Shown here: in pieces, positions 1 through 64,000 of the stretch | How positions within the stretch are numbered: position 1 is the first letter of the stretch | How the letters are laid out: each line of letters opens with the position of its first letter | Source of the DNA: an uncultured Dehalococcoidaceae bacterium | GTDB taxonomy: Bacteria; Chloroflexota; Dehalococcoidia; Dehalococcoidales; RBG-16-60-22 | Length of the DNA: 64,000 nt | Direction: 5' to 3' | Assembly (NCBI GenBank): GCA_964558675.1 | Contig: CAZLEY010000006.1 | Location: 15,043 to 79,042, forward strand | The notes under the pieces: generated by a model | What the model saw: only the letters and a program-made list of their open reading frames with translations | The model's database searches: none | Told to the model about the DNA's origin: nothing | Program-made: the position numbers and the translations under genes

Positions 1-627
1 AGCCCGCTTTGTGCCGTCTAAGTAGTCGCTTAATTCCCTGTCCTGACATGTATCATAGCAGCATACAGGAATGCCATAGAGCTCATGCAGTAAATCAAGT
101 GTCTTCGGAGCCGTTTCACACAGGGAACCTGAGGTGATTAACATGTCAGGCCTGGGAACCGATTCCGAGACAATGAGTCCCAGAAACGTCTTGACATTAG
201 CACAATGAGTGACCACCCCGGCTTTAAGCCATTTCTTCTCCGCCGCCTCTAAAATGGGGACTATTTTACCAAAGACGCAACCAAGCACCACCTGAAAAGC
301 CCAGCTAAGATTCGCCGCATACACCTCACTGGATTTAGATACCAACGCAGAGCCAATTATCTCCCAGCCGGGTGCCATAAACCCGTAGATTATCTTTTTC
401 TTCCCCTCTTCCCTTGCCAGTACGGCGCTGACTACCTCACGTACACATAGCCGAAAGACCTTTCTTATACCCTTTAATTCAACATCATAATACTTGTTGA
501 GCCTTTGCTTGCCTCGTTCGATATCCTCGGTGGTTATCCCCAACCTGTTGAACGCTTTCTCTATTCTGGGCAACTCTGCCTCAATCTCCTGTTTTTCAAA
601 ACCGCATAATTCCAGTAGTTCAATCAT
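1..627 (-). CDS. 2-hydroxyacyl-CoA dehydratase / BcrC-BadD-HgdB family subunit, N-terminal part (gene continues past the window start)
   Basis: Open minus-strand frame that runs off the window, so it is absent from the ORF track. The ATG (rc of 625-627) lies 2 nt after the stop of the upstream subunit gene. Hand translation: MIELLELCGFEKQEIEAELPRIEKAFNRLGITTEDIERGKQRLNKYYDVELKG...ITSGSLCETAPKTLDLLHELYGIPVCCYDTCQD. Tight pairing with 630-1778 fits the two-subunit layout of this family. Confidence 0.55.
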   Translation of the reverse strand, partial: MIELLELCGFEKQEIEAELPRIEKAFNRLGITTEDIERGKQRLNKYYDVELKGIRKVFRLCVREVVSAVLAREEGKKKIIYGFMAPGWEIIGSALVSKSSEVYAANLSWAFQVVLGCVFGKIVPILEAAEKKWLKAGVVTHCANVKTFLGLIVSESVPRPDMLITSGSLCETAPKTLDLLHELYGIPVCCYDTCQDRELSDYLDGTKRA

Positions 628-629
628 TA

Positions 630-1778
630 TTACGTCACTCCCTTGACTATTTCGATAAAAGCCTCTATACGGGTTTTTAGCTGGCCCGTGTCTGCCGTAC
701 CGTAATCCGATTCCAGAATGAGCATCGGAATATTCCGCTCGGACATCTCATGGGCAAAGTAGTATGATTCGGAGTCGTAAGTCTCGCAACAGAGCAACTC
801 ATACCATATTACCCCGGAGACATTAAAGTCTTTAACCAGTTTGAGGGCGAAATCGAGCCTTTTTTTCGCCGAGTCTCTCATGAAGGCACAGGGTACCCTA
901 TCCACCAGATATCCCCTGGCCAGGGACTGATACAAATCGCCTTTATTCTCGATGGTATGCCAGTAATACCTGATACCCTCGCATATCTCCTCGATAACAA
1001 TCTCGCCACCGGCCGTTTTCACCAGTTCCAGTACCGTATAATCGCCGTAGCTGATGTTTGGCCCGAGCAACATGAGCCTCGGGGAATCTGCCTTACTTTC
1101 TTGCTGTTTATCTTTTAGTTCCTGATAAATGGAATCCAATACATCCACCATAAAATCCGGGTCAGCATAAAAAGAGGCGTGATTCAATTTAACGAAATCC
1201 AGGGCGCTTACCAGCGAGGGAGAAGTACGGCGTATCAAGCTTATGTTCTTCAATAGCTCCCTCATCCTGTTATAGAGAGCAATGGCTCCGGCTATTTTCT
1301 CATCCGTGATTTCATTTCCTGTAAATGCCTGCAGCCTGTCCTTCAGCACCCTTAACCTGTCGGTAAAGTACTCCAGCTCAAAGTCGCCATCAAACTTATG
1401 TGGAATCCCCAGCTTAAATATCTCTAAATCGCCATCGTACTCCCATACCTCAGCCACCTTCTTCAGATGCTGGCACGTAATGGGCGCTACCAGCATATCT
1501 ATCATACTGTAATACGGATTCTCCTTTAACAGCCTTTCGCCAATCTGAGCTCGTGCGAAGGGACAAAAGACATGCGGCAACACTGACAGCGCGGCATCAG
1601 CCGGATGTGGGTTTCCACCGTGCGTCAGGCATAGAGGCACCGCTCCCGAGGCATAAATAATTTCCTCCGGTACATAGTTGCCCGGGAATGTACCTATTAT
1701 CTTCACTCCATCCTTTTTTGCCTCTGCTAATTGTGCCGGTCTGTCCCTCAAATGGGCGGCTAAACGGTTTTCTTCCAT
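630..1778 (-). CDS. 2-hydroxyacyl-CoA dehydratase / benzoyl-CoA reductase B/C-type subunit family protein
   Basis: Track ORF 630..1790. GTFPGNYVPEEIIYASGAVPLCL and conserved Cys contexts (FCPFARA, ITCQHLK, LLCCETYD) are typical of this family. Start moved to ATG 1778 (MEENRL), preceded by a GTGAGGA SD about 5 nt upstream. The track start at 1790 is a GTG inside that SD. Confidence 0.7.
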   Translation of the reverse strand: MEENRLAAHLRDRPAQLAEAKKDGVKIIGTFPGNYVPEEIIYASGAVPLCLTHGGNPHPADAALSVLPHVFCPFARAQIGERLLKENPYYSMIDMLVAPITCQHLKKVAEVWEYDGDLEIFKLGIPHKFDGDFELEYFTDRLRVLKDRLQAFTGNEITDEKIAGAIALYNRMRELLKNISLIRRTSPSLVSALDFVKLNHASFYADPDFMVDVLDSIYQELKDKQQESKADSPRLMLLGPNISYGDYTVLELVKTAGGEIVIEEICEGIRYYWHTIENKGDLYQSLARGYLVDRVPCAFMRDSAKKRLDFALKLVKDFNVSGVIWYELLCCETYDSESYYFAHEMSERNIPMLILESDYGTADTGQLKTRIEAFIEIVKGVT

Positions 1779-2029
1779 CGTGTTCCTCACTTAATTCCTA
1801 TTTGATATACATGGTCAAGACACTAAAAGCTGCTGGTTCTTGTTTCCTTATTTGAGAAAATCTGTGGTCGTCAGTATGTAAGGCACAACCCGTTAATGCA
1901 TGTCAATATATATGTTAGCCAATTGAACTGTTTCAGTCAAGGCAGCGTGCTCTTCGCTCGAATTCTCACGGTCTCGCAAGAGTATGTTGCAGTTATCACT
2001 AAAGCCAGTTTATCTTATTATAGCCTTTT

Positions 2030-3202
2030 CTATTTTCCAATAACAGTGGGACTTATCCCCGGGGTCATGAGCTTTTTAACCGCTGCCTCATTCAGTTCAC
2101 ACCCGATTCCGGGTCCGTGCGGCGGATAGAGGAACCCGTCTTCATACCTGGGGACATTTACGGCAAGGTCATCCGTTATCGGGGATTTAGCCGTATCCAG
2201 AGCTTCGCTCAGGTGCAGAGGCCCCAAGTTCTCATGTTCCATCTTGGTCGTCCATTCATCGGAGGCAAGAAGGTGTGCCCCGACCGCAGCTTCGAACCCG
2301 GAGCCCGTCATACAGCCGCACATTACGGGTAAATCGGCGGCTTTGGCGATGGCTATCCACTTCTTGGCTTTTAATAACCCGCCTGCTTTGGCCACCTTGA
2401 GAGCCAGGCCATCCGCCGCACCCTTCTGGATAATATCAAGCAGGTGACTGAGCTCGGCGGCAGATTCATCCGGGAATATCGGAATGGACACTTTTTTACG
2501 CAGATTCGCCATGCCGTCAATATCCCACCACGGCACGGGCTGCTCGCACAGGGCAATATCAAATTGCTCCATCCTTCTCAGGTTGTTCAACGCCTGATAG
2601 AAATTCCAGCCGCCGTTAGGGTCAATGGTCAATTTAATGTCATCGCCGACGGCTTTTCTGATTGCCGCTACATTCTGAATATCCAGCTTGATGTCCAAGT
2701 AGCCTACTTTTATCTTAATGACTTTAAAGCCGGCCTCTACCGCTTTCATTGAATCGGCTACCATTTCTTTGGCGTTGTCAGCAGCCACCACATAGCCGTG
2801 CGGAATTTTCTCAATGGTCAGGCCACCCAGCAGCTGGTAAATCGGCACTCCCAGGGCCTTGCCGACAATGTCATGCAGGGCGTAGTCTATCACCGCTTTT
2901 GCCTGGTTATTATGCTTGGCGATTTTGTCCATTCTGGCGACGATTTTCTCGATTTTAAAGGGGTCTTCGCCGAGCAGCGCCTGAGGGCCGAAGTGATTAT
3001 TAATCATGGCCATAATAGCTTCCTGGGTATCGCCGCCGTACCATTCTGAGGTGCCGCCCGAGTCGGCTATCCCCGTGATACCTTCGTCGGTATGCATCTT
3101 AACGAGGACAAGGGTAGAACCCAGTAAAGGACCGCCCGACATGACAACCCTTCTTTTTATAGGTATGGTAACGGGTATACATTCAATCCTGGTAATTTTC
3201 AT
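2030..3202 (-). CDS. Enolase-superfamily enzyme (mandelate racemase / muconate lactonizing enzyme family)
   Basis: KITRIECIPVTIPIK capping-domain start and the barrel motifs KIKVG, IDPNGGW, LCEQP, FPDES. Start set to ATG 3202 (MKITRIE) with a GAGGAG SD 7 nt upstream. The track start at 3253 would overlap the upstream gene. Confidence 0.8.
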   Translation of the reverse strand: MKITRIECIPVTIPIKRRVVMSGGPLLGSTLVLVKMHTDEGITGIADSGGTSEWYGGDTQEAIMAMINNHFGPQALLGEDPFKIEKIVARMDKIAKHNNQAKAVIDYALHDIVGKALGVPIYQLLGGLTIEKIPHGYVVAADNAKEMVADSMKAVEAGFKVIKIKVGYLDIKLDIQNVAAIRKAVGDDIKLTIDPNGGWNFYQALNNLRRMEQFDIALCEQPVPWWDIDGMANLRKKVSIPIFPDESAAELSHLLDIIQKGAADGLALKVAKAGGLLKAKKWIAIAKAADLPVMCGCMTGSGFEAAVGAHLLASDEWTTKMEHENLGPLHLSEALDTAKSPITDDLAVNVPRYEDGFLYPPHGPGIGCELNEAAVKKLMTPGISPTVIGK

Positions 3203-3231
3203 TTTCGCTCTCCTCGCTGATTGATTTTCGA

Positions 3232-4101
3232 TTACTTTTTCCCTCCGAGCCATGTAGTTTCATGTTCGGTGTTCAGACTCATGGCGCTAAAGCTGTAAGG
3301 TTTATCAACTCTCCTGGTTATCAGTGGACAGTGGACAAGTCCTTTAGGGGCAACAACCACGGTGGGGGTATCGAATACATGTATCTCCTGCTCCTCTCCC
3401 ATAGCTATTTCGATTTCCACCCCCAGATAGTTTGGATTATCAGGGTCGAGGCCGACAAAAAGGAGGGCTTCATCATTGGGGTGCACATGCGGGTCCTGCT
3501 CATGCCAGGCACCGATGCCGGTGTGAAACGCCCAGGTAAAATTCAGGTTGAACCCCTCCATATCTTTACCGCTCCACCACTCGATAAAGTCGGCATTCCC
3601 TCCCGTTTTACGCTTGGTATCACGTAGTTCTAATTTCTTCACCAGGTGTCTGTACTTCAACTCCGATTGAGATTCTTCGCCGCTTGCTGGTATTTCTGCC
3701 ATCTTGTGTTCAGCGTCAAGAGAAATCGCCAGAAAGCCAAAAGGTTTGTCCACTTTTCTGGATACTAAAGGACAGTGCGGGAACCCTGGGGGAAGAATGA
3801 CAACGGTGGGGGAATCTATTACATGTTTCTCCCCTTCCTCACCCATCGCCAGTTCGATTTCCGCCCCCAGATAATTCGGATTATCATAGTCGAGACCCGT
3901 GAAAAGCAGACACTCACCGTAAGGATGCGCGTGTCTGACGCCCCCATCGCCTCCCCAGGCACCGACCTTACGGCGGTATCCCCAGGCAAAACTAAGATTT
4001 ATCCCTTCCAGGTCCGCGCCCCTCGGCATCGTCATATATTCGCCGTGGCTCGCTTCGTATTTCAGCTTTTTCACCAGGTGGCCGTACTTTCCATCAGACA
4101 T
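3232..4101 (-). CDS. Bicupin-like protein of unknown function (internal tandem duplication)
   Basis: 289 aa made of two homologous halves (res ~5-140 and ~150-285). Shared strings: HLVKKL, NPNYLG.EIE.AMGEE, PTVV, HCPL..R.VDKP. The second half carries a cupin-like HVHPNDEALLFVG motif. The stop lies 29 nt upstream of the enolase-family start at 3202. Confidence 0.6.
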   Translation of the reverse strand: MSDGKYGHLVKKLKYEASHGEYMTMPRGADLEGINLSFAWGYRRKVGAWGGDGGVRHAHPYGECLLFTGLDYDNPNYLGAEIELAMGEEGEKHVIDSPTVVILPPGFPHCPLVSRKVDKPFGFLAISLDAEHKMAEIPASGEESQSELKYRHLVKKLELRDTKRKTGGNADFIEWWSGKDMEGFNLNFTWAFHTGIGAWHEQDPHVHPNDEALLFVGLDPDNPNYLGVEIEIAMGEEQEIHVFDTPTVVVAPKGLVHCPLITRRVDKPYSFSAMSLNTEHETTWLGGKK

Positions 4102-4227
4102 TTTTTATGACCCCCTTCTACCCATTAAAGAGAGTATAGCGTTTAATTTCGCCATCCGCAACGCCTTATATACTTACCGATATTCCCCGGTTATTGCCTA
4201 TGTATCCATCCAGAATAAGAGGCGAGT

Positions 4228-4256
4228 TTGACACGGAGAGTTCAGTCGGATAAAGT
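4228..4256 (+). promoter_or_regulatory. Candidate sigma70-type promoter for the 4339-5621 genes
   Basis: TTGACA (4228-4233), 17-nt spacer, TAAAGT (4251-4256), in the 237-bp divergent intergenic region. Confidence 0.35.
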
Positions 4257-4338
4257 TTCTATATAGAAGCCGTCTCATAAAAGCCGAAACCCCACATATA
4301 TTTATAATATTATGAATATCGATTAACCGGAGGTAGAT

Positions 4339-5229
4339 ATGAACGTAGGTTTTATAGGCATCGGGCAGATGGGGAAATACATGTCAAACAGAATACTGGA
4401 GGCCGGATATAACCTGACCGTTAACGACCTAAAAAAAGAGATAGCGGCCCCACTGATAGCCAGGGGGGCAAAGTGGTGCGATACCCCCGGGGAAGTGGCC
4501 GCAGCAACTCAGGTGGTTTTTTCCAGTTTGCCGACCCCCGGTAGTGTCGAGGAGGTAGTTTACGGGGAAAATGGACTCAAGTCCGGATGGAAAGACGGAG
4601 ATATTTATGTGGATATGAGTACCAATTCTCCATCCACCATCAGGAGGATAGCCGAAGATGCCAGGTCTATGGGAGTGGCCGTACTGGATGCGCCGGTGAG
4701 CGGCGGCGTAAAAGGTGCCGAAACAGGCAATCTTACCATAATGGTTGGGGGTGACAGTGCGTCTCTGGAAAAGATAAAAGAAATCATGGCGACTATGGGC
4801 CAGAAGATATTTCCGGTAGGTGACGCCGGCTGCGGCAATGCTGCCAAGCTCGTCAATAATTTAATCGCCCTTGCCTGCAACTCAATATCGGCTGAGGGAT
4901 TCGTCCTCGGCGTCAAAGCGGGCATCAACCCACAGGTTCTTTGGGACATCATTACTATAAGTACGGGCAATAACTGGTGTTTACAGCAGTATCCCAATAC
5001 TACTTTTCATGGCAATTTCGAGCCCGGCTTCAGAGTCGGCCTTGCCTATAAAGACATCAGCCTGGCGATTGAACTGGGCAAAGAATACGGCGTACCGCTC
5101 CCCATAGGAACCGCCGTACAAAAGGACCTCGATAATACTATGGCGGCGGGCCTTGCCGATAAAGGGGTTGACGCCGTGATATTACCCAGGGAAAAGGCAG
5201 CCGGAGTGGAAGTACGCTTGCCTGAATAG
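4339..5229 (+). CDS. NAD(P)-dependent beta-hydroxyacid dehydrogenase (3-hydroxyisobutyrate / 2-hydroxy-3-oxopropionate reductase family)
   Basis: N-terminal Rossmann motif GFIGIGQMGKYM, plus DAPVSGG and GNAAKLVNN. GGAGGT SD 5 nt before the ATG. Confidence 0.8.
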   Translation: MNVGFIGIGQMGKYMSNRILEAGYNLTVNDLKKEIAAPLIARGAKWCDTPGEVAAATQVVFSSLPTPGSVEEVVYGENGLKSGWKDGDIYVDMSTNSPSTIRRIAEDARSMGVAVLDAPVSGGVKGAETGNLTIMVGGDSASLEKIKEIMATMGQKIFPVGDAGCGNAAKLVNNLIALACNSISAEGFVLGVKAGINPQVLWDIITISTGNNWCLQQYPNTTFHGNFEPGFRVGLAYKDISLAIELGKEYGVPLPIGTAVQKDLDNTMAAGLADKGVDAVILPREKAAGVEVRLPE

Positions 5230-5264
5230 AGCTAATAAACAACCGATAAAGACGAGGAGGGAAA

Positions 5265-5621
5265 ATGATAGTTATAAATAGCGACGATGTAAAAGCCGAA
5301 GAAACCAGCGATGAAATAGTCGGCCAGGGGCCGGTCTACAGGAAGTCATTGATTGATGCTAAAGATACAGGAGGGTTTGGTATTCTGCTGGTAACCTTCA
5401 GTCCGGGAGCCAAATTAAACTTTCATACCCATACCTTCGAGCAAATCCTCTACGTTACCGAGGGAAAGGGCATAGTAGCGACCCCGCAGGAAGAGAAAAT
5501 CGTGACGCCGGGCGCAGTTATCTTCATACCGCCGGGCGAGGTGCACTGGCATGGAGCTACCGAGGACTCCTCATTTTCGCATATAGCCATACAGAAGCCG
5601 GGGATAAAGCTGGCTCAATAG
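5265..5621 (+). CDS. Cupin domain protein
   Basis: 118 aa. FHTHTFEQILYVTEGKG (cupin motif 1) and GEVHWHGA (motif 2). GAGGAGGG SD. Confidence 0.7.
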   Translation: MIVINSDDVKAEETSDEIVGQGPVYRKSLIDAKDTGGFGILLVTFSPGAKLNFHTHTFEQILYVTEGKGIVATPQEEKIVTPGAVIFIPPGEVHWHGATEDSSFSHIAIQKPGIKLAQ

Positions 5622-5690
5622 CCATAATACTATGCTATTGATTGAGCCATCTCCCGGCTAACAGAGGCATCGCACCTCGCAGCCCGAAGT

Positions 5691-7220
5691 CTAATCATTC
5701 GCCGTAATATAGTTGGTGGATTCCGATGCTGTGTTCGGGTCAAACGTTTTCTTAATCTTTCTCAACCACAGATGGTAATTGGACGTATGCGGCCCGTACT
5801 GGTCATGAGCCGCATTACCCCACACATGGCCCGGCACCCCAAAGTGACCCTCTATAGCCGTTTTATTGGCAAACATCACAACCTCAGCTACAGCTTTCAT
5901 TGACTCAGGGTCCTGCTTATTAAACCGGATGAGAAGCTCGGCATGTCCGGCATGTCCGTGTTCAACTGACTGTACGAAGGGGTCAGTGCCGTCAGCGTGC
6001 AGCCGTCCTTCATTAATAAGGCGCTGCTTAAGCGGGGATGAACGCAGAATGTACTGATGCATGAGATTAAACACATCAGTGCCCCCTACCTCCCCCGCGA
6101 ATACGCCTGAGGCTCGGGCTACCTCTCTGATAGAGCTGGTGACCCTTATGAAACGCCACATGAAACCTCCGGCGTTTTTTGGGTTCTCAACCGGCTTCAG
6201 AGACTCGCCTTCATAATCATCCATAATCTGCTGTAAAGTCTTCTTTTTATATTCGGTGTCGCTCGGGGAGTTACCGGCCATTATGACTAAAAAGCCCGGC
6301 CCCTTTACCAAATTGGTAAATTGCTTCATATAGGCAAGGTCTTCATTGTTATTCGTGGCGATATTTGCGGACAGCATGGCCGGATTGAAGCCCATAAATA
6401 TGAACCCTAATTCAGCTTCCCCTACCTTGTATGCAGCCTGGTTCAATTTCTCTGGTGATGGGAAGGAGATATACCGCACCATAAAGCCCGGCGGTATATG
6501 GCTCGGGTGATAGTGTGGCGATACCCCTTCGATGGGAAACGTCGGCGGTCCCGGCCAGTGATAAATCTTTTGCGCCGCCCTGGTATAGACGCCGAGTCCT
6601 CCCAGCGGCATCACATTACCTCTGATGATGCCCCTCAAAGACGGGCCCGGGCCATCGCCGCACCACCACTGACCTATTGACCCCAGTGAACCCGCCCTAA
6701 CGATTTCGCCGTCAGGGGTCACCCATTCCAGGGCCAGCTGATTTCTCTCCCCGTAACTGCCGCTGACACTCAGATGCCCTATCCCCTGATGAGCCGCCAA
6801 AGGGAGTGCCGAGCAGTTGCTGCCGGCCCCAGTGATATTGCAGTTCAAGCCTCTCTTCATTAACTCAGCCTGAAGCTGGGCACCAATAACATATGGTTCA
6901 ACCACCACATACATATTTTTTTCATTGATTTCCAGGATGCGGTTCATCCTCCTCAGGTCCAGTTTGACGACGCCCGGACCACCGGCGTCACCGTAAGCGC
7001 CCCAGCCTGTACTGGATGCCTTAAACTGCACCTTGAACCTGTTACAAAGCCTGACTATCGCCTGGACTTCCGCCGTATTTTTGGGAAGGGTTACAGCCTC
7101 AAACCTGGGCCTTCCCCGCTGAGCGTATGAACCCATAATTAAGGGGACTTCGGAGATATACTCCGGTCCCACTATATCTTCTAACGCTTCATAGAGTTCT
7201 CTTTCTAAAGCCACAATCAA
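5691..7220 (-). CDS. FAD-linked oxidase subunit (GlcD / FAD_binding_4 family)
   Basis: 509 aa. N-terminal PCMH-type FAD-binding region (LPKNTAEVQAIVRLCNRFKV...VVKLDLRRMNRILEINEKNMYVVVEPYV). The start is TTG 7220 or GTG 7214, after an AGGAGG SD. It is the last gene of a three-gene minus-strand operon. Confidence 0.7.
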   Translation of the reverse strand: MIVALERELYEALEDIVGPEYISEVPLIMGSYAQRGRPRFEAVTLPKNTAEVQAIVRLCNRFKVQFKASSTGWGAYGDAGGPGVVKLDLRRMNRILEINEKNMYVVVEPYVIGAQLQAELMKRGLNCNITGAGSNCSALPLAAHQGIGHLSVSGSYGERNQLALEWVTPDGEIVRAGSLGSIGQWWCGDGPGPSLRGIIRGNVMPLGGLGVYTRAAQKIYHWPGPPTFPIEGVSPHYHPSHIPPGFMVRYISFPSPEKLNQAAYKVGEAELGFIFMGFNPAMLSANIATNNNEDLAYMKQFTNLVKGPGFLVIMAGNSPSDTEYKKKTLQQIMDDYEGESLKPVENPKNAGGFMWRFIRVTSSIREVARASGVFAGEVGGTDVFNLMHQYILRSSPLKQRLINEGRLHADGTDPFVQSVEHGHAGHAELLIRFNKQDPESMKAVAEVVMFANKTAIEGHFGVPGHVWGNAAHDQYGPHTSNYHLWLRKIKKTFDPNTASESTNYITAND

Positions 7221-7231
7221 TTACCTCCTGT

Positions 7232-8500
7232 TCAGATGGCCTTCTCTAAAAGCTCAACGACATCATATACCTTGAGGCTGTCTTTATTCTCTTTGACGGC
7301 TTCTTTGAAGACCTGCTCGCAGCCGGGGCAGGCAGTCACGATAGCCTCAGCCCCGGTAGACTGAGCTTCTTCTATTCTCTCTTTAGCCGTCCACCTGGCA
7401 AACTCTGGATTCGACTCCTTAACACCTCCGCCGGCACCACAGCACCAGGCATATTCCTTTATCCTGTCCATCTCAACGAGCTTTAAGCCGGGAATACTCT
7501 TAAGGACATCCCGCGGTGGCTCGTAAACGCCATAGGTGCCCCGCCTGAACTCTTTCGGAGGGTCAAAGACACGTATATGCCCGGGAACCGGTTTTCCTTC
7601 CCAGTGTATATACGGCTCTCCCAGCCTGCCCAGATGGCAGGGGTCATGATAGGTGACCTTAACATTAACCTTCCTGGCAGGTTTCAGCTTACCCTCTTTG
7701 ATAAGGCGGGCAAGGTATTCCGTGGTATGCAGCACTTCCAGCTTATCTTTAAGGCCGAATTTATCATAGAGCACCTTGAAGGCGTAATAGCAATCGGCAC
7801 AGCCGGTCACCAGTATCTCGGCGCCCGATTTCTTAATCAGTTCCATGTTTTGTTTAGCCTGATTTAAGAAGTCCTCCTTATAGCCCATCTGGTAAGCCCG
7901 ACCGCCACAGCACGACTCGTTTTTTCCGGCAATGCCTACATCAACGCCTGCTTTTTTCAGCAATTTTACCGTGGCCACAGCCACCTTCCACATATCTTCG
8001 TCGTAACAAACCCGGCACCCGGCGTGGTAAATGACCTTCGTCTTCTCTCTGGTAATATCTTTAACGTCCAGCCCGCCGGCCCATTCTCCGCGCCTGGCCT
8101 TCGCCCCGGGTACCATGGTGCCCTGTTTCCGCAGGCTGTTAATAACGCCGTCCAGGACAGGGACAGTATGGCCGTCCTCCACGCATTTAATCCTGATTTC
8201 ATTTATCGGCTCCAGCACTTCCATGTCCATGGCATATTTACAGGAGATGTCACAGGCACCGCACATCTGACAGTTGTAAACCACCTCAAGGAGCTTATCG
8301 TCATATTCAAGTTCCTTCTCCAGCATGGCTATGCCCATGTTAACTCTGCCGCCGCCGGAATAGGTGTGGAAGTTATATCTGGCTATGCTGGGGCAAACAT
8401 ATGAATGTTTAATCTCCTTCAACTTCTCCAGCGGGACAAATTTGCATATCGAGCAGCGGCAACACATTTCCATATCACTTCTATAATCTTCTAACGCCAT
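7232..8500 (-). CDS. Fe-S oxidoreductase subunit, GlcF/LutA-like, with two CCG domains
   Basis: Two ferredoxin-type Cys clusters (CCRCSICKFVP, CQMCGACDISC) followed by two CCG motifs (ESCCGGRAY, WCCGAGGGV). AGGAGGG SD. Confidence 0.75.
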   Translation of the reverse strand: MALEDYRSDMEMCCRCSICKFVPLEKLKEIKHSYVCPSIARYNFHTYSGGGRVNMGIAMLEKELEYDDKLLEVVYNCQMCGACDISCKYAMDMEVLEPINEIRIKCVEDGHTVPVLDGVINSLRKQGTMVPGAKARRGEWAGGLDVKDITREKTKVIYHAGCRVCYDEDMWKVAVATVKLLKKAGVDVGIAGKNESCCGGRAYQMGYKEDFLNQAKQNMELIKKSGAEILVTGCADCYYAFKVLYDKFGLKDKLEVLHTTEYLARLIKEGKLKPARKVNVKVTYHDPCHLGRLGEPYIHWEGKPVPGHIRVFDPPKEFRRGTYGVYEPPRDVLKSIPGLKLVEMDRIKEYAWCCGAGGGVKESNPEFARWTAKERIEEAQSTGAEAIVTACPGCEQVFKEAVKENKDSLKVYDVVELLEKAI

Positions 8501-8551
8501 TTCTTTCCCTCCTTAGAGTATCCATCTGGTTATTTCTTGCATCAACAAGCA

Positions 8552-10018
8552 TTAAAAGCACAGTTTCCCCGGATTCATAATATTGCCGGGGTCTAATATA
8601 GACTTAACCTTTTTCAAGGCGGCAACGGTGGCGGCATCTCTATTAATAATGGTCCTGGCACTGGTGCCATAAGGCCTCGAGAAGAACGCCCCTTTAGCCA
8701 TCAAGCTCGTGACAACCTGTTCAGAGAGCTCCTTGACCCGGTCAGACTCGCTCTGGTTTTCGGGGTCATAAAACAGGTTGAACTCGCAGTGGCAGTTGGT
8801 ACCCTGCACAATCGGCTGGAGGTAAATACCCATTTCTGAAGTCGGGTAGCCGATTTCACGAGCCTCATCATACATGGTGTCGAGCAGGCCGGGCAAATTA
8901 TCATAGATGGTTATAAAGAATATGTCATGGCAGGCCCCTTTATGGCGGAGCTTCCAGTAAGGCTCCCTGGAGGGGTGTTTGACTGTTTCCAACAACTCAT
9001 AAGCCGATACATCACCGACGGCCTGTGCCGGTTCCAGTCCCACCCGCTGGGCTATCTCCATCATGTCTTTTATCTGGCCTCTCACTCTCTCCTCCGCGAA
9101 ATATTCGTAGCCGGCGATATTGAAGAAAAGTACCCAGGGAGGCAGCGCATTTTTAAGCTCCCGGTAGTCATGGGGCCATTTCTTCGCCATGATAGCGGCA
9201 AGATTGGAACCATTGAGAACAAAGCACTCGTTTACCAGTCTCAGCCTTATCAGCCAGTGAACCATTTCCAGTATTTTATCGAGCTGTGAGGAACCGACCA
9301 GAAAGGGCTCTTCAAGTCCGGGGATGAGCTCACATCTCACCGATGCCCACGTTACGATACCCATCGTTCCCTGGGCTCCCTGAATAATCCTGTACCAGGA
9401 AGCAGCCGAAGGCCCGGCAGCTTCTTTCTGCGCGCCCCCGGCAGCCCACTGCTCTTCTATGGTGCCCGGCCCGGCGGCGGCCCCGGTGCGGAACATATCG
9501 CCGGTGCCGAAAATAACCTCAACGCAGCTTAAAGGGTCGGCTATATCCCAGTGGTACTTGGGCATTACTACGGGCTCCCTTTCAAGCAGGCTGCCCGCAA
9601 CGGATTTTAACTTTCGTGGCAGTAGCGGCAGGTTGAGCCTGAGTCCCTCCCTGGCTACCGCCGGTATCAGTTCTCCAAAGGTTACACCCGGCTCAAACAT
9701 AGCCACCCGGTTTTGCCGGTCAACCCTGATAATTTTTTTCATGCCGCTTAAGTCTACGATGACGGCACCTCCGATACCGGGAACAGTATCGCCCCTGAAG
9801 TGTGGAGGGCCTGAGCTTACCGGTACAAGCGGCGTCTGAGTCTCGTTGGCAAGCTTGACCAGCTTCTCTATATCCGCCATCTTTTTCGGCCTTATTACGC
9901 ATTCCGGCCTGACCGCATTAACGAAACTCATATCCCTGGAATATTCTTCCAGCGTCGCCTGTTTGCGGTTGATACTGCCAGCACCGACTATTTTTACCAG
10001 CCTATCTTCTGCAATCAT
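8552..10018 (-). CDS. FAD-binding oxidoreductase subunit (GlcD/GlcE-like)
   Basis: 488 aa. FAD_binding_4-like N-terminus (VIRPKKMADIEKLVKLANETQTPLVPVSSG...IVDLSGMKKIIRVDRQNRVAMFEPGVTFGEL). AAGGAGG SD. First gene of the trio. Confidence 0.7.
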   Translation of the reverse strand: MIAEDRLVKIVGAGSINRKQATLEEYSRDMSFVNAVRPECVIRPKKMADIEKLVKLANETQTPLVPVSSGPPHFRGDTVPGIGGAVIVDLSGMKKIIRVDRQNRVAMFEPGVTFGELIPAVAREGLRLNLPLLPRKLKSVAGSLLEREPVVMPKYHWDIADPLSCVEVIFGTGDMFRTGAAAGPGTIEEQWAAGGAQKEAAGPSAASWYRIIQGAQGTMGIVTWASVRCELIPGLEEPFLVGSSQLDKILEMVHWLIRLRLVNECFVLNGSNLAAIMAKKWPHDYRELKNALPPWVLFFNIAGYEYFAEERVRGQIKDMMEIAQRVGLEPAQAVGDVSAYELLETVKHPSREPYWKLRHKGACHDIFFITIYDNLPGLLDTMYDEAREIGYPTSEMGIYLQPIVQGTNCHCEFNLFYDPENQSESDRVKELSEQVVTSLMAKGAFFSRPYGTSARTIINRDAATVAALKKVKSILDPGNIMNPGKLCF

Positions 10019-10319
10019 TATTGCCTCCTTTCGCTGTCCTAGCTATTATGTAGTTATATTATTCGGCTGTCAATCGCCAGGCACATGACTTTATGGAGAA
10101 AATTAGAGAAAATTCCAGCTTATTATACATCACCGCATCGATGCGGCTGTACATCAGCATCACACTGTTTTTCAGAATAAGCTAAATAAGCTACAACAAC
10201 TAGAGCACAGTATACAATAATTCCTGGATGGAGGTTTCGTTATATCATTTGAAGCTATTTTCATGGACTAACAGGGACAGGATGAGCTTTTCTACCTGGA
10301 ATCAACTATAATTATAAAG

Positions 10320-10448
10320 ATGACCGGTCAGATGGAGAAGTGGCAGCAAGGTGATATAAGTGCCTTTGAAAAGCTGCTCCGGCAATATGAAAAGCTGGTC
10401 TATAGAACGGCTTACCTCGAAAAAGGTAGCCTGTTCCATAGGCACTGA
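10320..10448 (+). pseudogene. Remnant of an ECF (sigma-70 family) sigma factor, N-terminal ~33 residues only
   Basis: The 42-codon ORF MTGQMEKWQQGDISAFEKLLRQYEKLVYRTAYLEKGSLFHRH* matches the canonical ECF region-2 opening (qGD..AFe.L...Y...vyr.Ay). It then diverges and stops, and no region 2.4/4 follows. Confidence 0.5.
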
Positions 10449-10471
10449 TTAGGCAAAGAGGGATAACTGGA

Positions 10472-11698
10472 ATGAATATACTAGCTCACAAATGGCTACT
10501 CCCTGTCCTAATTACACTGGTGGCAGTAATTATCCTGGTAGCTGTACTGGCAACGCGGTCACCGGATACCTCCCCCACCCTGGAAGAACTGACCGCCATG
10601 GCGGAAACCCTGGGGACCTCAGAGGTACAGTCCTACCGCGCCACATGGTCGGCCACCAGCAATAACTCGGGAATAATCACGGCATCTTCTCAGGAGACCG
10701 CATTTTCCGCGCCCGACCGGTATTATCTCAAGACGACGGAAGGTAAAGACATTAGCGAGTTCATCGTCATTGGCGATACGCAGTATGTTAAAAGCGGCGG
10801 ATTTTCACCAACGCAGATGGTTGCCTTTACAATGTCGGCATCCCGCATTCTTAGTACAGCATCCAGTCTGAGTTTAATCGGCTCTCTGGCCGAACCGGAA
10901 GCGTTACCCCGTGAGAAGATTGAAGGCGTGGACTGCCTGCATTACCGTGGCCCCTACGATATGGAGCGTCAGTGGGAGGAAATGACATCGACACTGGACC
11001 CATCACAGCCGGGATACGAGGAAAGACTTGAGATGCTGGAGCATGAGCTGGAGACAATGCGCCAGACAACTATCAATTACGAGCTCTGGATAGGCAGGGA
11101 TGACCTTTTACTCCGGCGGATGGAGCATTCCGGGCAGGTGCCATCGGAAGATACCGGGCAATGGGTTAGCATAAATTCGACGGCAAAATTCTACGACATC
11201 AACGAGCCGGTCATTATCGAGCCGCCCCTTGATGCCTCCGGCGGGCCGCTGCCCGGCTGGCAACTAGCTGAGGACTATACCCCCGGTATCAGCTTTACCG
11301 GCAAACTGGACTACGAAATAACCGGCGAAGACCTGGCGCACCGGCAGGTGAACCTCAAATTTACCGTCACCAATGTCGGCACGGAGATGGCTACAAACGT
11401 GCAGGTAGCTTTGCATAGAATCATCACGCCAGATTATGAGGAAGCCGAGTCATGGATAAACACGGAGCCATCAGTGCCCGGCCAGGTCGACCTGAAGCCG
11501 AGGGAGAGCGAGACCTTCACCGGTAATTACGAATGCAATACCAGTCGCTTCGCCGAAGAAAAATTTATAGAACTAGTTGGCATGACCAGGGCGAGAATCA
11601 CGTATACCACGCCCGCCGGTCATGAAGACGTAGAGTTCATCTCCGGTGGAGCACCTTACCCCAAGGCGGTACCACCCGAGCCACCACCGACCGATTAA
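10472..11698 (+). CDS. Membrane-anchored extracytoplasmic protein, unknown function
   Basis: 408 aa. One N-terminal TM helix (WLLPVLITLVAVIILVAVLA). The middle region resembles LolA/DUF4367-type anti-sigma ectodomains (PDRYYLKTTEGKDISEFIVIGDTQYV). The C-terminal part is CARDB-like (NLKFTVTNVGTEMATNVQVAL). It sits where an anti-sigma factor would be but has no cytoplasmic anti-sigma domain. Confidence 0.5.
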   Translation: MNILAHKWLLPVLITLVAVIILVAVLATRSPDTSPTLEELTAMAETLGTSEVQSYRATWSATSNNSGIITASSQETAFSAPDRYYLKTTEGKDISEFIVIGDTQYVKSGGFSPTQMVAFTMSASRILSTASSLSLIGSLAEPEALPREKIEGVDCLHYRGPYDMERQWEEMTSTLDPSQPGYEERLEMLEHELETMRQTTINYELWIGRDDLLLRRMEHSGQVPSEDTGQWVSINSTAKFYDINEPVIIEPPLDASGGPLPGWQLAEDYTPGISFTGKLDYEITGEDLAHRQVNLKFTVTNVGTEMATNVQVALHRIITPDYEEAESWINTEPSVPGQVDLKPRESETFTGNYECNTSRFAEEKFIELVGMTRARITYTTPAGHEDVEFISGGAPYPKAVPPEPPPTD

Positions 11699-11716
11699 TT
11701 AAAGAAACGTTCACTT

Positions 11717-11737
11717 AAATCAAGCTTGATTTTATCC
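11717..11737 (+). terminator. Weak AT-rich palindrome/terminator candidate after 10472-11698
   Basis: Perfect 16-bp palindrome AAATCAAGCTTGATTT (11717-11732) followed by TAT, 19 nt after the stop codon. The stem is AT-rich, so it could equally be an operator. Confidence 0.3.
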
Positions 11738-11889
11738 GGTCTATAATGTAAGTTATACGCAAAGCAAGTCTAACAACGTTTCATGGCTACAATCACTCAC
11801 CGTAAGCCAGAATACAATTTGCATTGCTCATTTATGCGGACCCGGAGCGTGCCGTTAATAAGCCACGGTAAAGAAGGAGAGCATATTCA

Positions 11890-12906
11890 GTGGAATCACT
11901 CAACGTGCTGGTCATCACTCCTGCTTTCGATAAATCCCTGCCGGTAGCCGATGAAGAAAATCTTCGGCGGATTGCTCTCGTCAGCCCGGTGATAAATGTC
12001 AGGGATGCTTCGGCTCTGGCCCACGCCGAATTCCACGGAGACACGGTTGCCAAAGAAGAACTCGACGCACTGTTAGCTGAGGCTGAAGTTATATATGGGC
12101 TTATCCTTCCTCAGGATATCGTGGTACGGGCGCCCAGAATGAAATGGTTTCAGACGATGTCCGCCGGAGTAGACCGCTTTGCCCAGACGGATATCTGGCA
12201 GAGCCCGGTGATAATAACCGGCGTCAGCGGCATCCATGCCACACCAATCGGCGAATTTGTACTGGAGTTCATGCTCATGTTTGCCAAACAGGCACCGTTA
12301 TGCTTCCAGATGAAACAAAAACACGAGTGGAAACGGTTCATGCCGTCCGTATTACGTTCAAAGACAGTGGGCATTGTGGGGTTGGGCAGTATCGGACGGG
12401 AGGTGGCAAGATTATCCAAAGCGTTTGGCATGAGAGTGATAGCCACCCGTCGGTCAGTAAAACAGGTAACGCGGCCCAGACATGTGGATATGCTGTTCCC
12501 CCCGGAGGAGCTAAAGCAATTGCTCGCAGAAAGCGACTACGTTGTAATCTCCACGCCACTTACGCCAGAAACGAGGGGACTGATTGGGGAAGAAGAACTC
12601 AAGGCCATGAAACCTACCGCCTGTATCATCAATATCGGCAGGGGTGGTATTATTGATGAAAAGGCACTGATATGCGCTCTCGATGAAAACCGGATTGCCG
12701 GGGCGGGTCTGGATGTCTTCGCCACCGAACCCCTCCCCGCAGACAGCCTCCTGTGGGAACTCGACAATGTAATATTCAGTCCACACGTTGCCGGTGGCAT
12801 GGAAGACTACATGGCGCGAGCCACCGAGATATTCTGCGAAAACCTGAGACGTTATCTGAACGGTAAGAAACTCATTAACGTTATAGACAAGAAGAAAGGT
12901 TACTAG
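11890..12906 (+). CDS. D-isomer-specific 2-hydroxyacid dehydrogenase family protein (NAD-binding)
   Basis: GIVGLGSIGREVARLSKAFGMRVIATRR (GxGxxG + D/R), NIGRGGIIDEKAL, DVFATEPLP, SPHVAG. GTG start 9 nt after an AAGGAGA SD. Confidence 0.8.
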   Translation: MESLNVLVITPAFDKSLPVADEENLRRIALVSPVINVRDASALAHAEFHGDTVAKEELDALLAEAEVIYGLILPQDIVVRAPRMKWFQTMSAGVDRFAQTDIWQSPVIITGVSGIHATPIGEFVLEFMLMFAKQAPLCFQMKQKHEWKRFMPSVLRSKTVGIVGLGSIGREVARLSKAFGMRVIATRRSVKQVTRPRHVDMLFPPEELKQLLAESDYVVISTPLTPETRGLIGEEELKAMKPTACIINIGRGGIIDEKALICALDENRIAGAGLDVFATEPLPADSLLWELDNVIFSPHVAGGMEDYMARATEIFCENLRRYLNGKKLINVIDKKKGY

Positions 12907-12973
12907 AGAACTAACCGGCGTAAAAAATTAAGCAGGCAGCGGGACCGCCTGCTCATGGGAAAGGAGATAAAAA

Positions 12974-13627
12974 ATGCCAATGACATTGGAACAACTGGAA
13001 AACGAAGTCATGCGCCTGAAAGCACAGGTAGCCGAGAGCGCCTGGGCTAAAGACTACCTGGAGATATGGAAACTGCAGTCACTTTATGCGCATCTATACC
13101 ACATCGGCAAGAGAGCGGAGGTTCCGTTACTCTTTGCCCAAAAAACACCAGGCGTAACTATGGAGATAGAAGACAGCGGCGTATATGAAGGCATTGAAAG
13201 CATCACGAGGTTCTGGAATACGGTATTCAGCGAGAAGAAACACATGACGGCTGGTTTCCTCGCCTTGCATATGACCGTGAATCCTATCATTGAGATTAAC
13301 AGGGAAGGGACAATGGCCAAAGGCATCTGGCATTCTCACGGGTACGCGTCTATGGGAGCAGGCGGGCCTCTCACCCAGTTCCTGTGCCTGGGTAAATATG
13401 ATATGGAGTACGTTAAAGAAGACGGTCATTGGAAATTCTTTAGGTTCGCCTACCGGCTTACCTTCATGTGTCCTTATGAAAAAGGCTGGGTAGAAGAACC
13501 TGTTGGGGGGAGTATAGCCGGTTCCCCGGAAAATAATCCCGATAAACCCACCACCTATCACATGCCTTACAGCCGGCACAGGATAAACGTGATGCAGCCC
13601 CCGCCCCCGGAGCCTTATAAAGATTAG
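12974..13627 (+). CDS. SnoaL-like / NTF2-fold family protein (function unknown)
   Basis: 217 aa. An N-terminal coiled segment (LEQLENEVMRLKAQV) is followed by a W.LQSLYAHLYH pattern, as in SnoaL_4-type proteins. AAGGAG SD. Confidence 0.45.
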   Translation: MPMTLEQLENEVMRLKAQVAESAWAKDYLEIWKLQSLYAHLYHIGKRAEVPLLFAQKTPGVTMEIEDSGVYEGIESITRFWNTVFSEKKHMTAGFLALHMTVNPIIEINREGTMAKGIWHSHGYASMGAGGPLTQFLCLGKYDMEYVKEDGHWKFFRFAYRLTFMCPYEKGWVEEPVGGSIAGSPENNPDKPTTYHMPYSRHRINVMQPPPPEPYKD

Positions 13628-13671
13628 GCATATGCTGCTGGAGTGTAATAAAAGTGCAAGCAACGGAAAGG

Positions 13672-14955
13672 CTAGAGTTCAGTCCCCAGCTTCTGGGTCG
13701 GCCTCAGCATGGTAATTAATACGAGACCGCAGAGACTAAAGGCCGCGCATATCAGAATAGCCAGCTGATAGCTGTTAGTTAAGTCAAAAATATAACCCGT
13801 CACGAAAGGACCGACGGCACCTCCGGCTGTAAAGCCAAGGCCAATAACCCCGTATATCAAGCCATGGGAACTCAGCCCAAAAAGACGGGCAATCAGAGGT
13901 GACTCTGACGTTCCCATACCCCCGAGAGCGAGGCCAAAGACAATAGCAAAAAGGTACAGAACCCACAGCTCTCCGGCAGGCACCAGCCACAACAAAGATG
14001 CAATCATCAGGACAAAGCCGATAATCATAACTTTCTTGTTGCCTATTCTGTCGCCGATGATGCCACCCAGCAGGAAATTGCCGATAACACCTATTCCGCC
14101 ATTAACAGCCAGAACATTGGCGGCGCTGATGTCGGCGATTCCCAGATCTATGGCATGTGGCACGATATGCACCGTGATAGCGAAGATTGCATATCCGAAG
14201 CAGAAGAATATGATGGTCGTCATCCAGAACTGAGCGGTATGAACCGCTTCTTTGAGGGAGAAGTCACTGGACTGGGATGTCAATACCCGCGGTTTTCCCT
14301 CCTTTTCACCGTCAGGCAATTGCCCTGTTCCACCCGGGTCCCGCCTTAAAAACTGAGCAAACAGAAGAATAGAAACCAAAACCACACCGCCCAGTATGAG
14401 ATAGGAATTACGCCAATCATAAGCGGATATCAGCCGGCTGATTAACGGTGGAGCAATCAACTGGCCTATCGTCAATCCGCATATGACGATGCCTGTCATC
14501 AGGCTTCTTCTGCCGACGAACCACCTGGCCACAGATGATAACAGAGGGATCCAGAGGCCGCTCATGCCGATACCTAGTATGAAGCCGTAGAAAAGGTATA
14601 ACTGCCAGACAGAATTGACCTGAGACATCAACAAATAACCCAGACCTAAAAAGAAGCCACAGAACGTCACCACTATCCGGGGCCCGAATCTATCGTTGAG
14701 ACCACCCATGGCAATGCCCAGTACACCATGAAAAATCGTGCAAAACGAGAAAGCGCCCGAGATTACGGCTCTACTCCAGCCAAATTCATCAATGAGTGGA
14801 TTGAAGAAAACACCAAAGACAATAAATAGACCCCACGATACCAGCATAATGATGAAGGCAGATGCAACCACGATATACCCGTAAAAAAACCGCGGCGCTT
14901 TACTATGAGGTTGGTGGATTCTATTACTGGTCACGATAAACCGGTTCCTGGGCAA
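13672..14955 (-). CDS. MFS transporter (oxalate/formate-antiporter-like)
   Basis: 427 aa with about 12 hydrophobic helices and a GLNDRFGPR-type loop between TM2 and TM3. The TTG start at 14955 is uncertain. Confidence 0.7.
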   Translation of the reverse strand: MPRNRFIVTSNRIHQPHSKAPRFFYGYIVVASAFIIMLVSWGLFIVFGVFFNPLIDEFGWSRAVISGAFSFCTIFHGVLGIAMGGLNDRFGPRIVVTFCGFFLGLGYLLMSQVNSVWQLYLFYGFILGIGMSGLWIPLLSSVARWFVGRRSLMTGIVICGLTIGQLIAPPLISRLISAYDWRNSYLILGGVVLVSILLFAQFLRRDPGGTGQLPDGEKEGKPRVLTSQSSDFSLKEAVHTAQFWMTTIIFFCFGYAIFAITVHIVPHAIDLGIADISAANVLAVNGGIGVIGNFLLGGIIGDRIGNKKVMIIGFVLMIASLLWLVPAGELWVLYLFAIVFGLALGGMGTSESPLIARLFGLSSHGLIYGVIGLGFTAGGAVGPFVTGYIFDLTNSYQLAILICAAFSLCGLVLITMLRPTQKLGTEL

Positions 14956-15096
14956 CTCTTCCTTTCAGAATATGCTTATTATAACATAAGAAGCAGGAAA
15001 CACAGCAGCCAAGACTGAGGTTGAGTATATAGTGTTGCGTTAGAGGAATGCTAGGGGATATTTATGGACTGATACAGACGATTAAGCGGACTACTA

Positions 15097-15453
15097 TCAG
15101 GGAGATGTTTGTGTTACGGTGCCATTAGCGGTAAATGTATACATGCATCCTGACTTTATCCACCCCCCATTCAGGCTCAGATAGTCCGTTAGCACCAGCG
15201 ACGGCGTATCGTTAGTCTGAACCTGGCTCATGTCCGCCGTAGGACCAACCGGCTTTAAAGCTCCGTTAAGGCTATCGGATAACATCTCTACCACGGCCGT
15301 CTGGATATTATGAAGTTCAGAATCGTAGGATTCAATCTTACCTTCATTAACCAGCTTACCGATATTGGGGATAGCTACCGCGGAGAGACTACTCAACATA
15401 GCCACAACCACCAAAGCCTCGAGAAAATAGCCTATTCCTTGCCTGTTTTGCAT
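15097..15453 (-). CDS. Pilin-like protein with atypical prepilin leader
   Basis: MQNRQGIGYFLEALVVVAMLSSLSAVAIPNIGKLVNEGKIESYDSELHNIQTAVVEML parallels the major pilin at 18256 (..LPNVTGLAGEGQTEAAKAELVTVQTAMDTMM). However, the Glu sits at +4 or +6 from either candidate Gly cleavage site instead of +5. Confidence 0.55.
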   Translation of the reverse strand: MQNRQGIGYFLEALVVVAMLSSLSAVAIPNIGKLVNEGKIESYDSELHNIQTAVVEMLSDSLNGALKPVGPTADMSQVQTNDTPSLVLTDYLSLNGGWIKSGCMYTFTANGTVTQTSP

Positions 15454-15651
15454 ATTCCCGCCGTTCTGTACATTTAACGCAGTATGGTACTATTGTACTA
15501 GTCACTCTTACTACGCACATCTATACAAACAACTATTTTCACTAAGGGATATCCCCGAATTGATTTCAGAATGGGAGTGAACCCTTAAAAGAAATAGTGG
15601 TTTTTCTACTTTCCAGGCGTGTACAGGTATATTAAAGTTAATTTCGTAACG

Positions 15652-16038
15652 ATGGCAAAGAAAGCGCTGCTCATAGATAATACTGTATCACCCGTGACCA
15701 GCTCTCGGCTGTTAACCGGCGAGGGCTATAACATTGATACGGTGTATGATATTGATACAGGCCTGCAACGTTTGGATAACCGGGTCTATAACGTTATTAT
15801 CATAAAGGCAGGCCCCGAAGCTGAGAGCTGGCAGCTCTGTGAGGAAATCAGGCGTCTATCCGGTATACCTCTTATTGTCATAAGTATAAACGCCAGCGCG
15901 GATGCCTGCGTAAAGGCAATCAACGCTGGCGCCGATTATTTTCTGAGAAAGCCTCTCGGGCCACTGGAGTTTAGAGCCAGGGTAAATTCGCTCATTCAAC
16001 GCACATCACAAAAGCCACCGGTACCTGCCGTCGCCTAG
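15652..16038 (+). CDS. Receiver-like (pseudo-receiver) domain protein lacking the phospho-acceptor Asp
   Basis: Aligns along its length with the receiver protein at 38470 (IPLIVIS.., GADYFLRKPL..EF.ARV). The acidic pair is DN, and the phospho-acceptor position reads VIIIKAG (Lys instead of Asp). Start placed at ATG 15652 (MAKKALLID); the track start is GTG 15619. Confidence 0.6.
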   Translation: MAKKALLIDNTVSPVTSSRLLTGEGYNIDTVYDIDTGLQRLDNRVYNVIIIKAGPEAESWQLCEEIRRLSGIPLIVISINASADACVKAINAGADYFLRKPLGPLEFRARVNSLIQRTSQKPPVPAVA

Positions 16039-16292
16039 CGCCTTAACCAGCACAATTCACAGATACCACGGACTGCATTCCCGCATCATCCATCATTTAA
16101 CAGAGCTTGCTTAATTGCATTAACTCTGCTATTTTGAGGATGTTCGGGGATATAGCCAGCCTTCCGGAATAGCTGCCGAATCTTACTGTTAATAATCTGG
16201 TCTACTATTGACGAAGCCGCCAGTAGCCTGTTCAAGCTGATTGAACATACGAGAGAACCGGCTGCCCCGATTAAGAACTATTATTTGTCAAC

Positions 16293-16931
16293 ATGGTTGT
16301 CACGTTGATTATCAAAAAACTGGTGGTAGGGTCACTTTCAGCTAACTGCTACGTCGTCGGCTCGGAGGCTACGGGAGAAGGCATGGTAATCGACCCCGGA
16401 GGCAATGCCCAAGACATTGTTAATGCTATTATTGATTCGGGGCTTGATATCAAGATTATTGTGCTTACCCATGGTCACTCCGACCATATCGCTGCCTTAT
16501 ACGATATCCAGGACAGGACCGGTGCCGAGGTAGCCATTCACGCTGAAGACGCCGACTTCCTTCATGGCCGGGGTTCTTTCAGTACCATGTTCGGTATTTC
16601 CTATAAAACCCCCGAGCCGCCCGACAGGCTGCTCCGTGAAGGAGATGTGATAGACATAGGCAGTCTGCAGTTTTCGGTACTGCATACACCGGGTCATACC
16701 CCCGGCAGTATTTGCCTCCTTACTGGCGATAAGGTGTTTACCGGAGACACTCTTTTTTATCGCGGCATCGGTACCACCCTGATGCCCGGCAGCAGCCGCC
16801 GCCAGCTCATAGACAGTATCCATGCCAAGCTGATGGTGCTACCGGACAGCACCATCATATATCCCGGGCACGGTAGAGAGACTACTATCGGCGCCGAGCG
16901 TAAGAACAATCCGTACGTACGCGGCTGGTAG
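16293..16931 (+). CDS. MBL-fold metallo-hydrolase (glyoxalase II-like)
   Basis: LTHGHSDHI metal motif, ANCYVV N-terminus, HTPGHTPGS. 212 aa. Confidence 0.8.
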   Translation: MVVTLIIKKLVVGSLSANCYVVGSEATGEGMVIDPGGNAQDIVNAIIDSGLDIKIIVLTHGHSDHIAALYDIQDRTGAEVAIHAEDADFLHGRGSFSTMFGISYKTPEPPDRLLREGDVIDIGSLQFSVLHTPGHTPGSICLLTGDKVFTGDTLFYRGIGTTLMPGSSRRQLIDSIHAKLMVLPDSTIIYPGHGRETTIGAERKNNPYVRGW

Positions 16932-17318
16932 CTCTGACCAGTAAACCATAACTGTTCATTTAACCCCCCACCGTATAACCTTTCCACAGCACTATTTACT
17001 ACATATCCTATCAACCGTACAAGTCCATTTCTATTCGGCCTGCCCGGCGAACCAACGTCGGTAAGGCGGCTGCCATATGGATACTATCACGCACCGATTC
17101 TCTCTTCCGGGCACATATTGAAGTGTGACTTTTTTGTTAGAGTTCGCCCACAATTTGTGATTTGCCTGTAACCGAACAGGACTAGAGTAACCCCAGAGCA
17201 TCCGTTAATTCAATTAATCATGTAAACAACGTAATGAACCTGAGGGAATATAAATAAGGGAACCCAACACACCAGTGCAGGTAAGGATCGAGCGCCAGTA
17301 CATCCAGGGAGGTGCAAA

Positions 17319-17534
17319 TTGAAAGCAAGATTTGAAATACCATACCCGGAATATCTCACGACCGGTGCTGTTGCCAGGCACTGTGGGGTAAGCAAAGTAA
17401 CAGTACTGCGATGGATTGAAAAAGGCAATCTGACAGCTTTCAGGCTTCCCGGAGGCCAAAACCGAATACACCGGGACGATTTCTACACTTTTGCGGCCAA
17501 GCATAGCATACCTATTAGAAGAACTCATAATTAA
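17319..17534 (+). CDS. Small helix-turn-helix DNA-binding protein (excisionase/MerR-superfamily type)
   Basis: 71 aa. LTTGAVARHCGVSKVTVLRWIEKGNLTAFRLPGGQNRIHRDDF. TTG start 4 nt after a GGGAGGTG SD. Paralogue of 17882-18106. Confidence 0.7.
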   Translation: MKARFEIPYPEYLTTGAVARHCGVSKVTVLRWIEKGNLTAFRLPGGQNRIHRDDFYTFAAKHSIPIRRTHN

Positions 17535-17720
17535 TGTCAACCGGCATTACCGCTGCCAATCAGCTTCTGGCTTGTCCCTGGAGTAATCATCTGGCGTTTA
17601 GTTATTAATAAAGTCTCCCGGAACCATCCACCTGCCTGCCAAACCTCTTATACCGCTAACAAAATTCCCGGCATTATTATTTTTCATTTCCATGAAAGCG
17701 CATTTAGCCAAACACCGCTT

Positions 17721-17767
17721 GTGATGTTTCTGTGAACTTTCATAAATCTTCTGTGATATTAATGTGA
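17721..17767 (+). promoter_or_regulatory. Four helically phased GTGA direct repeats (two as TTCTGTGA) upstream of the second HTH gene
   Basis: GTGA at 17721, 17732, 17753 and 17764 (spacings 11/21/11 bp). TTCTGTGA occurs at 17728-17735 and 17749-17756. The same 8-mer recurs at 38042-38049 and 32140-32147. Confidence 0.4.
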
Positions 17768-17881
17768 TTTAGCCCCAATATACTTCAAATGTACCAAGCA
17801 CTGCTAGCAACGATTATTTTGACAGTTCCGATTTTTCGACCAGGCAACCGATAAGGCAACCAAGTAAAAGGAGTAATAAGT

Positions 17882-18106
17882 TTGCAGAACGAATCTGAAC
17901 AGTGGATTCCTGAATATATCACTGTTGGTTTTATTGCCAAGCGTTGCGGTGTTAGCAATACGACTGTATTGCGGTGGATTACCACCGGGCAGCTACCGGC
18001 TTTCAGACTTCCCGGCGGTCATTACCGAATAGGGACGGAGAATTTCTCCGAATTTCTGACAAAATACAGCATGCCTGTACCAAACATATATATTGAAAAC
18101 CAGTAA
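17882..18106 (+). CDS. Small helix-turn-helix DNA-binding protein (excisionase/MerR-superfamily type), paralogue of 17319
   Basis: 74 aa. ITVGFIAKRCGVSNTTVLRWITTGQLPAFRLPGGHYRIGTENF. TTG start 9 nt after an AAAGGAG SD. Confidence 0.7.
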   Translation: MQNESEQWIPEYITVGFIAKRCGVSNTTVLRWITTGQLPAFRLPGGHYRIGTENFSEFLTKYSMPVPNIYIENQ

Positions 18107-18255
18107 AAAACACAGCAACAAGCAACATATGTAAAAACGATAACAGTGAGGTACAGGGAGATGATGTAACAAAAATATAACAACCGGTTTAGAAACTTAC
18201 AAAGAGGTGAACGATGAAAGCATTAAATACCCAAAACATTTCAGGAGGTGAAATT

Positions 18256-18621
18256 ATGCGTACGTTTTTGAAGAGAATACACCGAGAAAGTAAAGGCTTT
18301 ACCCTGGTAGAACTGCTTATCGTGGTCGCTATTCTGGGGGTACTGGCGGCGGTAGTCCTGCCCAATGTTACCGGGCTTGCCGGTGAGGGGCAGACCGAAG
18401 CTGCCAAGGCCGAGCTGGTAACTGTCCAGACAGCCATGGACACGATGATGGCAAAGACAGCTAAAACCTCAGTTACGGCCACCTCGGCAACCAGCAATAT
18501 GTCGGCATTCCCCACCGGTAACGTGCTGTACCCAACCTACCTGAGGACGGCGACAACCAAGGGTACATATTCCTGCAGCACTACCGGACTGGTGACACAG
18601 GCAACCACCGGTTATGAGTAG
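18256..18621 (+). CDS. pilA: Type IV pilin (prepilin-type N-terminal cleavage/methylation domain); likely the major pilin
   Basis: MRTFLKRIHRESKG/FTLVELLIVVAILGVLAAVVLPN is the canonical G/FTLxE motif. Start set to ATG 18256, 6 nt after an AGGAGGTG SD; the track start at 18214 is upstream of the SD. Confidence 0.85.
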   Translation: MRTFLKRIHRESKGFTLVELLIVVAILGVLAAVVLPNVTGLAGEGQTEAAKAELVTVQTAMDTMMAKTAKTSVTATSATSNMSAFPTGNVLYPTYLRTATTKGTYSCSTTGLVTQATTGYE

Positions 18622-18806
18622 ACTACCGGCTAAAAATACCAAGTAGGTACTGTTCAGGTATCAGGGAGACAGAAGTGGTCAGGTTCCTGGCTTAGCCATA
18701 CCTTGTTAGCAAGCAAGGTGTGGCAACAGGCGAGAAGTACCGAAGTTAATCAGCGACATGATTAGCTGAAATATAGTGTGGTCTTAGCACCAGACAAGGG
18801 CGAGTA

Positions 18807-21800
18807 ATGAAGGTAAGAACAAAACTGATTATCGGGTTTTCGGCGATTGTGGTCCTTTTATGGCTGATTGTTTCCTATGCCGGGAACAATTACGGAAACT
18901 TGAAGCAACAATTCACAGCCGTTGAAGAGGACATCATTCCCAACACAATGGACCTGACTGAAGTGGAAAAGGCAGCTGACGAAGCGTACCGCCAGTCAAT
19001 GGATTATATCCTTTACGATATCACCGAAGCGAAACAGAGCGCCATATACCAGATAAACTACCTCAATGATATCAGGAAAAAGTACGTATCTTATGAAGAC
19101 GACATTGAAAACGAGGAATATATAGCCAACCAGGAACTGATATCCAGAATAAACATGTTAATACTGGGCATTATCACAGTAATGAACCTCAAGGAAATGG
19201 GGGGCAGCCGTGATCAGATACTTGCCCAGGACCGCAATACAAGCCTTCCGGCACTTCTCGACCTGGAGCAGTTTATCAACGAACAAAAAGCAGCCAGTAT
19301 TGACGAACTGGCAGTGGTAAAAACCAACTTCCGGCAAGCTTATACCACAGGTATAAACTGGCTTTTCATTAGTGCCGGTCTGATTACACTTATTGCCGTA
19401 GCGGCCTCATTTCTTGTGACGAGGTCGATTACGCGGCCACTTCATGCCCTGCATAAAGGCACCGAGATAATCGCCAGGGGTAACCTGGATTACAAAGTCG
19501 GCACCAGGGCACAGGATGAAATAGGACAGCTGTCACGAGCTTTCGACCAGATGACCTTGAATCTGACGAGCAGCATGACATCAATAGACAACCTTAACCA
19601 GGAAATTGCCGAGCGCAAGCGGGCGGAGGAAGCCTTGCGGGAGTCCGAGGAGAAGTTCTCCAAAGCCTTCCGTTCCAATCCCGATTCAGCCTCTATTACC
19701 ACGTTTAAAGATGGCATATTTATTGACGTCAATGAAAGTTTTACACGCGACAATGGCTACACCCGTGAAGAGGTGATTGGCCAAAGCTCAAGAGAACTCG
19801 ATATCTGGGCAAAGCCAGAAGAGCGCGACAGAATATTAAAGAAGCTAAGGAAACATGGCAGAGTTGCATATGAGGAATACAGTGCCCGCACAAAGTCAGG
19901 CGAGATACGCACGATGTTGTTCTCTGCCGAGCCAATCAATGTTGCCGGCGAAGCCTGCATAATCGCCGTAACGACCGATATTACCGACCGTAAAAAGAGG
20001 GAGCAGCTACAACACGATGAGAATCACGTGCTTACCCTCTTAGGGCAGGGGGCAGAATTAAGCGAACTGCTGGATGCTATAGTGCGTTTGGGTGAAGAGC
20101 ATGATACTTCTATCAAAGGCTCTGTGCTGCTTTTTGATTCGTCAAAAGACTGCCTGGTTCAAGCGTCCGGCCCAAGTTTACCCGATGATTACAAAGAACT
20201 ATTAAAAGACGGGCTACCTATCGGGCCGAATGTGGGTTCCTGTGGAACCGCAGCGTACCTGAAGGAGCGGGTAATCGTCACAGATATTAAGAACAGCCCT
20301 CTTTTTAAACCTTTTGAGGAAGCTGTTAAGCGGTCAACCAACAACGGCCTGCTTTCCTGCTGGTCGCAACCTATCATCTCATCCAGCGGAGAGCTACTCG
20401 GCACCATAGCTAACTATAGCAATAAGGTGGGTGAGCCGGATGCCGACAACCTCAGGGTGCTGGAGTGGTCAGCTAGTATTGCTGCTATCGCCATCGAGCG
20501 CAAGCGGGCGGAGGAAGCCCTGGCTAACGAAGCGATCTGGCGGCGCATCCTGATCGAGCAGTCCCTAGACGGGATAGTTATCCTCGATGGGGACTCCAAA
20601 GTGTATGAGGCGAACCAGCGATTTGCCGAGATGCTCGGGTACTCCACCGAGGAAGTCCGTGAACTCCACACATGGGATTGGGATACTCAGTGGACACGTG
20701 AGGAACTGCTCGAGATGGGACGGAATGTCGACGAGACCGGTTACCACCTGGAGACATACTGGCAGCGTAAGGATGGTACGACCATTGACGTTGAAATCAG
20801 CATCAATGGAGCAACCATCGCAGGAAAGAAGTTTATCTTCTGTGTGTGCCGCAACATAACCGAGCGCAAGCAGGCGGAGATGGAGTTAATAACCAATGAA
20901 GAGCGCTTCCGCCTTATTGCGGATAACGCCACCGACATGATCTCGCGTATTCAAATGGCTCCGACAATAAGAACAGACTACGTGAGCCCATCCTGTTTTA
21001 ATATTACCGGCTACAAGCAGGAAGAGTTCTATGCCGACCCTAATCTCGGACTGGAAATGCTCCATCCAGATGATAGAGAGTTCTTCAATAAACACATCAT
21101 GTCTGGTAACAAAAAAAACCAGAAACCCATCACTATAAGAATGTTCCGTAAAGACGGCAGCATAATCTGGATAGAGCAGACCCATGCGATGATTTTTGAT
21201 GAGCACGGCGAACCTTCAGCCATGCACCTCATCGCCCGTGACATCACCGCGCGCAAGCAGGCCGAGGAGGCCCTGCGGGAGTCCGAACAGAAGTTCTCTA
21301 AAGCCTTCCGTTCCAGTCCCAATACCATTGCTATTACCACACTCAAGGATGGCGAATTCATTGAAGTCAATGATAGTTTCACCAACATTACCGGCTATAC
21401 CCGCAAAGAGGTAATCGGCCGTAATTCAAAGGACATTGATATCTGGGCAAAGGCTGAGGACCGCGACAGAATGCTCAAAATGCTGCAAGACAAAGGCCAG
21501 GTTTATAATGAAGAATTCGACTTCCGTGTAAAGTCAGGTGAGATACGAACCTGGTTGTTCTCCGCCGAGCGGATAGACATAGGCGGCGAATTATGTATTA
21601 TTTCCATGACAATTGACATCACCGAGCTCAAGAGGGCACAGACAGCCCTAAGCGAGAGCGAGGAGAAATTCTCCAGAGCCTTTTCCTCCAGTCCCGATAT
21701 AATCACTATCGTCCACATTAAAAGTAATACATTCATTGAGGTGAACGATAATTATATTAATTTTACCGGCTACACCCGTGATGAAGTTATTGGCCACACT

Positions 21801-22742
21801 GCGTCTGAGATAGGCATCTGGGCGAAGAAAGAGGAGCGCGACAGGATATTGGAGATAATGAATAAACAGGGGAGCGTAAGTAACGAAGAAGTTCACTTAC
21901 GTACGAAGTCAGGCGATATACGACTGGCCATGTTCTCGTCCGAGCAAATCCTCATTGGTGGTGAACCGTGTTCAATCGCCGTGGTAATCGACATCACCGA
22001 AAGCAAGGCCGCCGAAGAGAAGCTCAAACAGACGCTGGCAAAGCTGGAAAATTCCAGTGCACAGCTGGCGGCAACCAACAAAGAGCTGGAAGCCTTCAGC
22101 TATTCCGTCTCTCATGACCTGCGGTCACCGCTCAGGAGTATCGACGGCTTCAGTCAGGCATTACTGGAAGACTACGAGAATAAGCTTGATGAGAATGGAC
22201 AGGACTATCTGCAACGCCTACGAGGTGCCAGTCAAAAAATGGGTGAACTCATTGATGGCATGCTGAAGCTGTCTCGTCTGACTAGGAGCGAAATGCACAA
22301 AGATAAGGTTAACCTGAGTACGCTGGTAGAGGAAATCACAGCCAGACTTCATGAAAATCAGCCGGAACGCGATGTTAATTTTGTCATTAGTAAAGGGCTA
22401 AGCGACAGGGGAGACCCCGAGCTATTGAGAGCACTGTTCGAGAACCTGCTCGGTAATGCCTGGAAGTTTACCAGCAAGTGTGAGAAGACAAGAATAGAGT
22501 TCGGTACTGCCCAGAATGGTGGCAAGAAAACTTACTTCATAAACGATAATGGTGCCGGCTTCGACATGACCTATGTTGATAAATTGTTTAGCGCTTTCCA
22601 GCGCCTGCACGAAACCAGCGAATTCCCCGGAACCGGCATTGGTCTGGCAACAGTACAGCGAATCATTAACCGCCACGGTGGTAGTATCTGGGCTGAAGGA
22701 GCTGTGGGGAAAGGCGCCACCTTCTATTTTACTCTCAACTAA
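18807..22742 (+). CDS. Membrane sensor histidine kinase: helical ectodomain, TM, HAMP, PAS, GAF, four further PAS, HisKA, HATPase_c
   Basis: 1311 aa. Two TM segments flank a ~160-aa ectodomain. HAMP (RPLHALHKGTEIIARGNLDYKV..DEIGQLSRAFDQM), then a GAF-like region (res ~400-560). H-box FSYSVSHDLRSPLRSIDGF, N/G boxes (LGNAWKF, NDNGAGF, GTGIGLA). Confidence 0.9.
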   Translation: MKVRTKLIIGFSAIVVLLWLIVSYAGNNYGNLKQQFTAVEEDIIPNTMDLTEVEKAADEAYRQSMDYILYDITEAKQSAIYQINYLNDIRKKYVSYEDDIENEEYIANQELISRINMLILGIITVMNLKEMGGSRDQILAQDRNTSLPALLDLEQFINEQKAASIDELAVVKTNFRQAYTTGINWLFISAGLITLIAVAASFLVTRSITRPLHALHKGTEIIARGNLDYKVGTRAQDEIGQLSRAFDQMTLNLTSSMTSIDNLNQEIAERKRAEEALRESEEKFSKAFRSNPDSASITTFKDGIFIDVNESFTRDNGYTREEVIGQSSRELDIWAKPEERDRILKKLRKHGRVAYEEYSARTKSGEIRTMLFSAEPINVAGEACIIAVTTDITDRKKREQLQHDENHVLTLLGQGAELSELLDAIVRLGEEHDTSIKGSVLLFDSSKDCLVQASGPSLPDDYKELLKDGLPIGPNVGSCGTAAYLKERVIVTDIKNSPLFKPFEEAVKRSTNNGLLSCWSQPIISSSGELLGTIANYSNKVGEPDADNLRVLEWSASIAAIAIERKRAEEALANEAIWRRILIEQSLDGIVILDGDSKVYEANQRFAEMLGYSTEEVRELHTWDWDTQWTREELLEMGRNVDETGYHLETYWQRKDGTTIDVEISINGATIAGKKFIFCVCRNITERKQAEMELITNEERFRLIADNATDMISRIQMAPTIRTDYVSPSCFNITGYKQEEFYADPNLGLEMLHPDDREFFNKHIMSGNKKNQKPITIRMFRKDGSIIWIEQTHAMIFDEHGEPSAMHLIARDITARKQAEEALRESEQKFSKAFRSSPNTIAITTLKDGEFIEVNDSFTNITGYTRKEVIGRNSKDIDIWAKAEDRDRMLKMLQDKGQVYNEEFDFRVKSGEIRTWLFSAERIDIGGELCIISMTIDITELKRAQTALSESEEKFSRAFSSSPDIITIVHIKSNTFIEVNDNYINFTGYTRDEVIGHTASEIGIWAKKEERDRILEIMNKQGSVSNEEVHLRTKSGDIRLAMFSSEQILIGGEPCSIAVVIDITESKAAEEKLKQTLAKLENSSAQLAATNKELEAFSYSVSHDLRSPLRSIDGFSQALLEDYENKLDENGQDYLQRLRGASQKMGELIDGMLKLSRLTRSEMHKDKVNLSTLVEEITARLHENQPERDVNFVISKGLSDRGDPELLRALFENLLGNAWKFTSKCEKTRIEFGTAQNGGKKTYFINDNGAGFDMTYVDKLFSAFQRLHETSEFPGTGIGLATVQRIINRHGGSIWAEGAVGKGATFYFTLN
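19611..19994 (+). repeat. PAS module copy 1 of 5 (128 codons, [10 protein letters not shown]-type)
   Basis: [58 protein letters not shown]...IAVTTDITDRK. Same length and frame structure as the other four copies. Confidence 0.8.
21249..21632 (+). repeat. PAS module copy 2 of 5
   Basis: [60 protein letters not shown]...[14 protein letters not shown]-level similarity to copy 4 is visible by eye. Confidence 0.8.
21624..22007 (+). repeat. PAS module copy 3 of 5 (directly abuts copy 2, sharing the linker)
   Basis: ELKRAQTALSESEEKFSRAFSSSPDIITIVHIKSNTFIEVNDNYINFTGYTRDEVIGH...IAVVIDITESK. Confidence 0.75.
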
Positions 22743-22754
22743 AGGAGGACAGAA

Positions 22755-23219
22755 ATGGCTGCAAGAGGAGAAACAATACTGCTGGTAGAGGATAACCCTG
22801 ACGATGTAGAGCTGACGCTGCGGGCATTCCGCAAAAACAAAATCGCCAACAATACGGTGATAGTCCGTGACGGCGCCGAAGCTCTGGACTACCTCTTCGG
22901 CACCGGAACCTATGCTGACCGTGATACCAGCGACGCGCCAAGGATTGTTCTGCTCGATTTGAAATTGCCCAAATTGAACGGACTCCAGGTACTGGAACGC
23001 CTGCGTGCCGACGAGCGTACCAAGCTGACACCGGTGGTTATCCTCACCTCGTCAAAAGAAGAACAGGACCTTATCCGTGGATACAAGTCCGGGGCTAACA
23101 GCTATGTTCGCAAGCCGGTTGACTTTAACCAATTCGTTGAAGCCGTACGCAACATAGGACTTTACTGGTTGCTAATAAATGAATCACCGATTCAAAATCA
23201 GCAGCTACTAAATAGCTAA
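22755..23219 (+). CDS. Single-domain response regulator (CheY/Rcp1-like receiver)
   Basis: ILLVEDNPDDVELT, VLLDLKLPKLNG (phospho-acceptor D), VVILTSS, YVRKP. AAGGAGG SD. It lies 12 nt after the kinase stop. Confidence 0.9.
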   Translation: MAARGETILLVEDNPDDVELTLRAFRKNKIANNTVIVRDGAEALDYLFGTGTYADRDTSDAPRIVLLDLKLPKLNGLQVLERLRADERTKLTPVVILTSSKEEQDLIRGYKSGANSYVRKPVDFNQFVEAVRNIGLYWLLINESPIQNQQLLNS

Positions 23220-23254
23220 CAATGGTAAAAATACTGGTAATCCGGTGACGTAGA

Positions 23255-26224
23255 ATGGAAGATAAAACCATTAATGTCTTGCTTATCGAAGACAACCCTG
23301 ATGATGCCGAGTTGATACGCAGGAAACTGACTAAATCCGTAAACAGACAGTTTACGGTAACAGCTGTAATAAGTTTGAAAGACGGCCTGGCAGAGCTATC
23401 CACCAGTTCGCCTGACCTGATTCTATCGGACCTGGGTCTGCCAGACAGTCACGGACTTGATACGGTCACCAAAGTATTGCAGATGGCGCCCAATATCCCT
23501 CTGGTAGTGTTAAGCGGCTTCGATGACGAAGCTGTAGCCATCAAGGCAGTTCAGCTCGGCGCACAGGACTATCTCGTGAAAGGGCAGATGGATAGCAGCC
23601 AGATAGAGCGCTCCCTTTTCTATGCCATTGAACGGTCCCGGCTGCAGGGGGAACTTGAGCAGCATACAGAAGAACTGAAGAAAATCCAGGCCAATCTTTT
23701 TAAAATCCTGGACAAGAACGCCGATGCCATTATTGTTGTCAGCAAGGAAAAGCAACCACTCTTCATTAACCCGGCCGCGGAATCCCTCTTCAGGCGTAAA
23801 AAGAAAGATTTACTGAATAAACCATTTGCTTTTTCACTTAAGGGAGGCAAGACATCAGAGATTGAAATTAAGTATGACGACGGCGAAATAACCGTAGCCG
23901 AAATGCGCGTGGTAGATATTAACTGGGAGGGTGAACCCGCCTACCTGGCATCACTGCGTGATGTTACCGAGCGTAAGAAGGCTGGGAAGCTCATCCGGCA
24001 GCAAAAGGAATTCTTGAGCAATGTATTTGAGTCTATCACTCAACCCTTCTATGTTGTAGATGCCAATGATTATAGTATTCAAATGGCGAATAAAGCCACG
24101 CGATTTGATAGTTCAGCAGAAGCTAAGAACTGCTATACCGTTGTCCATAATAAAGACAAGCCGTGTGCCGGTGAAGGCTATGTTTGCCCACTTGAAGAAG
24201 TAAAACGTACCAAAAAACCTGTGGTTGTGGAGCATACCCATACCGATGAAGAGGGCAATATAAGAAGCCTGGAAGTACACGGCTACCCTCTTTTTGATAC
24301 CGAAGGAAATGTCGTCCAGATGATAGGGCATTGTTTGGATATCACCGAGCGCAAGCAGGCTGAGAATGCACTGCGAGAGTCAGAGGAAAAGTTCTCCAAA
24401 GCCTTCCGTTCCAGCCCTGACATGATTGCTATCACTACGGTTAAGGAAGGCAGGTTTGTTGAAGTTAATGATAGTTTCACCAATACCACGGGCTATACGC
24501 GTGAAGAGGTGACTGGCCGTAATTCAGATGAGATAAATATCTGGGCAAAGGCAGAGGACCGCGCCAGGATGGTACAGATACTGAAGGAACAAGGCAGAGT
24601 CTACCAGGAAGAATTTCAGTTCCGTACGAAGTCAGGTGAGGTACGTTTGTGGCTTTTCTCAGCGGAACAGATTAATATCGGCAACGAACCATGCCTCATC
24701 TCCATGACCATAGATATCACCGAACGAAAGCAGGCTGAAGAGGCGCTTCGCTTCTCGGATGCCGCTTTCAAGTCTATCCACGAGAGTGTCATCGCCATAG
24801 ACACGGAATACACCATTACACACTGGAATGAAATCAGTGAACAGATTTACGGTGTCAAAGCCTCAGAGGCGATTGGCAAGAATCTCCTGAGTGTTATTGA
24901 GATAGTGGAAAACTACCCTGGAGAAAACGAAGAGCGCTTCAATAACCTTGAGATCAGCGGCTATCACCAGGAGGAGCAACTGCATCGGACAAAGCACGGC
25001 GAGGTGTGGGTTGATGTAAGTTTTCAGGCGATAGAGGGAAACGGTAAACGATACGGATGGGTGTCTCTGGCAACGGCCATAACCCAGCGTAAGCTGGCGG
25101 AAGAGGCATTGAAACGGAGCGAGGAAAAATACCGTGAACTCATCAGTACCTCTAAAGACGGAATAATATCCGTTGACCTACAGATGAGGGTCATCATATG
25201 GAACCAGGGAGCCGAAAAAATATATGGCTATACGGAAAAAGAGATGCTCGGTCAATCAATTATGAAGGTTATCCCCGAAAGAGACAGAGATAAGACGAAA
25301 AAGCTGCTGGCCCGCTTAAGCGATCCCAAATCAGTTAATTCCACGTACAGGGTAGTTGAAGGTGAAGGCCTGAGGAAAGACATGACCGAGGTTCCTATCG
25401 AGCTCTCATTATCATCAAGAAAAGCTGAAGATACGTGTATCGTGACAGCCATCATAAGAGATATTACCGAACGTAAAGAGGCCGAGGAAAAACTGAGGGA
25501 AATAGACAAGATGAAATCTGAATTCCTCTCCAACGTCTCACACGAGCTGCGCACGCCACTACAGTCAATCGGTGGTTTTACCAAGCTAATCCTCGAAGGT
25601 AAAGTACCTGACTTGGCAACCCAGCAAGAATTCCTGCAAATTATAGATAGGGAGAGCCAGCAACTCGGCGTCCTTATTAACAGTCTGCTGGATATGTCAC
25701 GCCTTGAGTCCGGCCATTTTGAGATAAACAAGAGGCTCCTGCCGATAAGGGATACTATCGTCGATTCCATACAGATATTCCATAGTCTGGCCCGGGACAA
25801 GGACGTCGAACTCAGCGAAGAAATACCACCCGTACTACCTGAGATAGAGATAGATGCCGAACGACTGAGGCAAGTGGTCATCAACCTGCTCAGCAACGCC
25901 ATCAAATTCAGCGACCCCGGAGGCAGTGTCAAAGCCAGAGTAGAGAGCCGAAACGGAGAGCTGCTGTTTCAGGTCAGCGATAAGGGTGTCGGCATAAACG
26001 AGGAATCCATGCCGCACCTCTTTGAAAGGTTTTACAGAGCCGAAGATAAGCTGGCCAGGGGCGGCACCGGACTGGGACTCTATATATGCAGGCAGATTAT
26101 CGAGGCACATGGTGGGCATATCTGGGCGGAGAGCGAAATAGGTAAAGGTAGCACTTTTAGTTTTACCTTGCCCCTGAATGGCAAAGGAGGAAACGGTCAT
26201 GCAAAAGAAAATCCTAGTAATTGA
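23255..26224 (+). CDS. Hybrid sensor kinase: N-terminal receiver, multiple PAS, HisKA, HATPase_c
   Basis: 989 aa. Receiver ([37 protein letters not shown]). At least four PAS regions. H-box [19 protein letters not shown], plus [18 protein letters not shown]. Confidence 0.9.
24347..24730 (+). repeat. PAS module copy 4 of 5
   Basis: [60 protein letters not shown]...[11 protein letters not shown]. Confidence 0.8.
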
Positions 26225-26606
26225 GGACGACCCGGCTACATCAAGGCTAGTAGATTATTCACTCCGGCACGAAGGTTACCAGGTGTTCACGGCTTCAAAC
26301 GGATTGGATGGGATAAGGAAAGCGCACAATGAAATACCGGACCTTATCATTCTGGATGTGATGCTACCGGGTATAGATGGCTTCGAAATCTGCCACCAGC
26401 TGCGGTCTGAGCCTGATACCAATAAATTACCCATTCTTATGTTCTCAGCCAAAGCTCAGGAAATAGACAAGAATACCGGTCTGAAAGTAGGCGCCGACGA
26501 TTATCTGTCCAAACCCGCTGCCCCGGCTGACATAGTTAGCCATGTAGAGGCTCTGCTGGCAAAGAAGACACACGCAGCAACAGACCAGGAGAAAGTGAGT
26601 GGATAA
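26199..26606 (+). CDS. Single-domain response regulator, overlapping the pilB start
   Basis: [42 protein letters not shown] 26199 lies 7 nt after an AAAGGAGGA SD (track start 26178). It overlaps the kinase end by 26 nt, and its stop overlaps the pilB GTG start. Confidence 0.85.
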
Positions 26607-28308
26607 AGAAAATACCAAATCCCTCACCCCGGATAAATCTAACAAAAAGAGTTTGGGCGAGATGCTGGTTGAGGAGAACCTGCTCACCCGGGAGCAACTG
26701 GAGAGCGCATTAGCGCTGCAGCGACAGCAGGGAGGTAAACTTAACGACATTCTGATAAAACAAGGCCTGGTTAAACCTGAGACACTGGCCATCATGCTCA
26801 GTATCCAGCTAAACTTACCGTTAATAGACCTGAAGAGACACACCATACAGCCTCAGGCACTCCAGCTTATCCCCGAAGACATGGCCCGGAAACACGCCCT
26901 GATACCGATGGACATCGTTAATGACTCACTGATGGTGGTTATGGCTGACCCGGAGGACATACATACTATTGAAGACCTCAAGGCTCAGGCGAAGATGAGG
27001 GTTGAGGTATCGCTTGGCGTCCGCTCCGATATTGAACGCGCTATTAACATTAACTACAGGTCAAGCGGCGCCATTGAGAACAATGTAAGCAAGTTTGCGC
27101 CAGCCTCAGAAGATAAACCAGATGACACCCCGATACTTACGGCCAGGACACCGATTGCCGAGACCATTGACCTGCTTGTCGCCCAGGCAGTCAGGGACAG
27201 GGCATCGGATGTTCACATCGAACCACAGGAAGACAGGCTCCGGATTCGCTACAGGATTGATGGCATCCTGCATGACATGTTTTCCTTCCCACTCAGTATC
27301 CACATGCCGCTGGTATCACGCATAAAAATTCTGGCCGAGATGGACATCTCAGAACAGAGGCGCCCTCAGGACGGGCAATTCTCCGTAAAACTTGGCGATA
27401 ATGAAGTTGATATCCGCGTCGCCACTATGGAGACGCCCTGCGGAGAGAGAGTAACACTGCGGATTCTGGACAAGTCTCTGGCTCTATTCACTTTATCGGA
27501 ACTCGGGTTTTTACCCGGTATTCTTAAGACATACAAGGCGATGCTGAAGAGCCCTATCGGCATGATACTGGTGAGCGGCCCGACAGGTTCCGGCAAGACG
27601 ACCACACTTTACGCATCAATAAACGAGCTGGACAGGAATGAGCGCAATATCATGACGATTGAAGACCCCATTGAATACAACTTTATGGATATCAACCAGA
27701 CTCAGGTTAATAATAAAGCCGGGATTACCTTTGCCAGTGGCCTCAGGGCAATCATGCGCCACGACCCCGATGTCATCCTGGTCGGTGAGATACGGGACAC
27801 AGACACGGTGACAACCGCCATCCAATCCGCCCTCACCGGTCATCTGGTACTTTCCTCGATTCATGCCAATGATACCGTCGGTGTGCTTTCTCGACTGATG
27901 GACCTGGGCGTCGAACCGGCCTCAATATCATCAACATTGATTGGAGTCGTTGCCCAGCGCATGGTCCGGCGTATCTGCCCGAACTGCCGTGCCCCTTACC
28001 AACCAACCGAAGAAGAGATGCAGGCGTTCAACAAGGAAATTGAGCGGGAGACCCCCACATTTTATTCTGGAAGCGGATGTAACCTCTGTGCCAATACCGG
28101 CTACCGGGGTCGAACGGGTATCTTCGAATTCCTGATAATGAGTGAGGATATAAGGAAGATGCTAAGGAGCAATGCCGGCTCCAGTGAAATTAGAACACAG
28201 GCGATTAGCGAGGGAATGGTAACGATGAAACGTGACGGGATGCTCAAGGTAAAAGAGGGCATTACATCAATAAGTGAAGTGCTGCGAAATGTATTTTCTA
28301 TTAACTAA
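26599..28308 (+). CDS. pilB: Type IV pilus assembly ATPase (GspE/PilB family)
   Basis: 569 aa. T2SSE N-terminal domain (LGEMLVEENLLTREQLESALALQ...LIPMD), Walker A GPTGSGKTTTLYA, Asp/His boxes, and a tetracysteine motif (CPNC...CNLC). Confidence 0.9.
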   Translation: MDKENTKSLTPDKSNKKSLGEMLVEENLLTREQLESALALQRQQGGKLNDILIKQGLVKPETLAIMLSIQLNLPLIDLKRHTIQPQALQLIPEDMARKHALIPMDIVNDSLMVVMADPEDIHTIEDLKAQAKMRVEVSLGVRSDIERAININYRSSGAIENNVSKFAPASEDKPDDTPILTARTPIAETIDLLVAQAVRDRASDVHIEPQEDRLRIRYRIDGILHDMFSFPLSIHMPLVSRIKILAEMDISEQRRPQDGQFSVKLGDNEVDIRVATMETPCGERVTLRILDKSLALFTLSELGFLPGILKTYKAMLKSPIGMILVSGPTGSGKTTTLYASINELDRNERNIMTIEDPIEYNFMDINQTQVNNKAGITFASGLRAIMRHDPDVILVGEIRDTDTVTTAIQSALTGHLVLSSIHANDTVGVLSRLMDLGVEPASISSTLIGVVAQRMVRRICPNCRAPYQPTEEEMQAFNKEIERETPTFYSGSGCNLCANTGYRGRTGIFEFLIMSEDIRKMLRSNAGSSEIRTQAISEGMVTMKRDGMLKVKEGITSISEVLRNVFSIN

Positions 28309-28382
28309 AAAGGAGGAGGACTGTATAAATCAGGGACTTGAGGTTAATAACTACTTATGCAAATCAATTTCAGAGGTAATTA

Positions 28383-29594
28383 ATGTCATACAGGTATAGA
28401 GCCTATACAGTCGATAAGAAAATCGTTCAGGGCACGATTGAAGTCGCCTCGGAAAGCATGGCGGAGGGCACCCTGTACAGGGCCGGCTATCAGCATATCC
28501 TCAGTCTTGAGGAAACGCCGCCGGGGACGAATATTAAAGGAATGATACCGACCCTCTTTGGAGTTAAAACCCAGGATGTGATTGACTTCTCCAACCAGCT
28601 AGCCACCCTGACTGAGTCCGGCATCAGCATATATACATCGCTGCAGCTACTTAAGGGACAGGCTTCCAAGGTGGCTCTTAAAGACGTCATTAATGGATTA
28701 ATCGAGGAAATCCAGGTAGGCACCTCTTTCTCCCAGGCACTCAGCTACCATCCTGAGGTGTTTTCGAATACCTACTGCCAGGTGATAAGGGCAAGCGAAC
28801 AGTCAGGCAGTCTGGAATTAGGGCTGAGGCAGGCCGCCAGCTACATGGAGAAACAGACAGTCACATCCCAGAAAATTAAACGCGCCATGTTCTATCCTGC
28901 CTTTGTGTTACTTATGGCCATCGGCGTAACTATTTTGCTCATCACGGTCGCCCTGCCGCCACTTGTCGACCTGTTTTCCTCGATGGACGTGAAACTGCCC
29001 TGGATGACACAGATGCTTCTTTCCATCAGTGGCTTCGTTCTCGACCATACTCTCTATATAATCATGGGATTGCTTATTCTCATTCTATTAACCATCGGCC
29101 TTCTGAGATTACCATCAGTAAAGCTGGCCAAAGACAGGCTAATGCTGCAAATACCACTCATAGGCGCCATTAACATTGAGCGCGGTGTGCAACATTTCTG
29201 TCAGACAGCTTCAATGCTGCTGAAAGCAGGCCTGCACCTGCCGAATGTAATGGACATCTCCATCCAAACAAACAAAAACCGGATTATCCGCGAGTCTTTA
29301 AGGAATGTTAAAGATAAGCTGGTACAGGGAGAGGGTCTATCACAGCCACTGGCCGAGGTTGAGCTTTTTCCTCCACTCCTGGCAGAGATGGTAGTAGTGG
29401 GAGAGAAGACCGGTTCTATGGACTCTACCCTCGCCACGCTCGCTGACTATTACGAACAGAGGGTTGACCACAGGATTGAAATCCTTACTTCGATGATAGA
29501 GCCAATATTGACCTTAATCATCGGGATAGTAGTTATATTCATCGCTCTTTCCATGATAACGCCGCTATATTCAATACTGAGGTCCATGCACTAA
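28383..29594 (+). CDS. pilC: Type IV pilus / T2SS platform protein (GspF/PilC family)
   Basis: 403 aa with two GspF-type repeats (FSNQLATLTESGISIYTSL and FCQTASMLLKAGLHLPNVM) and 3 TM segments. Confidence 0.9.
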   Translation: MSYRYRAYTVDKKIVQGTIEVASESMAEGTLYRAGYQHILSLEETPPGTNIKGMIPTLFGVKTQDVIDFSNQLATLTESGISIYTSLQLLKGQASKVALKDVINGLIEEIQVGTSFSQALSYHPEVFSNTYCQVIRASEQSGSLELGLRQAASYMEKQTVTSQKIKRAMFYPAFVLLMAIGVTILLITVALPPLVDLFSSMDVKLPWMTQMLLSISGFVLDHTLYIIMGLLILILLTIGLLRLPSVKLAKDRLMLQIPLIGAINIERGVQHFCQTASMLLKAGLHLPNVMDISIQTNKNRIIRESLRNVKDKLVQGEGLSQPLAEVELFPPLLAEMVVVGEKTGSMDSTLATLADYYEQRVDHRIEILTSMIEPILTLIIGIVVIFIALSMITPLYSILRSMH

Positions 29595-29616
29595 ATGACT
29601 ATATCAGGTAAAAAAG

Positions 29617-30018
29617 ATGACAGGGACAATAAAACAGAGGTTAGCCCGGACAATAAACCGGGCTCAGGGCCAGAAAGGTCTGGGACTGGTAGAGACACTG
29701 GTGGCCGTGGCCATTCTAGGGACCTCTGTGGTTGCCTTTGTCGCCGCCCTTTCGGCGGGGTCAATCGCCGTAGGTGAGCAGGACGAGGAAGTAGTGGCCC
29801 AGAGACTGGTAAGGTCACAGCTGGAATATACTAAAAGCTATAGCTATGACCCGAATGCCACTACCTACCCGACTATAGATGTGCCGGCAGGTTACGGCCT
29901 GTCCGTTATGACCGGCTCAGTCCCGGGGACTGATACCAATATACAGAAGATAACGGTCACCATCTCAAGGGACGGGCAGGATATATTAGCTGTTTCCGAC
30001 TATAAGGTGAACCGATGA
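29617..30018 (+). CDS. Minor pilin / pseudopilin (prepilin-type N-terminus)
   Basis: AQGQKG/LGLVETLVAVAILGTSVVAFV, with Glu at +5. 133 aa. Confidence 0.7.
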   Translation: MTGTIKQRLARTINRAQGQKGLGLVETLVAVAILGTSVVAFVAALSAGSIAVGEQDEEVVAQRLVRSQLEYTKSYSYDPNATTYPTIDVPAGYGLSVMTGSVPGTDTNIQKITVTISRDGQDILAVSDYKVNR

Positions 30019-30473
30019 TGACTGCTAATGAACGTGGTTTTACCATGGTTGAGCTGGTAATGGCGATGGCCGCTACCGGGCTCATTATAAGTTTTCTGGG
30101 AACAAGCATATACCAGATATTCACCGTTACCGAATACGGCAATGACAGGCTTATCGCCATGCATGAGCTGCAAAATGCCTCTCACTGGTTCAGCCTTGAT
30201 GGTCAGGGTGCGAAATCAGCTGCCGCAGGCAGCGAGCTGGTTCTCACGCAAACAGATAACTCAACGATTACCTATTCATTAACGGGGATGGAATTACGAC
30301 GCACCGCTGGTGGCGGCCAGATGACCCTGGCCAAGAATATTACCAGTGCCGATTTTTCCATGGGTAACCGCGTCATTACCATGTCCCTGACTTCATCCCC
30401 TGAGGGACGCGACAGTGTAAGTGAACAGGGAACCTACAGGGTTTATCTGAGACCAGCCGAGGAAGAGGAATAA
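30015..30473 (+). CDS. Minor pilin / pseudopilin (PulJ/PilW-like)
   Basis: ANERG/FTMVELVMAMAATGLII, with Glu at +5. ATGA overlap with the upstream gene. 152 aa. Confidence 0.75.
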   Translation: MMTANERGFTMVELVMAMAATGLIISFLGTSIYQIFTVTEYGNDRLIAMHELQNASHWFSLDGQGAKSAAAGSELVLTQTDNSTITYSLTGMELRRTAGGGQMTLAKNITSADFSMGNRVITMSLTSSPEGRDSVSEQGTYRVYLRPAEEEE

Positions 30474-31996
30474 TGAACAGCGAGAAGGGACAGGCCCTGC
30501 CAATGGCCATGATGGCACTTGCTCTCGGCACTCTGGTGATAACGCCTTTTCTCAGTCATGCCGGCAGCGGCCTTATCGGTTCACTCGCCTATGGCGAAGC
30601 AATCATCCACCAGAGCAGCTGTGACGCCGGCGTCGAGCACGCCATCTGGAATTTGACCAGAGGTAGCCTGGCCGAGCAGATACCCGAACCGGGCGATGAG
30701 GTCACCTATCAGCTTGGCGAAGAACTCAATGGCTTAACCACCAGCATTACCGTAACCGCGAACGTTACCGGGGACGGAGGTGGCTTGGCTGGTGAGATCG
30801 GGGATACCGTGATAGATACTCTCGAGTTTGATACTGCTTACGGAAATATGCCCGACATCATACATATTTCCGGTGACATCTACGCTATAGCCTACCGTGG
30901 CAATGGTAACGACGGCTTCTTAAAGACAGTTGAAATAGCTTCCGATGGTGACATCACCAACAGCGTGGTAGACAGCTTAGAGTTTGATACCAGTTACGGA
31001 ATCTACGCGGACATTCTCCACGTCTCCGGCAACATATACGTCATAGCCTACCAGGGAAATGGCAACGACGGTTTCTTAAAGACCGTGGAGATAACCACTG
31101 ATGGTGAAATTACCAACAGCGTGATAGATACCCTGGAGTTTGATAACAGAAACGGGAGAGAACCGGTTATTACTCACGTAGCAAGCAATATTTATGCTAT
31201 CGCTTACCGGGGTAATGGCGGCGATGGCTTCATCAAGACTATAGAGATAGCTACTGATGGTGAAATTACCAACAGCGTGATAGATACCCTGGAATACGAT
31301 ACCAGTAACGGTTATTACCCGGATATCAGTTATATCTCCGGTGACGTTTACGCCATTGTCTACCGGGGTAATGGCGGCGATGGCTTCATCAAGACTGTGG
31401 AGATAGCTTCGGATGGTGAAATTACTAACAGCGTGATAGATACCCTGGAATTTGATACCAGTAACTGTTATTACCCGGATATTGTTGATGTGTCCGGTGA
31501 CATTTATACTATTGCCTACCAGGGAAACGGCAATGATGGCTTCCTGAAGACCGTGGAAATAGCTACTGATGGTGAAATTACTAACAGCGTGATAGATACC
31601 CTGGAGTTTGATACAGGCAACGGTAGAACACCGGATATCATCAATATCTCCGGTGATATCTATGCTATTTCTTATCGGGGCAACGGGAGTGACGGCTATC
31701 TAATAACAGTTGAGATAGCCACAGATGGAGATATCAACAATACTGTAATTGATACCCTGGAATTTGATACATCTTATGGCAATTTTCCGGATATCATCCA
31801 GATTTCCGGCGGCGTTTATGCCATTGCTTATTGCGGACCAAGGTCAGACGGTTTCGTTAAGACTGTAGAGATATCCACGAATGCGGGAACCTCCGCTGCC
31901 TACGAAATTTCATCTACCGCCGGAGACAGGACTATCCGTGCTTTCGTTAATACCGCCAACACGACCGCTTCTATTTTGGCGTGGCAAGTAGAATAA
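30473..31996 (+). CDS. PilX-like pseudopilin N-terminus fused to seven 52-aa tandem repeats (predicted beta-propeller); putative pilus-associated tip/adhesin protein
   Basis: 507 aa. N-terminus MNSEKGQALPMAMMALALGTLVITPFL (no Glu5, as in PilX/GspK) followed by CDAGVEHAIWNL. Residues 113-468 are 7 copies of VIDTLEFDT..G..PDI..ISGDIYAIAYRGNG.DGF.KTVEIA.DGEITNS. TAATG overlap with the preceding minor pilin gene. Confidence 0.6.
   Translation: MNSEKGQALPMAMMALALGTLVITPFLSHAGSGLIGSLAYGEAIIHQSSCDAGVEHAIWNLTRGSLAEQIPEPGDEVTYQLGEELNGLTTSITVTANVTGDGGGLAGEIGDTVIDTLEFDTAYGNMPDIIHISGDIYAIAYRGNGNDGFLKTVEIASDGDITNSVVDSLEFDTSYGIYADILHVSGNIYVIAYQGNGNDGFLKTVEITTDGEITNSVIDTLEFDNRNGREPVITHVASNIYAIAYRGNGGDGFIKTIEIATDGEITNSVIDTLEYDTSNGYYPDISYISGDVYAIVYRGNGGDGFIKTVEIASDGEITNSVIDTLEFDTSNCYYPDIVDVSGDIYTIAYQGNGNDGFLKTVEIATDGEITNSVIDTLEFDTGNGRTPDIINISGDIYAISYRGNGSDGYLITVEIATDGDINNTVIDTLEFDTSYGNFPDIIQISGGVYAIAYCGPRSDGFVKTVEISTNAGTSAAYEISSTAGDRTIRAFVNTANTTASILAWQVE
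30809..31876 (+). repeat. In-frame tandem repeat array, 156-bp period, about 6.8 copies
   Basis: Unit boundaries fall at 30809 + n*156. The identical 30-mer ggtaatggcggcgatggcttcatcaagact occurs at 31211 and 31367 (exactly one period apart). Long shared strings such as gatggtgaaatta(c/t)(c/t)aacagcgtgatagataccctgga recur across units. Confidence 0.9.
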
Positions 31997-32012
31997 ATAA
32001 GGAGGTCTGAAA

Positions 32013-32126
32013 ATGAATTTCGATTCGACAGTTCTAGCTAACACATTCCTTGCCTGCATCGCCCTTACCAACCTTGTAATACTGGCGATACTTTACAGAA
32101 ATAGTAAGAGTAATCAAAAATCATAA
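32013..32126 (+). CDS. Small hydrophobic protein (37 aa), below the ORF-track cut-off
   Basis: ATG 32013 lies 7 nt after an AAGGAGG SD. MNFDSTVLANTFLACIALTNLVILAILYRNSKSNQKS* is one TM helix plus a basic tail. It fills the 147-nt gap between two pilus genes. Confidence 0.5.
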   Translation: MNFDSTVLANTFLACIALTNLVILAILYRNSKSNQKS

Positions 32127-32143
32127 AGAAGAGAGAGCCTTCT

Positions 32144-32734
32144 GTGAAGAACAGGAAACTACCGATAGTACTGCTAGTTATTGTCCTGGTCGTGGTGTAT
32201 TATCTGCTCGGCACAGGCTATTTGAAACTACGGCGGGGGAATGAGGCGCTGGCATCCAAAATAACCAGTGTCACCGGGGATTTGACGCAAATCGCCCCAC
32301 CCCCGGCTGACCTTGACCAAAGATTGGCCGCCGCTCAAGCAGATTGGGACGCGGCCAGGAACGCATTCCCCGAGAAGCTGAACACTACCCAAATAGTGAA
32401 CACTGTTCTCGAGCTTGCCGACGATGTGGGGGTTAAGGCAATACCCCTGGTAACGCAACCCTGGACAACAGAGAGCGTTAACGAACATGGCTACTCTGTT
32501 TTTCGATTTAATACAGCTGTAACGGGTACTTCGGAACAATTGACCAGCTTTTTAAGACAGCTGGAAAACAATGGTATCAAGACGCTTATAATGGAGAATT
32601 TAAGTGTGAATAAAGAAAACGAATCATCTGTAAAAGAAAGTATCTCTGAAGGTATTACACGGATAAACGCCAGTCTGGAAATAGCTGTCTATGTTCAATC
32701 TCCGGCTGCTGAGCTAGAGGAGAAGGATATATAG
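32144..32734 (+). CDS. PilO-like pilus biogenesis protein
   Basis: 196 aa. N-terminal TM (LPIVLLVIVLVVVYYLL), a coiled segment, then a PilO-type C-terminal domain (IVNTVLELADDVGVKAI...FRFNTAVTGTSEQLTSFLRQLEN). GTG start. Confidence 0.6.
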   Translation: MKNRKLPIVLLVIVLVVVYYLLGTGYLKLRRGNEALASKITSVTGDLTQIAPPPADLDQRLAAAQADWDAARNAFPEKLNTTQIVNTVLELADDVGVKAIPLVTQPWTTESVNEHGYSVFRFNTAVTGTSEQLTSFLRQLENNGIKTLIMENLSVNKENESSVKESISEGITRINASLEIAVYVQSPAAELEEKDI

Positions 32735-32736
32735 CA

Positions 32737-34260
32737 ATGTACGTTACCCTGAATATCAGTAACAGCAGTATCAGAATCCTTGCCATAAAGGGAAGGCAGG
32801 TAAAAAAGTGGGAAAGCACGGACCTGATGGCCGGATTGGTCCGGGACGGCTTAATTATGCAGCCAGAGGCCGTCGGCGAGGTCATTGACGCCCTGTTTAA
32901 ATCAACCAGAATACCCAAAGAGAAAGTCATTATCAGCCTTTCGGGTCTGTCCTTTACTTACCGATTTGTCAGCCTGCCCAGGATGAAATCCGGGCTTATG
33001 GAGGAAGCCGTCCAGCGTGCCGCCAAGAAAGAAATATCACTACCTCTGAATGAACTGTATCTTACCTGGCAGCCTGTACCCGGTCCGGAGGATGAGCAGG
33101 CCTTTTTCGTCCTGGGGGTGTCACGACACCTGGTTGACGCCATGATTCAGACATTTAGGGTAGGCGGAGTGGAGCCCTATCTCATGGATTTGCAGCCGCT
33201 GGCGTTAGCCAGAGCCGCCAATCGCGGCGATGCTATAGTCGCTAACCTGGAACCCGAATGCTATGATATCGTCATTATTGCCAATGGTCTGCCCACGGTT
33301 ATACATACTATAAGCCCAAGAGGTGAGGGAGCTACTCTCGACGATAACATCCATCGATTGGCGGACGAGCTAACCAAAACAGTTGCCTTCTACCAGAGCA
33401 GCCACCCGGAAAATCATCTCAGCCCAGCTACTCCCCTGCTGCTGACCGGTTTACTGGCTACCGAGGTTACCACACAAGGACTGCTCCAGGCTGAGATAGA
33501 ATACCCCATCGAACCCCTGATTCCGGCACTGGAATTTCCATCTGACCTGCCCGTTGCCTCATACGCGGCCAGCATGGGGCTGGCTCTTAAGAAAATTCCA
33601 CAAAAACCCGTAGATAAAGGTAATGGTGTCCATTTTCACGATATAAATATCAATATATTATCCGGGAAATTCCGTAAACCAAAAGCACAGCCAGTACCAG
33701 TACGACATGTTGTCCTCGTAGCTTTGCTGCTAATCGCTGTTGCCCTCATTTATCCTCTCTACCAGGGTAAGAGTCAGCTCGGTGCTAAAAACACGGACCT
33801 GGAATCCAGACTGAGTGAAGTCAACCGGGAACACAACCTGGCTAACCTCGTCGCCGAGGAGACAACCCTGAAAGAGGACACCATCAGTGAAATTATCGCC
33901 AGCGCCGATAATCTAACAGCGGTAAATCAGAGCATCCTGAGTACCAGAGGCGACTTTACGGATGATTTTCAATTGATTTCCAGTGCTCTTCCGCCTAAGC
34001 TATATTTAACATCAATAGAGATAGACAGGAACTTGATTAAGGTACAGGGGGAAACCGATAACGTTTTTGCAGTTATTGACTACGTAACAGCCCTGGAGAC
34101 CCATGAGGCATTCTCCGAAGTACGCATTACCGAGCTGGATGAAGCTATTTTGATTATCAATGAAACTGATGACAGCGAAGCCATACAGGAAGATAGCAGC
34201 ACGATAACCTTTGAAATCCTGATTAATAAATCGGTCTCAAAGGATATAGAAAGAGAATAA
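32737..34260 (+). CDS. PilM-PilN fusion protein (actin-like ATPase domain, TM, PilN-like domain)
   Basis: 507 aa. PilM-like N-terminal ~300 aa (LNISNSSIRILAIKGRQV...FVLGVSRHLVDAMIQTFRVGG.EP..MDLQPLALARA). TM (VVLVALLLIAVALIYPLY). The coiled coil and C-terminus match the PilN pattern (LPPKLYLTSIEIDRNLIKVQGETDNVFAVIDYVTALE). Confidence 0.7.
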   Translation: MYVTLNISNSSIRILAIKGRQVKKWESTDLMAGLVRDGLIMQPEAVGEVIDALFKSTRIPKEKVIISLSGLSFTYRFVSLPRMKSGLMEEAVQRAAKKEISLPLNELYLTWQPVPGPEDEQAFFVLGVSRHLVDAMIQTFRVGGVEPYLMDLQPLALARAANRGDAIVANLEPECYDIVIIANGLPTVIHTISPRGEGATLDDNIHRLADELTKTVAFYQSSHPENHLSPATPLLLTGLLATEVTTQGLLQAEIEYPIEPLIPALEFPSDLPVASYAASMGLALKKIPQKPVDKGNGVHFHDININILSGKFRKPKAQPVPVRHVVLVALLLIAVALIYPLYQGKSQLGAKNTDLESRLSEVNREHNLANLVAEETTLKEDTISEIIASADNLTAVNQSILSTRGDFTDDFQLISSALPPKLYLTSIEIDRNLIKVQGETDNVFAVIDYVTALETHEAFSEVRITELDEAILIINETDDSEAIQEDSSTITFEILINKSVSKDIERE

Positions 34261-34333
34261 GGAGGGAATACGCTCCAGGCTAAAGGATATGCGTGGAGGA
34301 CATTCGGCATATTTATGAAATCTTTATGGACTC

Positions 34334-34362
34334 TTGACGAATTATTTACAATCCTTTACACT
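34334..34362 (+). promoter_or_regulatory. Candidate sigma70-type promoter for the HTH/kinase/regulator unit
   Basis: TTGACG (34334-34339), 17 nt, TACACT (34357-34362), in an AT-rich spacer after the pilus operon. Confidence 0.45.
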
Positions 34363-34442
34363 ATTTTTTATAATAGTAATTGATAATAATATATAGTATT
34401 GAAGTATACCGAGTATACTCAGGTAGTACCAGGGAGGTCTGC

Positions 34443-34655
34443 ATGGCTGTGTCAATAAATGGAAATACGTACTATAGAACTGCAGAGGTCTGCCAGATGG
34501 TCGGTATAAGCAAGAATACCTTATTTCGATGGCTTAAAGCAGGCTACCCGGGTACCAATTCGCGCCGGGACAGGAGAGGATGGCGGCTATTTACCGGAGA
34601 CGATATTAATAAACTGAAAGCCGAGGCTGAACTGATAATCGAAGCGGAGCAATAA
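34443..34655 (+). CDS. MerR-superfamily helix-turn-helix protein (small)
   Basis: MAVSINGNTYYRTAEVCQMVGISKNTLFRWLKAGY...RGWRLFTGDDINKLK. ATG 34443 lies 6 nt after a GGGAGG SD; the track start at 34380 is in AT-rich non-coding-looking sequence. Confidence 0.7.
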   Translation: MAVSINGNTYYRTAEVCQMVGISKNTLFRWLKAGYPGTNSRRDRRGWRLFTGDDINKLKAEAELIIEAEQ

Positions 34656-34715
34656 CCTTATAGCAGGAATAAGCTGGGGAGATAATTAAATGATTGCCAA
34701 CTGTGAGCAGATTCG

Positions 34716-37160
34716 ATGAGCGCTATAGGAAAAGAGCTTAGAAAATCGGGTGTTGACATTATCGGTGATGTTCCCTGGGACACACACCTCTGTTTATTCT
34801 ACCAGACCAGCGAGGACATGCTTAACCTGCTGGTGCCCTACTTTAAAGCCGGGTTAAAAAATAACGAATTTTGCCTCTGGGTTACTTCGGAGCCTTTAGA
34901 TAAAGAGTCTGTCGAAAAGGCGTTAAGAAAGTCCATCAGTAATTTTGATAAATACCTGGAAAAGGGACAAGTAGAGATAATCCCTCATACCGAATGGTAT
35001 CTCAAGGGGGGTACCCTTGACCTGCAACGAGTTACCGAGGGCTGGTCAAACAAACTAAACCAGGCCCTCGCCAGCGGTTACGACGGCATGAGGATGTCAG
35101 CCAATACTTCCTGGCTTGAAAAAAAGGACTGGCCGCAATTCATGGAATATGTAAAGGCAGGGCAGGATACCATCGGCAAGGGCAACTGGCTCTCTATATG
35201 CGCTTATTCTCTTAATAAGTGTGGGGCACCTGAAATCATAGACGTGGTCAGTAACCACCAGTTCGCTCTCATCAGGCGAGGTGACAAATGGGATACCATC
35301 GAGAGATACGAGCGCAACCGGATGAAGAATGAACTGGACAGGCGCGTGAAAGAGCTCAGGTGTCTCTACGATGTTGCCAACATCAGCGGAGCACCGGATA
35401 TCACGCTATATCAAAGGTTTGAAGAGATAACCAATCTGCTCCCCAGAGCCTTTCAATATCCCGATATTGCCTTTGCCAGAATTGCCATCAATGGGCGTGA
35501 GTTCAAGTCAGGTAACTGTAGCAAGACCAAGTGGCGGATGTCCGCAGACATTATCGTGCGTGGAGAGAAAGTAGGGACTGTAGAAGTCGGCTATGTGAAA
35601 GCGCCATCTAATACCGACAACAACCTTTTCTCGAAAGAAGAAAGGCTATTGCTTGACGCCGTCGCCGAGCGCCTTGGGATAATTGCGGAACACAGGCAGA
35701 TAGAAGAGGCCTTGCGGGAATCCGAGGAAAAATTCTCGAAGGCCTTTCACTCAAGCCCGGCTATCTTCTCCATTTCCACGTTAAAAGATGGGAAATTCAT
35801 TGAAGTTAATGATAGTTATACTAATTTTACCGGTTACTCCCGTGAAGAGACTATCGGCCGCACCTCGATTGAAACAGGCAACTGGATGTTTGCCGAGAAC
35901 CGTAATAGAATGCTGAAGTTACTGAAGGAAGAAGGCAGAGTTCGAAATCTGGAAGTTGAATCACGCCATAAATCAGGCGAAGTACGCATATCCCAGCTTT
36001 CCGCCGAGCTTATCAACATCGGCGAGGAACCGTGTGTTATTGCCGTTGTAAATGACATTACCGAGCGAAAACAGTCCGAAGAGCTGCTTAAGACAGTTTC
36101 CTTCAATTCACCGCTGGGCATCTATATTGTGCAGGATGATAAGCTTCAATATACCAACCCGCAATTTCAGAAGCTTACTGGCTACAGCGAAAAGGAGTTG
36201 TTGGGCAGAGACCTCCTCAGCCTTGTCGCTATTGAAGACAGCGACGCGGTAAAGTCAAGCACGGTATTCACTCTTCAGGAAAAGAACCCCTACCCGTGCG
36301 AATACAGGATTCTCAACAAGAATGGTCAGATAAAATGGGTCCTGCAGACCGTTTCCCCTATCCACTACCAGGGCAGAGAAGCAATACTCGGAAACCTCAT
36401 GGACATCACCGAACGCAAGTATCTTGAGAGGAAAGTCATTGAATATGAAGAACTGAGCAAAATGAAGAGTGACCTCCTGGCCACGGTCTCGCACGAACTC
36501 CGCACCCCGCTGGCGACAATAAAAGGCTACTCCACCATGATGATTGACTACTTCTCCAAGCTCACTTCTCATGAAAAAAGGGATTATCTAAAATCCATAG
36601 ACCATTCAACAGACCGGCTGGCTATACTTGTCGACAACCTGCTGGACACGTCGCGAATGGAGGCCGGACTGCTGAAACTGGAAAAGGCTCCAACCAGCGT
36701 ATCCAGACTTATCCGTGGCGTTGCTACCGAAGCGGGAATCAGAGACAATGAACATCACATCGTTACCATGCTGTCAAAGAAACTGCCCAAGCTAAACATC
36801 GACGCCAAACGTATTCGGCAGGTTCTGGACAACCTTATTGATAACGCCATCAAATACTCTCCAAAAGGAACGGAAGTAGTAATATCAACCCGACAATCCA
36901 GCCAGGAGCTCCTCGTCAGCATTGCCGACCAGGGCTCAGGTATACCTGCGGAGGAGTTGACCAATATCTTCGACCGGATGTACCGGATCGAGCAAAGGCT
37001 GTCTTCAGGCGTAGAGGGTATCGGGCTGGGACTATATATATGCCGGCGGCTGGTAGAAGCGCACGGTGGCCACATCTGGGTAGAGAGTAAACTGGGAAAA
37101 GGAAGTACGGTCTACTTCACCCTTCCTATAGATAATGCGGCCCAGATAGTAAAACAATGA
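34716..37160 (+). CDS. Cytoplasmic sensor histidine kinase: MEDS domain, GAF-like, two PAS, HisKA, HATPase_c
   Basis: 814 aa with no TM segment. The N-terminal THLCLFYQTSEDMLNLLVPYFKAGLKNNEFCLWV...LSICAYSLNKC..EIIDVVSNHQFALI fits the MEDS pattern. H-box [19 protein letters not shown], plus [18 protein letters not shown]. Confidence 0.85.
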   Translation: MSAIGKELRKSGVDIIGDVPWDTHLCLFYQTSEDMLNLLVPYFKAGLKNNEFCLWVTSEPLDKESVEKALRKSISNFDKYLEKGQVEIIPHTEWYLKGGTLDLQRVTEGWSNKLNQALASGYDGMRMSANTSWLEKKDWPQFMEYVKAGQDTIGKGNWLSICAYSLNKCGAPEIIDVVSNHQFALIRRGDKWDTIERYERNRMKNELDRRVKELRCLYDVANISGAPDITLYQRFEEITNLLPRAFQYPDIAFARIAINGREFKSGNCSKTKWRMSADIIVRGEKVGTVEVGYVKAPSNTDNNLFSKEERLLLDAVAERLGIIAEHRQIEEALRESEEKFSKAFHSSPAIFSISTLKDGKFIEVNDSYTNFTGYSREETIGRTSIETGNWMFAENRNRMLKLLKEEGRVRNLEVESRHKSGEVRISQLSAELINIGEEPCVIAVVNDITERKQSEELLKTVSFNSPLGIYIVQDDKLQYTNPQFQKLTGYSEKELLGRDLLSLVAIEDSDAVKSSTVFTLQEKNPYPCEYRILNKNGQIKWVLQTVSPIHYQGREAILGNLMDITERKYLERKVIEYEELSKMKSDLLATVSHELRTPLATIKGYSTMMIDYFSKLTSHEKRDYLKSIDHSTDRLAILVDNLLDTSRMEAGLLKLEKAPTSVSRLIRGVATEAGIRDNEHHIVTMLSKKLPKLNIDAKRIRQVLDNLIDNAIKYSPKGTEVVISTRQSSQELLVSIADQGSGIPAEELTNIFDRMYRIEQRLSSGVEGIGLGLYICRRLVEAHGGHIWVESKLGKGSTVYFTLPIDNAAQIVKQ
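35688..36071 (+). repeat. PAS module copy 5 of 5
   Basis: [60 protein letters not shown]...IAVVNDITERK. Same 128-codon length as copies 1-4. Confidence 0.75.
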
Positions 37161-37230
37161 AAGAAAAATCAACTAAAGACGAAAGTCGTTGTTGAGGACG
37201 TAGTCCTTCACCAGAAAGAGAGGTGTTATC

Positions 37231-37929
37231 ATGTCCTCAAAAAAAGCATTAGTTCTGGTTGTCGATGATGACGTTAGGATGTTAAGAATGATGAAGCGTA
37301 TGCTTGAGCTTGAGGGTTTTGATACGCTTATAGCTAATAGCGGCGAAGCCGCCCTGAAAGTCTTCGAGAAGGAAAGCCCAGACCTGGTATTGCTGGACAT
37401 CATGATGCCGGATATGAACGGCTATATAGTATGCCAGCATATCCGCGAATTTTCACAGGTACCTATCATAATGGTTACCGCTATGGGTGATGACAAGGAG
37501 AAGGTTGAAGGGTTAGATATTGGAGCTGATGACTACGTAACCAAACCCTTCTCCGCAAGTGAGCTGGCCGCGCGAGTCAGGGCGGTTTTGCGCCGTATCG
37601 GCCCCCAGGATGAGCCCCCCGGTGCCATATTCCAATATAAGGACCTGGTAATAGACTTCGCGTCACGCAGGGTCACCCTCAGCGGTCAAGAGCTGATACT
37701 CACCTCTACGGAATACAGGTTGTTGTCTTACGTCTCCCGGAATGCCGGCCGTGTCGTAACTCCAGACCAATTACTGGATAAGGTGTGGGGTGAAGAATAT
37801 ATCGGCGCCCCACATCTCCTCCAGGTAAATATCGCCCGCCTCAGGAAAAAGCTGGGAGATGACGCCAAGCATCCCACCTATATACTGACCAGACCTGGTA
37901 TAGGGTATATCATGTCAAAGCCTGTATGA
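37231..37929 (+). CDS. OmpR/PhoB-family response regulator (receiver + winged-helix DNA-binding domain)
   Basis: VLVVDDDVRML, LVLLDIMMPDMNG, MVTAMG, DYVTKPF. C-terminal LTSTEYRLLSYVSRNAGRVVTPDQLLDKVWG...RPGIGY. Confidence 0.9.
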   Translation: MSSKKALVLVVDDDVRMLRMMKRMLELEGFDTLIANSGEAALKVFEKESPDLVLLDIMMPDMNGYIVCQHIREFSQVPIIMVTAMGDDKEKVEGLDIGADDYVTKPFSASELAARVRAVLRRIGPQDEPPGAIFQYKDLVIDFASRRVTLSGQELILTSTEYRLLSYVSRNAGRVVTPDQLLDKVWGEEYIGAPHLLQVNIARLRKKLGDDAKHPTYILTRPGIGYIMSKPV

Positions 37930-37969
37930 TTATGTAGCGGCTATCATGCAGCAAAGGCAATAGCATTAA

Positions 37970-38004
37970 GGGAGTCTTCCAAATACGGGAAGGCTCTCTT
38001 TTTA
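37970..38004 (+). terminator. Rho-independent terminator after the OmpR-family gene
   Basis: Stem GGAGTCTTCC (37971-37980) / GGAAGGCTCT (37988-37997), 8 of 10 bp paired, with a 7-nt loop, followed by CTTTTT. Confidence 0.6.
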
Positions 38005-38469
38005 CTCGGTGTGACTGCCAAAGCCTTAATACTTTTGATTTTTCTGTGAGGATTTAGCTGTCCATTATGCCACCAGGGTGCGTAATCCTGAACCAACCGT
38101 GACTATTTTGTGAGTCTTTAGAACCCATTTTTGACGCTGTTGTGAGCCGGCTTGAGTAAGGTTAGCAGTGTGAGGTGGCGAAAATGGAAACAGCACTAAT
38201 ATGGAAAGACGCCAAGTCCTTCAGGCAACATATCGCTGCTATGAGGGTATTTAGCCAGTCACACCCCAGTAATCCGCAGGGCAGATACAACACACTCAAG
38301 GGCATACCGAATCCATGCAACATCCATCCTACGGGTAAATCAGCAGGAACCAGCGGCTTCATCACCACCAGAGGCAAGCCAGCTCTTGCCCCCATATGGG
38401 AGATAGAATTGCCCAGAGGCTCGCAGAACTGAAAGGCGACGATTTCTGGTATCAAGATAAGGGGACACT

Positions 38470-38871
38470 TTGTCGGCAATGAATGACCGCCAACGCATTA
38501 TGGTGGTAGATGATAACCAGGAGATGCTGAACCTGCTTAATCGCACCCTGGAACTGGAAGGCTTCGAACCCGTTGTCGTCGCCGATGGCAACTCAGCACT
38601 GACACTGCTGGACGAAATGGAACCAGACCTAGTTATTCTGGACTCAATCATGCCTGGGCTTGACAGTCTTCTGATGCTTGACCTGATACGAGGGCGTTCC
38701 AACATTCCTATTATCATGCTTACCGAAGAATATGATATGGAAACACTACGAAGGGTTTTGACTCTCGGCGCCGACGATTATATTCGAAAGCCCTTCAGCA
38801 CACGGGAATTCATGGCCCGCATCCGGGCGAAGCTGAGACGCACCCAACCAAAAGCCCGGACGCCTCAATAA
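38470..38871 (+). CDS. Single-domain response regulator (receiver only)
   Basis: RIMVVDDNQEML, LVILDSIMPGLDS, IIMLTEE, DYIRKPF. TTG start 7 nt after an AAGGGGA SD (alternative ATG at 38479). Confidence 0.85.
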   Translation: MSAMNDRQRIMVVDDNQEMLNLLNRTLELEGFEPVVVADGNSALTLLDEMEPDLVILDSIMPGLDSLLMLDLIRGRSNIPIIMLTEEYDMETLRRVLTLGADDYIRKPFSTREFMARIRAKLRRTQPKARTPQ

Positions 38872-39025
38872 AAGGACCTGCCAGAACACCCCTGACTGCA
38901 TATCCTCAATCATGGCAAAGTATGCTTCAGGGGCAAATCCCGCCATTGTCCTGAACGCCTGACTCACTCCACATCCTCAAAATTCTGCTTAATCCACGTA
39001 TAAACAGGCAGCCTATTCAAGTTTC

Positions 39026-39055
39026 TTGACAATTAAAAATACCAAGCATTATAAT
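39026..39055 (+). promoter_or_regulatory. Near-consensus sigma70 promoter for dctQM
   Basis: TTGACA (39026-39031), 18 nt, TATAAT (39050-39055). Confidence 0.6.
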
Positions 39056-39112
39056 AGGCCAACGTATTTGTCTGTTACCATTTAATAAGTACCTGTATAT
39101 GGACTGATTACC

Positions 39113-39730
39113 ATGAATCAAGATACCCAGCCAATAGACGATAAAGAGCCAGCTGCACCGTATGCAGCAAGAGTCGCTAAAGAACAGCCAGAAACGCCGA
39201 AGGACGAGGAGCAAAGTGTTGATACCACAACGCCTAATTTCTATCGTTCGACAGCGAGAGTCATAGAAATAGTAAGCGAGACAATGGGGGTGGTGGCGGT
39301 TGTAGTTCTGGCGTTCATGATGATGTTGACCGTCACCGATGTTTGCCTGCGTTATTTCTTCGACCGTCCCATAATGGCCAGCTCGGAAATCACCGAGTAC
39401 ATGATGGTTATCGTGGGATTTCTGGGGATGGCCTGGTGTGCATTGAAGGGGATGCATATCAAGGTGGACCTGATAGTCGGCAGGTGGTCAGAAAAGACTC
39501 AGGTAATCATGAACATCATTAACGCTGTTCTGGTCATCGGTGTATGTGCGCTTATAGCCTCTCAGAGCTTTTTTGAAGGCTTTGCCGCCCGTGATATGGG
39601 CAAGGCTTCTGAAATTACCGATATAGTGGTCTACCCATTTTACTGGTTGATAGTCTTTAGCTATGCCTTACTGCTTTTTGCCATGCTTAACATCCTGGTT
39701 CAGAATATAGTTAAGGTAGTGAAAAAATGA
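39113..39730 (+). CDS. dctQ: TRAP transporter small permease (DctQ family) with a hydrophilic N-terminal extension
   Basis: The core VVLAFMMMLTVTDVCLRYFFDRPIMASSEITEYMMVIVGFLGMAW is DctQ-like with 4 TM segments. The first ~57 residues are acidic/proline-rich, so the true start may be internal. Confidence 0.75.
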   Translation: MNQDTQPIDDKEPAAPYAARVAKEQPETPKDEEQSVDTTTPNFYRSTARVIEIVSETMGVVAVVVLAFMMMLTVTDVCLRYFFDRPIMASSEITEYMMVIVGFLGMAWCALKGMHIKVDLIVGRWSEKTQVIMNIINAVLVIGVCALIASQSFFEGFAARDMGKASEITDIVVYPFYWLIVFSYALLLFAMLNILVQNIVKVVKK

Positions 39731-41022
39731 GTCCGGAGCTAATCGGCGCTATCAGCATCGCTGCCCTCATTATACTCATATTCCTGCGGATATGGATTGG
39801 CGTCTGTATGGTTCTTATCGGCTTTATCGGTTATGGTCTTCTGGGAAGCTGGGACCATGCGCTTCTCCACGCCGGTCTTGAGCCATACAGCAACATAGCT
39901 TTCTACCCCATAACGGTGATACCGCTGTTTATACTCATGGGTGCGGTAGTCTCCAATACGGGAGTAGCCTCAGACCTTTACCAAACCGCCTATACGTGGA
40001 TAGGACGGCTCAGAGGCGGGCTGGCCATGTCTACCGTGGTGGCCTGCGCCGGTTTTGCGGCCATCTGCGGCTCCAGTGCGGCGACAGCCGCTACCATGGG
40101 CAAAGTAGCCCTCCCGGAGATGAAGAAATATAACTACGACGACAAACTGGCTTCCGGCGCCGTTGCTGCCGGAGGCACCATGGGTATCCTCATCCCCCCC
40201 AGTATGGGATTTATCCTGTACGGCATACTCTGTGAAGTAAATATAGGCAAGCTTTTCATGGCAGGTATTATCCCCGGGATTCTTGAGGCTATCTTCTACA
40301 TGGTTACCATCTGGATTATGTGCAAATGGAAGCCAACTATGGGACCTCCAGCCGAAGGAACTACCTTTAAGGCCAAGATTATCTCGCTTAAAGGCACCTG
40401 GGCAATGCTGGCCCTGTTCATACTGGTTATGGGGGGTATCTACAGGGGGATTTTCACCCCCACTGAAGCCGGTTCAATTGGCGCCTTCGGGGCTATCGTC
40501 ATCAGTTTCATCGGCCGAAAGCTCACCTGGACAAACCTGCGCGGCTCTGTCGTAGAGACAGCGCAAACCACGGCCATGATTGTCTTCATGATAGTGGGTG
40601 CTTTTATGCTCATGCGCTTCCTGGCTATAAGCCAGCTGCCATGGGCGATTGGCGATTTCGTCGCTGAGCTGCCTGTCAGCCCGATGTGGGTTCTCCTGGC
40701 TATTATCATAATGTATATAATTCTCGGTTGTTTCCTGGACATTTATGCCGCTATTATCCTCACTGTCCCCATTATCTACCCGGTGGTCCTGGCACTGGGG
40801 TTCGACGTGGTATGGTTCGGGGTGATAATGGTGAGGGTCATGGAGATGGGCCTGGTAACACCGCCGATGGGTATGAATGTCTTTATCCTGGCATCAGTGT
40901 CTGATGTCCCTATTGGCACCATATTCCGCGGTATCATACCATTCGTAATAGCCGACGTCGCACACGTTGCCCTTCTCGTAGCTATTCCTTCGCTCTCACT
41001 CTTCCTGCCAAATACCATGTAG
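39727..41022 (+). CDS. dctM: TRAP transporter large permease (DctM family)
   Basis: 431 aa, polytopic. ATGA overlap with dctQ. Typical GGLAMSTVVACAGFAAICGSSAATAATMG segment. Confidence 0.9.
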   Translation: MSPELIGAISIAALIILIFLRIWIGVCMVLIGFIGYGLLGSWDHALLHAGLEPYSNIAFYPITVIPLFILMGAVVSNTGVASDLYQTAYTWIGRLRGGLAMSTVVACAGFAAICGSSAATAATMGKVALPEMKKYNYDDKLASGAVAAGGTMGILIPPSMGFILYGILCEVNIGKLFMAGIIPGILEAIFYMVTIWIMCKWKPTMGPPAEGTTFKAKIISLKGTWAMLALFILVMGGIYRGIFTPTEAGSIGAFGAIVISFIGRKLTWTNLRGSVVETAQTTAMIVFMIVGAFMLMRFLAISQLPWAIGDFVAELPVSPMWVLLAIIIMYIILGCFLDIYAAIILTVPIIYPVVLALGFDVVWFGVIMVRVMEMGLVTPPMGMNVFILASVSDVPIGTIFRGIIPFVIADVAHVALLVAIPSLSLFLPNTM

Positions 41023-41109
41023 AAAATGGCAGCCCACATAGACTGAGTAATCAGCGCCAGCCGCATTCCTGTTTGCCTGGCATTCCTACCTGACCGGCAA
41101 AGAACCAGC

Positions 41110-41138
41110 TTGAATTCTTATGTCCAATACTGTATATT
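41110..41138 (+). promoter_or_regulatory. Promoter of the riboswitch-controlled B12 operon
   Basis: TTGAAT (41110-41115), 17 nt ending in TG (extended -10), TATATT (41133-41138). It lies ~20 nt upstream of the riboswitch. Confidence 0.55.
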
Positions 41139-41157
41139 GGAATAAAACTGTATAAGT

Positions 41158-41290
41158 AAACAGGGGTGCCCTAGCGCGAGCGAAGGCCTAACTGGAGGGC
41201 AAGTCGGTGCGAATCCGACGCGGCCGCGCCACTGTAATTGATTCTTCCGCAGAAGAATCATAAGCCAGAACGCCAGCCTCTGCACAGCCT
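41158..41290 (+). promoter_or_regulatory. Cobalamin (B12) riboswitch aptamer
   Basis: Conserved core GGTGCGAATCCGACGCGGCCGCGCCACTGTAA (41206-41237). A hairpin GATTCTTC-CGCA-GAAGAATC is followed by the B12-box-like AAGCCAGAACGCCAGCC (41262-41278). Located upstream of a btuF-like gene. Confidence 0.85.
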
Positions 41291-41336
41291 ACAGAACTCC
41301 GCGGGGAGTGGTAGGAATTTTTATTAATTCCTGATT

Positions 41337-41370
41337 ACCCTTCGGCTGGAGTCGAGGGATTTATTTTTTA
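41337..41370 (+). terminator. Riboswitch expression-platform terminator candidate
   Basis: Stem CCCT(T)CG / CGAGGG with an 8-nt loop, followed by ATTTATTTTTT. A second perfect 7-bp hairpin AGGAATT/AATTCCT lies at 41313-41332. The SD and ATG at 41385 follow immediately. Confidence 0.5.
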
Positions 41371-41384
41371 TAAGTGAGGTGCTT

Positions 41385-42323
41385 ATGAAAAAGAGGCTCG
41401 GAAAACTTGTTGTCATTTACCTGGCTTCAGCCCTGGTCATGAGTATTCTCGCATCCTGCACATCACCGCTGGAAAAAGAGCCACCAGCTGAAATCACAGA
41501 CCAGCTGGGAAGAACCGTAGCCCTGGACAAGCTCCCCCAGAGAATAATTTCCCTGGCACCGAGTAATACCGAGATTCTCTTCGCGCTGGGCCTGGCCGAC
41601 CGTGTGGTCGCCATCACCGATCACTGCAACTACCCACCGGAGGCTGCGGAAAAAGCGAGTATCGGCGGCTTCAGCACGCCTAACATCGAGGAAATAGTTG
41701 CCCTCTCCCCCGACCTGATATTAGCCACTTCAATGCACGAAGACAAAATTATCCCGCAGCTTGAGAGCAAAGGCCTGACGGTCGTAGCCCTGGACCCCGA
41801 GACGATTGACGAGGTAATATCTGCTATCACACTGGTAGGACAGGTTACCGGAACAGAGGAAGAGGCTTCCGACCTGCTTGCAGATATGCGGAGTCGGGTT
41901 AAGGCGGTAACCGATAAGACAGAGGGGCTGCCGCCGGAGCAGAGACCATCAACCTGCTATATCGTCTGGCACGACCCGCTGATGATAGCCAATTTCGACA
42001 CCCTGCAGGATGAACTGATAGATATGGCCGGTGGCCTGAACATGGTCGGGAAGCTTAGTTCAAAGAGCGGCTATGCCGAAATCAGTTTGGAGACGTTTAT
42101 TGCGGCCAACCCGGCGGTAATCATCGCTGGTGCCGGTCACGGCAGCGGGGAAGACCAGACCTTTCAGTATGCCAAAGCTGAGTCGAGGTTGAGGGAAACC
42201 GATGCACGCCGGAATGACCGTGTCTATGCCATCGACGCTGACCTGGCCAGCCGCCCCGGCCCGCGCATAGTTGAGGGACTGGAACTGTTTGCCCGATTCA
42301 TCCATCCTGAGTCATTTGAATAG
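41385..42323 (+). CDS. btuF: Cobalamin/siderophore-type ABC substrate-binding lipoprotein (BtuF-like)
   Basis: Lipobox ILASC after a hydrophobic signal sequence. RIISLAPSNTEILFALGLADRVVAITDHCNYP is typical of BtuF/FhuD class III binding proteins. ATG 41385 follows an AAGTGAGG SD. Confidence 0.8.
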   Translation: MKKRLGKLVVIYLASALVMSILASCTSPLEKEPPAEITDQLGRTVALDKLPQRIISLAPSNTEILFALGLADRVVAITDHCNYPPEAAEKASIGGFSTPNIEEIVALSPDLILATSMHEDKIIPQLESKGLTVVALDPETIDEVISAITLVGQVTGTEEEASDLLADMRSRVKAVTDKTEGLPPEQRPSTCYIVWHDPLMIANFDTLQDELIDMAGGLNMVGKLSSKSGYAEISLETFIAANPAVIIAGAGHGSGEDQTFQYAKAESRLRETDARRNDRVYAIDADLASRPGPRIVEGLELFARFIHPESFE

Positions 42324-42337
42324 GCTGGGGAGAGTTA

Positions 42338-43420
42338 TTGAATATACCCCGTAAACCAACTGACATAGAGCTCACAAGCCATTACTTATCGGGCAGGCGT
42401 ACCCGCGTATACAGCATTCTGGGGTTATCTATCTTACTGGTTGCGGTTATTGCACTGGCGACGAGTGTAGGCAGTGTGCACATCCCGCTTCTGACCACGT
42501 TCCGTATTCTTCTGGATAAGCTGCCGTTAGTTGATATCGCTCAGACGTGGCAGAGTGCCATCGCTACTATTATACTGGAAGTCCGCCTGCCCCGGGTCAT
42601 TCTCGCCGGACTGGTGGGGGCCGCTCTGGCGACGGCCGGCGCCACTTACCAGGGACTCTTTCGTAATCCCCTGGCCGACCCATATCTCATCGGCGTGGCC
42701 CAGGGGGCATCACTGGGGGCCGTTGTCGGCTTCCTGCTGCCGGTCACCTGGCACAGCTTTGGCTTCGGCATCATTCCCCTTCTCGCATTCACCGGAGCCA
42801 TGGTCAGCACCATTGCCGTCTATCTCCTTGCCCGGACAGGCAAGACGCTACCCGTTACCACCCTTATCCTGGCCGGTGTGGCGTTAGGCGCATTACTGGG
42901 GTCAATCGTTTCCTACCTCGTTATTTCCAGCGGGGAAAAGATGCACGGCATCATCTTCTGGATGATGGGCAGCTTCTCCCTGAGCCAGTGGTCAGAGGTA
43001 ACGATTGTCCTGCCCTACGTAGCCGTGGGGACGGCTGTTATTATTGTCTTCGCCCGGCTGCTTAATGTCATGCAGCTTGATGAAGAGCAGGCCCAGCAGC
43101 TGGGTGTTAACGTGGAAAGACTCAAGATAATCCTGCTGGCGGCCGCCACGCTGATTACCGCCGCCAGCGTTTCTTTCGTGGGTACTATCGGCTTTGTCGG
43201 CATCATCATTCCCCATGCCGTCCGGCTGATATGGGGCGCCGACCACCGTTTTTTACTACCCCTGTCGGTGCTGACCGGAGCTATCTTTATGATACTGGCC
43301 GACCTTGTTGCGCGCATCGTCATGGCACCTACGGAGATACCCATCGGGGTTATTACCGCCATCTGCGGCGCCCCGTTCTTCCTTTACCTGCTGCGGCGCC
43401 GTAAAAAAGTCATCTTCTGA
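42338..43420 (+). CDS. btuC: FecCD-family ABC permease (BtuC-like)
   Basis: 360 aa, ~9-10 TM segments. RLPRVILAGLVGAALATAGATYQGLFRNPLADPYLIG signature. TTG start after a GGGGAGAG SD. Confidence 0.85.
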   Translation: MNIPRKPTDIELTSHYLSGRRTRVYSILGLSILLVAVIALATSVGSVHIPLLTTFRILLDKLPLVDIAQTWQSAIATIILEVRLPRVILAGLVGAALATAGATYQGLFRNPLADPYLIGVAQGASLGAVVGFLLPVTWHSFGFGIIPLLAFTGAMVSTIAVYLLARTGKTLPVTTLILAGVALGALLGSIVSYLVISSGEKMHGIIFWMMGSFSLSQWSEVTIVLPYVAVGTAVIIVFARLLNVMQLDEEQAQQLGVNVERLKIILLAAATLITAASVSFVGTIGFVGIIIPHAVRLIWGADHRFLLPLSVLTGAIFMILADLVARIVMAPTEIPIGVITAICGAPFFLYLLRRRKKVIF

Positions 43421-43428
43421 GGTCTGAT

Positions 43429-44232
43429 ATGATTGAACTGGAAATGCAGAACGTATCACTCGGCTATAACTATCAGCCGGTGCTTGAAGATATTACCCTC
43501 AGGGCATCGCCGGGGCAACTGGTGGGGATTATCGGCCCCAACGGCTCCGGTAAATCGACTATCATCAAGGCGTTGAGTCGCGTCATCAGTCCCATATCAG
43601 GCAAGATACTGCTTGACCGACAGGATGTAGTAAGAATACCGAGGCGTGAATTAGCCTGCCTGGTTGGAGTCGTACCTCAGATGCCCCTGCTCCCCAGCAC
43701 CTTTACCGCCTTCGAGATAGTGCTCATGGGCAGGAACCCGCACCTGGGGCTGTTTCAATCCGAAGGTCCGCGTGACTGGTCAATCGCCTGGGAGGCTATG
43801 GAAAAGACAGCCACCCACTTACTGGCGAGTCGACGGGTAAACGAGCTATCGGGCGGGGAAATACAATGCCTGCTGATTGCCCGCGTCCTTGTGCAGGAGA
43901 CTAAGGCAATCCTCCTTGACGAACCGACAGCCAACCTGGATATCGGCCGTCAGGTCGAGGTGCTTGACCTCATCAAGAACCTCTGTACGGAGAGTAATCT
44001 GACCGTTTTGGCCGCCCTTCACGACCTCAACCTGGCGGCACAGTACTGCGACCGTCTGCTCTTGATTAACGAGAGACGCATTCATGCCGAAGGCACACCG
44101 ACTGAGGTTATTACCGATACGAATATCAAGCAGGTCTACGGCGCGGAGAACTGCGTTTACACCCATCCCGTTAACGGCCTCCCAACTGTCCTGCTGAGCG
44201 CTAAAAATAATAAACCGACCGGAAGACAATAA
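43429..44232 (+). CDS. btuD: ABC transporter ATP-binding protein (BtuD/FepC-like)
   Basis: Walker A GPNGSGKST, signature LSGGE, Walker B ILLDEPT. Confidence 0.85.
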   Translation: MIELEMQNVSLGYNYQPVLEDITLRASPGQLVGIIGPNGSGKSTIIKALSRVISPISGKILLDRQDVVRIPRRELACLVGVVPQMPLLPSTFTAFEIVLMGRNPHLGLFQSEGPRDWSIAWEAMEKTATHLLASRRVNELSGGEIQCLLIARVLVQETKAILLDEPTANLDIGRQVEVLDLIKNLCTESNLTVLAALHDLNLAAQYCDRLLLINERRIHAEGTPTEVITDTNIKQVYGAENCVYTHPVNGLPTVLLSAKNNKPTGRQ

Positions 44233-45159
44233 ATGGAAATAATCATACTGGCACTGGCTATCATCCTGGACATGGCTCTGGGTGACCCGCCTAACGTCAT
44301 ACACCCGGTCGCCTGGATGGGGAAGGTTATCTCATTTCTGGAAAAGGCGCGCTTGGGACACCATCCGGCCGTTCAGTTTCTCTATGGCACAGCCACGACC
44401 CTGTTGATGATAGCGCTGTTCGTTGCTCCCGTCTATTTTATACTCCTCTACCTGGGACAACTTAACATTATTGCCAGCACTATAGTGGCGGCCGTACTCC
44501 TTAAATGTACCTTCTCCATCAAGGGACTACGGCTCGCCGCGATAAAGGTCAGGAAGCTTTTACAGGAAAATAAGCTGGATGAAGCGCGCCTGGAACTGCG
44601 CTCGCTGGTCAGTCGCGATACAGATCTGCCCAGGCCGCTGCTGGTATCGGCCACGGTGGAATCGGTGGCGGAGGGTATTTGCGACAGTCTGGTGGCTCCC
44701 CTGTTTTACTTCCTATTGTTCGGCCTTCCCGGTGCTATCGGCTACCGGGTAGTCAACACCATGGACTCCATGATAGGCTATCACGGGAAGTACGAGCATC
44801 TGGGCAAGTTCGCCAGCCGACTGGACGACGTACTCAACTTCATACCGGCCAGGCTGACGGCATTATTACTCGTTTTGGCTGCCCTGGTGTTGAAAAGAAA
44901 CGGTCGCAATGCCTGGCAGACGGCTCTCCGGGAACACACCCGAACCGAAAGCCCCAATGCCGGCTGGCCGATGGCCGCCATGGCCGGCGCCCTGGACGTA
45001 CGACTGGAGAAGACGGACTACTATATAATCGGAAAGGCAAATGCCCTTCCTGTGCCGGACACTATTGATACCTCGTTGAAATTACTGGTACTGGCGGCAT
45101 CCGCCTGGATGCTGATATGCTTTATCTCGGGGGTGATTTACTTTGTCATTACGGCCTAA
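44233..45159 (+). CDS. cbiB: Adenosylcobinamide-phosphate synthase (CbiB)
   Basis: LDMALGDPPNVIHPVAWMGKVI N-terminus and the NAGWPMAAMAGAL motif. The start directly abuts the btuD stop. Confidence 0.85.
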   Translation: MEIIILALAIILDMALGDPPNVIHPVAWMGKVISFLEKARLGHHPAVQFLYGTATTLLMIALFVAPVYFILLYLGQLNIIASTIVAAVLLKCTFSIKGLRLAAIKVRKLLQENKLDEARLELRSLVSRDTDLPRPLLVSATVESVAEGICDSLVAPLFYFLLFGLPGAIGYRVVNTMDSMIGYHGKYEHLGKFASRLDDVLNFIPARLTALLLVLAALVLKRNGRNAWQTALREHTRTESPNAGWPMAAMAGALDVRLEKTDYYIIGKANALPVPDTIDTSLKLLVLAASAWMLICFISGVIYFVITA

Positions 45160-46249
45160 ACGATGGATAGCTGGACTCAAAACCTGCGCACATGGTGGTA
45201 TTTACCATGCCGAGATAACGGCTTACGGGTTAAAACCGGAAGACATTATTGATTTCTCCGTCTGCACCAACCCATTCATGCCGCCTCCGGGAATAAAGGA
45301 AATATCGAGCCAGATACCTATTGAGCAATACCCCGATTCCGAAGCTACCGAACTGAGACAGCGTCTCTCGGAGAGCCTGGGAATGCCCCCGGAGAACATC
45401 CTCGTCGGCAGCGGTACTACCGAGTTAATAAGGCTTATCGCCATGACCTATTTCCGCAAGGGAGACCCCATCCTGATAATGGAGCCAACTTACGGTGAGT
45501 ATGAGGTCGCCTGCCGCCTGGCCGGTGCCAGGCCGGTCAGGTATCGGGCAGAGGAAGAGCACGATTTCACGCTGAAGATAGAGGACATTGTCAATATCGT
45601 CCGGAAGCATCAGCCAGCAAGTATGTTTTTATGTAATCCCAATAATCCCACGGGGAAATATCTCTCACGCCGTGAGGTTGAGACGGTCATGGACACAGGT
45701 AAAGATACCCTGCTTATCCTGGATGAGGCTTATGTTGCCTTTGTCGAGGAAAGGTGGAATTCGGTTAACCTTACGGCACGGGATAACGTGGTTATCCTGC
45801 GTTCCATGACCAAGGACTACGGACTGCCCGGACTCCGCCTCGGCTATGCCGTTGCCCACCAGGAGATTATTGATAGCCTGCGTCGGGTCGCACCGCCCTG
45901 GAACGTTAATATCGTTGCCCAGAAAGTAGGAACGACCGTCCTAGAAAACGGGGAATATCTTGAGCAGAGCCTTCAGCGAATACGGGAAGCCAAACGTTTC
46001 CTTATTAATAAGCTCTACCGTCTCGGCTTCAAAGTTTTACCCTCAGACGCCAATTACTTCCTGGTAAAAGTGGGACACGCAACAAGTTTTCGCCGTTCTC
46101 TGGTCAAACATGGTATCCTCGTCCGCGACTGTACCTCTTTCGGCCTGCCGGAATACATACGTATTGCACCCCGCACCATACCCGAGTGCGAAAAGCTCAT
46201 TACGGCTATTAGCGTAATAATGCAGTCAGGAGAATACTTTAATGAATAG
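45143..46249 (+). CDS. cobD: L-threonine-O-3-phosphate decarboxylase (CobD, class I/II aminotransferase fold)
   Basis: HGG...IIDFSVCTNPFMPPPG, LCNPNNPTG, SMTKDYGLPGLRLGY (PLP Lys). The start codon is uncertain (TTG 45143). Confidence 0.75.
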   Translation: MSLRPKRWIAGLKTCAHGGIYHAEITAYGLKPEDIIDFSVCTNPFMPPPGIKEISSQIPIEQYPDSEATELRQRLSESLGMPPENILVGSGTTELIRLIAMTYFRKGDPILIMEPTYGEYEVACRLAGARPVRYRAEEEHDFTLKIEDIVNIVRKHQPASMFLCNPNNPTGKYLSRREVETVMDTGKDTLLILDEAYVAFVEERWNSVNLTARDNVVILRSMTKDYGLPGLRLGYAVAHQEIIDSLRRVAPPWNVNIVAQKVGTTVLENGEYLEQSLQRIREAKRFLINKLYRLGFKVLPSDANYFLVKVGHATSFRRSLVKHGILVRDCTSFGLPEYIRIAPRTIPECEKLITAISVIMQSGEYFNE

Positions 46250-47309
46250 AATCCAGAAAACAATTGAGATGATAAAACCTCTGGACAAAGCGGCCATGGC
46301 CGAAGCTCAGTCCCGCCAGGACGCCCTGACCAAGCCACAGGGAAGCCTGGGCAGACTTGAGGAACTGGCCGTTCAGCTGGCCGGTATCCAGGGAAAGGCC
46401 AGCCCGCGTATTGTTGATAAAGTCATGATTACCATGGCTGGCGACCACGGGGTAGTCACTGAAAAGATAGGCAACTGGCCGCAGGAGGTTACCGCCCAGA
46501 TGGTTGAGAATTTCCTCCGGGGTGGGGCGGGCATTAACGTGCTTGCCCGCCAGGCAGGAGCCAGAATCATATTTGTTGACATGGGGGTAGCCAGCGACCT
46601 CAGGCCTGACCCACAGCTTACCGTGAGAAAAATCGACTACGGCACAAAAAATATGTGCCTAGGACCAGCGATGACCAGCGAACAGGCGATAAAGGCAATA
46701 GCCGCCGGGATTGATATCGTCAACACTGAGGCCGACAAAGGCTTGGATATAGTAGGCACCGGCGACATGGGCATCGGCAATACCACCGCCAGTGCCGCTA
46801 TCTGCGCTGTTATGACCGGGGAGGCGGTAAGAGAAGTCGCCGGAAGAGGCACCGGCCTGACGGATGAACAGCTTGCCCACAAAATAGATGTAATCAACCG
46901 CGCCCTGACCATTAACCAGCCCGACCCATCCAGGTCCCTGGAGGTGCTGGCCAGGGTGGGGGGCTTTGAAATCGGGGGACTGGCAGGTGTCATGCTGGGA
47001 GCAGCGGCCAGACGCGTTCCGGTGGTCATTGACGGCTTCATCTCCGGGGCGGCAGCACTCATTGCTGTAGCGCTGTCACCGCAGCTTAAGGACTTCATCA
47101 TAGCCGCTCACGTCTCGGCCGAGTCCGGCCACCCGACCATGCTCAGGCACCTGGGGCTAAAGCCCCTGCTGGACCTTAGTATGCGCCTGGGTGAGGGCAC
47201 CGGCGCGGCGCTGGGAATATTCCTGGCTGAAGCCGCCGCCCGAACCCTTAACGAGATGGCCACTTTCGCCGAAGCCGGCGTTTCAGAAGGAGATGAGTCA
47301 GAAAGTTGA
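46242..47309 (+). CDS. cobT: Nicotinate-nucleotide--dimethylbenzimidazole phosphoribosyltransferase (CobT)
   Basis: LTKPQGSLGRLEELAVQLAGIQG, GDMGIGNTTASAA, MRLGEGTGAAL. Confidence 0.9.
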   Translation: MNRIQKTIEMIKPLDKAAMAEAQSRQDALTKPQGSLGRLEELAVQLAGIQGKASPRIVDKVMITMAGDHGVVTEKIGNWPQEVTAQMVENFLRGGAGINVLARQAGARIIFVDMGVASDLRPDPQLTVRKIDYGTKNMCLGPAMTSEQAIKAIAAGIDIVNTEADKGLDIVGTGDMGIGNTTASAAICAVMTGEAVREVAGRGTGLTDEQLAHKIDVINRALTINQPDPSRSLEVLARVGGFEIGGLAGVMLGAAARRVPVVIDGFISGAAALIAVALSPQLKDFIIAAHVSAESGHPTMLRHLGLKPLLDLSMRLGEGTGAALGIFLAEAAARTLNEMATFAEAGVSEGDESES

Positions 47310-48070
47310 GTTTCCTGGCCGCTTTGCGGTTCTTAACCAGCATACCACTGCCCGGACATCCTTCAGCTGAAGGACCGGAGCAACTGGGGCGCGCTACGGC
47401 CTACTTCCCGGTGGTCGGCCTCATCATCGGACTTGTCTTGGCCGGGTTGAACTGGCTGTTGAATTTTATTCTGCCTCCAGCCGTTGTTAATGCACTGCTG
47501 ATTGTTATTCTGGTGTTAATTACCGGGGCCTTACACCTGGATGGATTTGTTGACACCTGCGACGGCATAGCCGGCCATAAGTCGGTTGAAGACAGGTGGC
47601 GGGTAATGCGCGACAGCCGGGCCGGGGCCTTCGGTATCGTCGGGGTCGTTCTGCTGCTGCTGGTCAAATACGTTTCACTGAACAGCATACCCGGAGTTCT
47701 CCTGACGGCCAACCTGATATTTATGCCTGTAATAAGCCGCTGGGCAATGGTCTATGCTATTTTCACTCACCCCTACGCGCACCAGTCCGGACTGGGAACG
47801 GCCTTCAAGCAAAATACAAGGTGGCCCCAGTTCCTTAGCGCCACGATTATTACGTTCGCGGTAGCCATAGCGCTATTCCCGTTTTTCTCGTTAACCGCCT
47901 TGCTACTCATTTTCGGTATCTGGGTTATAACCACACTTTTCTCCATCTACCTCAAGCGTAAATTTGCCGGTCTTACCGGCGATACCTACGGTGCAATAAA
48001 TGAAGTGGCCGAAGTGCTGTCACTCGTCCTGGCCAGTCTGGTTTATACCGTAGCCGGGAACTTAAGATAA
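47306..48070 (+). CDS. cobS: Adenosylcobinamide-GDP ribazoletransferase (cobalamin synthase CobS)
   Basis: LRFLTSIPLPG start, HLDGFVDTCDG motif, polytopic membrane protein. TTG start overlaps the cobT stop. Confidence 0.85.
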   Translation: MSFLAALRFLTSIPLPGHPSAEGPEQLGRATAYFPVVGLIIGLVLAGLNWLLNFILPPAVVNALLIVILVLITGALHLDGFVDTCDGIAGHKSVEDRWRVMRDSRAGAFGIVGVVLLLLVKYVSLNSIPGVLLTANLIFMPVISRWAMVYAIFTHPYAHQSGLGTAFKQNTRWPQFLSATIITFAVAIALFPFFSLTALLLIFGIWVITTLFSIYLKRKFAGLTGDTYGAINEVAEVLSLVLASLVYTVAGNLR

Positions 48071-48078
48071 AGAAGTAC

Positions 48079-49602
48079 GTGATTATGAAAAACGCCAGAA
48101 CATTGATGATACAGGGTACGGCTTCGTCAGCCGGGAAGAGCATCCTGGTGGCTGCTTTGTGCCGCATCCTCCGTCAGGACGGCCACCGGGTGGCGCCGTT
48201 TAAGGCACAGAACATGGCGCTTAATTCCTTCGTTACCGCCAGTGGCGGCGAGATTGGTCGGGCACAGGCGGTACAGGCGGAGGCAGCCGGTATAGAACCC
48301 ACGGTGGACATGAACCCGGTACTCCTCAAGCCAACGGCCGACACCGGCAGCCAGGTAATCGTTATGGGCAAGGTAGCCAGGACAATATCCGCCAGCGACT
48401 ATTATAAGTACACCCCTTCCCTGCTGAAAACGATAGAGGCTGCTTTAAACCGGCTCCGTGATGCTTATGATATTGTGGTCATCGAAGGAGCCGGCAGCCC
48501 GGCGGAGATAAACCTCAAAGACAGAGAGATTGTCAACATGCGTATAGCCAGGATGTCAGGCACCCCCGTCCTGCTTGTAGGCGATATTGACCGGGGAGGC
48601 GTATTCGCATCTCTCATCGGCACACTGGAGCTGCTGGACGAGGATGAGCGGCGCTATATCAAGGGCCTGATTATCAACAAGTTCCGCGGCGACCTTAATC
48701 TCTTCCAGCCGGGGTTGGAATTTCTGGAAAGGCGCACCGCCAGACCCGTGCTTGGTGTGGTGCCTTACTTCCGCGATATACGTATTGCCCAGGAGGACTC
48801 TGTTTACCTTGATGAGAAGTCGGACAGCACGGCAACAGGCGGCCTGAACATTGCTGTTATCCGACTGCCGCATATCTCCAATTATGATGACTTCGACCCT
48901 CTGGAAGATGAGGGCTGTCGGGTAAACTTCGCAACACAACGCTTTGAACTCGGCAATCCACACCTTATCATCCTGCCCGGCACTAAAAGCACCGTCAACG
49001 ACCTCCAGTATCTCTGGCATTCCGGACTGGCGAGAAGCATTGAACTCAAAGCTAAAGAAGGCACTCCCGTAGTGGGTATTTGCGGCGGCTTCCAGATGCT
49101 GGGAAAGAGTATCCTTGACCCGCAGGGAGTGGAGTCGGACAGAACTGAAGTAAGTGGACTGGGACTGCTCAATGTGGTCACCACCTTCACGCCGGAGAAA
49201 TCCACCAGGCAGGTTAGAGCGCGGGTGCTGTCAGATATCGGGCTGCTCTCAGGGACAAAAGGGCAGGAACTTACAGGCTATGAGATACACATGGGACAGA
49301 CCCAGCATGAGGACAAATTAAACGCCTTTCAAATTACAGAGACTCCGCAGGGGGCTGCCGATTACAGAGACGGCATGCTCAATGACAGGGGCACCGTACT
49401 GGGAACATACATGCACGGCCTGTTCCACAATGACAATTTCCGCCAGGCCTTTCTCAACTCCCTGCGACGGTACTGGGGACTGCCTGAAACAGCGGGTAGC
49501 TCCACGGTAGGAAAAGAGCAACATTATGACAAGCTGGCGGAACTGGTCCGCCACAACCTGAACATTAAAGAAATTTATCGGATAATGGAGGAACCGGTTT
49601 GA
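48079..49602 (+). CDS. cobQ: Cobyric acid synthase (CobQ/CbiP)
   Basis: MIQGTASSAGKSILVAALCRIL, APFKAQNMALNS, and a C-terminal GATase domain (ICGGFQMLG, YMHG). The start is GTG 48079 or ATG 48085. Confidence 0.9.
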   Translation: MIMKNARTLMIQGTASSAGKSILVAALCRILRQDGHRVAPFKAQNMALNSFVTASGGEIGRAQAVQAEAAGIEPTVDMNPVLLKPTADTGSQVIVMGKVARTISASDYYKYTPSLLKTIEAALNRLRDAYDIVVIEGAGSPAEINLKDREIVNMRIARMSGTPVLLVGDIDRGGVFASLIGTLELLDEDERRYIKGLIINKFRGDLNLFQPGLEFLERRTARPVLGVVPYFRDIRIAQEDSVYLDEKSDSTATGGLNIAVIRLPHISNYDDFDPLEDEGCRVNFATQRFELGNPHLIILPGTKSTVNDLQYLWHSGLARSIELKAKEGTPVVGICGGFQMLGKSILDPQGVESDRTEVSGLGLLNVVTTFTPEKSTRQVRARVLSDIGLLSGTKGQELTGYEIHMGQTQHEDKLNAFQITETPQGAADYRDGMLNDRGTVLGTYMHGLFHNDNFRQAFLNSLRRYWGLPETAGSSTVGKEQHYDKLAELVRHNLNIKEIYRIMEEPV

Positions 49603-50153
49603 AAAGCACTCTCATTATCGGTGGTGCCCGCAGCGGCAAGAGCCATTTCGCCCAGCAGCTAGCTTTGAAGTCGGCCGGTGGCGTGCTTTTCGTAGCTACG
49701 GCCGAGGCCGGTGACGAGGAGATGAGACAGCGTATTGAAGCGCACCGCAAGGCAAGACCCTCTACCTGGGCAACCCTTGAGGCAACGGCACATATTGGCC
49801 ATCAAATTACCCGGAGTATCGGTAGAGCCCAAACGGTTATTATAGACTGCATCACCCTGCTGATTAGTAATATCATTCTGCAACACGAGCGACGAATTAA
49901 TAGGGAAATTGACACAGCCGCCATTGAAAAAGTGATCACGGCTGAAATCGATGAATTAGTGAAGTGTATTAAACGATTCGATGCTCACTTCATTATCGTA
50001 ACCAATGATGTCGGCCTTGGCCTGGTGCCGGCTGACAAAGCAAGCCGGCTCTATCGCGACTGGCTGGGTAAGGCCAACCAGATGCTGGCAGAGCACACCG
50101 ACGAGGTCTACCTCATGGTAGCCGGTATACCGGTGACTATAAAACTGGCTTGA
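49599..50153 (+). CDS. cobU: Bifunctional adenosylcobinamide kinase / cobinamide-phosphate guanylyltransferase (CobU/CobP)
   Basis: P-loop LIIGGARSGKSHFAQ, VTNDVGLGLVP. TTG start 6 nt after a GGAGGA SD, overlapping the cobQ stop. Confidence 0.85.
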   Translation: MKSTLIIGGARSGKSHFAQQLALKSAGGVLFVATAEAGDEEMRQRIEAHRKARPSTWATLEATAHIGHQITRSIGRAQTVIIDCITLLISNIILQHERRINREIDTAAIEKVITAEIDELVKCIKRFDAHFIIVTNDVGLGLVPADKASRLYRDWLGKANQMLAEHTDEVYLMVAGIPVTIKLA

Positions 50154-50222
50154 GCATAATCTGTCCAACCTGGTTCTCAAGGATTATCCTTTAAGGAACA
50201 GCCGGAATCATGTTATAATGTA

Positions 50223-50251
50223 TTGACAGCCAGCAAATCTCGGTATAGAAT
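50223..50251 (+). promoter_or_regulatory. Candidate sigma70 promoter for the GYD gene
   Basis: TTGACA (50223-50228), 17 nt, TAGAAT (50246-50251). Confidence 0.5.
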
Positions 50252-50311
50252 AGTAGCCTAACAAAATCATATAGAAAACGCTAATATGAATCTCTAAATG
50301 AGGTGAATGAA

Positions 50312-50623
50312 ATGCCCTATTATGTCATGTTGACCACGCTAACGGACGCAGGAAGAAAGACCATCATGAAGAACCCAGGCAGAATCTGGGAAGTCAACAA
50401 GGAAGTGGAGGAGATGGGAGCTAAAATACTGGTCCAGTACTCGCTGCTGGGCGAATATGATTTCCTAAATATCCTTGAAGCTCCCAACAATACAGTCATA
50501 GCCAGGGTTGCGGCGCAGTTAGGATCCAGGGGCACTCTCCAGCCATTAACGATGGCGGCTATTACCATAGAGGACCTGGTAAAAGAATTAAGAACAGCCA
50601 AAGCTTATAAGAAAGATAAATAG
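50312..50623 (+). CDS. GYD domain protein
   Basis: MPYYVMLTTLTDAGRKTI...LLGEYDFLNILEAPNN...GTLQPLTM matches the GYD family pattern. ATG 50312 follows a TGAGGTG SD. Confidence 0.65.
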   Translation: MPYYVMLTTLTDAGRKTIMKNPGRIWEVNKEVEEMGAKILVQYSLLGEYDFLNILEAPNNTVIARVAAQLGSRGTLQPLTMAAITIEDLVKELRTAKAYKKDK

Positions 50624-50748
50624 TACATAATCATCCGTCAGTAGTTCCGCGGACTTTAAGCATTACCACCATCGAAATCTAGCCAGAGCCGCCATTCGCT
50701 GCCCTCCTGATTTTACGGAAATAAACTAGCGGTGAGGAGAACATATAT

Positions 50749-51114
50749 ATGAAATGCCAGCGGTGCCAGCGTGAAATTTCCGAAGACGAAAGCCATACAC
50801 ATTTCGGTGAAATACTGTGTGATGACTGCTATATAGATGTCAGGTCGCCAGCCAAGTCCTGCGACCCCTGGGCAGTCTATCTGGCCACCCGTACCCGCGA
50901 GAGCACGGGACTTAAAGGTGCCGAAGGGCTAAATTCTTTACAGCAGGCAATTTATACGTTTATAAAGAACAAAGGCAAGGCTACTCCGGAAGAAGTAATA
51001 ACGAAATTCAATATCTCTCAACTCGACCTGCAAAACCAGATTGCTACATTAAGGCATTGTGAGCTGGTTAAAGGACATAAAAAAGGTAACGAGATTTACC
51101 TCGTTCCTTTTTAA
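50749..51114 (+). CDS. Zinc-ribbon plus winged-helix-like small protein (unknown function)
   Basis: N-terminal CQRC...(17)...CDDC four-Cys ribbon. The C-terminal LQQAIYTFIKNKGKATPEEVITKFNISQLDLQNQIATLRHCELV looks like a wHTH. GAGGAG SD. Confidence 0.5.
   Translation: MKCQRCQREISEDESHTHFGEILCDDCYIDVRSPAKSCDPWAVYLATRTRESTGLKGAEGLNSLQQAIYTFIKNKGKATPEEVITKFNISQLDLQNQIATLRHCELVKGHKKGNEIYLVPF
51079..51112. terminator. Bidirectional-type terminator hairpin overlapping the stop of 50749-51114
   Basis: AAAAAGGTAACGAG-ATTTAC-CTCGTTCCTTTTT: a ~13-bp stem with one bulge, an A-tract on one side and a T-tract on the other. Confidence 0.55.
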
Positions 51115-51116
51115 AT

Positions 51117-51138
51117 TTAATAATTAATTAATAATTAA
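51117..51138. repeat. Exact tandem 11-mer TTAATAATTAA x2 inside a pure-AT spacer
   Basis: 51117-51127 and 51128-51138 are identical, and the 22-mer is also 20/22 self-complementary. Confidence 0.8.
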
Positions 51139-51243
51139 CGAATAATATAATATTATCCGTTAAAACTGGAAGTCTCACTATCCTACTTATTTCCTCATAA
51201 TACTACTCAGGAATAAATATGGATAAATTTTTCAGGTAACATT

Positions 51244-51570
51244 ATGATATTTGGCCCACAGGAAATAATCCTTATTGTACTGGTTGTCATTGCCATTTTA
51301 ATGATAACACTCATTGTCCGAATAGGCCGCAGTAGCACCAAACGAAACCATATTCCTTCAAAAACTACCATGATTAAAGAGTTCAAGCAGCATATGAGCA
51401 GGCTGTATGGCTTTTTCAGGCAAACAGGTATCGCCCTGGCTGTAATCGGTATTCTCCTCATACTCTCCGGCTTAATTACGTTCAAATGGACAGTGCCAGG
51501 CTACATGTGGTCATTCATTATCATTGTCATCGGTTCCATCATGGCATTTATGTTCAGGAAGAAGGTGTGA
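51244..51570 (+). CDS. Small membrane protein (3 predicted TM), unknown function
   Basis: 108 aa with hydrophobic segments IILIVLVVIAILMITLIV, GIALAVIGILLILSGLI and MWSFIIIVIGSIMAFMF. Weak SD. Confidence 0.45.
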   Translation: MIFGPQEIILIVLVVIAILMITLIVRIGRSSTKRNHIPSKTTMIKEFKQHMSRLYGFFRQTGIALAVIGILLILSGLITFKWTVPGYMWSFIIIVIGSIMAFMFRKKV

Positions 51571-51577
51571 AGCTGCC

Positions 51578-52336
51578 ATGTCTGTTCCCCTAAAACCACT
51601 TAAATGGTACAAAGAACTGACCACGAAAAAAGGTCGGCTCGAAGCCGGGGCATTCCCTGTGGAAGGTGATAAGGCCATCAATCAAATAATCAGCACGTAC
51701 CCTGACGAGATAATCGAGATTCTGGCCGTAGAAAAGCCCCTCCCTGTCTATCGTGATTACCCCGTGAGTCTGGTTATGGAGAGCCAGTTCCACTCCATCT
51801 GTCACACCAGAACACCACAGGGGACTATGGCTATAGTACGTCTTCCGGCAAATATTTACTCCGGCTCCCTTCCCGAGGATACCGACCATAAAATCCTGCT
51901 GATGGAAGATATTCAGGACCCCGGGAATGTGGGCACCCTTATACGTACGGCTGCTGCCTTCGATTATTCCGGAGTCATTCTGACCGAAACCTGTGCCGAC
52001 CCCTTTTCGCCGAAATGCGTTCAGGCGTCGGCAGGGACGGTATTATCAGTATGGCTTAGAAGAACGACAAACTACCTCGTACTTGCCGAGGCGCTGAGAG
52101 AGAACGGCTACATCCTGATAGCGGCTGAGCCCGACGGCACAGACGAGCCATCAGTTTTCTCTCAACAGGATAAACTCCTGCTGGCGCTGGGTAACGAAGC
52201 GGCAGGACTCTCACAAGCGCTGCTGGACCTGGCCGATTACCGAATCCGAATCCCCACGATACGGCAAAAGGCAGAATCGCTCAATGTGGCCGCCTGTGGC
52301 GCCATCTGCATGTACCTTAGTTCCGTAAAAAATTGA
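51578..52336 (+). CDS. SpoU/TrmH-family RNA 2'-O-methyltransferase
   Basis: LLMEDIQDPGNVGTLIRTAAAF, LALGNEAAGLS, IRIPT....ESLNVAACGAICMY. Start moved to ATG 51578 (MSVPLKPL) so that it does not overlap the upstream gene. Confidence 0.8.
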   Translation: MSVPLKPLKWYKELTTKKGRLEAGAFPVEGDKAINQIISTYPDEIIEILAVEKPLPVYRDYPVSLVMESQFHSICHTRTPQGTMAIVRLPANIYSGSLPEDTDHKILLMEDIQDPGNVGTLIRTAAAFDYSGVILTETCADPFSPKCVQASAGTVLSVWLRRTTNYLVLAEALRENGYILIAAEPDGTDEPSVFSQQDKLLLALGNEAAGLSQALLDLADYRIRIPTIRQKAESLNVAACGAICMYLSSVKN

Positions 52337-52361
52337 ACGGTCAATAATACGCTGGTATAAT
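52333..52361 (+). promoter_or_regulatory. Strong sigma70 promoter with extended -10, upstream of the 444-aa URO-D-like gene
   Basis: TTGAAC (52333-52338), 17 nt, TGG-TATAAT (TATAAT 52356-52361). It would give a ~105-nt leader before ATG 52473. Confidence 0.6.
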
Positions 52362-52472
52362 CATAGAGCCAGTTCCTCCAGACAACAGACATTAGCCCCC
52401 AGACTTCGTCAACCTGCAATCAAACGTAGAAGGCGACGAGTTATTCATATAAAAAAAGGAAGATAAAGAAGA

Positions 52473-53807
52473 ATGGAAGATAACCGGGCAGAGCTGACCC
52501 CAAAGGAAAAAAGAGAGCAGCGCTTTAACTGGTGGCTCAATAACGACGGCATCAATTTCATCAATGACGAGGCCAAGAAGGCCTACAGGACAAGAGTACA
52601 AAGGATGATTGACGCTTATAACGTCGAGGAGCCGGATAGAGTGCCCGTTTCCTTGCCCATCGGGGCTATGCCTGCCTATTATTACGGTACCGACTATTAC
52701 ACCTGCATGTATGACTATGACAAGCTTATAGCGGCATGCGACAAGTTCAATAAGGACTTCGCCGACCTGGATATATTCGTCGGTCCCGGTATGTTCCTTC
52801 CGGGAAGAGTCTACGACCTTCTCGATTATAAGCTGTATAAGTGGCCGGGGCACGGGCTTTCCAAGAGTGCCGAGGGAATACAGTTTGTCGAAGGCGAGTA
52901 TATGAAGGCCGACGAATACGACGCCCTGATAAAGAACCCTTCTGATTTCTGGATGAGGGTCTACATGCCCCGTATCTTCGGGGCTTTTGAGTCGTGGAAT
53001 ATGTTGTTACCGTGGACGAATATCATCGAGCTGCCGTCCATGTACTTCTTCCCGTTTATGATGCCCCAGGTGCAGGCCTCCATGCAGACGCTTATTGATG
53101 TCGGTAATGAGCTTGGAAAATATATGAAAGTTATGGGAGAATTCGGCCGAAAGGGACTCGAAGCCGGATTCTCGTCAGCGATGGGGGCTTTTGCCAAAGC
53201 GCCGTTCGATGTCATCGGTGATACGCTCAGAGGCACGCAAGGGATATTCTTTGACATGTTCCGCCAGCCGGACAAGCTCCTCGAAGGCATCGAAGTAATC
53301 ACGACCCTTATGATTGATTCCGTGATATCCTCGGTTAATGCCTCCCGGGGCCTGATGGCGATGTTCCCTCTGCATAAAGGCGCCGACGGCTGGATGTCCG
53401 ACGAGCAGTTCAATACCTTCTACTGGCCGTCCCTGAAGAAAGTCATCAACGCCCTGGTTGACGAAGGTATCCTGGTATACCTGTTCGCCGAGGGAAGCTA
53501 TAATACACGATTGGAAAGCGTTAACGAATTCCCCAAAGGTGCTGTCACCTGGCTTTTCGACAAGACGGATATGGCCAGGGCCAAGAAAGTCATCGGTGAC
53601 AGGTGCTGTATCTCCGGGAACGTACCCACTTCGCTGATGATTACCGGCACACCAGAAGATGTTAAAGAATACTGCCGTAGGCTTATCGAAACCTGCGCCC
53701 CGGGTGGCGGTTATATCCTGGCCGGTGGCGCCCAGGTTGACAAAGGCAACCCGGAAAACCTGCGCGCTATGGTAGAGGCTGCTAGAGAATACGGCGTGTA
53801 CAAATAA
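52473..53807 (+). CDS. Uroporphyrinogen-decarboxylase-fold (URO-D / MtaA-CmuA-like) family protein, long form
   Basis: 444 aa. EEPDRVPVSLPIG near the N-terminus and a C-terminal GGGYILAGGAQVDKGNPENLRAMVEAAREYGVY, as in URO-D/MtaA family members. I see no obvious H-x-C zinc motif (YLFAEGSY at that position). Confidence 0.6.
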   Translation: MEDNRAELTPKEKREQRFNWWLNNDGINFINDEAKKAYRTRVQRMIDAYNVEEPDRVPVSLPIGAMPAYYYGTDYYTCMYDYDKLIAACDKFNKDFADLDIFVGPGMFLPGRVYDLLDYKLYKWPGHGLSKSAEGIQFVEGEYMKADEYDALIKNPSDFWMRVYMPRIFGAFESWNMLLPWTNIIELPSMYFFPFMMPQVQASMQTLIDVGNELGKYMKVMGEFGRKGLEAGFSSAMGAFAKAPFDVIGDTLRGTQGIFFDMFRQPDKLLEGIEVITTLMIDSVISSVNASRGLMAMFPLHKGADGWMSDEQFNTFYWPSLKKVINALVDEGILVYLFAEGSYNTRLESVNEFPKGAVTWLFDKTDMARAKKVIGDRCCISGNVPTSLMITGTPEDVKEYCRRLIETCAPGGGYILAGGAQVDKGNPENLRAMVEAAREYGVYK

Positions 53808-53810
53808 GCA

Positions 53811-54365
53811 TTATGGTCGACCAGGCTTATTGCTCTCTAAGGGAGGAATGGCAGGTTGGTTGGAATCTCGTGATTTTTCCATGAGTTGAAGCACGTGTTT
53901 CCTGAACCTTCTCAAAATAGTCTGAAACGACTCCGCTTCTTCCTGGTCCAGGCACTGCATAGCCTGCGAAGCAATTGTGTGCCGAAGGGACATCGTTTGC
54001 TCCACCAGGTCCAGACCCTTCTCCGTTATGCTGACTTTTCTCAGTCGGCGGTCCCGTTTTGTACCGGAACTTCTGGTCAGTCCCAGCGACTCAAGACTGT
54101 CAACAGCTTTAGTGGTGGCATGTTTAGAGCGGGTTATCCGGTAGCTCAATTCGGTCGGTGTCAGCGTACCGCCACGTATTATCAAAATATGCAGGATGCT
54201 CATCTGGGTCCGATTCAGGCCGAATTTCCTAAGCTCGTTATCCAGATATTTGTTAACAATTTCGAATGTGTAGATAAAGGAAAGAAAGTTATCGAATCTC
54301 AAATCATTAGCCTGAACCCTGAGGCGCTTGGCTAATGAGTCCAGCCTTTCCGAGTGACCTTTCAC
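53811..54365 (-). CDS. MarR-family transcriptional regulator
   Basis: LNRTQMSILHILIIRGGTLTPTELSYRITRSKHATTKAVDSLESLGLTRSSGTKRDRR is a MarR wHTH. Start set to GTG 54365, 6 nt after an AAGGAG SD (track start 54434). It is divergent from the carboxylase-like operon. Confidence 0.8.
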   Translation of the reverse strand: MKGHSERLDSLAKRLRVQANDLRFDNFLSFIYTFEIVNKYLDNELRKFGLNRTQMSILHILIIRGGTLTPTELSYRITRSKHATTKAVDSLESLGLTRSSGTKRDRRLRKVSITEKGLDLVEQTMSLRHTIASQAMQCLDQEEAESFQTILRRFRKHVLQLMEKSRDSNQPAIPPLESNKPGRP

Positions 54366-54474
54366 AATAACTCCTTTGTGATAAAGAAGTGCCTTACACG
54401 ATGGTATTCTAACAAATACCGAAATAATTATCAAAAAGTATTATATGTTATATTCAATCATGTGATTGTAACAC

Positions 54475-54504
54475 TTGACTCTATTTTTTAATATATGATA
54501 TATA
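54475..54504 (+). promoter_or_regulatory. Candidate promoter of the carboxylase-like operon in the MarR-divergent region
   Basis: TTGACT (54475-54480), 18 nt, TATATA (54499-54504). It is embedded in the ATATATGATATATAT near-palindrome that could be the MarR operator. Confidence 0.35.
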
Positions 54505-54576
54505 TAATTGATTGGGAAATTCGAGTCTATCAAACAGCACGGTTTTGTATGATTTAAACAAGCGGGAGGAGCAAAG

Positions 54577-56628
54577 ATGTCTTTCATGATTGGCGTTGAC
54601 ACCGGAGGCACATTTACGGACGGTTTTTTCACCCGTAACGGAGACCTGAGAACAGTCAAAGTATTAACAACTCCTCACGACCTTACGGTCTGTTTGGTGG
54701 ATTGCATAAAAGAAGGCGCCGAACAATTCGGAGTCCCGGTGCAGGAAATGCTGGCGGATACCGACATTGTAAGGTATTCAACCACGGTCAGTGTTAATAC
54801 GATAATTCAGAGAACGGGAGCGAAAATCGGGCTACTTGTCAGTCAGGGTTTTAAGGACTCGCTATATTCCAGTGATAAAAGCGCCATTGAGCCGATATTC
54901 TCTTTCATAGCCAGGGATATGATTGCCGAGGTAATTGAGGAGATTGATGACAAAGGCAAAATAGTAAAACCTGTCGATACCGAGGACCTGATTGTCAAGA
55001 TGCAGAATATGACGGATATGGGCGCCCGTGCCATTGTCGTCAGTCTCAATAATTCACATATTAATCCCGAGCATGAAAAACAGATAAGGGCGATAATAAA
55101 GGAACAGTCCCCCAGCTATTTCCTGGGGAGTATTAGAGTACTTCTGGCCTCTGATATCTCCGACCAGCCGGATGCCTTTTATCGCACCAATGCGGCGGTA
55201 ATAAACGGGTATATACACGATGCCATGGTCAGGTATCTATACCGGTCGGAGGATGACCTGAAAGCAAATCTTTACACGCGGCCATTAATGGTAGGGCATT
55301 CGCATGGCGGCACCGCCAGAGTGGCCAAGACAAGGGCTATCGATACTTATTCGTCCGGTCCCGTGCTGGGTGTATTTGGAGCCCAGCTGGTGGGGAAGGC
55401 CCATGGCTTCTCTGAGGTAATAGCCGTCGACGTAGGCGGCACCAGCCTGGATATCGGCATAATCCGTGGCGGCAGCCATAACTACACTCTCACTCCCATA
55501 ATCTCCGACCTTCCTGTCAGCGTACCCATGATTGTTACCCACTCGGTGGGTATAGGTGGTTGTTCAATTGTCAAGCTGAATAACTCAGGTGGCGTTCAGG
55601 TCGGACCCAGAAGCGCCGGCGCCAGCCCGGGCCCGGCATGCTTTAACCGCGGGGGAATGGAACCTACCGTTACGGACGCAGACGTTGCCCTGGGCTTTAT
55701 TGACCCCAATAATTTCCTCGGAGGCAAGGTGCTGCTTGATAAAGACAAAGCCATAGCATCAATCAAGAGAAGAATCGCTGACCCTATGAAAATCAGCGTT
55801 GAGGAAGCAGCCTGCCTGATAAAAGAAACCACCGAAAGGAATATTCGAGAGGAACTGCTACATTTCTTGAAAGAGAAAGGTATTGAGACAGATAAATTGA
55901 GCGATTTCGCCCTGGTAGCCTACGGTGGCGGCGGCCCGACCCGCTACGGCGGTTTCGTCAGCGGTTTGGAATTCGGCCAGATACTGACAAGCCCCTATGC
56001 CTCAACTTTCTGCGCCTTCGGTTTTTCCACAACAGATTTGCTTCATCGCTATTCAAAATACCTGCCGCTTATCCTCTTTGACGGCGTTGACTATCTGAAG
56101 GACTATAAGAGGCTTAACGAGACCGTAACGCAGCTAATGGATGTGGCCAGGAGAGACATCGAGGGGGAGGGTTTCTCCTCCGATAACGCTGGTTATAACC
56201 TCGAGCTCATCGGGGACAACGGCCTGGCAGAGCATAACGTAAAGCTGGAAAAGACACAAATAAGCTCTTTGGAAGAAATGAAAAATATATGTGCTCAATT
56301 CGGTAGACCCGGTGGGCAGGGTCCGGCGAAAATCGCCATTTCCACCATTATCCTGAATGCCACCGTACCAATGCCGCACTACGAACTGAAGGCCAGTCCA
56401 CTGGCCGGCGAAGACCCCGGCGGCGCGTTAAGAGGAGAGCGGGATGTATACTGGTCACGTGAAGTCGGTTACCGCAAGACCCCCATTTATAATAGAGAGT
56501 TACTGGTGCCGGGCAACAGAGTTGTCGGTCCGGCGGTTGTCGAAGCCAAAGACACAACCTATGTCATACCGGCCAATAAGTTTTATTACATCAGCGAGTA
56601 TTCACACGGCGTTTTAGGGGAGGTTTAA
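54577..56628 (+). CDS. Hydantoinase A / oxoprolinase-family ATPase subunit (acetone/acetophenone carboxylase HyuA-type), paralogue 1
   Basis: 683 aa. N-terminal IGVDTGGTFTDGFF, with a second ASKHA motif VIAVDVGGTSLDIG. GGAGGAG SD. Confidence 0.85.
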   Translation: MSFMIGVDTGGTFTDGFFTRNGDLRTVKVLTTPHDLTVCLVDCIKEGAEQFGVPVQEMLADTDIVRYSTTVSVNTIIQRTGAKIGLLVSQGFKDSLYSSDKSAIEPIFSFIARDMIAEVIEEIDDKGKIVKPVDTEDLIVKMQNMTDMGARAIVVSLNNSHINPEHEKQIRAIIKEQSPSYFLGSIRVLLASDISDQPDAFYRTNAAVINGYIHDAMVRYLYRSEDDLKANLYTRPLMVGHSHGGTARVAKTRAIDTYSSGPVLGVFGAQLVGKAHGFSEVIAVDVGGTSLDIGIIRGGSHNYTLTPIISDLPVSVPMIVTHSVGIGGCSIVKLNNSGGVQVGPRSAGASPGPACFNRGGMEPTVTDADVALGFIDPNNFLGGKVLLDKDKAIASIKRRIADPMKISVEEAACLIKETTERNIREELLHFLKEKGIETDKLSDFALVAYGGGGPTRYGGFVSGLEFGQILTSPYASTFCAFGFSTTDLLHRYSKYLPLILFDGVDYLKDYKRLNETVTQLMDVARRDIEGEGFSSDNAGYNLELIGDNGLAEHNVKLEKTQISSLEEMKNICAQFGRPGGQGPAKIAISTIILNATVPMPHYELKASPLAGEDPGGALRGERDVYWSREVGYRKTPIYNRELLVPGNRVVGPAVVEAKDTTYVIPANKFYYISEYSHGVLGEV

Positions 56629-56630
56629 TC

Positions 56631-56984
56631 ATGACCAATATGCGTATTACGGAAACCCTGGAAATTGACCTGGAGAAAGAGATGTGGTGCTGCAATCGAT
56701 GCCACGCAGAAATATGTTCCGCCCGAGAGCCTTACGTCAGGGGCTGCCTGGTTTACGAAAGGCCGGCTGATGAAATATACGGGCCGCCGATTCCGGTCAA
56801 ACAGGATTCCGCCAGCATTTCCTACGCGCCGGACCCGGACTTCATGAGGATAATCGAATTTTATTGCCCGGAATGCGGAGCAATAATAACGATTCAGTAT
56901 TTGCCGCCGGGCCATCCTATTGTTACAGAAATAGAACTTGATATTGACAAGCTGAAGGAAAGGGCTTCCCAGCAGCCGAAATGA
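56631..56984 (+). CDS. Acetone-carboxylase gamma-subunit-like small zinc protein
   Basis: 117 aa. WCCNRCHAEIC ... FYCPECGAIITIQYLPPGHP (CxxC + CxxC). It starts 2 nt after the HyuA-type gene. Confidence 0.75.
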   Translation: MTNMRITETLEIDLEKEMWCCNRCHAEICSAREPYVRGCLVYERPADEIYGPPIPVKQDSASISYAPDPDFMRIIEFYCPECGAIITIQYLPPGHPIVTEIELDIDKLKERASQQPK

Positions 56985-57961
56985 ATTCGAAAACGGCATT
57001 CAAAAACACTTACAGACTGATGAACAGTGAAAGACCTGTATTTATTCCATTTGTTTATGGACTTGCCGCCAAACTGGAGCAAATCCCGCTGGCGGAAATA
57101 ACGTCCGACGCCAGTTACTACACTCATTCGTTAGAGGATGCCTGTAATTTGTTCAAATATGACGGAGTAGTCAATAACTTCGACGCTACCATCGAGGCTG
57201 AGCTCTTCGGTTGCGAACTGGAGTGGCCCGATGATTACGCTGCCCCGAGAATCACCAGTTGCAGCCGGGCTGAACTGCGGGAAATAGACCCAGCAGAAAG
57301 CAGCCGCATCCAGATTCTACTGGAAACTACCAAACGTACCGTCATGTCAAAGGGCAAAGATGTTGCTGTCATTGGTATTCTCACCGGACCCTGCTCACTG
57401 GTGAAGACCCTGATGATTAATAAAAGCGATGACACAGAAAACGCCATCGCCCTGGCCGGGAGCTTGCTTACGAAACTGGTTAAAAATTTATGTGAATTAA
57501 GGGTTGACGCTATATTTTTCAGGGAAGACCTTCTGGATAGCGGCTATCGTGACGAATTGCTGGCATATCCTAAACCCTACACGGACGCCTATACAACGCT
57601 GTTTAACCTGATTAAATACTATAACTGCTTCCCGGCGATTATCGTTAAAAACATGGAGACGGACTTCATTACCGAACTACACGAGATGATAAAACCAAAC
57701 GGGTTAATCCTGCTTGGCAAGAAAATTAGTGATGATGACATGGCACATTTGCAGAATTTGTCGGATTCCCTGAAAATCTCATTCGGTCTGCCGCTCGCAT
57801 TAGGGAATCAGGCTGAATTAAAGGAACAGTTTGCCATCATCAGCCAGTTCATTAACAAACATAAACCTACCGGATTTTTCTATGTCAGTGAAGGCGAAGT
57901 TCCGTATGATATGCCTCTGGAGATTCTTCACGATTTAATCGCAGAAATGCAGAACGTATAA
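56981..57961 (+). CDS. URO-D-fold (MtaA/uroporphyrinogen-decarboxylase-like) protein embedded in the carboxylase operon; probably non-canonical
   Basis: 326 aa. NFDATIEAELFGCELEWPDDYAAPRI, VAVIGILTGPCSLVKTL, VDAIFFREDLL and FYVSEGEVPYDMPLEILHDLIAEM align with the URO-D/MtaA pattern. The usual H-x-C(G) zinc site reads AIIVKNME. ATGA overlap with the gamma gene. Confidence 0.55.
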   Translation: MNSKTAFKNTYRLMNSERPVFIPFVYGLAAKLEQIPLAEITSDASYYTHSLEDACNLFKYDGVVNNFDATIEAELFGCELEWPDDYAAPRITSCSRAELREIDPAESSRIQILLETTKRTVMSKGKDVAVIGILTGPCSLVKTLMINKSDDTENAIALAGSLLTKLVKNLCELRVDAIFFREDLLDSGYRDELLAYPKPYTDAYTTLFNLIKYYNCFPAIIVKNMETDFITELHEMIKPNGLILLGKKISDDDMAHLQNLSDSLKISFGLPLALGNQAELKEQFAIISQFINKHKPTGFFYVSEGEVPYDMPLEILHDLIAEMQNV

Positions 57962-57983
57962 AAAGCAACGCAGGAGGAAAAGG

Positions 57984-60119
57984 ATGGGATATATTATCAA
58001 TGTTGACGTCGGCGGCACATTTATGGACTTTTTTATAGCTAAAGGTGATAAATACATCACCACGAAGGTACCAACTACGGCTTACGAACTTGGAGTGGGG
58101 TTTATTAGAGGAATCGAGGAGTGTGCTGAGAAAGATGGCAAAACACTTGAAGAATTCCTTACCGAGACCGATGTCGTCAAGTACTGCACAACTATCGGTA
58201 CCAACATACTTATTGAGCATACAGGACCCAAACTGGGATTGATAACCACGCGCGGGTTTGAGGATACAATCTTCATAGGCAGGGGACGGCAGTGGGCAGA
58301 CGGCCTGCCTGCTTCGGACGTCCAGGATGTTACTTCGATTGAGAAGCCGGTGCCGCTCATCCCCCGCAAGCTGGTGGTAGGCGTTAGAGAGCGATTGGAC
58401 TATAGTGGCAATATCGTTATGCCGCTGGTAAAAGAGGATGTTCTGACACAGCTCAGATATCTGGTGGATAACGGCGTACGCGGCTTTGTGGTCAGCCTCT
58501 TATGGTCATTTATTAACCCGGTTCACGAAAGGCAGATAAGAAGCATTATCGAGGAGGAATTCCCGGAAGTCTACCTGGGTAATATGCCCATCATACTGTC
58601 GTCCGAGATATCACCAAAAGAGGGCGAATATGTCAGGACAATGACGGCGATAGTCAATGCCTATATTCATGTGGGGTTTGTCGAGCAGATATCCGCTTTA
58701 TGCAGTGACCTGCTTGACAATGGATATCAAAAGCCACTCCTCCTCTCCGACAACGTCGGTGGTTGCGCCAAAGTGGCCAGAACCAGGGCGATTGCTACCT
58801 ATGGGGCCAGTCCTGTCAGCGGACTCTGCGGGGCAGCCCGCCTGTGCAGCGGTGTCGGCCTTCCGAATGTCGTCTTTTGTGACACTGGCGGTACCAGCTT
58901 TGACATCGGACTCATTACTGATGGCAGTATTACCCACTATGACCTATACCCTACGGTTGACCGGTGGCGGACTCAAATAACGGCGATAAAAATAGCGTCA
59001 ATCGGCGCCGGCGGCGGTTCAATAGCCTGGTTGAATCCTTCACTGGGCAATCGCCTTGAGGTCGGGCCAGCCAGTGCCAAGTCCATGCCCGGCCCGGCAT
59101 GCTATGACTTGGGAGGGGAAAACCCCACTGCTACCGATGCCGACGTTGTTCTGGGCTATGTAAATCCGGATTACTTCCTGGGCGGCAAATTCAGGCTGAA
59201 TAAAGGGAAGGCAGTAAAGGCCTTGAAAGAGCTGGGAGAAAAGACCGGATGGGATGAGATGACCACCGCCATGATGATTAAGAAGGTAATTGACGCCAAG
59301 ATGGGGCAGGAGATTTTCAAAGAGGTAGCCCTTAAAGGGTACGAACCTTCAGAGTTCACCGTTTTCGCCGGCGGCGGCGCCGGCCCCGGGCACTGCTGTA
59401 GTGTGGCCGCCGCCTCCGAAATGAGTAAAATTATCGTCCCGCCGATGTCTCCCGTAGCAGGAGCCTATGGAGCGTCCACGCTGGACGTTGTTCACAGCTA
59501 CGAGAAGTCAAGAAACACCAGGCTGTTCGACTACGCCAAGGGGGCTTATTTCTCTGACTTCGACATTTTTAACTCCATTATTAACGAACTCAGAGAACTC
59601 GCCGTCAGGGATATCATACTCGAAGGATTTAAAGAGGAACAGGCGGCTTTCCGGCTGGAACTTGAGATGAGATACGGCATGCAGTGGCGCTATACACCCA
59701 TTGAGTCTCCTCTCCTGTTCATCAACAGCACCGAGGATGTGAAAAAGGTTTGTGACCGCTTTACGGAAGAGTTCAGCCGCCTCTACAGCGCTGAAGCCGC
59801 CTTTCCCCAGGGAGGTGTGGAAATCGAGACATACCGTCTCTTCGTACATCTGCCCCTGCCGCACTTCACGCTGACGCAACATGAAGCTGTTGGTGAAAAA
59901 ACCGCCAAAGCTGCCCTCAAGGGTCAGAGAGAAGCCTACTGGGAAAAACTCGGTGGATTTAAGAACACGAATATATACCAGTGGGACCTGCTGAGAGCCG
60001 GGAACGTAATAGAGGGTCCGGCGGTAATAGAATCAGACAACACCACGGCTGTTATTGAGCCGGACTGGACATTCACGATGGCCCCGGAACTCTACGGAAT
60101 GATTACGTACAATCAATAG
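57984..60119 (+). CDS. Hydantoinase A / oxoprolinase-family subunit, paralogue 2
   Basis: 711 aa. INVDVGGTFMDFFI and VVFCDTGGTSFDIG. AGGAGGA SD. Confidence 0.85.
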   Translation: MGYIINVDVGGTFMDFFIAKGDKYITTKVPTTAYELGVGFIRGIEECAEKDGKTLEEFLTETDVVKYCTTIGTNILIEHTGPKLGLITTRGFEDTIFIGRGRQWADGLPASDVQDVTSIEKPVPLIPRKLVVGVRERLDYSGNIVMPLVKEDVLTQLRYLVDNGVRGFVVSLLWSFINPVHERQIRSIIEEEFPEVYLGNMPIILSSEISPKEGEYVRTMTAIVNAYIHVGFVEQISALCSDLLDNGYQKPLLLSDNVGGCAKVARTRAIATYGASPVSGLCGAARLCSGVGLPNVVFCDTGGTSFDIGLITDGSITHYDLYPTVDRWRTQITAIKIASIGAGGGSIAWLNPSLGNRLEVGPASAKSMPGPACYDLGGENPTATDADVVLGYVNPDYFLGGKFRLNKGKAVKALKELGEKTGWDEMTTAMMIKKVIDAKMGQEIFKEVALKGYEPSEFTVFAGGGAGPGHCCSVAAASEMSKIIVPPMSPVAGAYGASTLDVVHSYEKSRNTRLFDYAKGAYFSDFDIFNSIINELRELAVRDIILEGFKEEQAAFRLELEMRYGMQWRYTPIESPLLFINSTEDVKKVCDRFTEEFSRLYSAEAAFPQGGVEIETYRLFVHLPLPHFTLTQHEAVGEKTAKAALKGQREAYWEKLGGFKNTNIYQWDLLRAGNVIEGPAVIESDNTTAVIEPDWTFTMAPELYGMITYNQ

Positions 60120-60157
60120 CTTAACTCAGGATTTGAATAACGAAGAGGAGGAAGGAA

Positions 60158-62242
60158 ATGCCAGGTGCGATAGATTATGAAATAGGTAAACGATTGCATC
60201 CAGAGCCTCCGACGGAAGAGGAACTCGAATATATGAAGGACATAGAACCCACTTCGGCGGGTATTTTCCTCCACAAGCTGCTTACGATAGTATCCGAGGG
60301 TAATGAGACTCTTGTAAAGCTTGGTGCCAGTACGGGATGTCGCTGGGGAGATACGTCCAGTGCCATTTATACCAGGTCAGGTGACAGCGCCGTCTGTGCG
60401 TCAGGTCTGTATTTCCACTCCGTGCTGGGCTCGACGGATGTCAAGTATATCATGAAGTACTGGTTGAATGAGCCAAGTGTCGGCGTCAGGCCAGGAGACG
60501 CATTCTTCTGTAACATGCCCTACATCCGCGGTACGCATCCTCCGGATATGGCCATCTATGCACCCATATTCTATAAAGATAAGCTCGTATGCTGGATTGG
60601 AGCCGTGGTCCACACCGGGGAATGTGGCGCCTGTGAACCCGGTGGTATGCCTACCGGCTCGAGGAGCATGTATGAAGAGGGAATACAGGTCCCTGCCCTG
60701 AAAATAGCTGAAAACTACAGATTGAAAGAAGACGTTATCAATTACTTTAACCATATGGTACGAGACCCGCGGGCCATGACCCTGGACATCAAGGCAAGAA
60801 TGGCCTGTTTGAGAGTGGTCGAGAAACGCCTGTTAGCTGTCATTGAAAAGGTGACACCTGAGTATATGACCGGGATTCTGAGGTATGTCATCAAAATTAC
60901 GGGCGAAGCAACCCGGATGCGTATCAGTCAATGGAATGACGGCAAGTACAGCTTTGTCCAGTTCATTGACGCCGTCGGTATATTTCAGCGACTGACCAAA
61001 GTTGCCGTCACACTGGAGAAGAAAGGCGACCACCTGTACTTCGATTATGAAGGTACTTCACCGGAGGTTTTTGACCGCGTGGCCAATTCCCCGGGAACGG
61101 GGGTCGTCGGCGTCAACACGGTTTACTTGCTGGGGCACCTGTTCTACGATTTACCTCATAATTCGGGTATACTGGAGCCAATGTCTTTCAAGATGCCACA
61201 GGGCACTATCGTCAATGCCAGCCGCGAGTCTCCCAAGGCTGGTTGCGCTTACGTCCACGAGGCAGGTTCCCTGGCCGTGCAGTACGTGCTTCAGAACGTG
61301 GTTTACGCCGCCAGCCCTGACCGGACCGAGTGCGCCGGTAACCGTGGTTTCGATACCCTGTCTTACGGTGGCGTCAACCAGTACGGAGAGCCATTTGCCG
61401 ATGCAGGCGCCGAGATGAACGGTATCGGGTTTGGCGCCAGAAGCTATAAAGACGGTGTGGACGTGGCCGGGGCCTACTTTGCCCCGATGACCTCCGAGCC
61501 GGGAGAGGTTGAAAGCCTGGAATCACACCTGCCGTTCCTGTACCTGTACCGTGGCTTCCATCAGGACAGCTGCGGCCACGGCAAATACCGTGGCGGCGTC
61601 GGCATGGACTACGCCGTTAAAATCCACGCCGTACCCAATGCTGCACTGGGCACTTGGGGATTTGGTTCCAAAATAACCCTGGCCCAGGGACTCTTTGGAG
61701 GCTACGGTGTTCCGGCACTGCCTTTCCTGGCGGTTTCCGGTTCCAATCTGAATGAAATGCTGCGTAATACGGATACCAATATTCCGGGTTCGGCCAGGAT
61801 GCTTTACCGGGAACAGGCTATTAAGGGTCATTACAGATTGAGAGGATATCCCTGCGTGGCCGAGTCTACCAAAGAAGGCGACCTGGTAGCCGGGGGCACC
61901 GGCGGCGGCGGCGGCTATGGCGACCCGATTGAGCGTGACCCATCAATGGTAATGAAAGACCTGGAAAAAGGGGCCATTTCACACTGGGCTGCCAGGAATG
62001 TTTATAAAGTTATCTATGACGAAAAGATACTGGCGGTCGATGAAGAAAAAACGAAGTCGCTGCGCGAGCAGGAAAGAAAGGATAGAAAGTCCAGGGGCAA
62101 GAAATACGCGGAATTTGAGAAAGAATGGTCGAAGAACAAACCCGGTGACGAGACTTTAGAGTTTTACGGCTCGTGGCCGGCACCTAAATATGAATCTTTC
62201 GATTATTGGGGTTACTGGCCGGGCGTGTCTGAAAATGAATAA
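60158..62242 (+). CDS. Hydantoinase B / oxoprolinase-family subunit (HyuB / carboxylase catalytic-type subunit)
   Basis: 694 aa. HyuB-family C-terminal GGTGGGGGYGDPIERDP motif. GAGGAGGA SD. Confidence 0.85.
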   Translation: MPGAIDYEIGKRLHPEPPTEEELEYMKDIEPTSAGIFLHKLLTIVSEGNETLVKLGASTGCRWGDTSSAIYTRSGDSAVCASGLYFHSVLGSTDVKYIMKYWLNEPSVGVRPGDAFFCNMPYIRGTHPPDMAIYAPIFYKDKLVCWIGAVVHTGECGACEPGGMPTGSRSMYEEGIQVPALKIAENYRLKEDVINYFNHMVRDPRAMTLDIKARMACLRVVEKRLLAVIEKVTPEYMTGILRYVIKITGEATRMRISQWNDGKYSFVQFIDAVGIFQRLTKVAVTLEKKGDHLYFDYEGTSPEVFDRVANSPGTGVVGVNTVYLLGHLFYDLPHNSGILEPMSFKMPQGTIVNASRESPKAGCAYVHEAGSLAVQYVLQNVVYAASPDRTECAGNRGFDTLSYGGVNQYGEPFADAGAEMNGIGFGARSYKDGVDVAGAYFAPMTSEPGEVESLESHLPFLYLYRGFHQDSCGHGKYRGGVGMDYAVKIHAVPNAALGTWGFGSKITLAQGLFGGYGVPALPFLAVSGSNLNEMLRNTDTNIPGSARMLYREQAIKGHYRLRGYPCVAESTKEGDLVAGGTGGGGGYGDPIERDPSMVMKDLEKGAISHWAARNVYKVIYDEKILAVDEEKTKSLREQERKDRKSRGKKYAEFEKEWSKNKPGDETLEFYGSWPAPKYESFDYWGYWPGVSENE

Positions 62243-62960
62243 AATTTACCCCAGCAGCAAGGAGGCTCTAGCTGATGTCTTTAGTGGCGCCACCATACTA
62301 TGCGGCGGCTTCGGCTGTGTAGGTGGTATGCCATCAACATTATTCCGGGCACTGGCTGAGCTGCCGGTAAAGAACCTGACTCTCGTCGGTAATGCGCCGG
62401 TACTCGGTATGGAAGCTCAACAAACTGCCGCCAGGACTATCCAGGTCCCGGAATCGTATGCCGATGGTTCATTGCTGTTAAGAAACGGCCAGGTAAGCAA
62501 ATTGATTGTTTCCGTACCGGCCATGGCCATATATCGAATGCAGGAGCCCTTCCCCATCGTCAAGGCTCTGCAGGATGGGCAGGACATCGATATTGAGCTC
62601 GTCGCTCAGGGAACCCTTGCCAAAAGGATAAAAGCCGCCAGAGAAGGCGTCCCTGCTTTCTACACTCGCACCGGTGTGGGAACGCTTCTCGAGAAGGGGA
62701 AAGAAGTCAGACAGATTGATGGTCAGGATTACCTGCTAGAATACGCCATCAAATCTGACTTCGCTATTATCTGGGCTTATAAAGCGGACCGTTACGGCAA
62801 TCTCGTCTACAAAGGTACTTCCCGTACCTTCAACGCAACGATGGCCGGAGCCGCTACCGTCACCGTTGCCGAGGTGGCGGAGGTGGTCGAGCTGGGGAAG
62901 CTGGACCCTGAGGCGGTGGCTACGCCCGGGATTTACGTAAACCGTGTCGTCAGGAGATAA
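62238..62960 (+). CDS. 3-oxoacid CoA-transferase subunit A
   Basis: MNKIYPSSKEALADVFSGATILCGGFG. ATG 62238 overlaps the HyuB stop (track start 62190 lies inside hyuB). Confidence 0.8.
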   Translation, partial: NKIYPSSKEALADVFSGATILCGGFGCVGGMPSTLFRALAELPVKNLTLVGNAPVLGMEAQQTAARTIQVPESYADGSLLLRNGQVSKLIVSVPAMAIYRMQEPFPIVKALQDGQDIDIELVAQGTLAKRIKAAREGVPAFYTRTGVGTLLEKGKEVRQIDGQDYLLEYAIKSDFAIIWAYKADRYGNLVYKGTSRTFNATMAGAATVTVAEVAEVVELGKLDPEAVATPGIYVNRVVRR

Positions 62961-62967
62961 TGAGAGA

Positions 62968-63684
62968 ATGAGTATGCCAAAAGGTAGACTGGATGAGCAG
63001 ACTATAGCCATGCGTGTGGCCAGGGAATTTCAGGACGGGATGGTGGTTAATCTGGGGGGCGGTATACCGAGCCTGGCATGCAACTTCGTCGCTGAGGGCA
63101 GAGAGGTCCTGTTCCATACGGAGAATGGAGCGCTGGGCTATGGCGGCACGGCTTCAACGGAGGAAGTAGACTGGGACCTTTTCAACGCCAGCTTTCAGCC
63201 GGTTACCCCATCACCGGGCATGAGTTTCTTCGGCCATGACGAATCTTTCGGCATGATTACCGGCGGCCATGTTGATATCAGTGTCCTCGGGGCACTGGAG
63301 GTATCCGAGAAGGGTGACCTGGCTAATTGGGCGATAGGGAATATGGCTGACTATGATGGAGACGCCGTCGCCTGGATAAGGACGGGCAGGTTCCCCCCTG
63401 GTATCGGGGGAGCTATGGACCTTGCCGTGGGAGCCAAAAGGGTTATGGTAGCCATGATTCACACCACGAAAGATGGCAGCCCGAAGATTGTTAGAGAATG
63501 CAAGTACGAGTTGACGGCCCGGCAGTGCGTGTCGTTAATCTTTACTGATATGGCCGTTATCGAAGTTACACCGGCCGGACTGCTTTTAAAGGAAGTAGCC
63601 CCGGGGTTGACTCCGGACGACGTTCAGGCGGTAACCGAGCCGCAACTGATTATTGCCGACGATGTCAGGGAGATAGAGCTATAG
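62968..63684 (+). CDS. 3-oxoacid CoA-transferase subunit B
   Basis: MVVNLGGGIPS and the catalytic-Glu context HTENGALGYG. ATG 62968 follows an AGGAGA SD. Confidence 0.8.
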   Translation: MSMPKGRLDEQTIAMRVAREFQDGMVVNLGGGIPSLACNFVAEGREVLFHTENGALGYGGTASTEEVDWDLFNASFQPVTPSPGMSFFGHDESFGMITGGHVDISVLGALEVSEKGDLANWAIGNMADYDGDAVAWIRTGRFPPGIGGAMDLAVGAKRVMVAMIHTTKDGSPKIVRECKYELTARQCVSLIFTDMAVIEVTPAGLLLKEVAPGLTPDDVQAVTEPQLIIADDVREIEL

Positions 63685-63723
63685 CTTCGAGGGTAAGTTA
63701 AAGAAATAAATGAGGATAATGGA

Positions 63724-64000
63724 ATGAAAAACAGAGTTCCGTTCAGGGAAGGCCTGTTTGAAGAGACTTCTGGAAAAGGGTCGTTGATAGGAGCCAGGTG
63801 CCGGCAGTGCGGACAGATAATCTTCCCGAGGAGAGAAGCATGCCTGAACTGCCTGGGTCAGGACCTGGAGCCTGTACGTCTGAGCCGGAATGGTAAACTC
63901 TACGCTTATACCATCGTGCATATGCCCAGTGAGCACTTTGAACCTCCCTATGCTATCGGCTGGATAGAACTCCCGGAGGGGATACGGATATTCAGCCAGA
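63724..64000 (+). CDS. DUF35-type Zn-ribbon/OB-fold protein, N-terminal part (runs off the window)
   Basis: Not in the track. ATG 63724 follows a TGAGGA SD. MKNRVPFREGLFEETSGKGSLIGARCRQCGQIIFPRREACLNCLGQDLEPVRLSRNGKLYAYTIVH has the rubredoxin-like CxxC..CxxC plus OB start, typical of the partner of SCP-x/thiolase-like enzymes. Confidence 0.65.
   Translation, partial: MKNRVPFREGLFEETSGKGSLIGARCRQCGQIIFPRREACLNCLGQDLEPVRLSRNGKLYAYTIVHMPSEHFEPPYAIGWIELPEGIRIFSQ

Follow-up and report, generated by a model that had tools for sequence, protein, structure and literature searches.

Pilus and signalling genes of the locus

Between positions 15097 and 38871 of the window (the whole 64-kb stretch of DNA that was analysed), open reading frames and Pfam matches define a monoderm-type type IV pilus cluster of an uncultivated Dehalococcoidales bacterium, with pilA, pilB, pilC, two minor pilins, a pilin-anchored beta-propeller, a PilO-like gene and a PilM-PilN fusion, together with three histidine kinases, six receivers and three small HTH genes. 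One of the six receivers is a pseudo-receiver and another forms the N-terminus of the second kinase, HK2. MFS, TRAP and B12-salvage genes flank the locus, and neither a prepilin peptidase nor pilT was found within the 64-kb window. All features lie on the forward strand except one divergent pilin-like gene.

The major pilin PilA (18256-18621; N_methyl, TIGR02532) has the leader ...SKG/FTLVELL, and its ATG at 18256, the start given in an earlier preliminary description of this DNA, is preceded by the SD sequence GGAGGTG. The extension ATPase PilB (26599-28308; T2SSE, E 3e-129) contains an MshEN domain with an MshE-type c-di-GMP motif (NF053729, 57 bits, cut-off 38), an input outside what the kinases account for. 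It is followed by the platform protein PilC (28383-29594; T2SSF), two N_methyl minor pilins (29617-30018 and 30015-30473, the second ComGF-like), a pilin-anchored seven-bladed beta-propeller (30473-31996), a PilO/T2SSM-like gene (32144-32734) and the PilM-PilN fusion (32737-34260). The propeller model (AF2 pLDDT 86) has the Photorhabdus PLL/PHL lectins as its nearest folds (TMt ~0.73), making it a candidate tip adhesin or lectin. We think it quite improbable that the filament is a competence (DNA-uptake) pilus or secretion pseudopilus, with the circuit controlling that process, rather than a motility/adhesion pilus. The ComGF-like minor pilin, the missing pilT and the scores of PilB, which are nearly equal against GspE and PilB and under the equivalog cut-offs of both, would fit such a filament, but the cluster includes PilM-PilN and the PilO-like gene, most relatives have a PilT-type ATPase in the cluster, and a pilin-anchored propeller resembling lectins points to adhesion.

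Upstream of pilA lie two paralogous genes for small HTH_17/MerR-like DNA-binding proteins with 52% identity, HTHa (17319-17534; HTH_17, E 1.3e-10) and HTHb (17882-18106; E 1.7e-9), the latter 150 nt 5' of pilA. They are preceded by a divergent gene on the reverse strand (15097-15453) for a 118-aa pilin-like protein with a non-canonical leader, a weak ComGE-like NCBIfam match and no Pfam match, whose ortholog is at the same position in one relative (L027); by the pseudo-receiver (15619-16038; Response_reg, 43.5 bits), which has Lys at the phospho-Asp site, the Asp being missing in 6/6 orthologs, and for which the orthologs suggest a real start at 15652; and by a metallo-beta-lactamase-fold hydrolase (16293-16931; Lactamase_B, E 2.4e-31) kept 5' of the HTH genes in more than ten loci. 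Synteny in about six loci is the sole tie of the pseudo-receiver, the hydrolase and the divergent gene to the system.

Downstream of the pilus genes, the only near-consensus promoter match of the region, a sigma-70-like TTTACA-18-TATAAT with 11/12 matches (34345-34374), precedes HTHc, HK3 and an OmpR-family regulator. HTHc (34443-34655), a small MerR/HTH_17-type protein, most likely starts at 34443, with 34380 as the alternative, and occupies the slot that holds pilT in most relatives. HK3 (34716-37160) is a soluble 814-aa kinase with MEDS, two PAS, HisKA and HATPase domains, and the OmpR-family regulator (37231-37929) combines Response_reg with Trans_reg_C. An 82-aa ORF with the C-terminus PIWEI..RGSQN (38184-38432) stands directly 5' of the stand-alone receiver RECc (38470-38871); it has no Pfam match and is conserved in at least six loci, and public assemblies annotate it as a gene. 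RECc is the closest paralog of the OmpR receiver (42% identity, common alpha-1 signature).

The preliminary description had placed an HK-REC-hybrid HK-REC block between the major pilin at 18256 and pilB at 26599, the MEDS-PAS kinase of 814 aa, an OmpR-type regulator and a further receiver after the operon, and the two HTH paralogs, the pseudo-receiver and the divergent pilin-like gene ahead of it. All of these genes are present, and Trans_reg_C was found solely in 37231-37929, in agreement with its statement that one of the six receivers has a DNA-binding output. It had overlooked the 82-aa ORF and, at three promoters, a DNA operator, both of them conserved.

A kinase-receiver block coupled to pilB

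The block between pilA and pilB begins with HK1 (18807-22742), a 1311-aa membrane sensor kinase with two TM segments (read from sequence), an extracytoplasmic 4HB-like domain, HAMP, PAS, GAF, four PAS, HisKA and HATPase, and with intact H, N, G1 and G2 boxes in its translation. RECa (22755-23219), a stand-alone receiver of the phytochrome-associated Rcp1/RcpA/RcpB type, is followed by HK2 (23255-26224), a soluble 989-aa kinase in which a Response_reg receiver, whose top PDB match is 6oap ('dual sensor histidine kinase'), precedes four PAS domains, HisKA and HATPase. The stand-alone receiver RECb (26199-26606) most likely starts at 26199, as indicated by the SD sequence AAGGAGG and an agreeing public gene call, and its 3' end runs 8 nt into pilB. 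RECa, the HK2 N-terminus, RECb, the OmpR-type regulator and RECc all retain the D/D/T(S)/K residues, and the phospho-Asp is kept among RECb orthologs (n=60). From HK1 through pilB the genes lie on a single strand with overlaps or gaps of at most 35 nt, and are thus not joined to unrelated neighbours, the arrangement that would have spoken against a pilus-dedicated system.

We compared the locus with 57 Dehalococcoidales loci from GTDB species representatives, all relatives being metagenome-assembled genomes. RECb adjoins pilB in 46/57 loci, where the spacing ranges from -44 to +31 nt and is most often -8 nt; a kinase core stands ahead of RECb in 37/49. Of the 32 loci whose flank is 7 kb or longer, 22 have the complete HK1-RECa-(REC-HK2)-RECb block (19 on a strict count plus L022, L034 and L038), and pilA is directly ahead of HK1 wherever the flank extends that far. 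The block is therefore conserved beside pilA and pilB in relatives, the check that the preliminary description had proposed, and its recurrence in dozens of species excludes chance by far as the source of the arrangement. As the order is conserved within a single bacterial order, shared ancestry rather than selection could explain part of it. On the PilB tree the system appears as a nested build-up, from no signalling genes, through a REC or REC-MinD before pilB and then a kinase plus REC, to the full block with HK3-OmpR-RECc. Basal relatives encode the RECb-type receiver and a MinD/ParA ATPase as one fusion protein, a TadZ-like architecture, and so do two divergent members known from metagenomes (47-51% identity). 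In both groups pilB comes next, overlapping by 8 nt.

It is very unlikely that the signalling genes are general regulators placed among the pilus genes by a chance of history, with their main targets elsewhere. In favour of this reading, these genomes commonly encode PAS-rich kinases, relatives differ freely in their PAS-domain count, and the operator described below also occurs elsewhere in metagenomes. Against this, the linkage holds to ~65% PilB identity while pilT presence, MEDS presence and PAS number change, RECb is translationally coupled to pilB, and all 60 operator sites of the related loci fall within the pilus cluster.

The signalling set had been described as a phosphorelay, a term not supported in its strict sense: Hpt is absent from the locus, and HK2, the 'hybrid' kinase, carries its receiver at the N-terminus and would be a receiver-gated kinase. 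The layout thus reads as three two-component modules, two of which are probably stacked as a kinase cascade. A doubtful alternative scheme has three independent linear pairs, HK1-RECa, HK2-RECb and HK3-OmpR, with the HK2 receiver phosphorylated by HK2 or an unlinked kinase. A receiver does directly follow each kinase, and the HK2 receiver shares just 29% identity with RECa and lies outside its Rcp1 subtype, which leaves it uncertain that HK1 is the common kinase of the two. The cascade is favoured by the co-occurrence of HK1, RECa and the HK2 receiver, all three being absent from the Pfam-checked single-kinase variants L014, L047 and L043 (L028 resembles these variants by phmmer only), and by the alpha-1 signature EDNxDDxEL..R...K common to RECa and the HK2 receiver; by alpha-1 consensus, OmpR and RECc form a second group and RECb stands alone.

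A four-repeat TGTGA operator at three promoters

A conserved operator, TGTGA-N6-TGTGA-N16-TGTGA-N6-TGTGA, lies 5' of HTHa, of HTHb (and so of pilA) and of the ORF82-RECc pair, in each case with a TAnnnT hexamer 11 nt past the last repeat. Operator A (17124-17171) has four TGTGA-type direct repeats followed by the -10-like TAGAGT; operator B (17720-17767) is a perfect match followed by the -10-like TATACT and a conserved leader; operator C (38098-38145) has the same geometry and is followed by TAAGGT. A relic half-operator (38034-38049) is the promoter remnant of a gene for a 177-aa secreted protein that is present in relatives and absent from the window. The single box has 11 matches in the window against 2.8 expected, a number reached in 0/100 shuffles. 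Across 1.08 Mb of related loci the composite has its 60 matches on the coding strand only, at four fixed promoter positions including those 5' of HTHa (11 loci) and HTHb (19 loci), compared with 0 matches on the opposite strand and ~0.2 per shuffle. Because ORF82-RECc and the pilin region share this operator, the downstream HK3/OmpR module is tied to the pilin region, in support of the pilus-dedicated system inferred in the preliminary description.

The predicted binder of the operator is the OmpR-family regulator, the sole DNA-binding regulator among the receivers. The geometry of the operator is that of pho boxes, and an 11-nt periodicity with the proximal pair in place of the -35 is a classic trait of the OmpR/PhoB family. 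One relative (L044) is without HK3-OmpR-RECc, and its HTHb promoter is without TGTGA boxes while retaining the -10 and leader. In a metagenome-wide scan ~10 non-pil matches fell within ~0.4 kb of unrelated OmpR-family operons; ~55 of 80 matches had no recognisable neighbour, and the pattern is not unique to the pilus locus.

We consider it unlikely that HTHa and HTHb bind the operator instead and regulate themselves through head-to-tail multimers like BldC or Xis. Two of the three window sites stand before the HTH genes themselves, operator and HTHa/b genes arise together in the crown group, BldC-type proteins bind direct repeats, and these small proteins have a weak resemblance to DNA-binding proteins (for HTHb, PDB matches to RacA and 6ama/6amk). 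The OmpR/PhoB-type spacing nevertheless argues against them, as do L044, which retains HTHb yet has lost both OmpR and the boxes, and the occurrence of the same array beside unrelated OmpR-family operons on contigs without an HTH_17 gene. The leaders of the HTH genes contain further direct repeats, 9 nt apart, which could be the HTH proteins' own sites.

Proposed circuit and comparison with known systems

Given the layout repeated in dozens of related species and the four-repeat operator joining its parts, this is very probably a circuit dedicated to pilus control, of a type not previously described. With confidence slightly better than even for the two-arm model as a whole, we propose that the locus is a lineage-wide Dehalococcoidales type IV pilus operon (monoderm type, without secretin) with its own embedded control circuit; its phosphotransfer steps, the target of RECb and the identity of the protein on the operator are inferred throughout. 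The first arm would act on the machine. HK1 would sense an extracytoplasmic cue (4HB-like/HAMP) and cytoplasmic cues (PAS, GAF) and pass phosphate to RECa and to the N-terminal receiver of HK2, which would merge this input with its own PAS inputs and phosphorylate RECb. RECb, without an output domain and presumably made in step with PilB through the 8-nt overlap, would bind PilB, the extension motor, or its platform and so switch or position pilus assembly. The second arm would act on transcription: HK3 (MEDS-PAS-PAS) would phosphorylate the OmpR-family regulator, which would bind the operator as two tandem dimers at the -35 position of the three promoters and activate HTHa, HTHb (probably also pilA behind it) and the ORF82-RECc pair. 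RECc, as a paralog of the OmpR receiver, would drain phosphate from HK3 in a negative feedback.

As the preliminary description had stated, the composition differs from both Pil-Chp and PilS/PilR: no CheA, CheW, MCP, Hpt or Sigma54_activat domain was found at the locus by Pfam. PilS-PilR of Pseudomonas, Myxococcus and Geobacter similarly places a kinase and regulator within or beside a pilus cluster (that of M. xanthus has pilSR and pilS2R2 embedded), with control of pilin transcription, which we infer here. However, PilR is an NtrC-type sigma-54-dependent activator and PilS a six-TM kinase, whereas the Dehalococcoidales locus has an OmpR-family regulator, pho-box-like direct repeats and a sigma-70-type -10. 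The operator resembles the pho boxes of PhoB/PhoR and other OmpR-family tandem sites in that 11-nt-period direct repeats abut the -10 in place of the -35; it differs in its TGTGA half-site, two-pair layout and 32-nt pitch, for which no regulon description was found.

RECa belongs to the Rcp1/RcpA/RcpB family and HK1 has an H box of the SHDLRSPL type, as in Cph1-Rcp1 type pairs, but no PHY domain was detected in HK1 by Pfam. Receiver-gated kinases (PDB 6oap; Leptospira LvrA/LvrB) share with HK2 an N-terminal receiver before sensory and kinase domains, such that one kinase may gate another; those are not linked to pili, and the gating of HK2 is a prediction.

In Pil-Chp (Pseudomonas) and Tax/Pix (Synechocystis), the pilus motor or its polarity is the target of stand-alone CheY-like receivers. 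In Synechocystis, PATAN-REC regulators contact the PilB1 motor (bioRxiv 10.1101/2021.06.11.447907), as do PixE and PixG (bioRxiv 10.1101/2021.06.11.447907; PMC11181946). Unlike these systems, the Dehalococcoidales locus has no CheA, Hpt, CheW, MCP, CheR or CheB; its kinases are ordinary HisKA/HATPase proteins, and pilB has a receiver gene built into its transcription unit. The receiver-MinD/ParA proteins of the basal relatives, named CpaE in some IMG records, are encoded directly 5' of the secretion ATPase like TadZ/CpaE of Tad pili. Their ATPase domain matches MinD/FleN by sequence, with no specific TadZ match. In contrast to TadZ/CpaE, the Dehalococcoidales receiver keeps its phospho-Asp and has an adjoining cognate kinase, the partner ATPase is PilB-type with MshEN rather than TadA, and RECb of the window has lost the ATPase domain. 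In Xanthomonas, the output-less response regulators EmvR (PMC11973254) and DrdR (PMC13507683) bind PilB and change its ATPase activity. Although these are orphan genes of a diderm proteobacterium, not encoded with pilB and outside any stacked kinase block, direct modulation of PilB by an output-less receiver is the mechanism that we propose for RECb.

Gene content of the pilus and signalling cluster

Gene and domain assignments with Pfam and NCBIfam in the 15097-38871 region bore out the genes reported in the preliminary description, with slight corrections of start codons. All genes lie on the + strand except one divergent pilin-like gene at the left end (15097-15453, -). The + strand series begins with a pseudo-receiver carrying Lys at the phospho-acceptor site (15619-16038), an MBL-fold hydrolase (16293-16931), HTHa and HTHb, two HTH_17 paralogs that are 52% identical (17319-17534 and 17882-18106), and pilA (18256-18621). 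These are followed by the histidine kinase HK1 (18807-22742; TM, HAMP, PAS, GAF, four PAS, HisKA, HATPase), the stand-alone receiver RECa (22755-23219), the kinase HK2 (23255-26224; REC, four PAS, HisKA, HATPase) and the stand-alone receiver RECb (26199-26606). Next come pilB and pilC, a pair of minor pilin genes, the gene of a 507-aa repeat protein, a PilO-like gene and one for a PilM-PilN fusion, and then a third small HTH gene, HTHc (34443-34655), the kinase HK3 (34716-37160; MEDS, PAS, PAS, HisKA, HATPase), an OmpR-family regulator, here called OmpR (37231-37929; Response_reg E 1.4e-32, Trans_reg_C E 1.1e-23), and the last stand-alone receiver, RECc (38470-38871). Five of the receivers in the window retain the catalytic Asp/Asp/Thr(Ser)/Lys set; the phospho-acceptor Asp is absent from pseudo-receiver orthologs (6/6).

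The genes on either side of the cluster are unrelated: those to the left encode a dehydrogenase, a SnoaL-like protein and an MFS transporter, and to the right lie a TRAP transporter and an operon for B12 uptake and salvage. The operon (a BtuF-like binding protein, FecCD and ABC transporter genes, CobD and CobS) stands behind a cobalamin riboswitch (41147-41295; RF00174, 42.6 bits), the sole Rfam match in the window, with none inside 15097-38871, and it fits the corrinoid dependence of the Dehalococcoidales group. The window PilB is 93% identical to that of an "uncultured Dehalococcoidaceae" MAG, its closest 60-odd relatives all come from Dehalococcoidales or Dehalococcoidia MAGs, and an identical protein is present on short contigs of metagenomic runs.

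The components by which we defined a type IVa-like pilus (a PilB-type ATPase, PilC, PilM/N/O and a major pilin bearing a class III signal peptide) were all found, in the monoderm form (T2SSE with MshEN, T2SSF, PilM_2 with PilN, a T2SSM_b-like domain and N_methyl). The whole 64-kb window holds no PilT homolog. In most relatives the interval from pilMN to HK3 encodes a PilT-type ATPase of about 355 aa; in the window and its closest relative this slot (34260-34716) is occupied by the small HTHc gene instead. No A24 prepilin peptidase was detected by motif search or among 10 ORFs scanned; the pilT and prepilin peptidase genes may lie elsewhere in the genome. Residues 19-70 of PilB (26599-26810) carry the tandem 24-residue MshE N-terminal motif that defines the MshEN class, and because this c-di-GMP motif scores above the curated cut-off (NF053729, 57 bits vs 38), c-di-GMP is a possible further input to PilB through the predicted motif. 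A motif search of the window for GGDEF, EAL or HD-GYP proteins that could account for it found none. At two distant Dehalococcoidales loci PilB is a 1156-aa protein (L060 7632-11099, L061 1378-4845), with six MBG_2 (YGX-type) repeats assigned by Pfam N-terminal to the MshEN and ATPase domains in L060.

The 507-aa repeat protein (30473-31996) combines a pilin-like N-terminal helix with a modelled seven-bladed beta-propeller (AF2 pLDDT 86), which in fold comes nearest to the lectins PLL/PHL of Photorhabdus and CV39L of Chromobacterium. Its family has >1000 members, annotated as hypothetical throughout, and ranges from 238 to 516 aa among the relatives. If the model is right, this putative pilin-anchored propeller lectin would be a pointer to what Dehalococcoidales pili may bind.

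At the pilin gene itself, a second in-frame SD and ATG 42 nt upstream of the pilA start (18214-18258) are kept in most relatives and were the only conserved elements in the upstream alignment, which revealed no conserved promoter. The upstream ATG could be an alternative start adding 14 residues to the prepilin leader. We rejected a conserved attenuator in the pilA-HK1 spacer (18622-18806): the window sequence folds strongly (-62.5 kcal/mol, z -3.5), with a 13-bp hairpin and no U tract after it, but the spacers of relatives do not (median z -0.2; below -2 in 2/17).

Conserved linkage and build-up among relatives

Dehalococcoidales are abundant, mostly uncultivated subsurface bacteria related to organohalide respirers, and to our knowledge almost nothing is known of their surface organelles and signalling. 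We examined 76 loci encoding PilB relatives, one genome per GTDB species with up to 10 kb on either side. Proteins and domains of the window served as phmmer queries to annotate every six-frame ORF in these loci. A common gene order extends across dozens of species, to PilB identities as low as about 65%: [pseudo-REC, MBL], HTHa, HTHb, PilA, HK1, RECa, (REC-HK2), RECb, PilB, PilC, minor pilins, propeller protein, PilO, PilMN, [PilT], HK3, OmpR, RECc. The preliminary description had staked its assignment of the signalling genes to the pilus on such linkage, and the linkage is conserved. RECb adjoins pilB in 46/57 loci with a flank of at least 0.5 kb, at gaps of -44 to +31 nt with a mode of -8, and a kinase core lies 5' of RECb in 37/49. 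Among loci with a flank of at least 7 kb, the full four-gene block HK1-RECa-(REC-HK2)-RECb is present in 19/32 by strict count, or 22/32 if three loci are counted in that have a frameshift (L022), an ORF-call overlap (L034) or two RECb copies (L038). Within this fixed order the MEDS domain and PilT are each present or absent, and the PAS number of HK1 and HK2 varies from 0 to 6 per kinase (L038 encodes minimal PAS-less kinases of 276 and 373 aa), which suggests frequent PAS duplication or exchange. One PAS module (...SEEKFSKAF...DITERK...) is common to all three kinases of the window, HK1 having it three times, and the copies (19623-19997, 21261-22010, 24359-24733 and 35700-36074) are 54-73% identical in amino-acid sequence; in related loci, its N-terminal motif occurs only in these kinases.

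A neighbour-joining PilB tree shows the architectures as nested. In the most distant Dehalococcoidales loci, pilB is not preceded by signalling genes, and pilA lies downstream on the opposite strand; a second group has PilA, (HTHc), REC and PilB; a third has one kinase and a REC; and the crown group has the full block together with HK3-OmpR-RECc. The locus shows a stepwise addition of signalling layers to a pilus operon.

In the second group the receiver is often part of a 380-392-aa protein in which the same receiver is fused to a MinD/ParA-type ATPase domain (Pfam CbiA, AAA_31, ParA). This REC-MinD family comprises >120 clusters, and some members are named CpaE in IMG records. Two divergent members (47-51% identity) lie in the order kinase, pilin, REC-MinD, PilB, PilC, PilMN, and both overlap pilB by the same 8 nt. 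True TadZ/CpaE proteins combine an atypical receiver that lacks the phospho-acceptor Asp with a MinD/ParA domain and are encoded next to TadA. By contrast, RECb of the window has no ATPase domain, and the fusions of relatives adjoin PilB with the Asp intact. Membership in the TadZ family has no support from sequence, which gave no specific match to a TadZ structure. Since the receiver keeps its Asp and the ATPase domain matches only MinD/FleN, the REC-MinD proteins are, judged by sequence, TadZ-like in layout without being members of that family. The locus links a TadZ-type architecture to PilB-type machines, with a live phospho-acceptor.

Proposed receiver pairing and a four-repeat operator

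RECa is a stand-alone receiver of the Rcp1/RcpA/RcpB family, and RECb and RECc, both receivers of the OmpR/PhoB type, lack a DNA-binding domain. The HK2 receiver has as its best solved match the "dual sensor histidine kinase" 6oap and also matched LvrB, both of which are kinases gated by an N-terminal receiver; a common subtype for RECa and the HK2 receiver was rejected. For the MEDS region of HK3, sequence comparison gave no relative of solved structure. The presence of HK1 goes with that of RECa and the HK2 receiver, and the three single-kinase variants checked with Pfam lack all of them. In established two-component work the alpha-1 helix is the main specificity surface, and its consensus across orthologs is EDNPDDVELTMRAFRKNN for RECa and EDNxDDAELIxRKLxKS for the HK2 receiver. 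This likeness, together with the co-occurrence, suggests that HK1 may feed both RECa and HK2. By the same measure OmpR (DDDIRMLRMMKRMLELE) groups with RECc (DDDxxMLxLLNRTLELEG), to which the OmpR receiver is also more similar than to any other paralog (42% identity), and RECb stands alone.

A k-mer count of intergenic regions revealed TGTGA repeats 5' of both HTH genes. With up to 1 mismatch allowed, the window has 11 copies of the single box TGTGA-N6-TGTGA vs 2.8 expected, a count reached in 0/100 shuffles, and 7/11 matches are grouped at three sites (17124/17156, 17720/17752 and 38034/38098/38130). At up to 3 mismatches in its 20 specified bases, the composite TGTGA-N6-TGTGA-N16-TGTGA-N6-TGTGA gave 60 matches in 1.08 Mb of related loci, all on the coding strand (0 on the other strand, ~0.2 per shuffle). 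Without exception these fall at one of four fixed positions: 11 precede HTHa, 19 precede HTHb, and the others lie at two sites downstream of the OmpR gene, one in front of a gene for a 177-aa secreted protein and one in front of a small ORF 5' of RECc. A TAnnnT hexamer lies 11 nt after the last repeat, and the proximal pair therefore replaces the -35 element. In relatives the secreted protein (177-182 aa; L007 19955-20494, L012 20269-20802) has a signal peptide and no Pfam match, and its gene, with an operator of its own, lies between OmpR and the small ORF; the window has lost it and retains half of its operator (38034-38049). The small ORF, ORF82 (82 aa, 38184-38432), is conserved, is called as a gene in public assemblies, and lies directly 5' of RECc behind a TGTGA operator. 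It has no family match, only 4 homolog clusters by word-indexed search, and an AF2 model too poor for use (pLDDT 54). ORF82 was overlooked in the preliminary description; its C-terminus, PIWEIELP.GSQN, is invariant.

Searching all metagenome contigs for exact copies of the composite gave at least 120 matches, of which 80 were fetched. About 12 of the 80 were orthologous pilus loci, two of them (L124, L147) with the operator before HTHc; about 10 had an unrelated operon with an OmpR-family regulator or kinase within ~0.4 kb; and for about 55 the neighbour was not recognisable. Given these neighbours, the composite motif is not unique to the pilus locus, yet it is enriched beside OmpR-family systems, and it is usable for finding further regulon members.

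The operator has the geometry of OmpR/PhoB-family tandem sites, with 11-nt periodicity and pairs three helical turns apart; such direct repeats at the putative target promoters are candidate sites predicted from sequence. OmpR is the sole receiver with a DNA-binding domain (REC plus Trans_reg_C), and in L044, which lacks HK3-OmpR-RECc, the HTHb promoter has no TGTGA boxes and keeps its -10 and leader. OmpR is thus the favoured candidate as operator binder. That the small HTH proteins bind it instead is a real alternative.

Two short direct repeats, spaced by about 9 nt, also follow the -10 of each small HTH gene, and their sequence differs from gene to gene: TTAAT..TTAAT at 17200-17225 (GTTAAy in relatives), CAAAy..CAAry at 17785-17815 and AGTATAC..AGTATAC at 34400-34420. 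These may be the HTH proteins' own operators. Apart from a near-consensus promoter at 34345-34374, 5' of HTHc-HK3-OmpR, generic scans for promoters and terminators gave nothing above chance. This promoter suggests that these three genes form their own transcription unit.

Proposed control scheme and comparison with known pilus regulators

The scheme has two arms, in which we infer every phosphotransfer and binding step. In the post-translational arm, a signal at HK1 would pass to RECa and to the HK2 receiver, HK2 would phosphorylate RECb, and RECb would act on PilB or its platform. There is precedent for such a receiver in EmvR and DrdR, which bind PilB and alter its ATPase activity (PMC11973254, PMC13507683), and in cyanobacterial PATAN-REC regulators that contact PilB1 (bioRxiv 10.1101/2021.06.11.447907). 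In the transcriptional arm, HK3 would act through OmpR on the TGTGA promoters of HTHa, HTHb and ORF82-RECc, with pilA probably also under the HTHb promoter and RECc serving as a feedback sink.

Our literature searches found no published description of this arrangement. Tentatively, we read the locus as a control design of Dehalococcoidales pili not described before, combining a two-tier kinase cascade, RECb-PilB coupling and an OmpR/TGTGA arm. As a part of this joint reading, held with the same reserve, the receiver at the end of the cascade might be translationally coupled to PilB and descended from a phosphorylatable TadZ-like REC-MinD protein. In its remaining part, which we likewise put forward as a possibility short of an even chance, the OmpR-type regulator could drive the pilin-region regulators and its own phosphate sink through the four-repeat operator. 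If true, REC-MinD positioning proteins extend beyond Tad pili, and their direct control by a kinase is possible. The main interest lies in the conserved wiring, the putative phosphorylatable REC-MinD ancestor beside PilB, and the operator; the locus offers a complete, testable wiring diagram of three kinases, five active receivers, one operator and one motor.

The preliminary description had called the system a multi-input phosphorelay dedicated to the pilus. The word is too strong in its strict sense, a His-Asp-His-Asp relay with an Hpt or Spo0B-like protein between two receivers, and Pfam detects no Hpt domain in 15097-38871. Its claim that the composition differs from Pil-Chp and PilS/PilR agrees with the domain content of this region. 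The CheA-type kinase with Hpt and CheW, the MCP and the CheW adaptor of Pil-Chp/Tax systems are absent from it. The hallmark of PilS/PilR is an NtrC-type regulator (REC, sigma-54 AAA+, Fis HTH) with a polytopic PilS kinase, and none of the six receivers has a Sigma54_activat or HTH_8 domain. Both proposed arms resemble known pilus regulators, the one in a regulator encoded beside pilA and the other in output-less receivers that would act on the motor.

Follow-up and report, generated by a model that had tools for sequence, protein, structure and literature searches.

We analysed a window of 64,000 nucleotides from an uncultured Dehalococcoidaceae bacterium (CAZLEY010000006.1, assembly GCA_964558675.1, positions 15,043-79,042 of the forward strand). 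It contains a type IV pilus operon, and all the features described below lie on the plus strand. The operon includes genes for a PilB-type extension ATPase (26599-28308; T2SSE 431 bits, MshEN 67 bits) and a PilC platform protein (28383-29594; T2SSF 188 bits), followed by two minor pilin genes that both carry a G↓(L/F)xxxE prepilin motif. The product of the first (29617-30018, KG↓LGLVE) is GspI/PilV/ComGE-like, with sub-threshold matches to GspI, PilV and ComGE, an N_methyl score of 17.4 bits that is below the cut-off, and a probability of 96.6% when aligned by hhalign with Glu5 pilins. The second (30015-30473, RG↓FTMVE), in the ComGF/GspJ position, matches ComGF with 27.7 bits (cut-off 27), N_methyl with 21.6 bits (cut-off 21.2) and the NCBIfam model pilin_ComGF with an E-value of 4e-8. 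The third gene of this series (30473-31996) encodes 507 amino acids followed by a stop codon and is the subject of this work. The three genes overlap: the 29617-30018 gene runs into the start at 30015 through an ATGA, and the stop codon of the 30015-30473 gene overlaps the start of the 30473-31996 gene in a TAATG. A previous sequence-only reading had noted this last junction, the two genes with prepilin motifs and pilB-pilC upstream, all of which is borne out by the overlap itself and by the Pfam scores.

Downstream, a conserved small single-pass membrane ORF of 37 amino acids (32013-32126) separates the pilin gene from a PilO/GspM-like gene; it is 62% identical to a 49-amino acid gene called at the corresponding place in a related locus, L001 (E = 3e-9). 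Then come a GspM/PilO-like bitopic assembly protein (32144-32734; NCBIfam GspM, E = 4e-7, and Pfam T2SSM_b, both sub-threshold), which is syntenic in all loci, and a PilM-PilN fusion (32737-34260; PilM_2 35.7 bits, PilN 33.9 bits). A candidate major pilin (18256-18621; KG followed by FTLVELLIVVAILG; N_methyl 36.6 bits) is unlinked to the operon. Among the window ORFs tested we did not find pilT, PilB alone matching the PilT query, and relatives have pilT at the corresponding place. No Peptidase_A24 (prepilin peptidase) gene was detected among ten window ORFs tested. The operon has no secretin gene and the literature describes the Chloroflexota as devoid of an outer membrane (PMC12488501), which supports the previous proposal of a secretin-less pilus.

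The relatives are Dehalococcoidales and 'Dehalococcoidaceae' MAGs. The sequence-only reading had raised the synteny of the homologues with pilB/pilC, and we observed that pilC and both minor pilin genes are present upstream in all loci with a full N-terminus (37/37), while the pilO-like gene and pilMN follow downstream in 34/34 loci that reach far enough. In all 37 of the former, the 30473-31996 gene keeps the same position, which is that of a cap subunit: it closes the series of three pilin genes, behind the GspI-like and then the ComGF/GspJ-like gene.

The tandem repetition within this ORF is far beyond chance. Across 30869-31873, Tandem Repeats Finder detected a period of 156 nt (52 amino acids) that scored 761-1016, 74-76% of the nucleotides being matched. 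Seven tandem units of 156 nt each, at 30809-31900, start at 30809, 30965, 31121, 31277, 31433, 31589 and 31745. They correspond to residues 113-476 and can be aligned gap-free, with identities of 62-77% and no variation in 14 columns, so that the seven head-to-tail copies announced previously are confirmed. Residues D3, E6, D8, Y25, Y29, D35 and T40 of the unit are conserved, and the variation clusters in its loop positions 9-14, 32-34 and 44-52. The unit had also been said to resemble no recognised repeat, and indeed no family scored above its cut-off when the whole protein was compared with Pfam and NCBIfam, and no Pfam or NCBIfam family matched any of the seven single units at E ≤ 10. With the whole protein, Pfam returned only sub-threshold chance matches (DUF3203, 24.8 bits for a cut-off of 25.4; KIB1-4 propeller, 15 bits). 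Membership of the WD40, Kelch, FG-GAP/VCBS, NHL, YVTN, RCC1 and PQQ families was rejected as no model matches. A phmmer search of PDB sequences with the 507-amino acid protein gave chance matches only, with nothing relevant.

The repeat region is predicted with high confidence to form a seven-bladed beta-propeller. In the AlphaFold2 model (pLDDT 88.8 for the whole protein, about 96 in the repeats), the helices are followed by two strands, 28 propeller strands (i.e. seven blades) and three further strands. The repeat copy numbers seen in the wider family (7, 14, 21, 28 and 49) fit a seven-bladed fold. Foldseek returned 503 significant matches, the best 50 of which we looked at. The top PDB matches were the seven-bladed Photorhabdus lectins PLL, PLL2-5 and PHL and the Chromobacterium lectin CV39L, which bind fucose or O-methyl sugars (E-values of 1e-12 to 1e-9, TM-scores of 0.66-0.73 over about 340-360 residues). 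At the best E-value, 1e-12, the TM-scores normalised to the lectin are 0.68-0.73. The in silico data thus agree with the propeller proposed in the sequence-only reading. Like the PLL-family lectins, the predicted domain has seven similar blades of about 50 residues. Those lectins, however, are soluble proteins and not pilin fusions; identity is 10-13%, no relation was found at the sequence or HMM level, and the likeness is one of fold only. WD40 proteins and glycosidases also score well.

These glycosidase matches bring up the possibility of an enzyme, a glycoside hydrolase or sialidase-like propeller delivered at the pilus tip or the cell surface. Indeed, Foldseek also gave the seven-bladed glycosidases BT3686 and BACINT_00347 and a putative neuraminidase (E-values of 1e-10 to 5e-9). 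Their TM-scores of 0.57-0.60 are however below those of the lectins, and no catalytic family matches in Pfam or NCBIfam. In addition, the near-perfect seven-fold repeat, with the same conserved residues in each blade, is characteristic of proteins that bind at several sites rather than of an enzyme with one active site. We consider an enzymatic role very improbable.

The sequence-only reading had compared the propeller with PilY1, as a structural analogue unrelated in sequence. The second part of this claim holds, PilY1 (PF05567 / IPR008707) having no Pfam match; the first has to be revised, as PilY1 is absent from the best 50 of the 503 structural matches, in which PLL-type lectins are the nearest, and the analogy is therefore functional at most. 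Like PilY1, our protein would present a beta-propeller at the tip of a type IV pilus together with minor pilins; PilY1, however, is not itself a pilin but docks onto the complex of minor pilins.

We then turn to the part of the protein that precedes the propeller. The N-terminus, MNSEKG followed by QALPMAMMALALGTLVITPFL, consists of a leader ending with glycine and a hydrophobic helix. The putative class III leader MNSEKG (30473-30490) ends at the invariant Gly6, with a predicted prepilin-peptidase site G↓Q. Across 42 homologues Gly6, Gln7 and Ala8 never vary, nor does Gly6 in a set of 23; residue +1 is Gln or Phe among the homologues. Position +5 is Met11 and is occupied by Leu, Ile or Val in the homologues, and there is no Glu5. 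The description of this N-terminus as PilX/GspK-like, with a short leader, a hydrophobic helix and no Glu5, is therefore upheld by the sequence and by the invariance of Gly6. The absence of Glu5 is the expected state of a cap subunit (PMC10191384).

When the family profile was aligned with Glu5/N_methyl pilins by hhalign, 93-107 columns were matched with a probability of 87-91% (E = 1e-6), and the Gly6 of the leader fell on the cleavage-site Gly of the Glu5/N_methyl prepilins. An effect of mere transmembrane-helix bias was rejected, a GspM-like control with a transmembrane anchor reaching 0.3% vs 87-91%. The curated models gave a different picture. N_methyl (PF07963 / IPR012902) did not match at E ≤ 1 with the protein, at E ≤ 0.1 with a construct deleted of the propeller, or at E ≤ 10 with 23 N-termini. 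Neither T2SSK, PilX_N and ComGG nor their NCBIfam equivalents matched the N-terminus, the curated pilin models remaining silent even at E ≤ 10, and the N-terminal profile gave chance matches only against PDB sequences.

This failure of every curated prepilin model would fit a protein that is not assembled into the filament but stays in or near the membrane in the basal machine, where its propeller would bind the S-layer or wall glycans of the cell itself and fix or align the secretin-less machine, as ArlF/FlaF anchors the archaellum stator. That the alignment-complex genes, the pilO-like gene and pilMN, flank the gene also speaks for such an envelope anchor. The hhalign homology to Glu5 pilins and the Gly at position -1 argue against it, as does the fact that the gene occupies the slot of a cap pilin.

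The organisation of the protein became clear from its propeller-less orthologues. These proteins of 132-136 amino acids are encoded in an operon slot identical to that of our gene (pilB-pilC-pilin-pilin-[X]-pilO-like-pilMN) and align to residues 1-97 and 474-507 of the 507-amino acid protein, with 46-52% identity across these flanks, residues 98-473 being absent from P0324 and the other same-slot orthologues. As they cover only these two segments, the propeller is an insertion into the pilin beta-sheet. In two relatives, P0387 and P0380, a Lys-rich insert aligns inside the same gap. Of the 134-amino acid orthologues, residues 1 to about 100 pair with the N-terminal flank and the C-terminus with the other. 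The N-terminal part of the pilin module (residues 7-97, 30491-30763) comprises the hydrophobic alpha1N, alpha1C and beta-strands 1-2, which AlphaFold2 places at residues 8-36 and 38-63 (helices) and 76-80 and 90-98 (strands). The inserted module (residues 98-473, 30764-31891) contains a short Gly-rich linker and the seven-bladed propeller, and the C-terminal part (residues 474-507, 31892-31993) provides three strands that complete the sheet (475-483, 486-495 and 498-506). From the sequence comparison and the model, the propeller of about 375 amino acids would sit in the loop between strands 2 and 3 of a complete 134-amino acid pilin module. The earlier proposal of a propeller anchored by its own pseudopilin helix is thus correct as to the Glu5-less helix of pilin type, but the propeller is inserted and not appended at the C-terminus.

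The propeller-less P0324 is predicted by AlphaFold2 as one helix (residues 6-64, about 59 residues) followed by a five-strand meander. In the 507-amino acid protein, too, a helical stretch (residues 8-63) and five strands outside the propeller follow each other in the order that suits a pilin, whose long N-terminal helix packs on an antiparallel sheet. Searching the PDB with the propeller-less model, Foldseek returned no pilin (best E = 0.29), so the pilin fold is not confirmed by this route. The orthology of the carrier with a 134-amino acid protein predicted to have this pilin-like helix-plus-sheet counts against the envelope anchor.

Comparison of near-identical operons showed a mosaic evolution of the two modules. 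Identity is 86-92% in the pilin module but 52-54% in the propeller, with neighbouring genes at 79-93%; the N- and C-terminal pilin parts vary together, being in P0027, for instance, 91% and 92% identical to ours while the propeller is at 54%. No other part of the protein diverges as fast as the propeller, which on these sequence data appears to behave as an exchangeable cassette, diverging or being replaced without the pilin module following. Such diversification between near-identical operons is more readily explained by an external, variable ligand than by a self-ligand, and hence is unfavourable to an anchor on the cell's own envelope.

The same comparisons bear on a role like that of PilY1, in which the propeller would mainly start or stabilise assembly, or counteract retraction, without any external ligand. 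Cap minor pilins prime assembly (PMC10191384), PilY1 is described as a propeller protein that primes T4aP together with minor pilins (PMC7541494), and the gene order is strictly conserved across loci, all of which would agree with a priming or regulatory factor. However, propeller-less orthologues fill the same slot in complete operons and a single MAG has both kinds of operon, with and without the propeller (L075 and L082), so the propeller is not required for priming as such. The rapid divergence of the propeller and the above-mentioned lack of PilY1 matches, in structure and in Pfam, also run counter to this idea, which we regard as distinctly unlikely.

Taken together, we favour, as the probable reading, that the gene encodes a Glu5-less, 'PilX-like' cap minor pilin in the PilK/GspK/ComGG position of a secretin-less type IV pilus, with an inserted propeller that acts as a tip adhesin; we infer both the tip location and the adhesion. 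The prepilin peptidase would cleave after Gly6 and the protein would form, with the GspI-like and ComGF/GspJ-like pilins encoded just upstream, a complex priming assembly on PilC/PilB. Filament growth proceeds from the tip to the base, so that this priming complex would remain at the tip, and the propeller would be displayed there as an adhesin. It would probably bind a glycan or another surface ligand via its variable inter-strand loops, as in the PLL-type propeller lectins. Attachment of the pilus tip to a ligand would be the most likely purpose of the propeller. A propeller this wide could be difficult to pass through the cell envelope or an S-layer, which counts against such display. The silence of the curated pilin models, the lack of a pilin among the Foldseek matches of the propeller-less model, the failure to find pilT or a prepilin peptidase gene among the window ORFs tested and a likeness to lectins that is confined to the fold also weigh against this reading.

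The 30473-31996 protein can be compared with several known systems. It resembles the GspK/PulK/PilK/ComGG caps (GspK-GspI-GspJ tip complex) by its lack of Glu5, its last-minor-pilin slot and a domain located within the pilin sheet, GspK also having a domain inserted in its beta-sheet (PMC8179133). GspK, however, carries an alpha-domain as its insert and our protein a seven-bladed beta-propeller; moreover, no T2SSK, PilX_N or ComGG model matches and the operon has three minor pilin genes, not four. Modular pilins are an established class, with PilB-vWA and PilC-ConA-like lectin of Streptococcus sanguinis and more than 1,200 members in InterPro (PMC8179133, PMC9934059). They share with our protein a pilin carrier with a grafted ligand-binding module in a monoderm type IV pilus, and the ConA/LamG lectin domain (PF13385) known from that class also co-occurs with relatives of the propeller. 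Their N-terminus, however, has the canonical, Glu5-containing IPR012902 motif and a linker connects them to a C-terminal graft, whereas the N-terminus of the present protein is degenerate and its module is inserted. As the propeller has no database signature, it is invisible to domain-based surveys of modular pilins.

The closest precedent is PilX2 of TM7x (Nanosynbacter lyticus, Saccharibacteria), a PilX-like minor pilin with a heptabladed propeller that was proposed to be a tip adhesin and whose deletion halves host binding (PMC11623550). Both belong to a monoderm type IV pilus locus, have a non-canonical leader (no canonical PilD signal is predicted for PilX2) and find their nearest folds among PLL-type proteins (CV39L and 6GXS for PilX2) (PMC11623550). 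They differ in that the PilX2 propeller is described as C-terminal with RCC1 repeats, while ours is inserted in the pilin sheet and its unit matches no RCC1 or other Pfam model; the host here is a member of the Dehalococcoidia, and our protein is described from its sequence and predicted structure. With modular pilins established (PMC8179133) and a propeller-bearing pilin already described and deleted (PMC11623550), the earlier label of 'candidate novel' was overstated.

The repeat unit belongs to a wide family: grouped at 50% identity, its members form at least 1,645 clusters. Stand-alone, signal-less versions of about 380 amino acids also occur in it. Fusions of the propeller to Glu5 N_methyl prepilins are found directly after pilB-pilC (L035, L053, L056 and L068), and fusions to archaeal Pilin_N pilins lie beside T2SSE/T2SSF genes (L042). 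In a Dehalococcoidales MAG, the propeller is inserted in an ArlF/ArlG-like protein of a complete archaellum cluster (L038); as ArlF/ArlG form a stator complex (PMC12488501), this last case favours the envelope anchor. The independent fusions to bona fide Glu5 prepilins and to archaeal pilins point instead to display on a filament, and with the evidence given above we hold the anchor to be unlikely. A bolder possibility, which we put forward only tentatively, is that the 52-residue repeat is a universal plug-in ligand-binding cargo of the whole type IV filament superfamily. Members of this large, uncatalogued seven-bladed family would have been grafted onto or inserted into several carriers independently: Glu5-less cap pilins of Dehalococcoidia, canonical prepilins (Patescibacteria and other MAGs), Pilin_N pilins of Thermoplasmatota and, in archaella that bacteria have gained by horizontal transfer, the ArlF/ArlG-like stator protein. 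Cassette exchange and intragenic homogenisation of the repeats would renew the specificity of the propeller.

The ways in which simple type IV filaments gain new binding functions are under active study. Here nature provides a clean experiment: operons that are otherwise identical, at times in a single genome, encode the cap pilin either bare or fitted with a 375-residue propeller. The inserted-domain design of GspK is thereby extended to a beta-propeller, and a sizeable propeller family that carries no database signature comes to light. Its recurrent link with the pili of bacteria and of archaea and with a bacterial archaellum suggests that both prokaryotic domains share one module for adhesion or anchoring. 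In the uncultured Dehalococcoidia, we see this protein as a concrete candidate for attachment to particles, partners or substrates.

The gene at 30473-31996 (+) encodes a protein of 507 amino acids. Translation, repeat finding and analysis of the gene overlaps confirmed what the sequence-only reading had observed, namely seven repeats, a leader without Glu5 and coupled neighbouring genes. The N-terminus, MNSEKGQALPMAMMALALGTLVITPFL, is a short charged leader in which Gly6-Gln7-Ala8 are invariant and position +5 is not Glu. The start codon overlaps the stop codon of the upstream gene (TAATG), and that gene overlaps its own upstream neighbour (ATGA). Both upstream products carry prepilin motifs, KG/LGLVE in the first and RG/FTMVE in the second; the second passes the Pfam thresholds of both ComGF and N_methyl, and the first has matches to GspI, PilV and ComGE, all sub-threshold. 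The operon runs from response regulators and PAS histidine kinases through PilB (26599-28308), PilC (28383-29594), the two pilins and the 507-aa protein to a conserved 37-aa membrane ORF (32013-32126, +), a GspM/PilO-like gene (32144-32734) and a PilM-PilN fusion (32737-34260), and contains no secretin gene. The 37-aa ORF is single-pass and is 62% identical (E 3e-9) to a 49-aa gene that the related locus L001 has at that position.

Elsewhere in the window, a canonical major-pilin candidate is encoded at 18256-18621 (N_methyl, 36.6 bits). A 118-aa ORF at 15097-15453 (-) resembles it beyond the N-terminal helix (IPNIGKLVNEGK... versus LPNVTGLAGEGQ...), but its N-terminus (QGIGYFLEA) is degenerate and it gives no Pfam match; it could represent a pilin paralogue that has diverged. 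On both sides of the pilus operon (18807-26224 and 34716-37160) lie several very large histidine kinases rich in PAS domains, and response regulators, in which a near-identical motif recurs; the arrangement of regulators followed by pilB is kept in the related loci L001, L003 and L081.

When one genome per GTDB species was scanned, full-length relatives turned up only in MAGs of Dehalococcoidales and of other Dehalococcoidia/Chloroflexota. In all 37 loci containing the N-terminus of the protein, pilC and both minor pilin genes lie directly upstream on the same strand, and the pilO-like gene and pilMN follow in each of the 34 loci that reach far enough. In L001 and L003, pilT comes directly after pilMN (L001:11801-12865; L003:11658-12731). 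The 64-kb window holds no pilT; its place (34261-37160) is taken instead by a small gene for an HTH protein (34380-34655) and one for a PAS histidine kinase of 814 aa.

Tandem Repeats Finder detected a 156-nt period over 30869-31873 (matches 74-76%; scores 761-1016). The seven 52-aa units, cut at residues 113, 165, 217, 269, 321, 373 and 425, align without gaps at 62-77% identity, with 14 invariant positions. Across the 3' two-thirds of the repeat region the GC content is 0.45, slightly below the ~0.50 of the flanks. With the whole protein, no family in Pfam or NCBIfam reached its cut-off, and no Pfam family was found for any single unit even at E ≤ 10. From a 42-sequence alignment, AlphaFold2 gave a model with a mean pLDDT of 88.8 (~96 over the repeats) and a pTM of 0.72. 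In this model, helices 8-36 and 38-63 and strands 76-80 and 90-98 precede 28 strands (residues 115-467, four per unit), followed by three final strands (475-506). The repeat region is thus predicted to form a seven-bladed beta-propeller. Among 503 Foldseek matches in the PDB at E ≤ 0.001, the best were the seven-bladed lectins PLL, PLL2-5 and PHL of Photorhabdus and CV39L of Chromobacterium (E 1e-12 to 1e-9; TM 0.66-0.73 normalised to the lectin; 8-13% identity), then seven-bladed glycosidases and WD40 proteins; PilY1 was absent from the best 50. These fold matches, together with the rule of copy numbers described below, suggest that the ring is closed.

A profile of residues 1-110 retrieved ~200 proteins, mostly of 132-136 aa. 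These small proteins align to residues 1-97 and 474-507 at 46-52% identity, with residues 98-473 as the single gap; in P0387 and P0380, a Lys-rich low-complexity insert aligns within this gap. Propeller-less orthologues, including P0324, P0342 and P0369, occupy the same operon slot (L081/L082:7001-7405). The 134-aa P0324 stands in an operon that is otherwise the same (PilB, PilC, a 137-aa gene, a 149-aa N_methyl pilin, P0324, a 190-aa gene and PilMN), and the MAG JBGPRB01 carries one operon of each kind, without the propeller (L082) and with it (L075). A role of the propeller purely in priming of the pilus is unlikely, since these propeller-less orthologues serve complete operons. The AlphaFold2 model of the propeller-less protein (pLDDT 83) shows one ~59-residue helix and then a meander of five strands, which is how the elements of a type IV pilin should be ordered; Foldseek gave no significant match in the PDB (best E 0.29), so the fold assignment relies on topology.

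Profile-profile comparison with the pilin modules of N_methyl/Glu5 modular pilins scored 87% over 93 columns for the N-terminal profile of the 507-aa protein and 91% over 107 columns for the propeller-less family (E ~1e-6 for each), placing Gly6 opposite the cleavage-site Gly and Met11 opposite Glu5. As positive controls, the two upstream pilins scored 92-97%; a TM-anchored GspM-like family, the negative control, scored 0.3%. This supports homology of the carrier to real pilins. The curated models N_methyl, PilX_N, T2SSK and ComGG did not match the protein. Judged from the alignments, the propeller is an insertion, and its carrier is probably a small pilin that is complete in itself.

In the closest operon, L026, the genes around the protein share 79-93% identity with their counterparts in the window, but the protein itself is only 63% identical: 92% in its N-terminal part, 54% in the propeller and 91% in its C-terminal part. 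The same pattern of conserved flanks and diverged propeller was observed with P0033 and P0058, indicating that the pilin halves evolve together and that the propeller was either exchanged or diverged much faster. In addition, units within a gene are mostly 54-79% identical, versus 44-63% for positional counterparts in distant orthologues, and the matrix of unit identities across orthologues (30809-31900 against the orthologue alignment A1) has no diagonal, which points to homogenisation or concerted evolution of the repeats. Within the unit, D3, F7, D8, P15, Y29, G31, G36, T40 and I43 are nearly fixed, and variation is concentrated in the loop that joins strands 1 and 2 (positions 9-14) and at positions 32-34 and 44-52.

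A seven-unit profile searched against 1.84 billion representative proteins retrieved 1,645 clusters at E ≤ 1e-3 (643 at E ≤ 1e-30). Seven units are present in 99 of the best 150 representatives and 14 in a further 14, and 21, 28 and 49 were also found; such multiples of seven are expected from a structural quantum of seven blades. Propeller-only matches (40-60% identity) come from Thermoplasmatota, Bathyarchaeota, Nitrosopumilus, Patescibacteria, Nitrospirota, Planctomycetota, Desulfobacteraceae and MAGs labelled Gammaproteobacteria.

In a classification of the N-termini by regular expressions, extended by eye, roughly one in three of the best 150 representatives were assigned to the type IV filament kind, and about 25 proteins are stand-alone single propellers of ~380 aa without signal peptide (e.g. 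P0188, P0220), a format shared with the soluble PLL lectins. Among PilX-like proteins, that of Dehalococcoides sp. JdFR-56 (L029; 1,029 aa) occupies the same operon slot. Other propeller proteins are of the GQALP/GQVLP type, among them P0121 of 2,690 aa, which carries 49 units (seven propellers in a row) behind a PilX-like N-terminus and is, with P0123 and P0124, an extreme family member. The propeller also occurs on canonical Glu5 prepilins, with N_methyl above cut-off in L068 and L053; in L035, L053, L056 and L068 its gene lies directly downstream of pilB-pilC. Archaeal Pilin_N pilins (L028, L034 and L042; 31-42 bits, cut-off 25.2) bear 7 or about 14 units, often together with a ConA/LamG domain, and the L042 gene (L042:3418-9971, on the Thermoplasmatales chromosome CP070798.1) is just downstream of T2SSE and T2SSF genes.

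The fourth anchor was found in the Dehalococcoidales MAG BS750m-G43, which also holds a propeller-bearing pilus operon (L012). A complete archaellum cluster of this bacterium (JADHXC010000003.1; L038:5263-15295) comprises two archaellins, ArlG/F-like genes, a KaiC-type ArlH, two T2SSE ATPases and an ArlJ-like T2SSF. Its 535-aa ArlF/ArlG-like protein (7839-9446) has the same propeller of seven 52-aa units between the N-terminal helix and a FlaF Ig-like domain; FlaF-like architectures of a similar kind occur in P0015 and P0026. Type IV filament anchors of four kinds, from bacteria and archaea alike, carry the module. We found no published description of a propeller in ArlF, literature coverage being incomplete, and the word 'propeller' does not occur in the paper on the Chloroflexota archaellum (PMC12488501). 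The fusion into ArlF gives rise to the main alternative, in which the propeller may attach to the envelope of the cell itself and so serve as an anchor; the lectin-like fold, the co-occurring ConA/LamG domains and the variability focused on loops suggest binding of a ligand, most likely a glycan.

Type IV filaments grow from tip to base. Equivalent cap subunits are PilK, PulK (GspK) and ComGG (PMC10191384). We infer that the 507-aa protein functions as a cap subunit displaying a ligand-binding propeller: together with the two upstream pilins it would prime assembly, and it would carry to the pilus tip a propeller that would there bind its ligand, probably a glycan. The earlier proposal of a propeller tip protein or adhesin was largely right, but the design is no new category, since it belongs to the known class of modular pilins (PMC8179133, PMC9934059). 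Its closest published counterpart is PilX2 of TM7x (Saccharibacteria), a PilX-like minor pilin whose signal peptide is non-canonical and whose heptabladed propeller resembles PLL-type lectins; PilX2 is needed for normal host binding (PMC11623550). Unlike PilX2, the protein described here has a repeat matching neither RCC1 nor another catalogued model, a propeller inserted in the manner of GspK and not appended C-terminally, propeller-less orthologues in the same slot, and a module shared among the four anchors. We found no published description of the unit family in a literature of incomplete coverage. A worthwhile by-product of this analysis is this family of propellers, which is widespread, unannotated and linked to type IV filaments.

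Follow-up and report, generated by a model that had tools for sequence, protein, structure and literature searches.

The window is the whole 64,000-nucleotide stretch of DNA that was analysed. Within it, five genes follow each other on the + strand (Table 1), encoding a HyuA-type protein of 683 aa, a gamma-like protein of 117 aa, a URO-D-fold protein of 326 aa, a second HyuA-type protein of 711 aa and a HyuB-type protein of 694 aa, referred to below as alpha', gamma, epsilon, alpha and beta respectively. This order was described in the initial annotation, and its coordinates and lengths proved exact. Near-zero or overlapping junctions around the gamma gene and divergence from a MarR gene had also been claimed, and both are present. 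Read directly from the sequence, the alpha' stop codon (TAA, 56626-56628) is separated from the gamma start codon (ATG, 56631) by the 2 nt 'tc', with GGGGAGG close upstream, and the gamma and epsilon genes share an ATGA overlap at 56981-56984. Pfam identifies Hydant_A_N/Hydantoinase_A/Hydant_A_C in both HyuA-type proteins (E 1e-70 and 3e-61), Acetone_carb_G (PF08882, 1.4e-24) in gamma, URO-D (8e-14) in epsilon and Hydantoinase_B (8e-95) in beta. The five-gene order was found again in ~25 independent loci, among which the identity of the 326-aa protein falls as low as 38%, and the arrangement is therefore not due to chance. The region 54577-62242 is a genuine five-gene, co-oriented and tightly packed operon.

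Table 1. Features of the carboxylase-like locus and its surroundings, in window positions.
Feature	Position	Strand	Identification
MarR-family regulator (184 aa, metagenome gene call)	53811-54365	-	Pfam MarR_2/MarR; divergent from operon
Divergent intergenic region, AT-rich	54366-54576		Sequence reading
alpha' gene (683 aa)	54577-56628	+	ApcA-type HyuA paralogue
gamma gene (117 aa)	56631-56984	+	ApcB-type Zn-finger protein
epsilon gene (326 aa)	56981-57961	+	ApcE homologue, URO-D/MtaA-type alpha/beta barrel
alpha gene (711 aa)	57984-60119	+	ApcC-type HyuA
beta gene (694 aa)	60158-62242	+	ApcD-type HyuB
3-oxoacid CoA-transferase subunit A	62235-62960	+	TIGR02429, 223 bits (cutoff 128.5)
3-oxoacid CoA-transferase subunit B	62968-63684	+	TIGR02428, 250.6 bits (cutoff 243.55)
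DUF35 (zf-ChsH2/OB_ChsH2_C) gene, 5' part	~63724-64000	+	Cut by window end

The longest MarR reading frame reaches 54434 (53811-54434), and a MarR gene is also found upstream in eight related loci. The region between it and alpha' contains a ribosome-binding site (GGGAGG, 54564-54569) and a weak AT-rich palindrome (54483-54520), and no convincing match to a + strand sigma-70 promoter was found within 54366-54576. This region is presumed to be the site of promoter and operator. The MarR protein would probably repress the operon until the ketone or the ketoacid appears.

The operon extends past the beta gene, a point absent from the first reading. The reading frame of CoA-transferase subunit A opens at 62190, but its probable start is at 62235 (MNKIYPSS), giving an 8-nt overlap with the end of beta; its homologues have 241-245 aa. 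For subunit B the gene call gives 238 aa, and the longest reading frame opens at 62944. The DUF35 gene is followed on the source contig, outside the window, by a thiolase of 381 aa (DUF35 16744-17154 and thiolase 17159-18304 in the coordinates of source-contig locus L001, to which 46980 is added to give window positions). The thiolase scores 319 bits to archaeal-type acetoacetyl-CoA thiolases in NCBIfam, and the DUF35 protein and thiolase score almost equally to BbsA and BbsB (benzoylsuccinyl-CoA thiolase). About 25 Dehalococcoidia-type loci conserve the entire nine-gene module, alpha'-gamma-epsilon-alpha-beta-CoAT(A)-CoAT(B)-DUF35-thiolase.

Comparison with structurally characterised proteins (phmmer against the PDB) places the large subunits with acetophenone carboxylase (Apc) rather than acetone carboxylase (Acx). 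Alpha scores 630 bits against Apc 5l9w_B, compared to 292 for Acx, 286 for N-methylhydantoinase and 271 for caprolactamase, while alpha' scores 452 against ApcC, 326 against ApcA and no more than 286 against others. The best NCBIfam matches are ApcC for the 711-aa protein and ApcC/ApcA for the 683-aa protein, with identities to the Aromatoleum subunits of 43% (ApcC) and 31% respectively. In a neighbour-joining tree, alpha and alpha' group with Apc alpha and alpha', leaving Acx-beta and CapA outside, in 95/100 bootstraps. The 683-aa protein pairs with ApcA in 96/100 and the 711-aa protein with ApcC in 77/100; the alpha' proteins as a whole form one clade in 94/100, and the two paralogues of the window were sisters in 0/100. 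Judged from sequence, the 683-aa protein is orthologous to ApcA (alpha'), and the 711-aa protein corresponds to ApcC (alpha). Alpha carries RERLDYSG at residue 135, where alpha' has IEEIDDKG instead. ATP motifs were found in both (DTGGTFTD, DVGGTS and SPGP in alpha'). Only one of the seven proposed substrate-pocket residues of Apc alpha is identical in the 711-aa protein, and the other six differ.

The same picture was obtained for beta, which scores 404 bits against Apc 5l9w_A, 148 against Acx alpha, 111 against N-methylhydantoinase and 106 against caprolactamase, and has ApcD as its best NCBIfam match (34% identity to the Aromatoleum subunit). In the neighbour-joining tree of beta the position of Acx-alpha is unstable, outside the Apc-type betas in only 25/100 bootstraps. 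Comparison with the Mn ligands of Acx (PMC5543143) indicates that beta retains the metal-site residues D65, H127, D130 and H152. Gamma scores 110 bits against Apc 5l9w_C and 25 against Acx gamma, with ApcB as best NCBIfam match (51% identity). All four of its zinc cysteines (Cys21, Cys24, Cys79 and Cys82) are kept, being invariant across the homologues compared, ApcB included. Weidenweber et al. 2017 (PMC5214803) recognise Apc by four cysteines in gamma, an R/KERiDsxG fingerprint found only in alpha, ATP motifs in both alpha and alpha', and subunit lengths. The locus has the four cysteines, the alpha-only fingerprint, both sets of ATP motifs, and lengths of Apc type, not of Acx or hydantoinase type.

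Epsilon was compared with Apc epsilon, for which the structure 9FOU is available. ApcE is its best NCBIfam match (2.4e-15), and 9FOU is its sole phmmer match in the PDB (2.3e-11). A family profile gives 1.9e-16 for 9FOU and 7.8e-8 for MtaA. The structure model is confident (pLDDT 94), and Foldseek ranks the 9FOU chains top (E 7e-15), with MtaA and URO-D behind. Identity to Aromatoleum ApcE is ~17%. The 326-aa protein and Apc epsilon itself are distant homologues, and genuine Apc epsilon therefore also has the URO-D fold. Across the homologues compared, no Cys or His that could form an MtaA-type Zn site is invariant; the invariant polar residues are D68, E72, R181, E182 and D183, some of which are shared by Aromatoleum ApcE.

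We conclude, with a probability of about 80%, that the product of the locus is an ATP-dependent ketone carboxylase of the Apc branch, built from five subunits and independent of biotin, which catalyses the opening step of a self-contained pathway from ketone to acyl-CoA. The initial annotation had proposed a five-subunit carboxylase for a ketone or related substrate, of acetophenone- rather than acetone-carboxylase type. This is supported, as all five Apc subunit families are matched, each by a wide margin, and the fifth-subunit role suggested for the URO-D-fold protein can be stated more strongly than before. All five proteins nevertheless score below the NCBIfam Apc equivalog cutoffs (13-52% of cutoff), and two ATP per carboxylation would be costly for a presumably strict anaerobe, which counts against the assignment. 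The low identities, the altered gene order and pocket residues, the unstable beta tree and the use of a CoA ligase after Apc in Aromatoleum point the same way. To our knowledge only one Apc has been characterised so far, and the hydantoinase/ketone-carboxylase family also contains ATP-dependent hydrolases; we therefore infer function at such a distance.

A mechanism can be proposed by homology with Apc and Acx, with stoichiometry likewise taken by analogy. Alpha, an ASKHA kinase docked on beta, is presumed to be the ketone kinase, and would transfer phosphate from ATP to the enol form of a methyl(ene) ketone. Alpha', the presumed bicarbonate kinase, would use a second ATP to convert bicarbonate to carboxyphosphate. 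Beta would form the dimeric core with its conserved Asp/His/Asp/His metal site; the equivalent site in acetone carboxylase is where the C-C bond is formed. Gamma may clamp beta as a structural Cys4 Zn finger, and epsilon, with its URO-D fold lacking a Zn site, may serve as an essential accessory subunit. The beta-ketoacid product would be activated by the co-transcribed ScoAB/PcaIJ-type CoA-transferase, and then split by the DUF35/thiolase pair to acyl-CoA and acetyl-CoA.

A cyclic-amide hydrolase of hydantoinase, oxoprolinase or caprolactamase type, also ATP-dependent, would share the HyuA and HyuB domains; several close homologues carry the JGI name 'N-methylhydantoinase A/B', and the NCBIfam scores are 368-413 bits for CapA and 160 bits for CapB. 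It is very improbable that the operon encodes such an enzyme instead of a carboxylase. The hydrolases have two subunits only, lack gamma and have a beta of ~580 aa (PMC5214803), whereas the locus combines two HyuA paralogues with gamma and epsilon, and its beta has 694 aa. Scores and trees point to Apc, and a co-transcribed 3-oxoacid CoA-transferase and thiolase suit a beta-ketoacid product. It is also unlikely that the 326-aa protein is an independent methyltransferase or decarboxylase within the operon, given that ApcE is its best match by sequence, profile and fold, that its family lacks the invariant Cys/His of MtaA, that its gene is translationally coupled to gamma through the ATGA, that its homologues remain linked to Apc-type clusters in four different gene positions and orders, and that Aromatoleum Apc requires epsilon for activity (PMC5214803). 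An independent enzyme would fit the Pfam URO-D match, the weak MtaA/CmuA matches, the protein's own set of invariant residues, only some of them in ApcE, and several Apc-type clusters that have no epsilon.

The substrate could about as well be a small aliphatic ketone as an aryl methyl ketone. One specific suggestion, which is possible but falls short of even odds, is that an Apc-type architecture carboxylates acetone or another short aliphatic ketone, acetoacetate being converted to two acetyl-CoA by the ScoAB-type transferase and thiolase; this differs from the preferred reading in substrate only, not in enzyme type. Earlier metagenomic studies (Hug 2013; Wasmund 2016) proposed acetone use for similar 'hyuABC' operons of Dehalococcoidia in which the downstream genes are the same. 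The CoA-transferase clears the 3-oxoacid (Sco/PcaIJ) family cutoffs, the thiolase resembles acetoacetyl-CoA thiolases, the Apc alpha pocket is poorly kept, and aromatic-pathway genes do not consistently flank the module. Against acetone, every subunit is much nearer to Apc than to Acx, the DUF35/thiolase pair scores nearly as well to BbsA/BbsB, and acetone would give a poor net yield of ATP. In addition, one related locus (L002) adjoins a phenylphosphate carboxylase beta subunit (505 bits, cutoff 469) and PEP-synthase-like and vinylphenol-reductase-like proteins.

The ketone carboxylase proposed here is related to a known enzyme, ApcABCDE of Aromatoleum aromaticum EbN1 (PDB 5L9W for the core complex, 9FOU for epsilon), but is divergent and rearranged. 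The two share the same five subunit families with matching lengths, alpha/alpha' orthology, the gamma Cys4 site, the R/KERxDxxG fingerprint in alpha only, intact ATP motifs in both kinase-type subunits, the beta Asp/His/Asp/His site, a URO-D-fold epsilon, and CoA-ester activation of the beta-ketoacid as the next step. They differ in gene order (A-B-E-C-D, that is alpha'-gamma-epsilon-alpha-beta, against A-B-C-D-E in Aromatoleum), in sequence (31-51% identity, ~17% for epsilon, all below the equivalog cutoffs), in the six changed pocket residues, and in having a CoA-transferase in place of benzoylacetate-CoA ligase, a DUF35/thiolase pair within the operon and a MarR regulator. A further difference is the host, an uncultured member of the Dehalococcoidia that is presumably anaerobic.

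AcxABC (5M45, 5SVB) is homologous and likewise carboxylates ketones with ATP and without biotin; it has a gamma Zn-finger subunit and a conserved HyuB-type metal site, and is followed in acetone degraders by 3-oxoacid CoA-transferase and thiolase. However, it has one HyuA-type subunit, lacks alpha' and epsilon, has a gamma of 168 aa and a HyuB-type subunit of 776 aa, and hydrolyses one ATP to AMP + 2 Pi; compared with their scores against Apc, those of the window proteins against Acx are 2- to 4-fold lower. Caprolactamase CapAB (6YRA), N-methylhydantoinase (7HK5) and 5-oxoprolinase share the HyuA/HyuB folds and ATP-dependent carbonyl activation, but are two-subunit or fused hydrolases without gamma, alpha' or epsilon and with a shorter beta, and are clearly more distant. 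Finally, members of the URO-D/MtaA superfamily (uroporphyrinogen decarboxylase and methylcobamide:CoM methyltransferase) have the same barrel fold as epsilon (TM ~0.75) and a common sequence motif in the N-terminal half, but epsilon lacks their conserved His/Cys Zn ligands, is nearer to ApcE than to any of them, and always occurs within HyuA/HyuB/gamma clusters.

Five genes, for a HyuA-type, a gamma-like, a URO-D-fold, a second HyuA-type and a HyuB-type protein, divergent from a MarR gene, had been described in the initial annotation between positions 54577 and 62242, and the layout was found to be exactly this: all five reading frames lie on the forward strand, and the MarR gene points away from them. 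In terms of subunits the order is alpha'-gamma-epsilon-alpha-beta. The tight junctions noticed around the gamma gene are a spacer of 2 nt after alpha' and an ATGA overlap of 4 nt with epsilon. About 25 independent loci share this gene order, with identities of the 326-aa protein as low as 38%, and the cluster is therefore not a chance arrangement. It is not the canonical order apcABCD(E) of acetophenone carboxylase (Apc), which is alpha'-gamma-alpha-beta-(epsilon), and the Apc-type clusters in other loci show at least four different gene orders.

Positions of the carboxylase genes and of other features, in the window and in related loci (L numbers)
Feature	Position	Strand	Description
HGD-D gene	630-1790	-	2-hydroxyacyl-CoA dehydratase/benzoyl-CoA-reductase-type D-component; adjoins enolase-superfamily gene
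Flavoenzyme trio	5691-10018	-	FAD_binding_4 / CCG / FAD_binding_4 (GlcDEF-like); 45 kb from cluster
URO-D-family gene	52473-53807	+	444 aa; Pfam match spans C-terminal half only
alpha' (HyuA-type)	54577-56628	+	683 aa; full three-domain HyuA architecture (Pfam)
gamma	56631-56984	+	117 aa; Acetone_carb_G (Pfam)
epsilon	56981-57961	+	326 aa; URO-D (Pfam)
alpha (HyuA-type)	57984-60119	+	711 aa; full three-domain HyuA architecture (Pfam)
beta (HyuB-type)	60158-62242	+	694 aa; Hydantoinase_B (Pfam)
DUF35 gene	starts ~63724	+	cut by the window end; source contig
L002, before cluster	1-6673		PEP-utilizer/PPDK_N genes, phenylphosphate carboxylase beta, UPF0261, LpdD chaperone, UbiX-type flavoprotein
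L002, after cluster	19148-20521		vinylphenol-reductase-like flavoprotein
L003, before cluster	873-5213	+	FAD_binding_4 / CCG / FAD_binding_4 trio, directly upstream
Orphan gamma genes (L044, L046, L049, L050, L054, L055, L059, L061, L069, L070, L072)	~10001-10330 in most		Acetone_carb_G

Beyond beta, the source contig (JGI metagenome 3300031651) carries further genes of the operon, for CoA-transferase A and B, a DUF35 protein and a thiolase, followed by a Peripla_BP_6-type ABC transporter. Both CoA-transferase subunits exceed the cutoffs of the 3-oxoacid CoA-transferase families (TIGR02429, TIGR02428); the true start of subunit B is downstream of the GTG start of its longest open reading frame. 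The nine-gene module is kept in most loci of the window's clade. The encoded route would convert ketone, bicarbonate and ATP to a beta-ketoacid, then to a beta-ketoacyl-CoA, and finally to acyl-CoA and acetyl-CoA. A promoter and operator search of the region between MarR and alpha' gave no convincing forward-strand sigma-70 match, and one weak AT-rich palindrome only. The named relatives are MAGs of Dehalococcoidaceae, Dehalococcoidales and Chloroflexota, plus a few bins labelled Desulfobacterota or Firmicutes.

The cluster had been proposed to be of the acetophenone- rather than the acetone-carboxylase (Acx) type, and this is supported, since all five subunits are present and the best match of each is an Apc subunit. 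The best NCBIfam models are, in gene order, ApcC/ApcA, ApcB, ApcE, ApcC and ApcD. BLAST identities are 43% for alpha, 34% for beta, and 31% to ApcA and 36% to ApcC for alpha', while gamma and ApcB are 51% identical. Pairwise scores of beta are 384-404 bits to Apc, compared to 148-163 to Acx. None of the five proteins reaches its NCBIfam Apc equivalog cutoff (NF042960, NF042974-NF042977), which is the score at or above which the same function can be assumed.

Bit scores of the window proteins against all PDB sequences, and their NCBIfam scores beside the Apc equivalog cutoffs
Protein	Apc	Acx	N-methylhydantoinase	Caprolactamase	NCBIfam score/cutoff
alpha'	452 (Apc-alpha), 326 (Apc-alpha')	281	237	286	482/1500 and 376/1250
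gamma	110 (Apc-gamma)	25	no match	no match	130/250
epsilon					57/450
alpha	630 (Apc-alpha, 5l9w_B)	292	286	271	670/1500
beta	404 (Apc-beta)	148	106	111	431/1500

Published criteria distinguish the Apc type from both Acx and the hydrolases (Weidenweber et al. 2017, PMC5214803). The subunit lengths in the window (beta 694, gamma 117, alpha 711 and alpha' 683 aa) agree with those of Apc, where beta has about 670-685 residues (Acx about 776, hydantoinase-type hydrolases about 580) and gamma about 128 (Acx about 168) (PMC5214803). The R/KERiDsxG fingerprint is distributed as in Apc: alpha has RERLDYSG at residue 135, and alpha' has IEEIDDKG there. This pattern, with the fingerprint in alpha but not in alpha', is repeated across the fetched loci. 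The ASKHA ATP motifs (PHOSPHATE 1, PHOSPHATE 2 and ADENOSINE) read DTGGTFTD, DVGGTS and SPGP in alpha', and DVGGTFMD, DTGGTS and MPGP in alpha. The gamma protein had been expected to carry the zinc site of its relatives, and it does: the Zn-finger cysteines of Apc-gamma, Cys22, 25, 75 and 78 (PMC5214803), are all kept as C21, C24, C79 and C82, and are invariant in an alignment that includes ApcB. The Hg/metal site of Apc-beta (Asp65, His123, Asp126 and His148), which is equivalent to the catalytic Mn ligands Glu89, His150, Asp153 and His175 of Acx (PMC5543143), is kept in the window beta as D65, H127, D130 and H152.

Neighbour-joining trees with 100 bootstraps were made from PDB-aligned reference sequences and the alpha, alpha' and beta proteins of 78 genome loci. 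The loci had been retrieved with an alignment of gamma; the Aromatoleum apc locus was absent from the 80 loci kept by the genome scan, and the reference sequences were transcribed from PDB alignments, with lengths that agree with the reported ranges. In the HyuA tree, 96 of 100 bootstraps join the 683-aa protein to ApcA and 77 join the 711-aa protein to ApcC; none makes the two window proteins sisters (0/100). All alpha' proteins form a single clade (94/100), and the Apc-type alpha and alpha' proteins stand apart from Acx-beta and from CapA, the HyuA-type subunit of caprolactamase (95/100). These groupings indicate an old duplication into alpha and alpha', with one orthologue of each in the window. 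The expectation that the large subunits would fall with the carboxylases was thus upheld for alpha and alpha', which lie in the Apc branch, but not clearly for beta: its tree, calculated with Kimura distances, places Acx-alpha outside the Apc-type betas in only 25 of 100 bootstraps, and the assignment of beta therefore rests on the large gap in pairwise and HMM scores.

The 326-aa protein was compared with the epsilon subunit of Apc, as the initial annotation had advised, and proves to be homologous to it. Its sole PDB sequence match is 9FOU, 'acetophenone carboxylase epsilon subunit' (phmmer, E 2.3e-11), and a profile of 34 homologues matches 9FOU at 1.9e-16, compared to 7.8e-8 for MtaA. ApcE is also the best NCBIfam model (2.4e-15). 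The predicted structure is confident (pLDDT 94.3, pTM 0.93), and in a Foldseek search with this model the first three ranks are chains of 9FOU (TM 0.73-0.76), followed by MtaA-like methyltransferases and uroporphyrinogen decarboxylases. Identity to 9FOU in the structural alignment is about 17%. Taken together, the sequence, profile, NCBIfam and Foldseek results indicate that the genuine Apc epsilon is a URO-D-fold protein and that the window protein is a distant homologue of it. No paper on 9FOU was found in the searchable literature.

MtaA and CmuA methyltransferases have a conserved His/Cys/Cys site that binds zinc. There is no invariant or near-invariant cysteine or histidine among the 34 epsilon homologues, and the family thus lacks a zinc site of the MtaA type. 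The NCBIfam scores of the MtaA-type models, 26-40 bits where the cutoffs are 235-600, also speak against a methyltransferase of this kind. The 444-aa URO-D-family protein encoded directly upstream, convergent with MarR, was also considered as a paralogue of epsilon or an extra subunit, and was discarded, since no similarity to epsilon could be detected (BLASTP E 2.1, hhalign probability 0.3%); it is not kept beside the cluster in the related loci inspected.

An exhaustive search with the epsilon profile gave 917 representatives (50% identity level) at E<=1e-3, 84 of them at E<=1e-30; the best 150 of the 917 have about 300-340 residues when full-length. Epsilon forms a distinct subfamily of moderate size. 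In 2017 close orthologues were known only from Nevskia and Rubrobacter (PMC5214803). Well over one third of the Apc-type loci retrieved in our survey have an epsilon. A core of P23, E74, G77, P89, R109, G136, P137, E182 and N209 is common to the epsilons of other clusters, whether the gene follows beta, lies between beta and alpha', or precedes alpha'. Most homologues retain D68, which Aromatoleum ApcE and two actinobacterial loci have lost. R181 and D183 are confined to the Dehalococcoidia-type clade. The occurrence of epsilon with Apc-type clusters in four gene positions, with these conserved core residues, provides comparative material on its role.

A small aliphatic and an aryl ketone are about equally plausible as substrate. 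The proposed acetophenone pocket of Apc-alpha (L81, F281, N282, P285, I333, Q344 and T345) is T, Y, G, P, V, K and I in the window alpha, so that only the proline is identical (1/7). This lack of conservation in the pocket favours a small aliphatic ketone, as do the Sco-type CoA-transferase downstream and the resemblance of the thiolase to archaeal-type acetoacetyl-CoA thiolase; Dehalococcoidia operons have also been read as 'acetone carboxylase' before (PMC3971608, PMC4959651). An aryl ketone is favoured by the place of the operon in the Apc branch, by comparable scores with BbsA and BbsB for the DUF35 protein and thiolase, and by the related locus L002 (NCBI GCA_964526655.1, in a bin labelled Desulfobacteraceae), where the cluster is set among a phenylphosphate carboxylase subunit and PEP-synthase-like and vinylphenol-reductase-like proteins.

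The phenylphosphate carboxylase beta subunit of L002, encoded in the group directly before the cluster, scores above its equivalog cutoff. Such a phenolic context was found in L002 only, and no aromatic-pathway genes lie near the cluster among the other genes of the window. Among 102 flanking proteins from 22 loci of the clade, the only recurrent families were MarR (8), SDR (4) and Peripla_BP_6 (4). The HGD-D gene is distant from the cluster, at the other end of the window. The window also has a GlcDEF-like trio, and the same trio adjoins the cluster in locus L003; the two may possibly be linked.

It is rather unlikely, in our judgement, that within the clade epsilon would be more than a loosely bound helper, namely a stoichiometric subunit, perhaps also catalytic, of the URO-D type (decarboxylase fold). 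Such a subunit would bind the activated ketone or CO2/carboxyphosphate and join in C-C bond formation, in an enzyme whose ketone class is not acetophenone. Hints in this direction are the translational coupling of gamma and epsilon by the ATGA overlap, polar residues that are invariant in the clade and sit at the C-terminal ends of barrel strands (D68, E72 and R181-E182-D183), and the six of seven pocket positions that differ in alpha. D68 is in an 'FD...EA..G' motif that we take to be the region of the URO-D catalytic Asp86.

Some loci have a different composition. SAR202 and other Dehalococcoidia MAGs (L030, L032-L035, L037-L039, L043, L045, L047, L051) have the order thiolase-(DUF35)-gamma-alpha-beta-alpha'; no epsilon is detectable in these loci, and in the neighbour-joining tree their alphas branch apart from the main clade of Apc alphas. 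Orphan Acetone_carb_G genes, about 52% identical to the window gamma, occur in MAGs of Alphaproteobacteria and Defluviicoccus. There is no HyuA or HyuB gene within 10 kb of them in any of the 11 loci, which suggests that the gamma Zn-finger domain is also used outside carboxylases. One of them (L050) has as neighbours a family III CoA-transferase, a Rieske/VanA_C oxygenase, an AMP-binding ligase and an OpuAC transporter. Two Apc-type gene sets stand side by side in Paenibacillus naphthalenovorans PR-N1 (L073) and in a Desulfomonilaceae locus (L081). The former, alone among the 78 loci, comes from a cultured organism and could give experimental access to Apc-like enzymes.

Uncultured Dehalococcoidia widely possess the five-subunit form with its recognisable epsilon, encoded in a compact module of nine genes that would lead from a ketone to acyl-CoA. 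In automated annotation and in earlier metagenomic papers, operons of this type are called 'acetone carboxylase' or 'N-methylhydantoinase', and epsilon is given as 'hypothetical' or 'URO-D family'. The public names of these exact proteins are likewise inconsistent ('N-methylhydantoinase A', 'acetone carboxylase gamma subunit', occasionally 'acetophenone carboxylase'), and epsilon is nameless, hypothetical or URO-D family. Correcting the labels would give better metabolic (carbon-cycling) predictions for a dominant sediment lineage. No published account of an Apc-type enzyme in Chloroflexota was found in the searchable literature. To our knowledge only one Apc-type carboxylase has been characterised so far.

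The operon encodes a known kind of enzyme with the same five subunits, and is not a new kind of system. What is modestly new is the conserved alternative gene order with its gamma-epsilon coupling, the divergent epsilon, the different CoA-activation step, and the wide occurrence in Dehalococcoidia. Apc hydrolyses 2 ATP to 2 ADP in a reaction that depends on ketone and bicarbonate and requires epsilon. Acx has a three-gene acx cluster, with one HyuA, one HyuB and a long gamma (168 aa), whereas the window has two HyuA paralogues, an epsilon and a gamma of 117 aa, with much lower scores to Acx. Hydantoinases, oxoprolinases and caprolactamases have two-gene hyuAB clusters with no gamma, and the window differs from all of these in having gamma, alpha' and epsilon.
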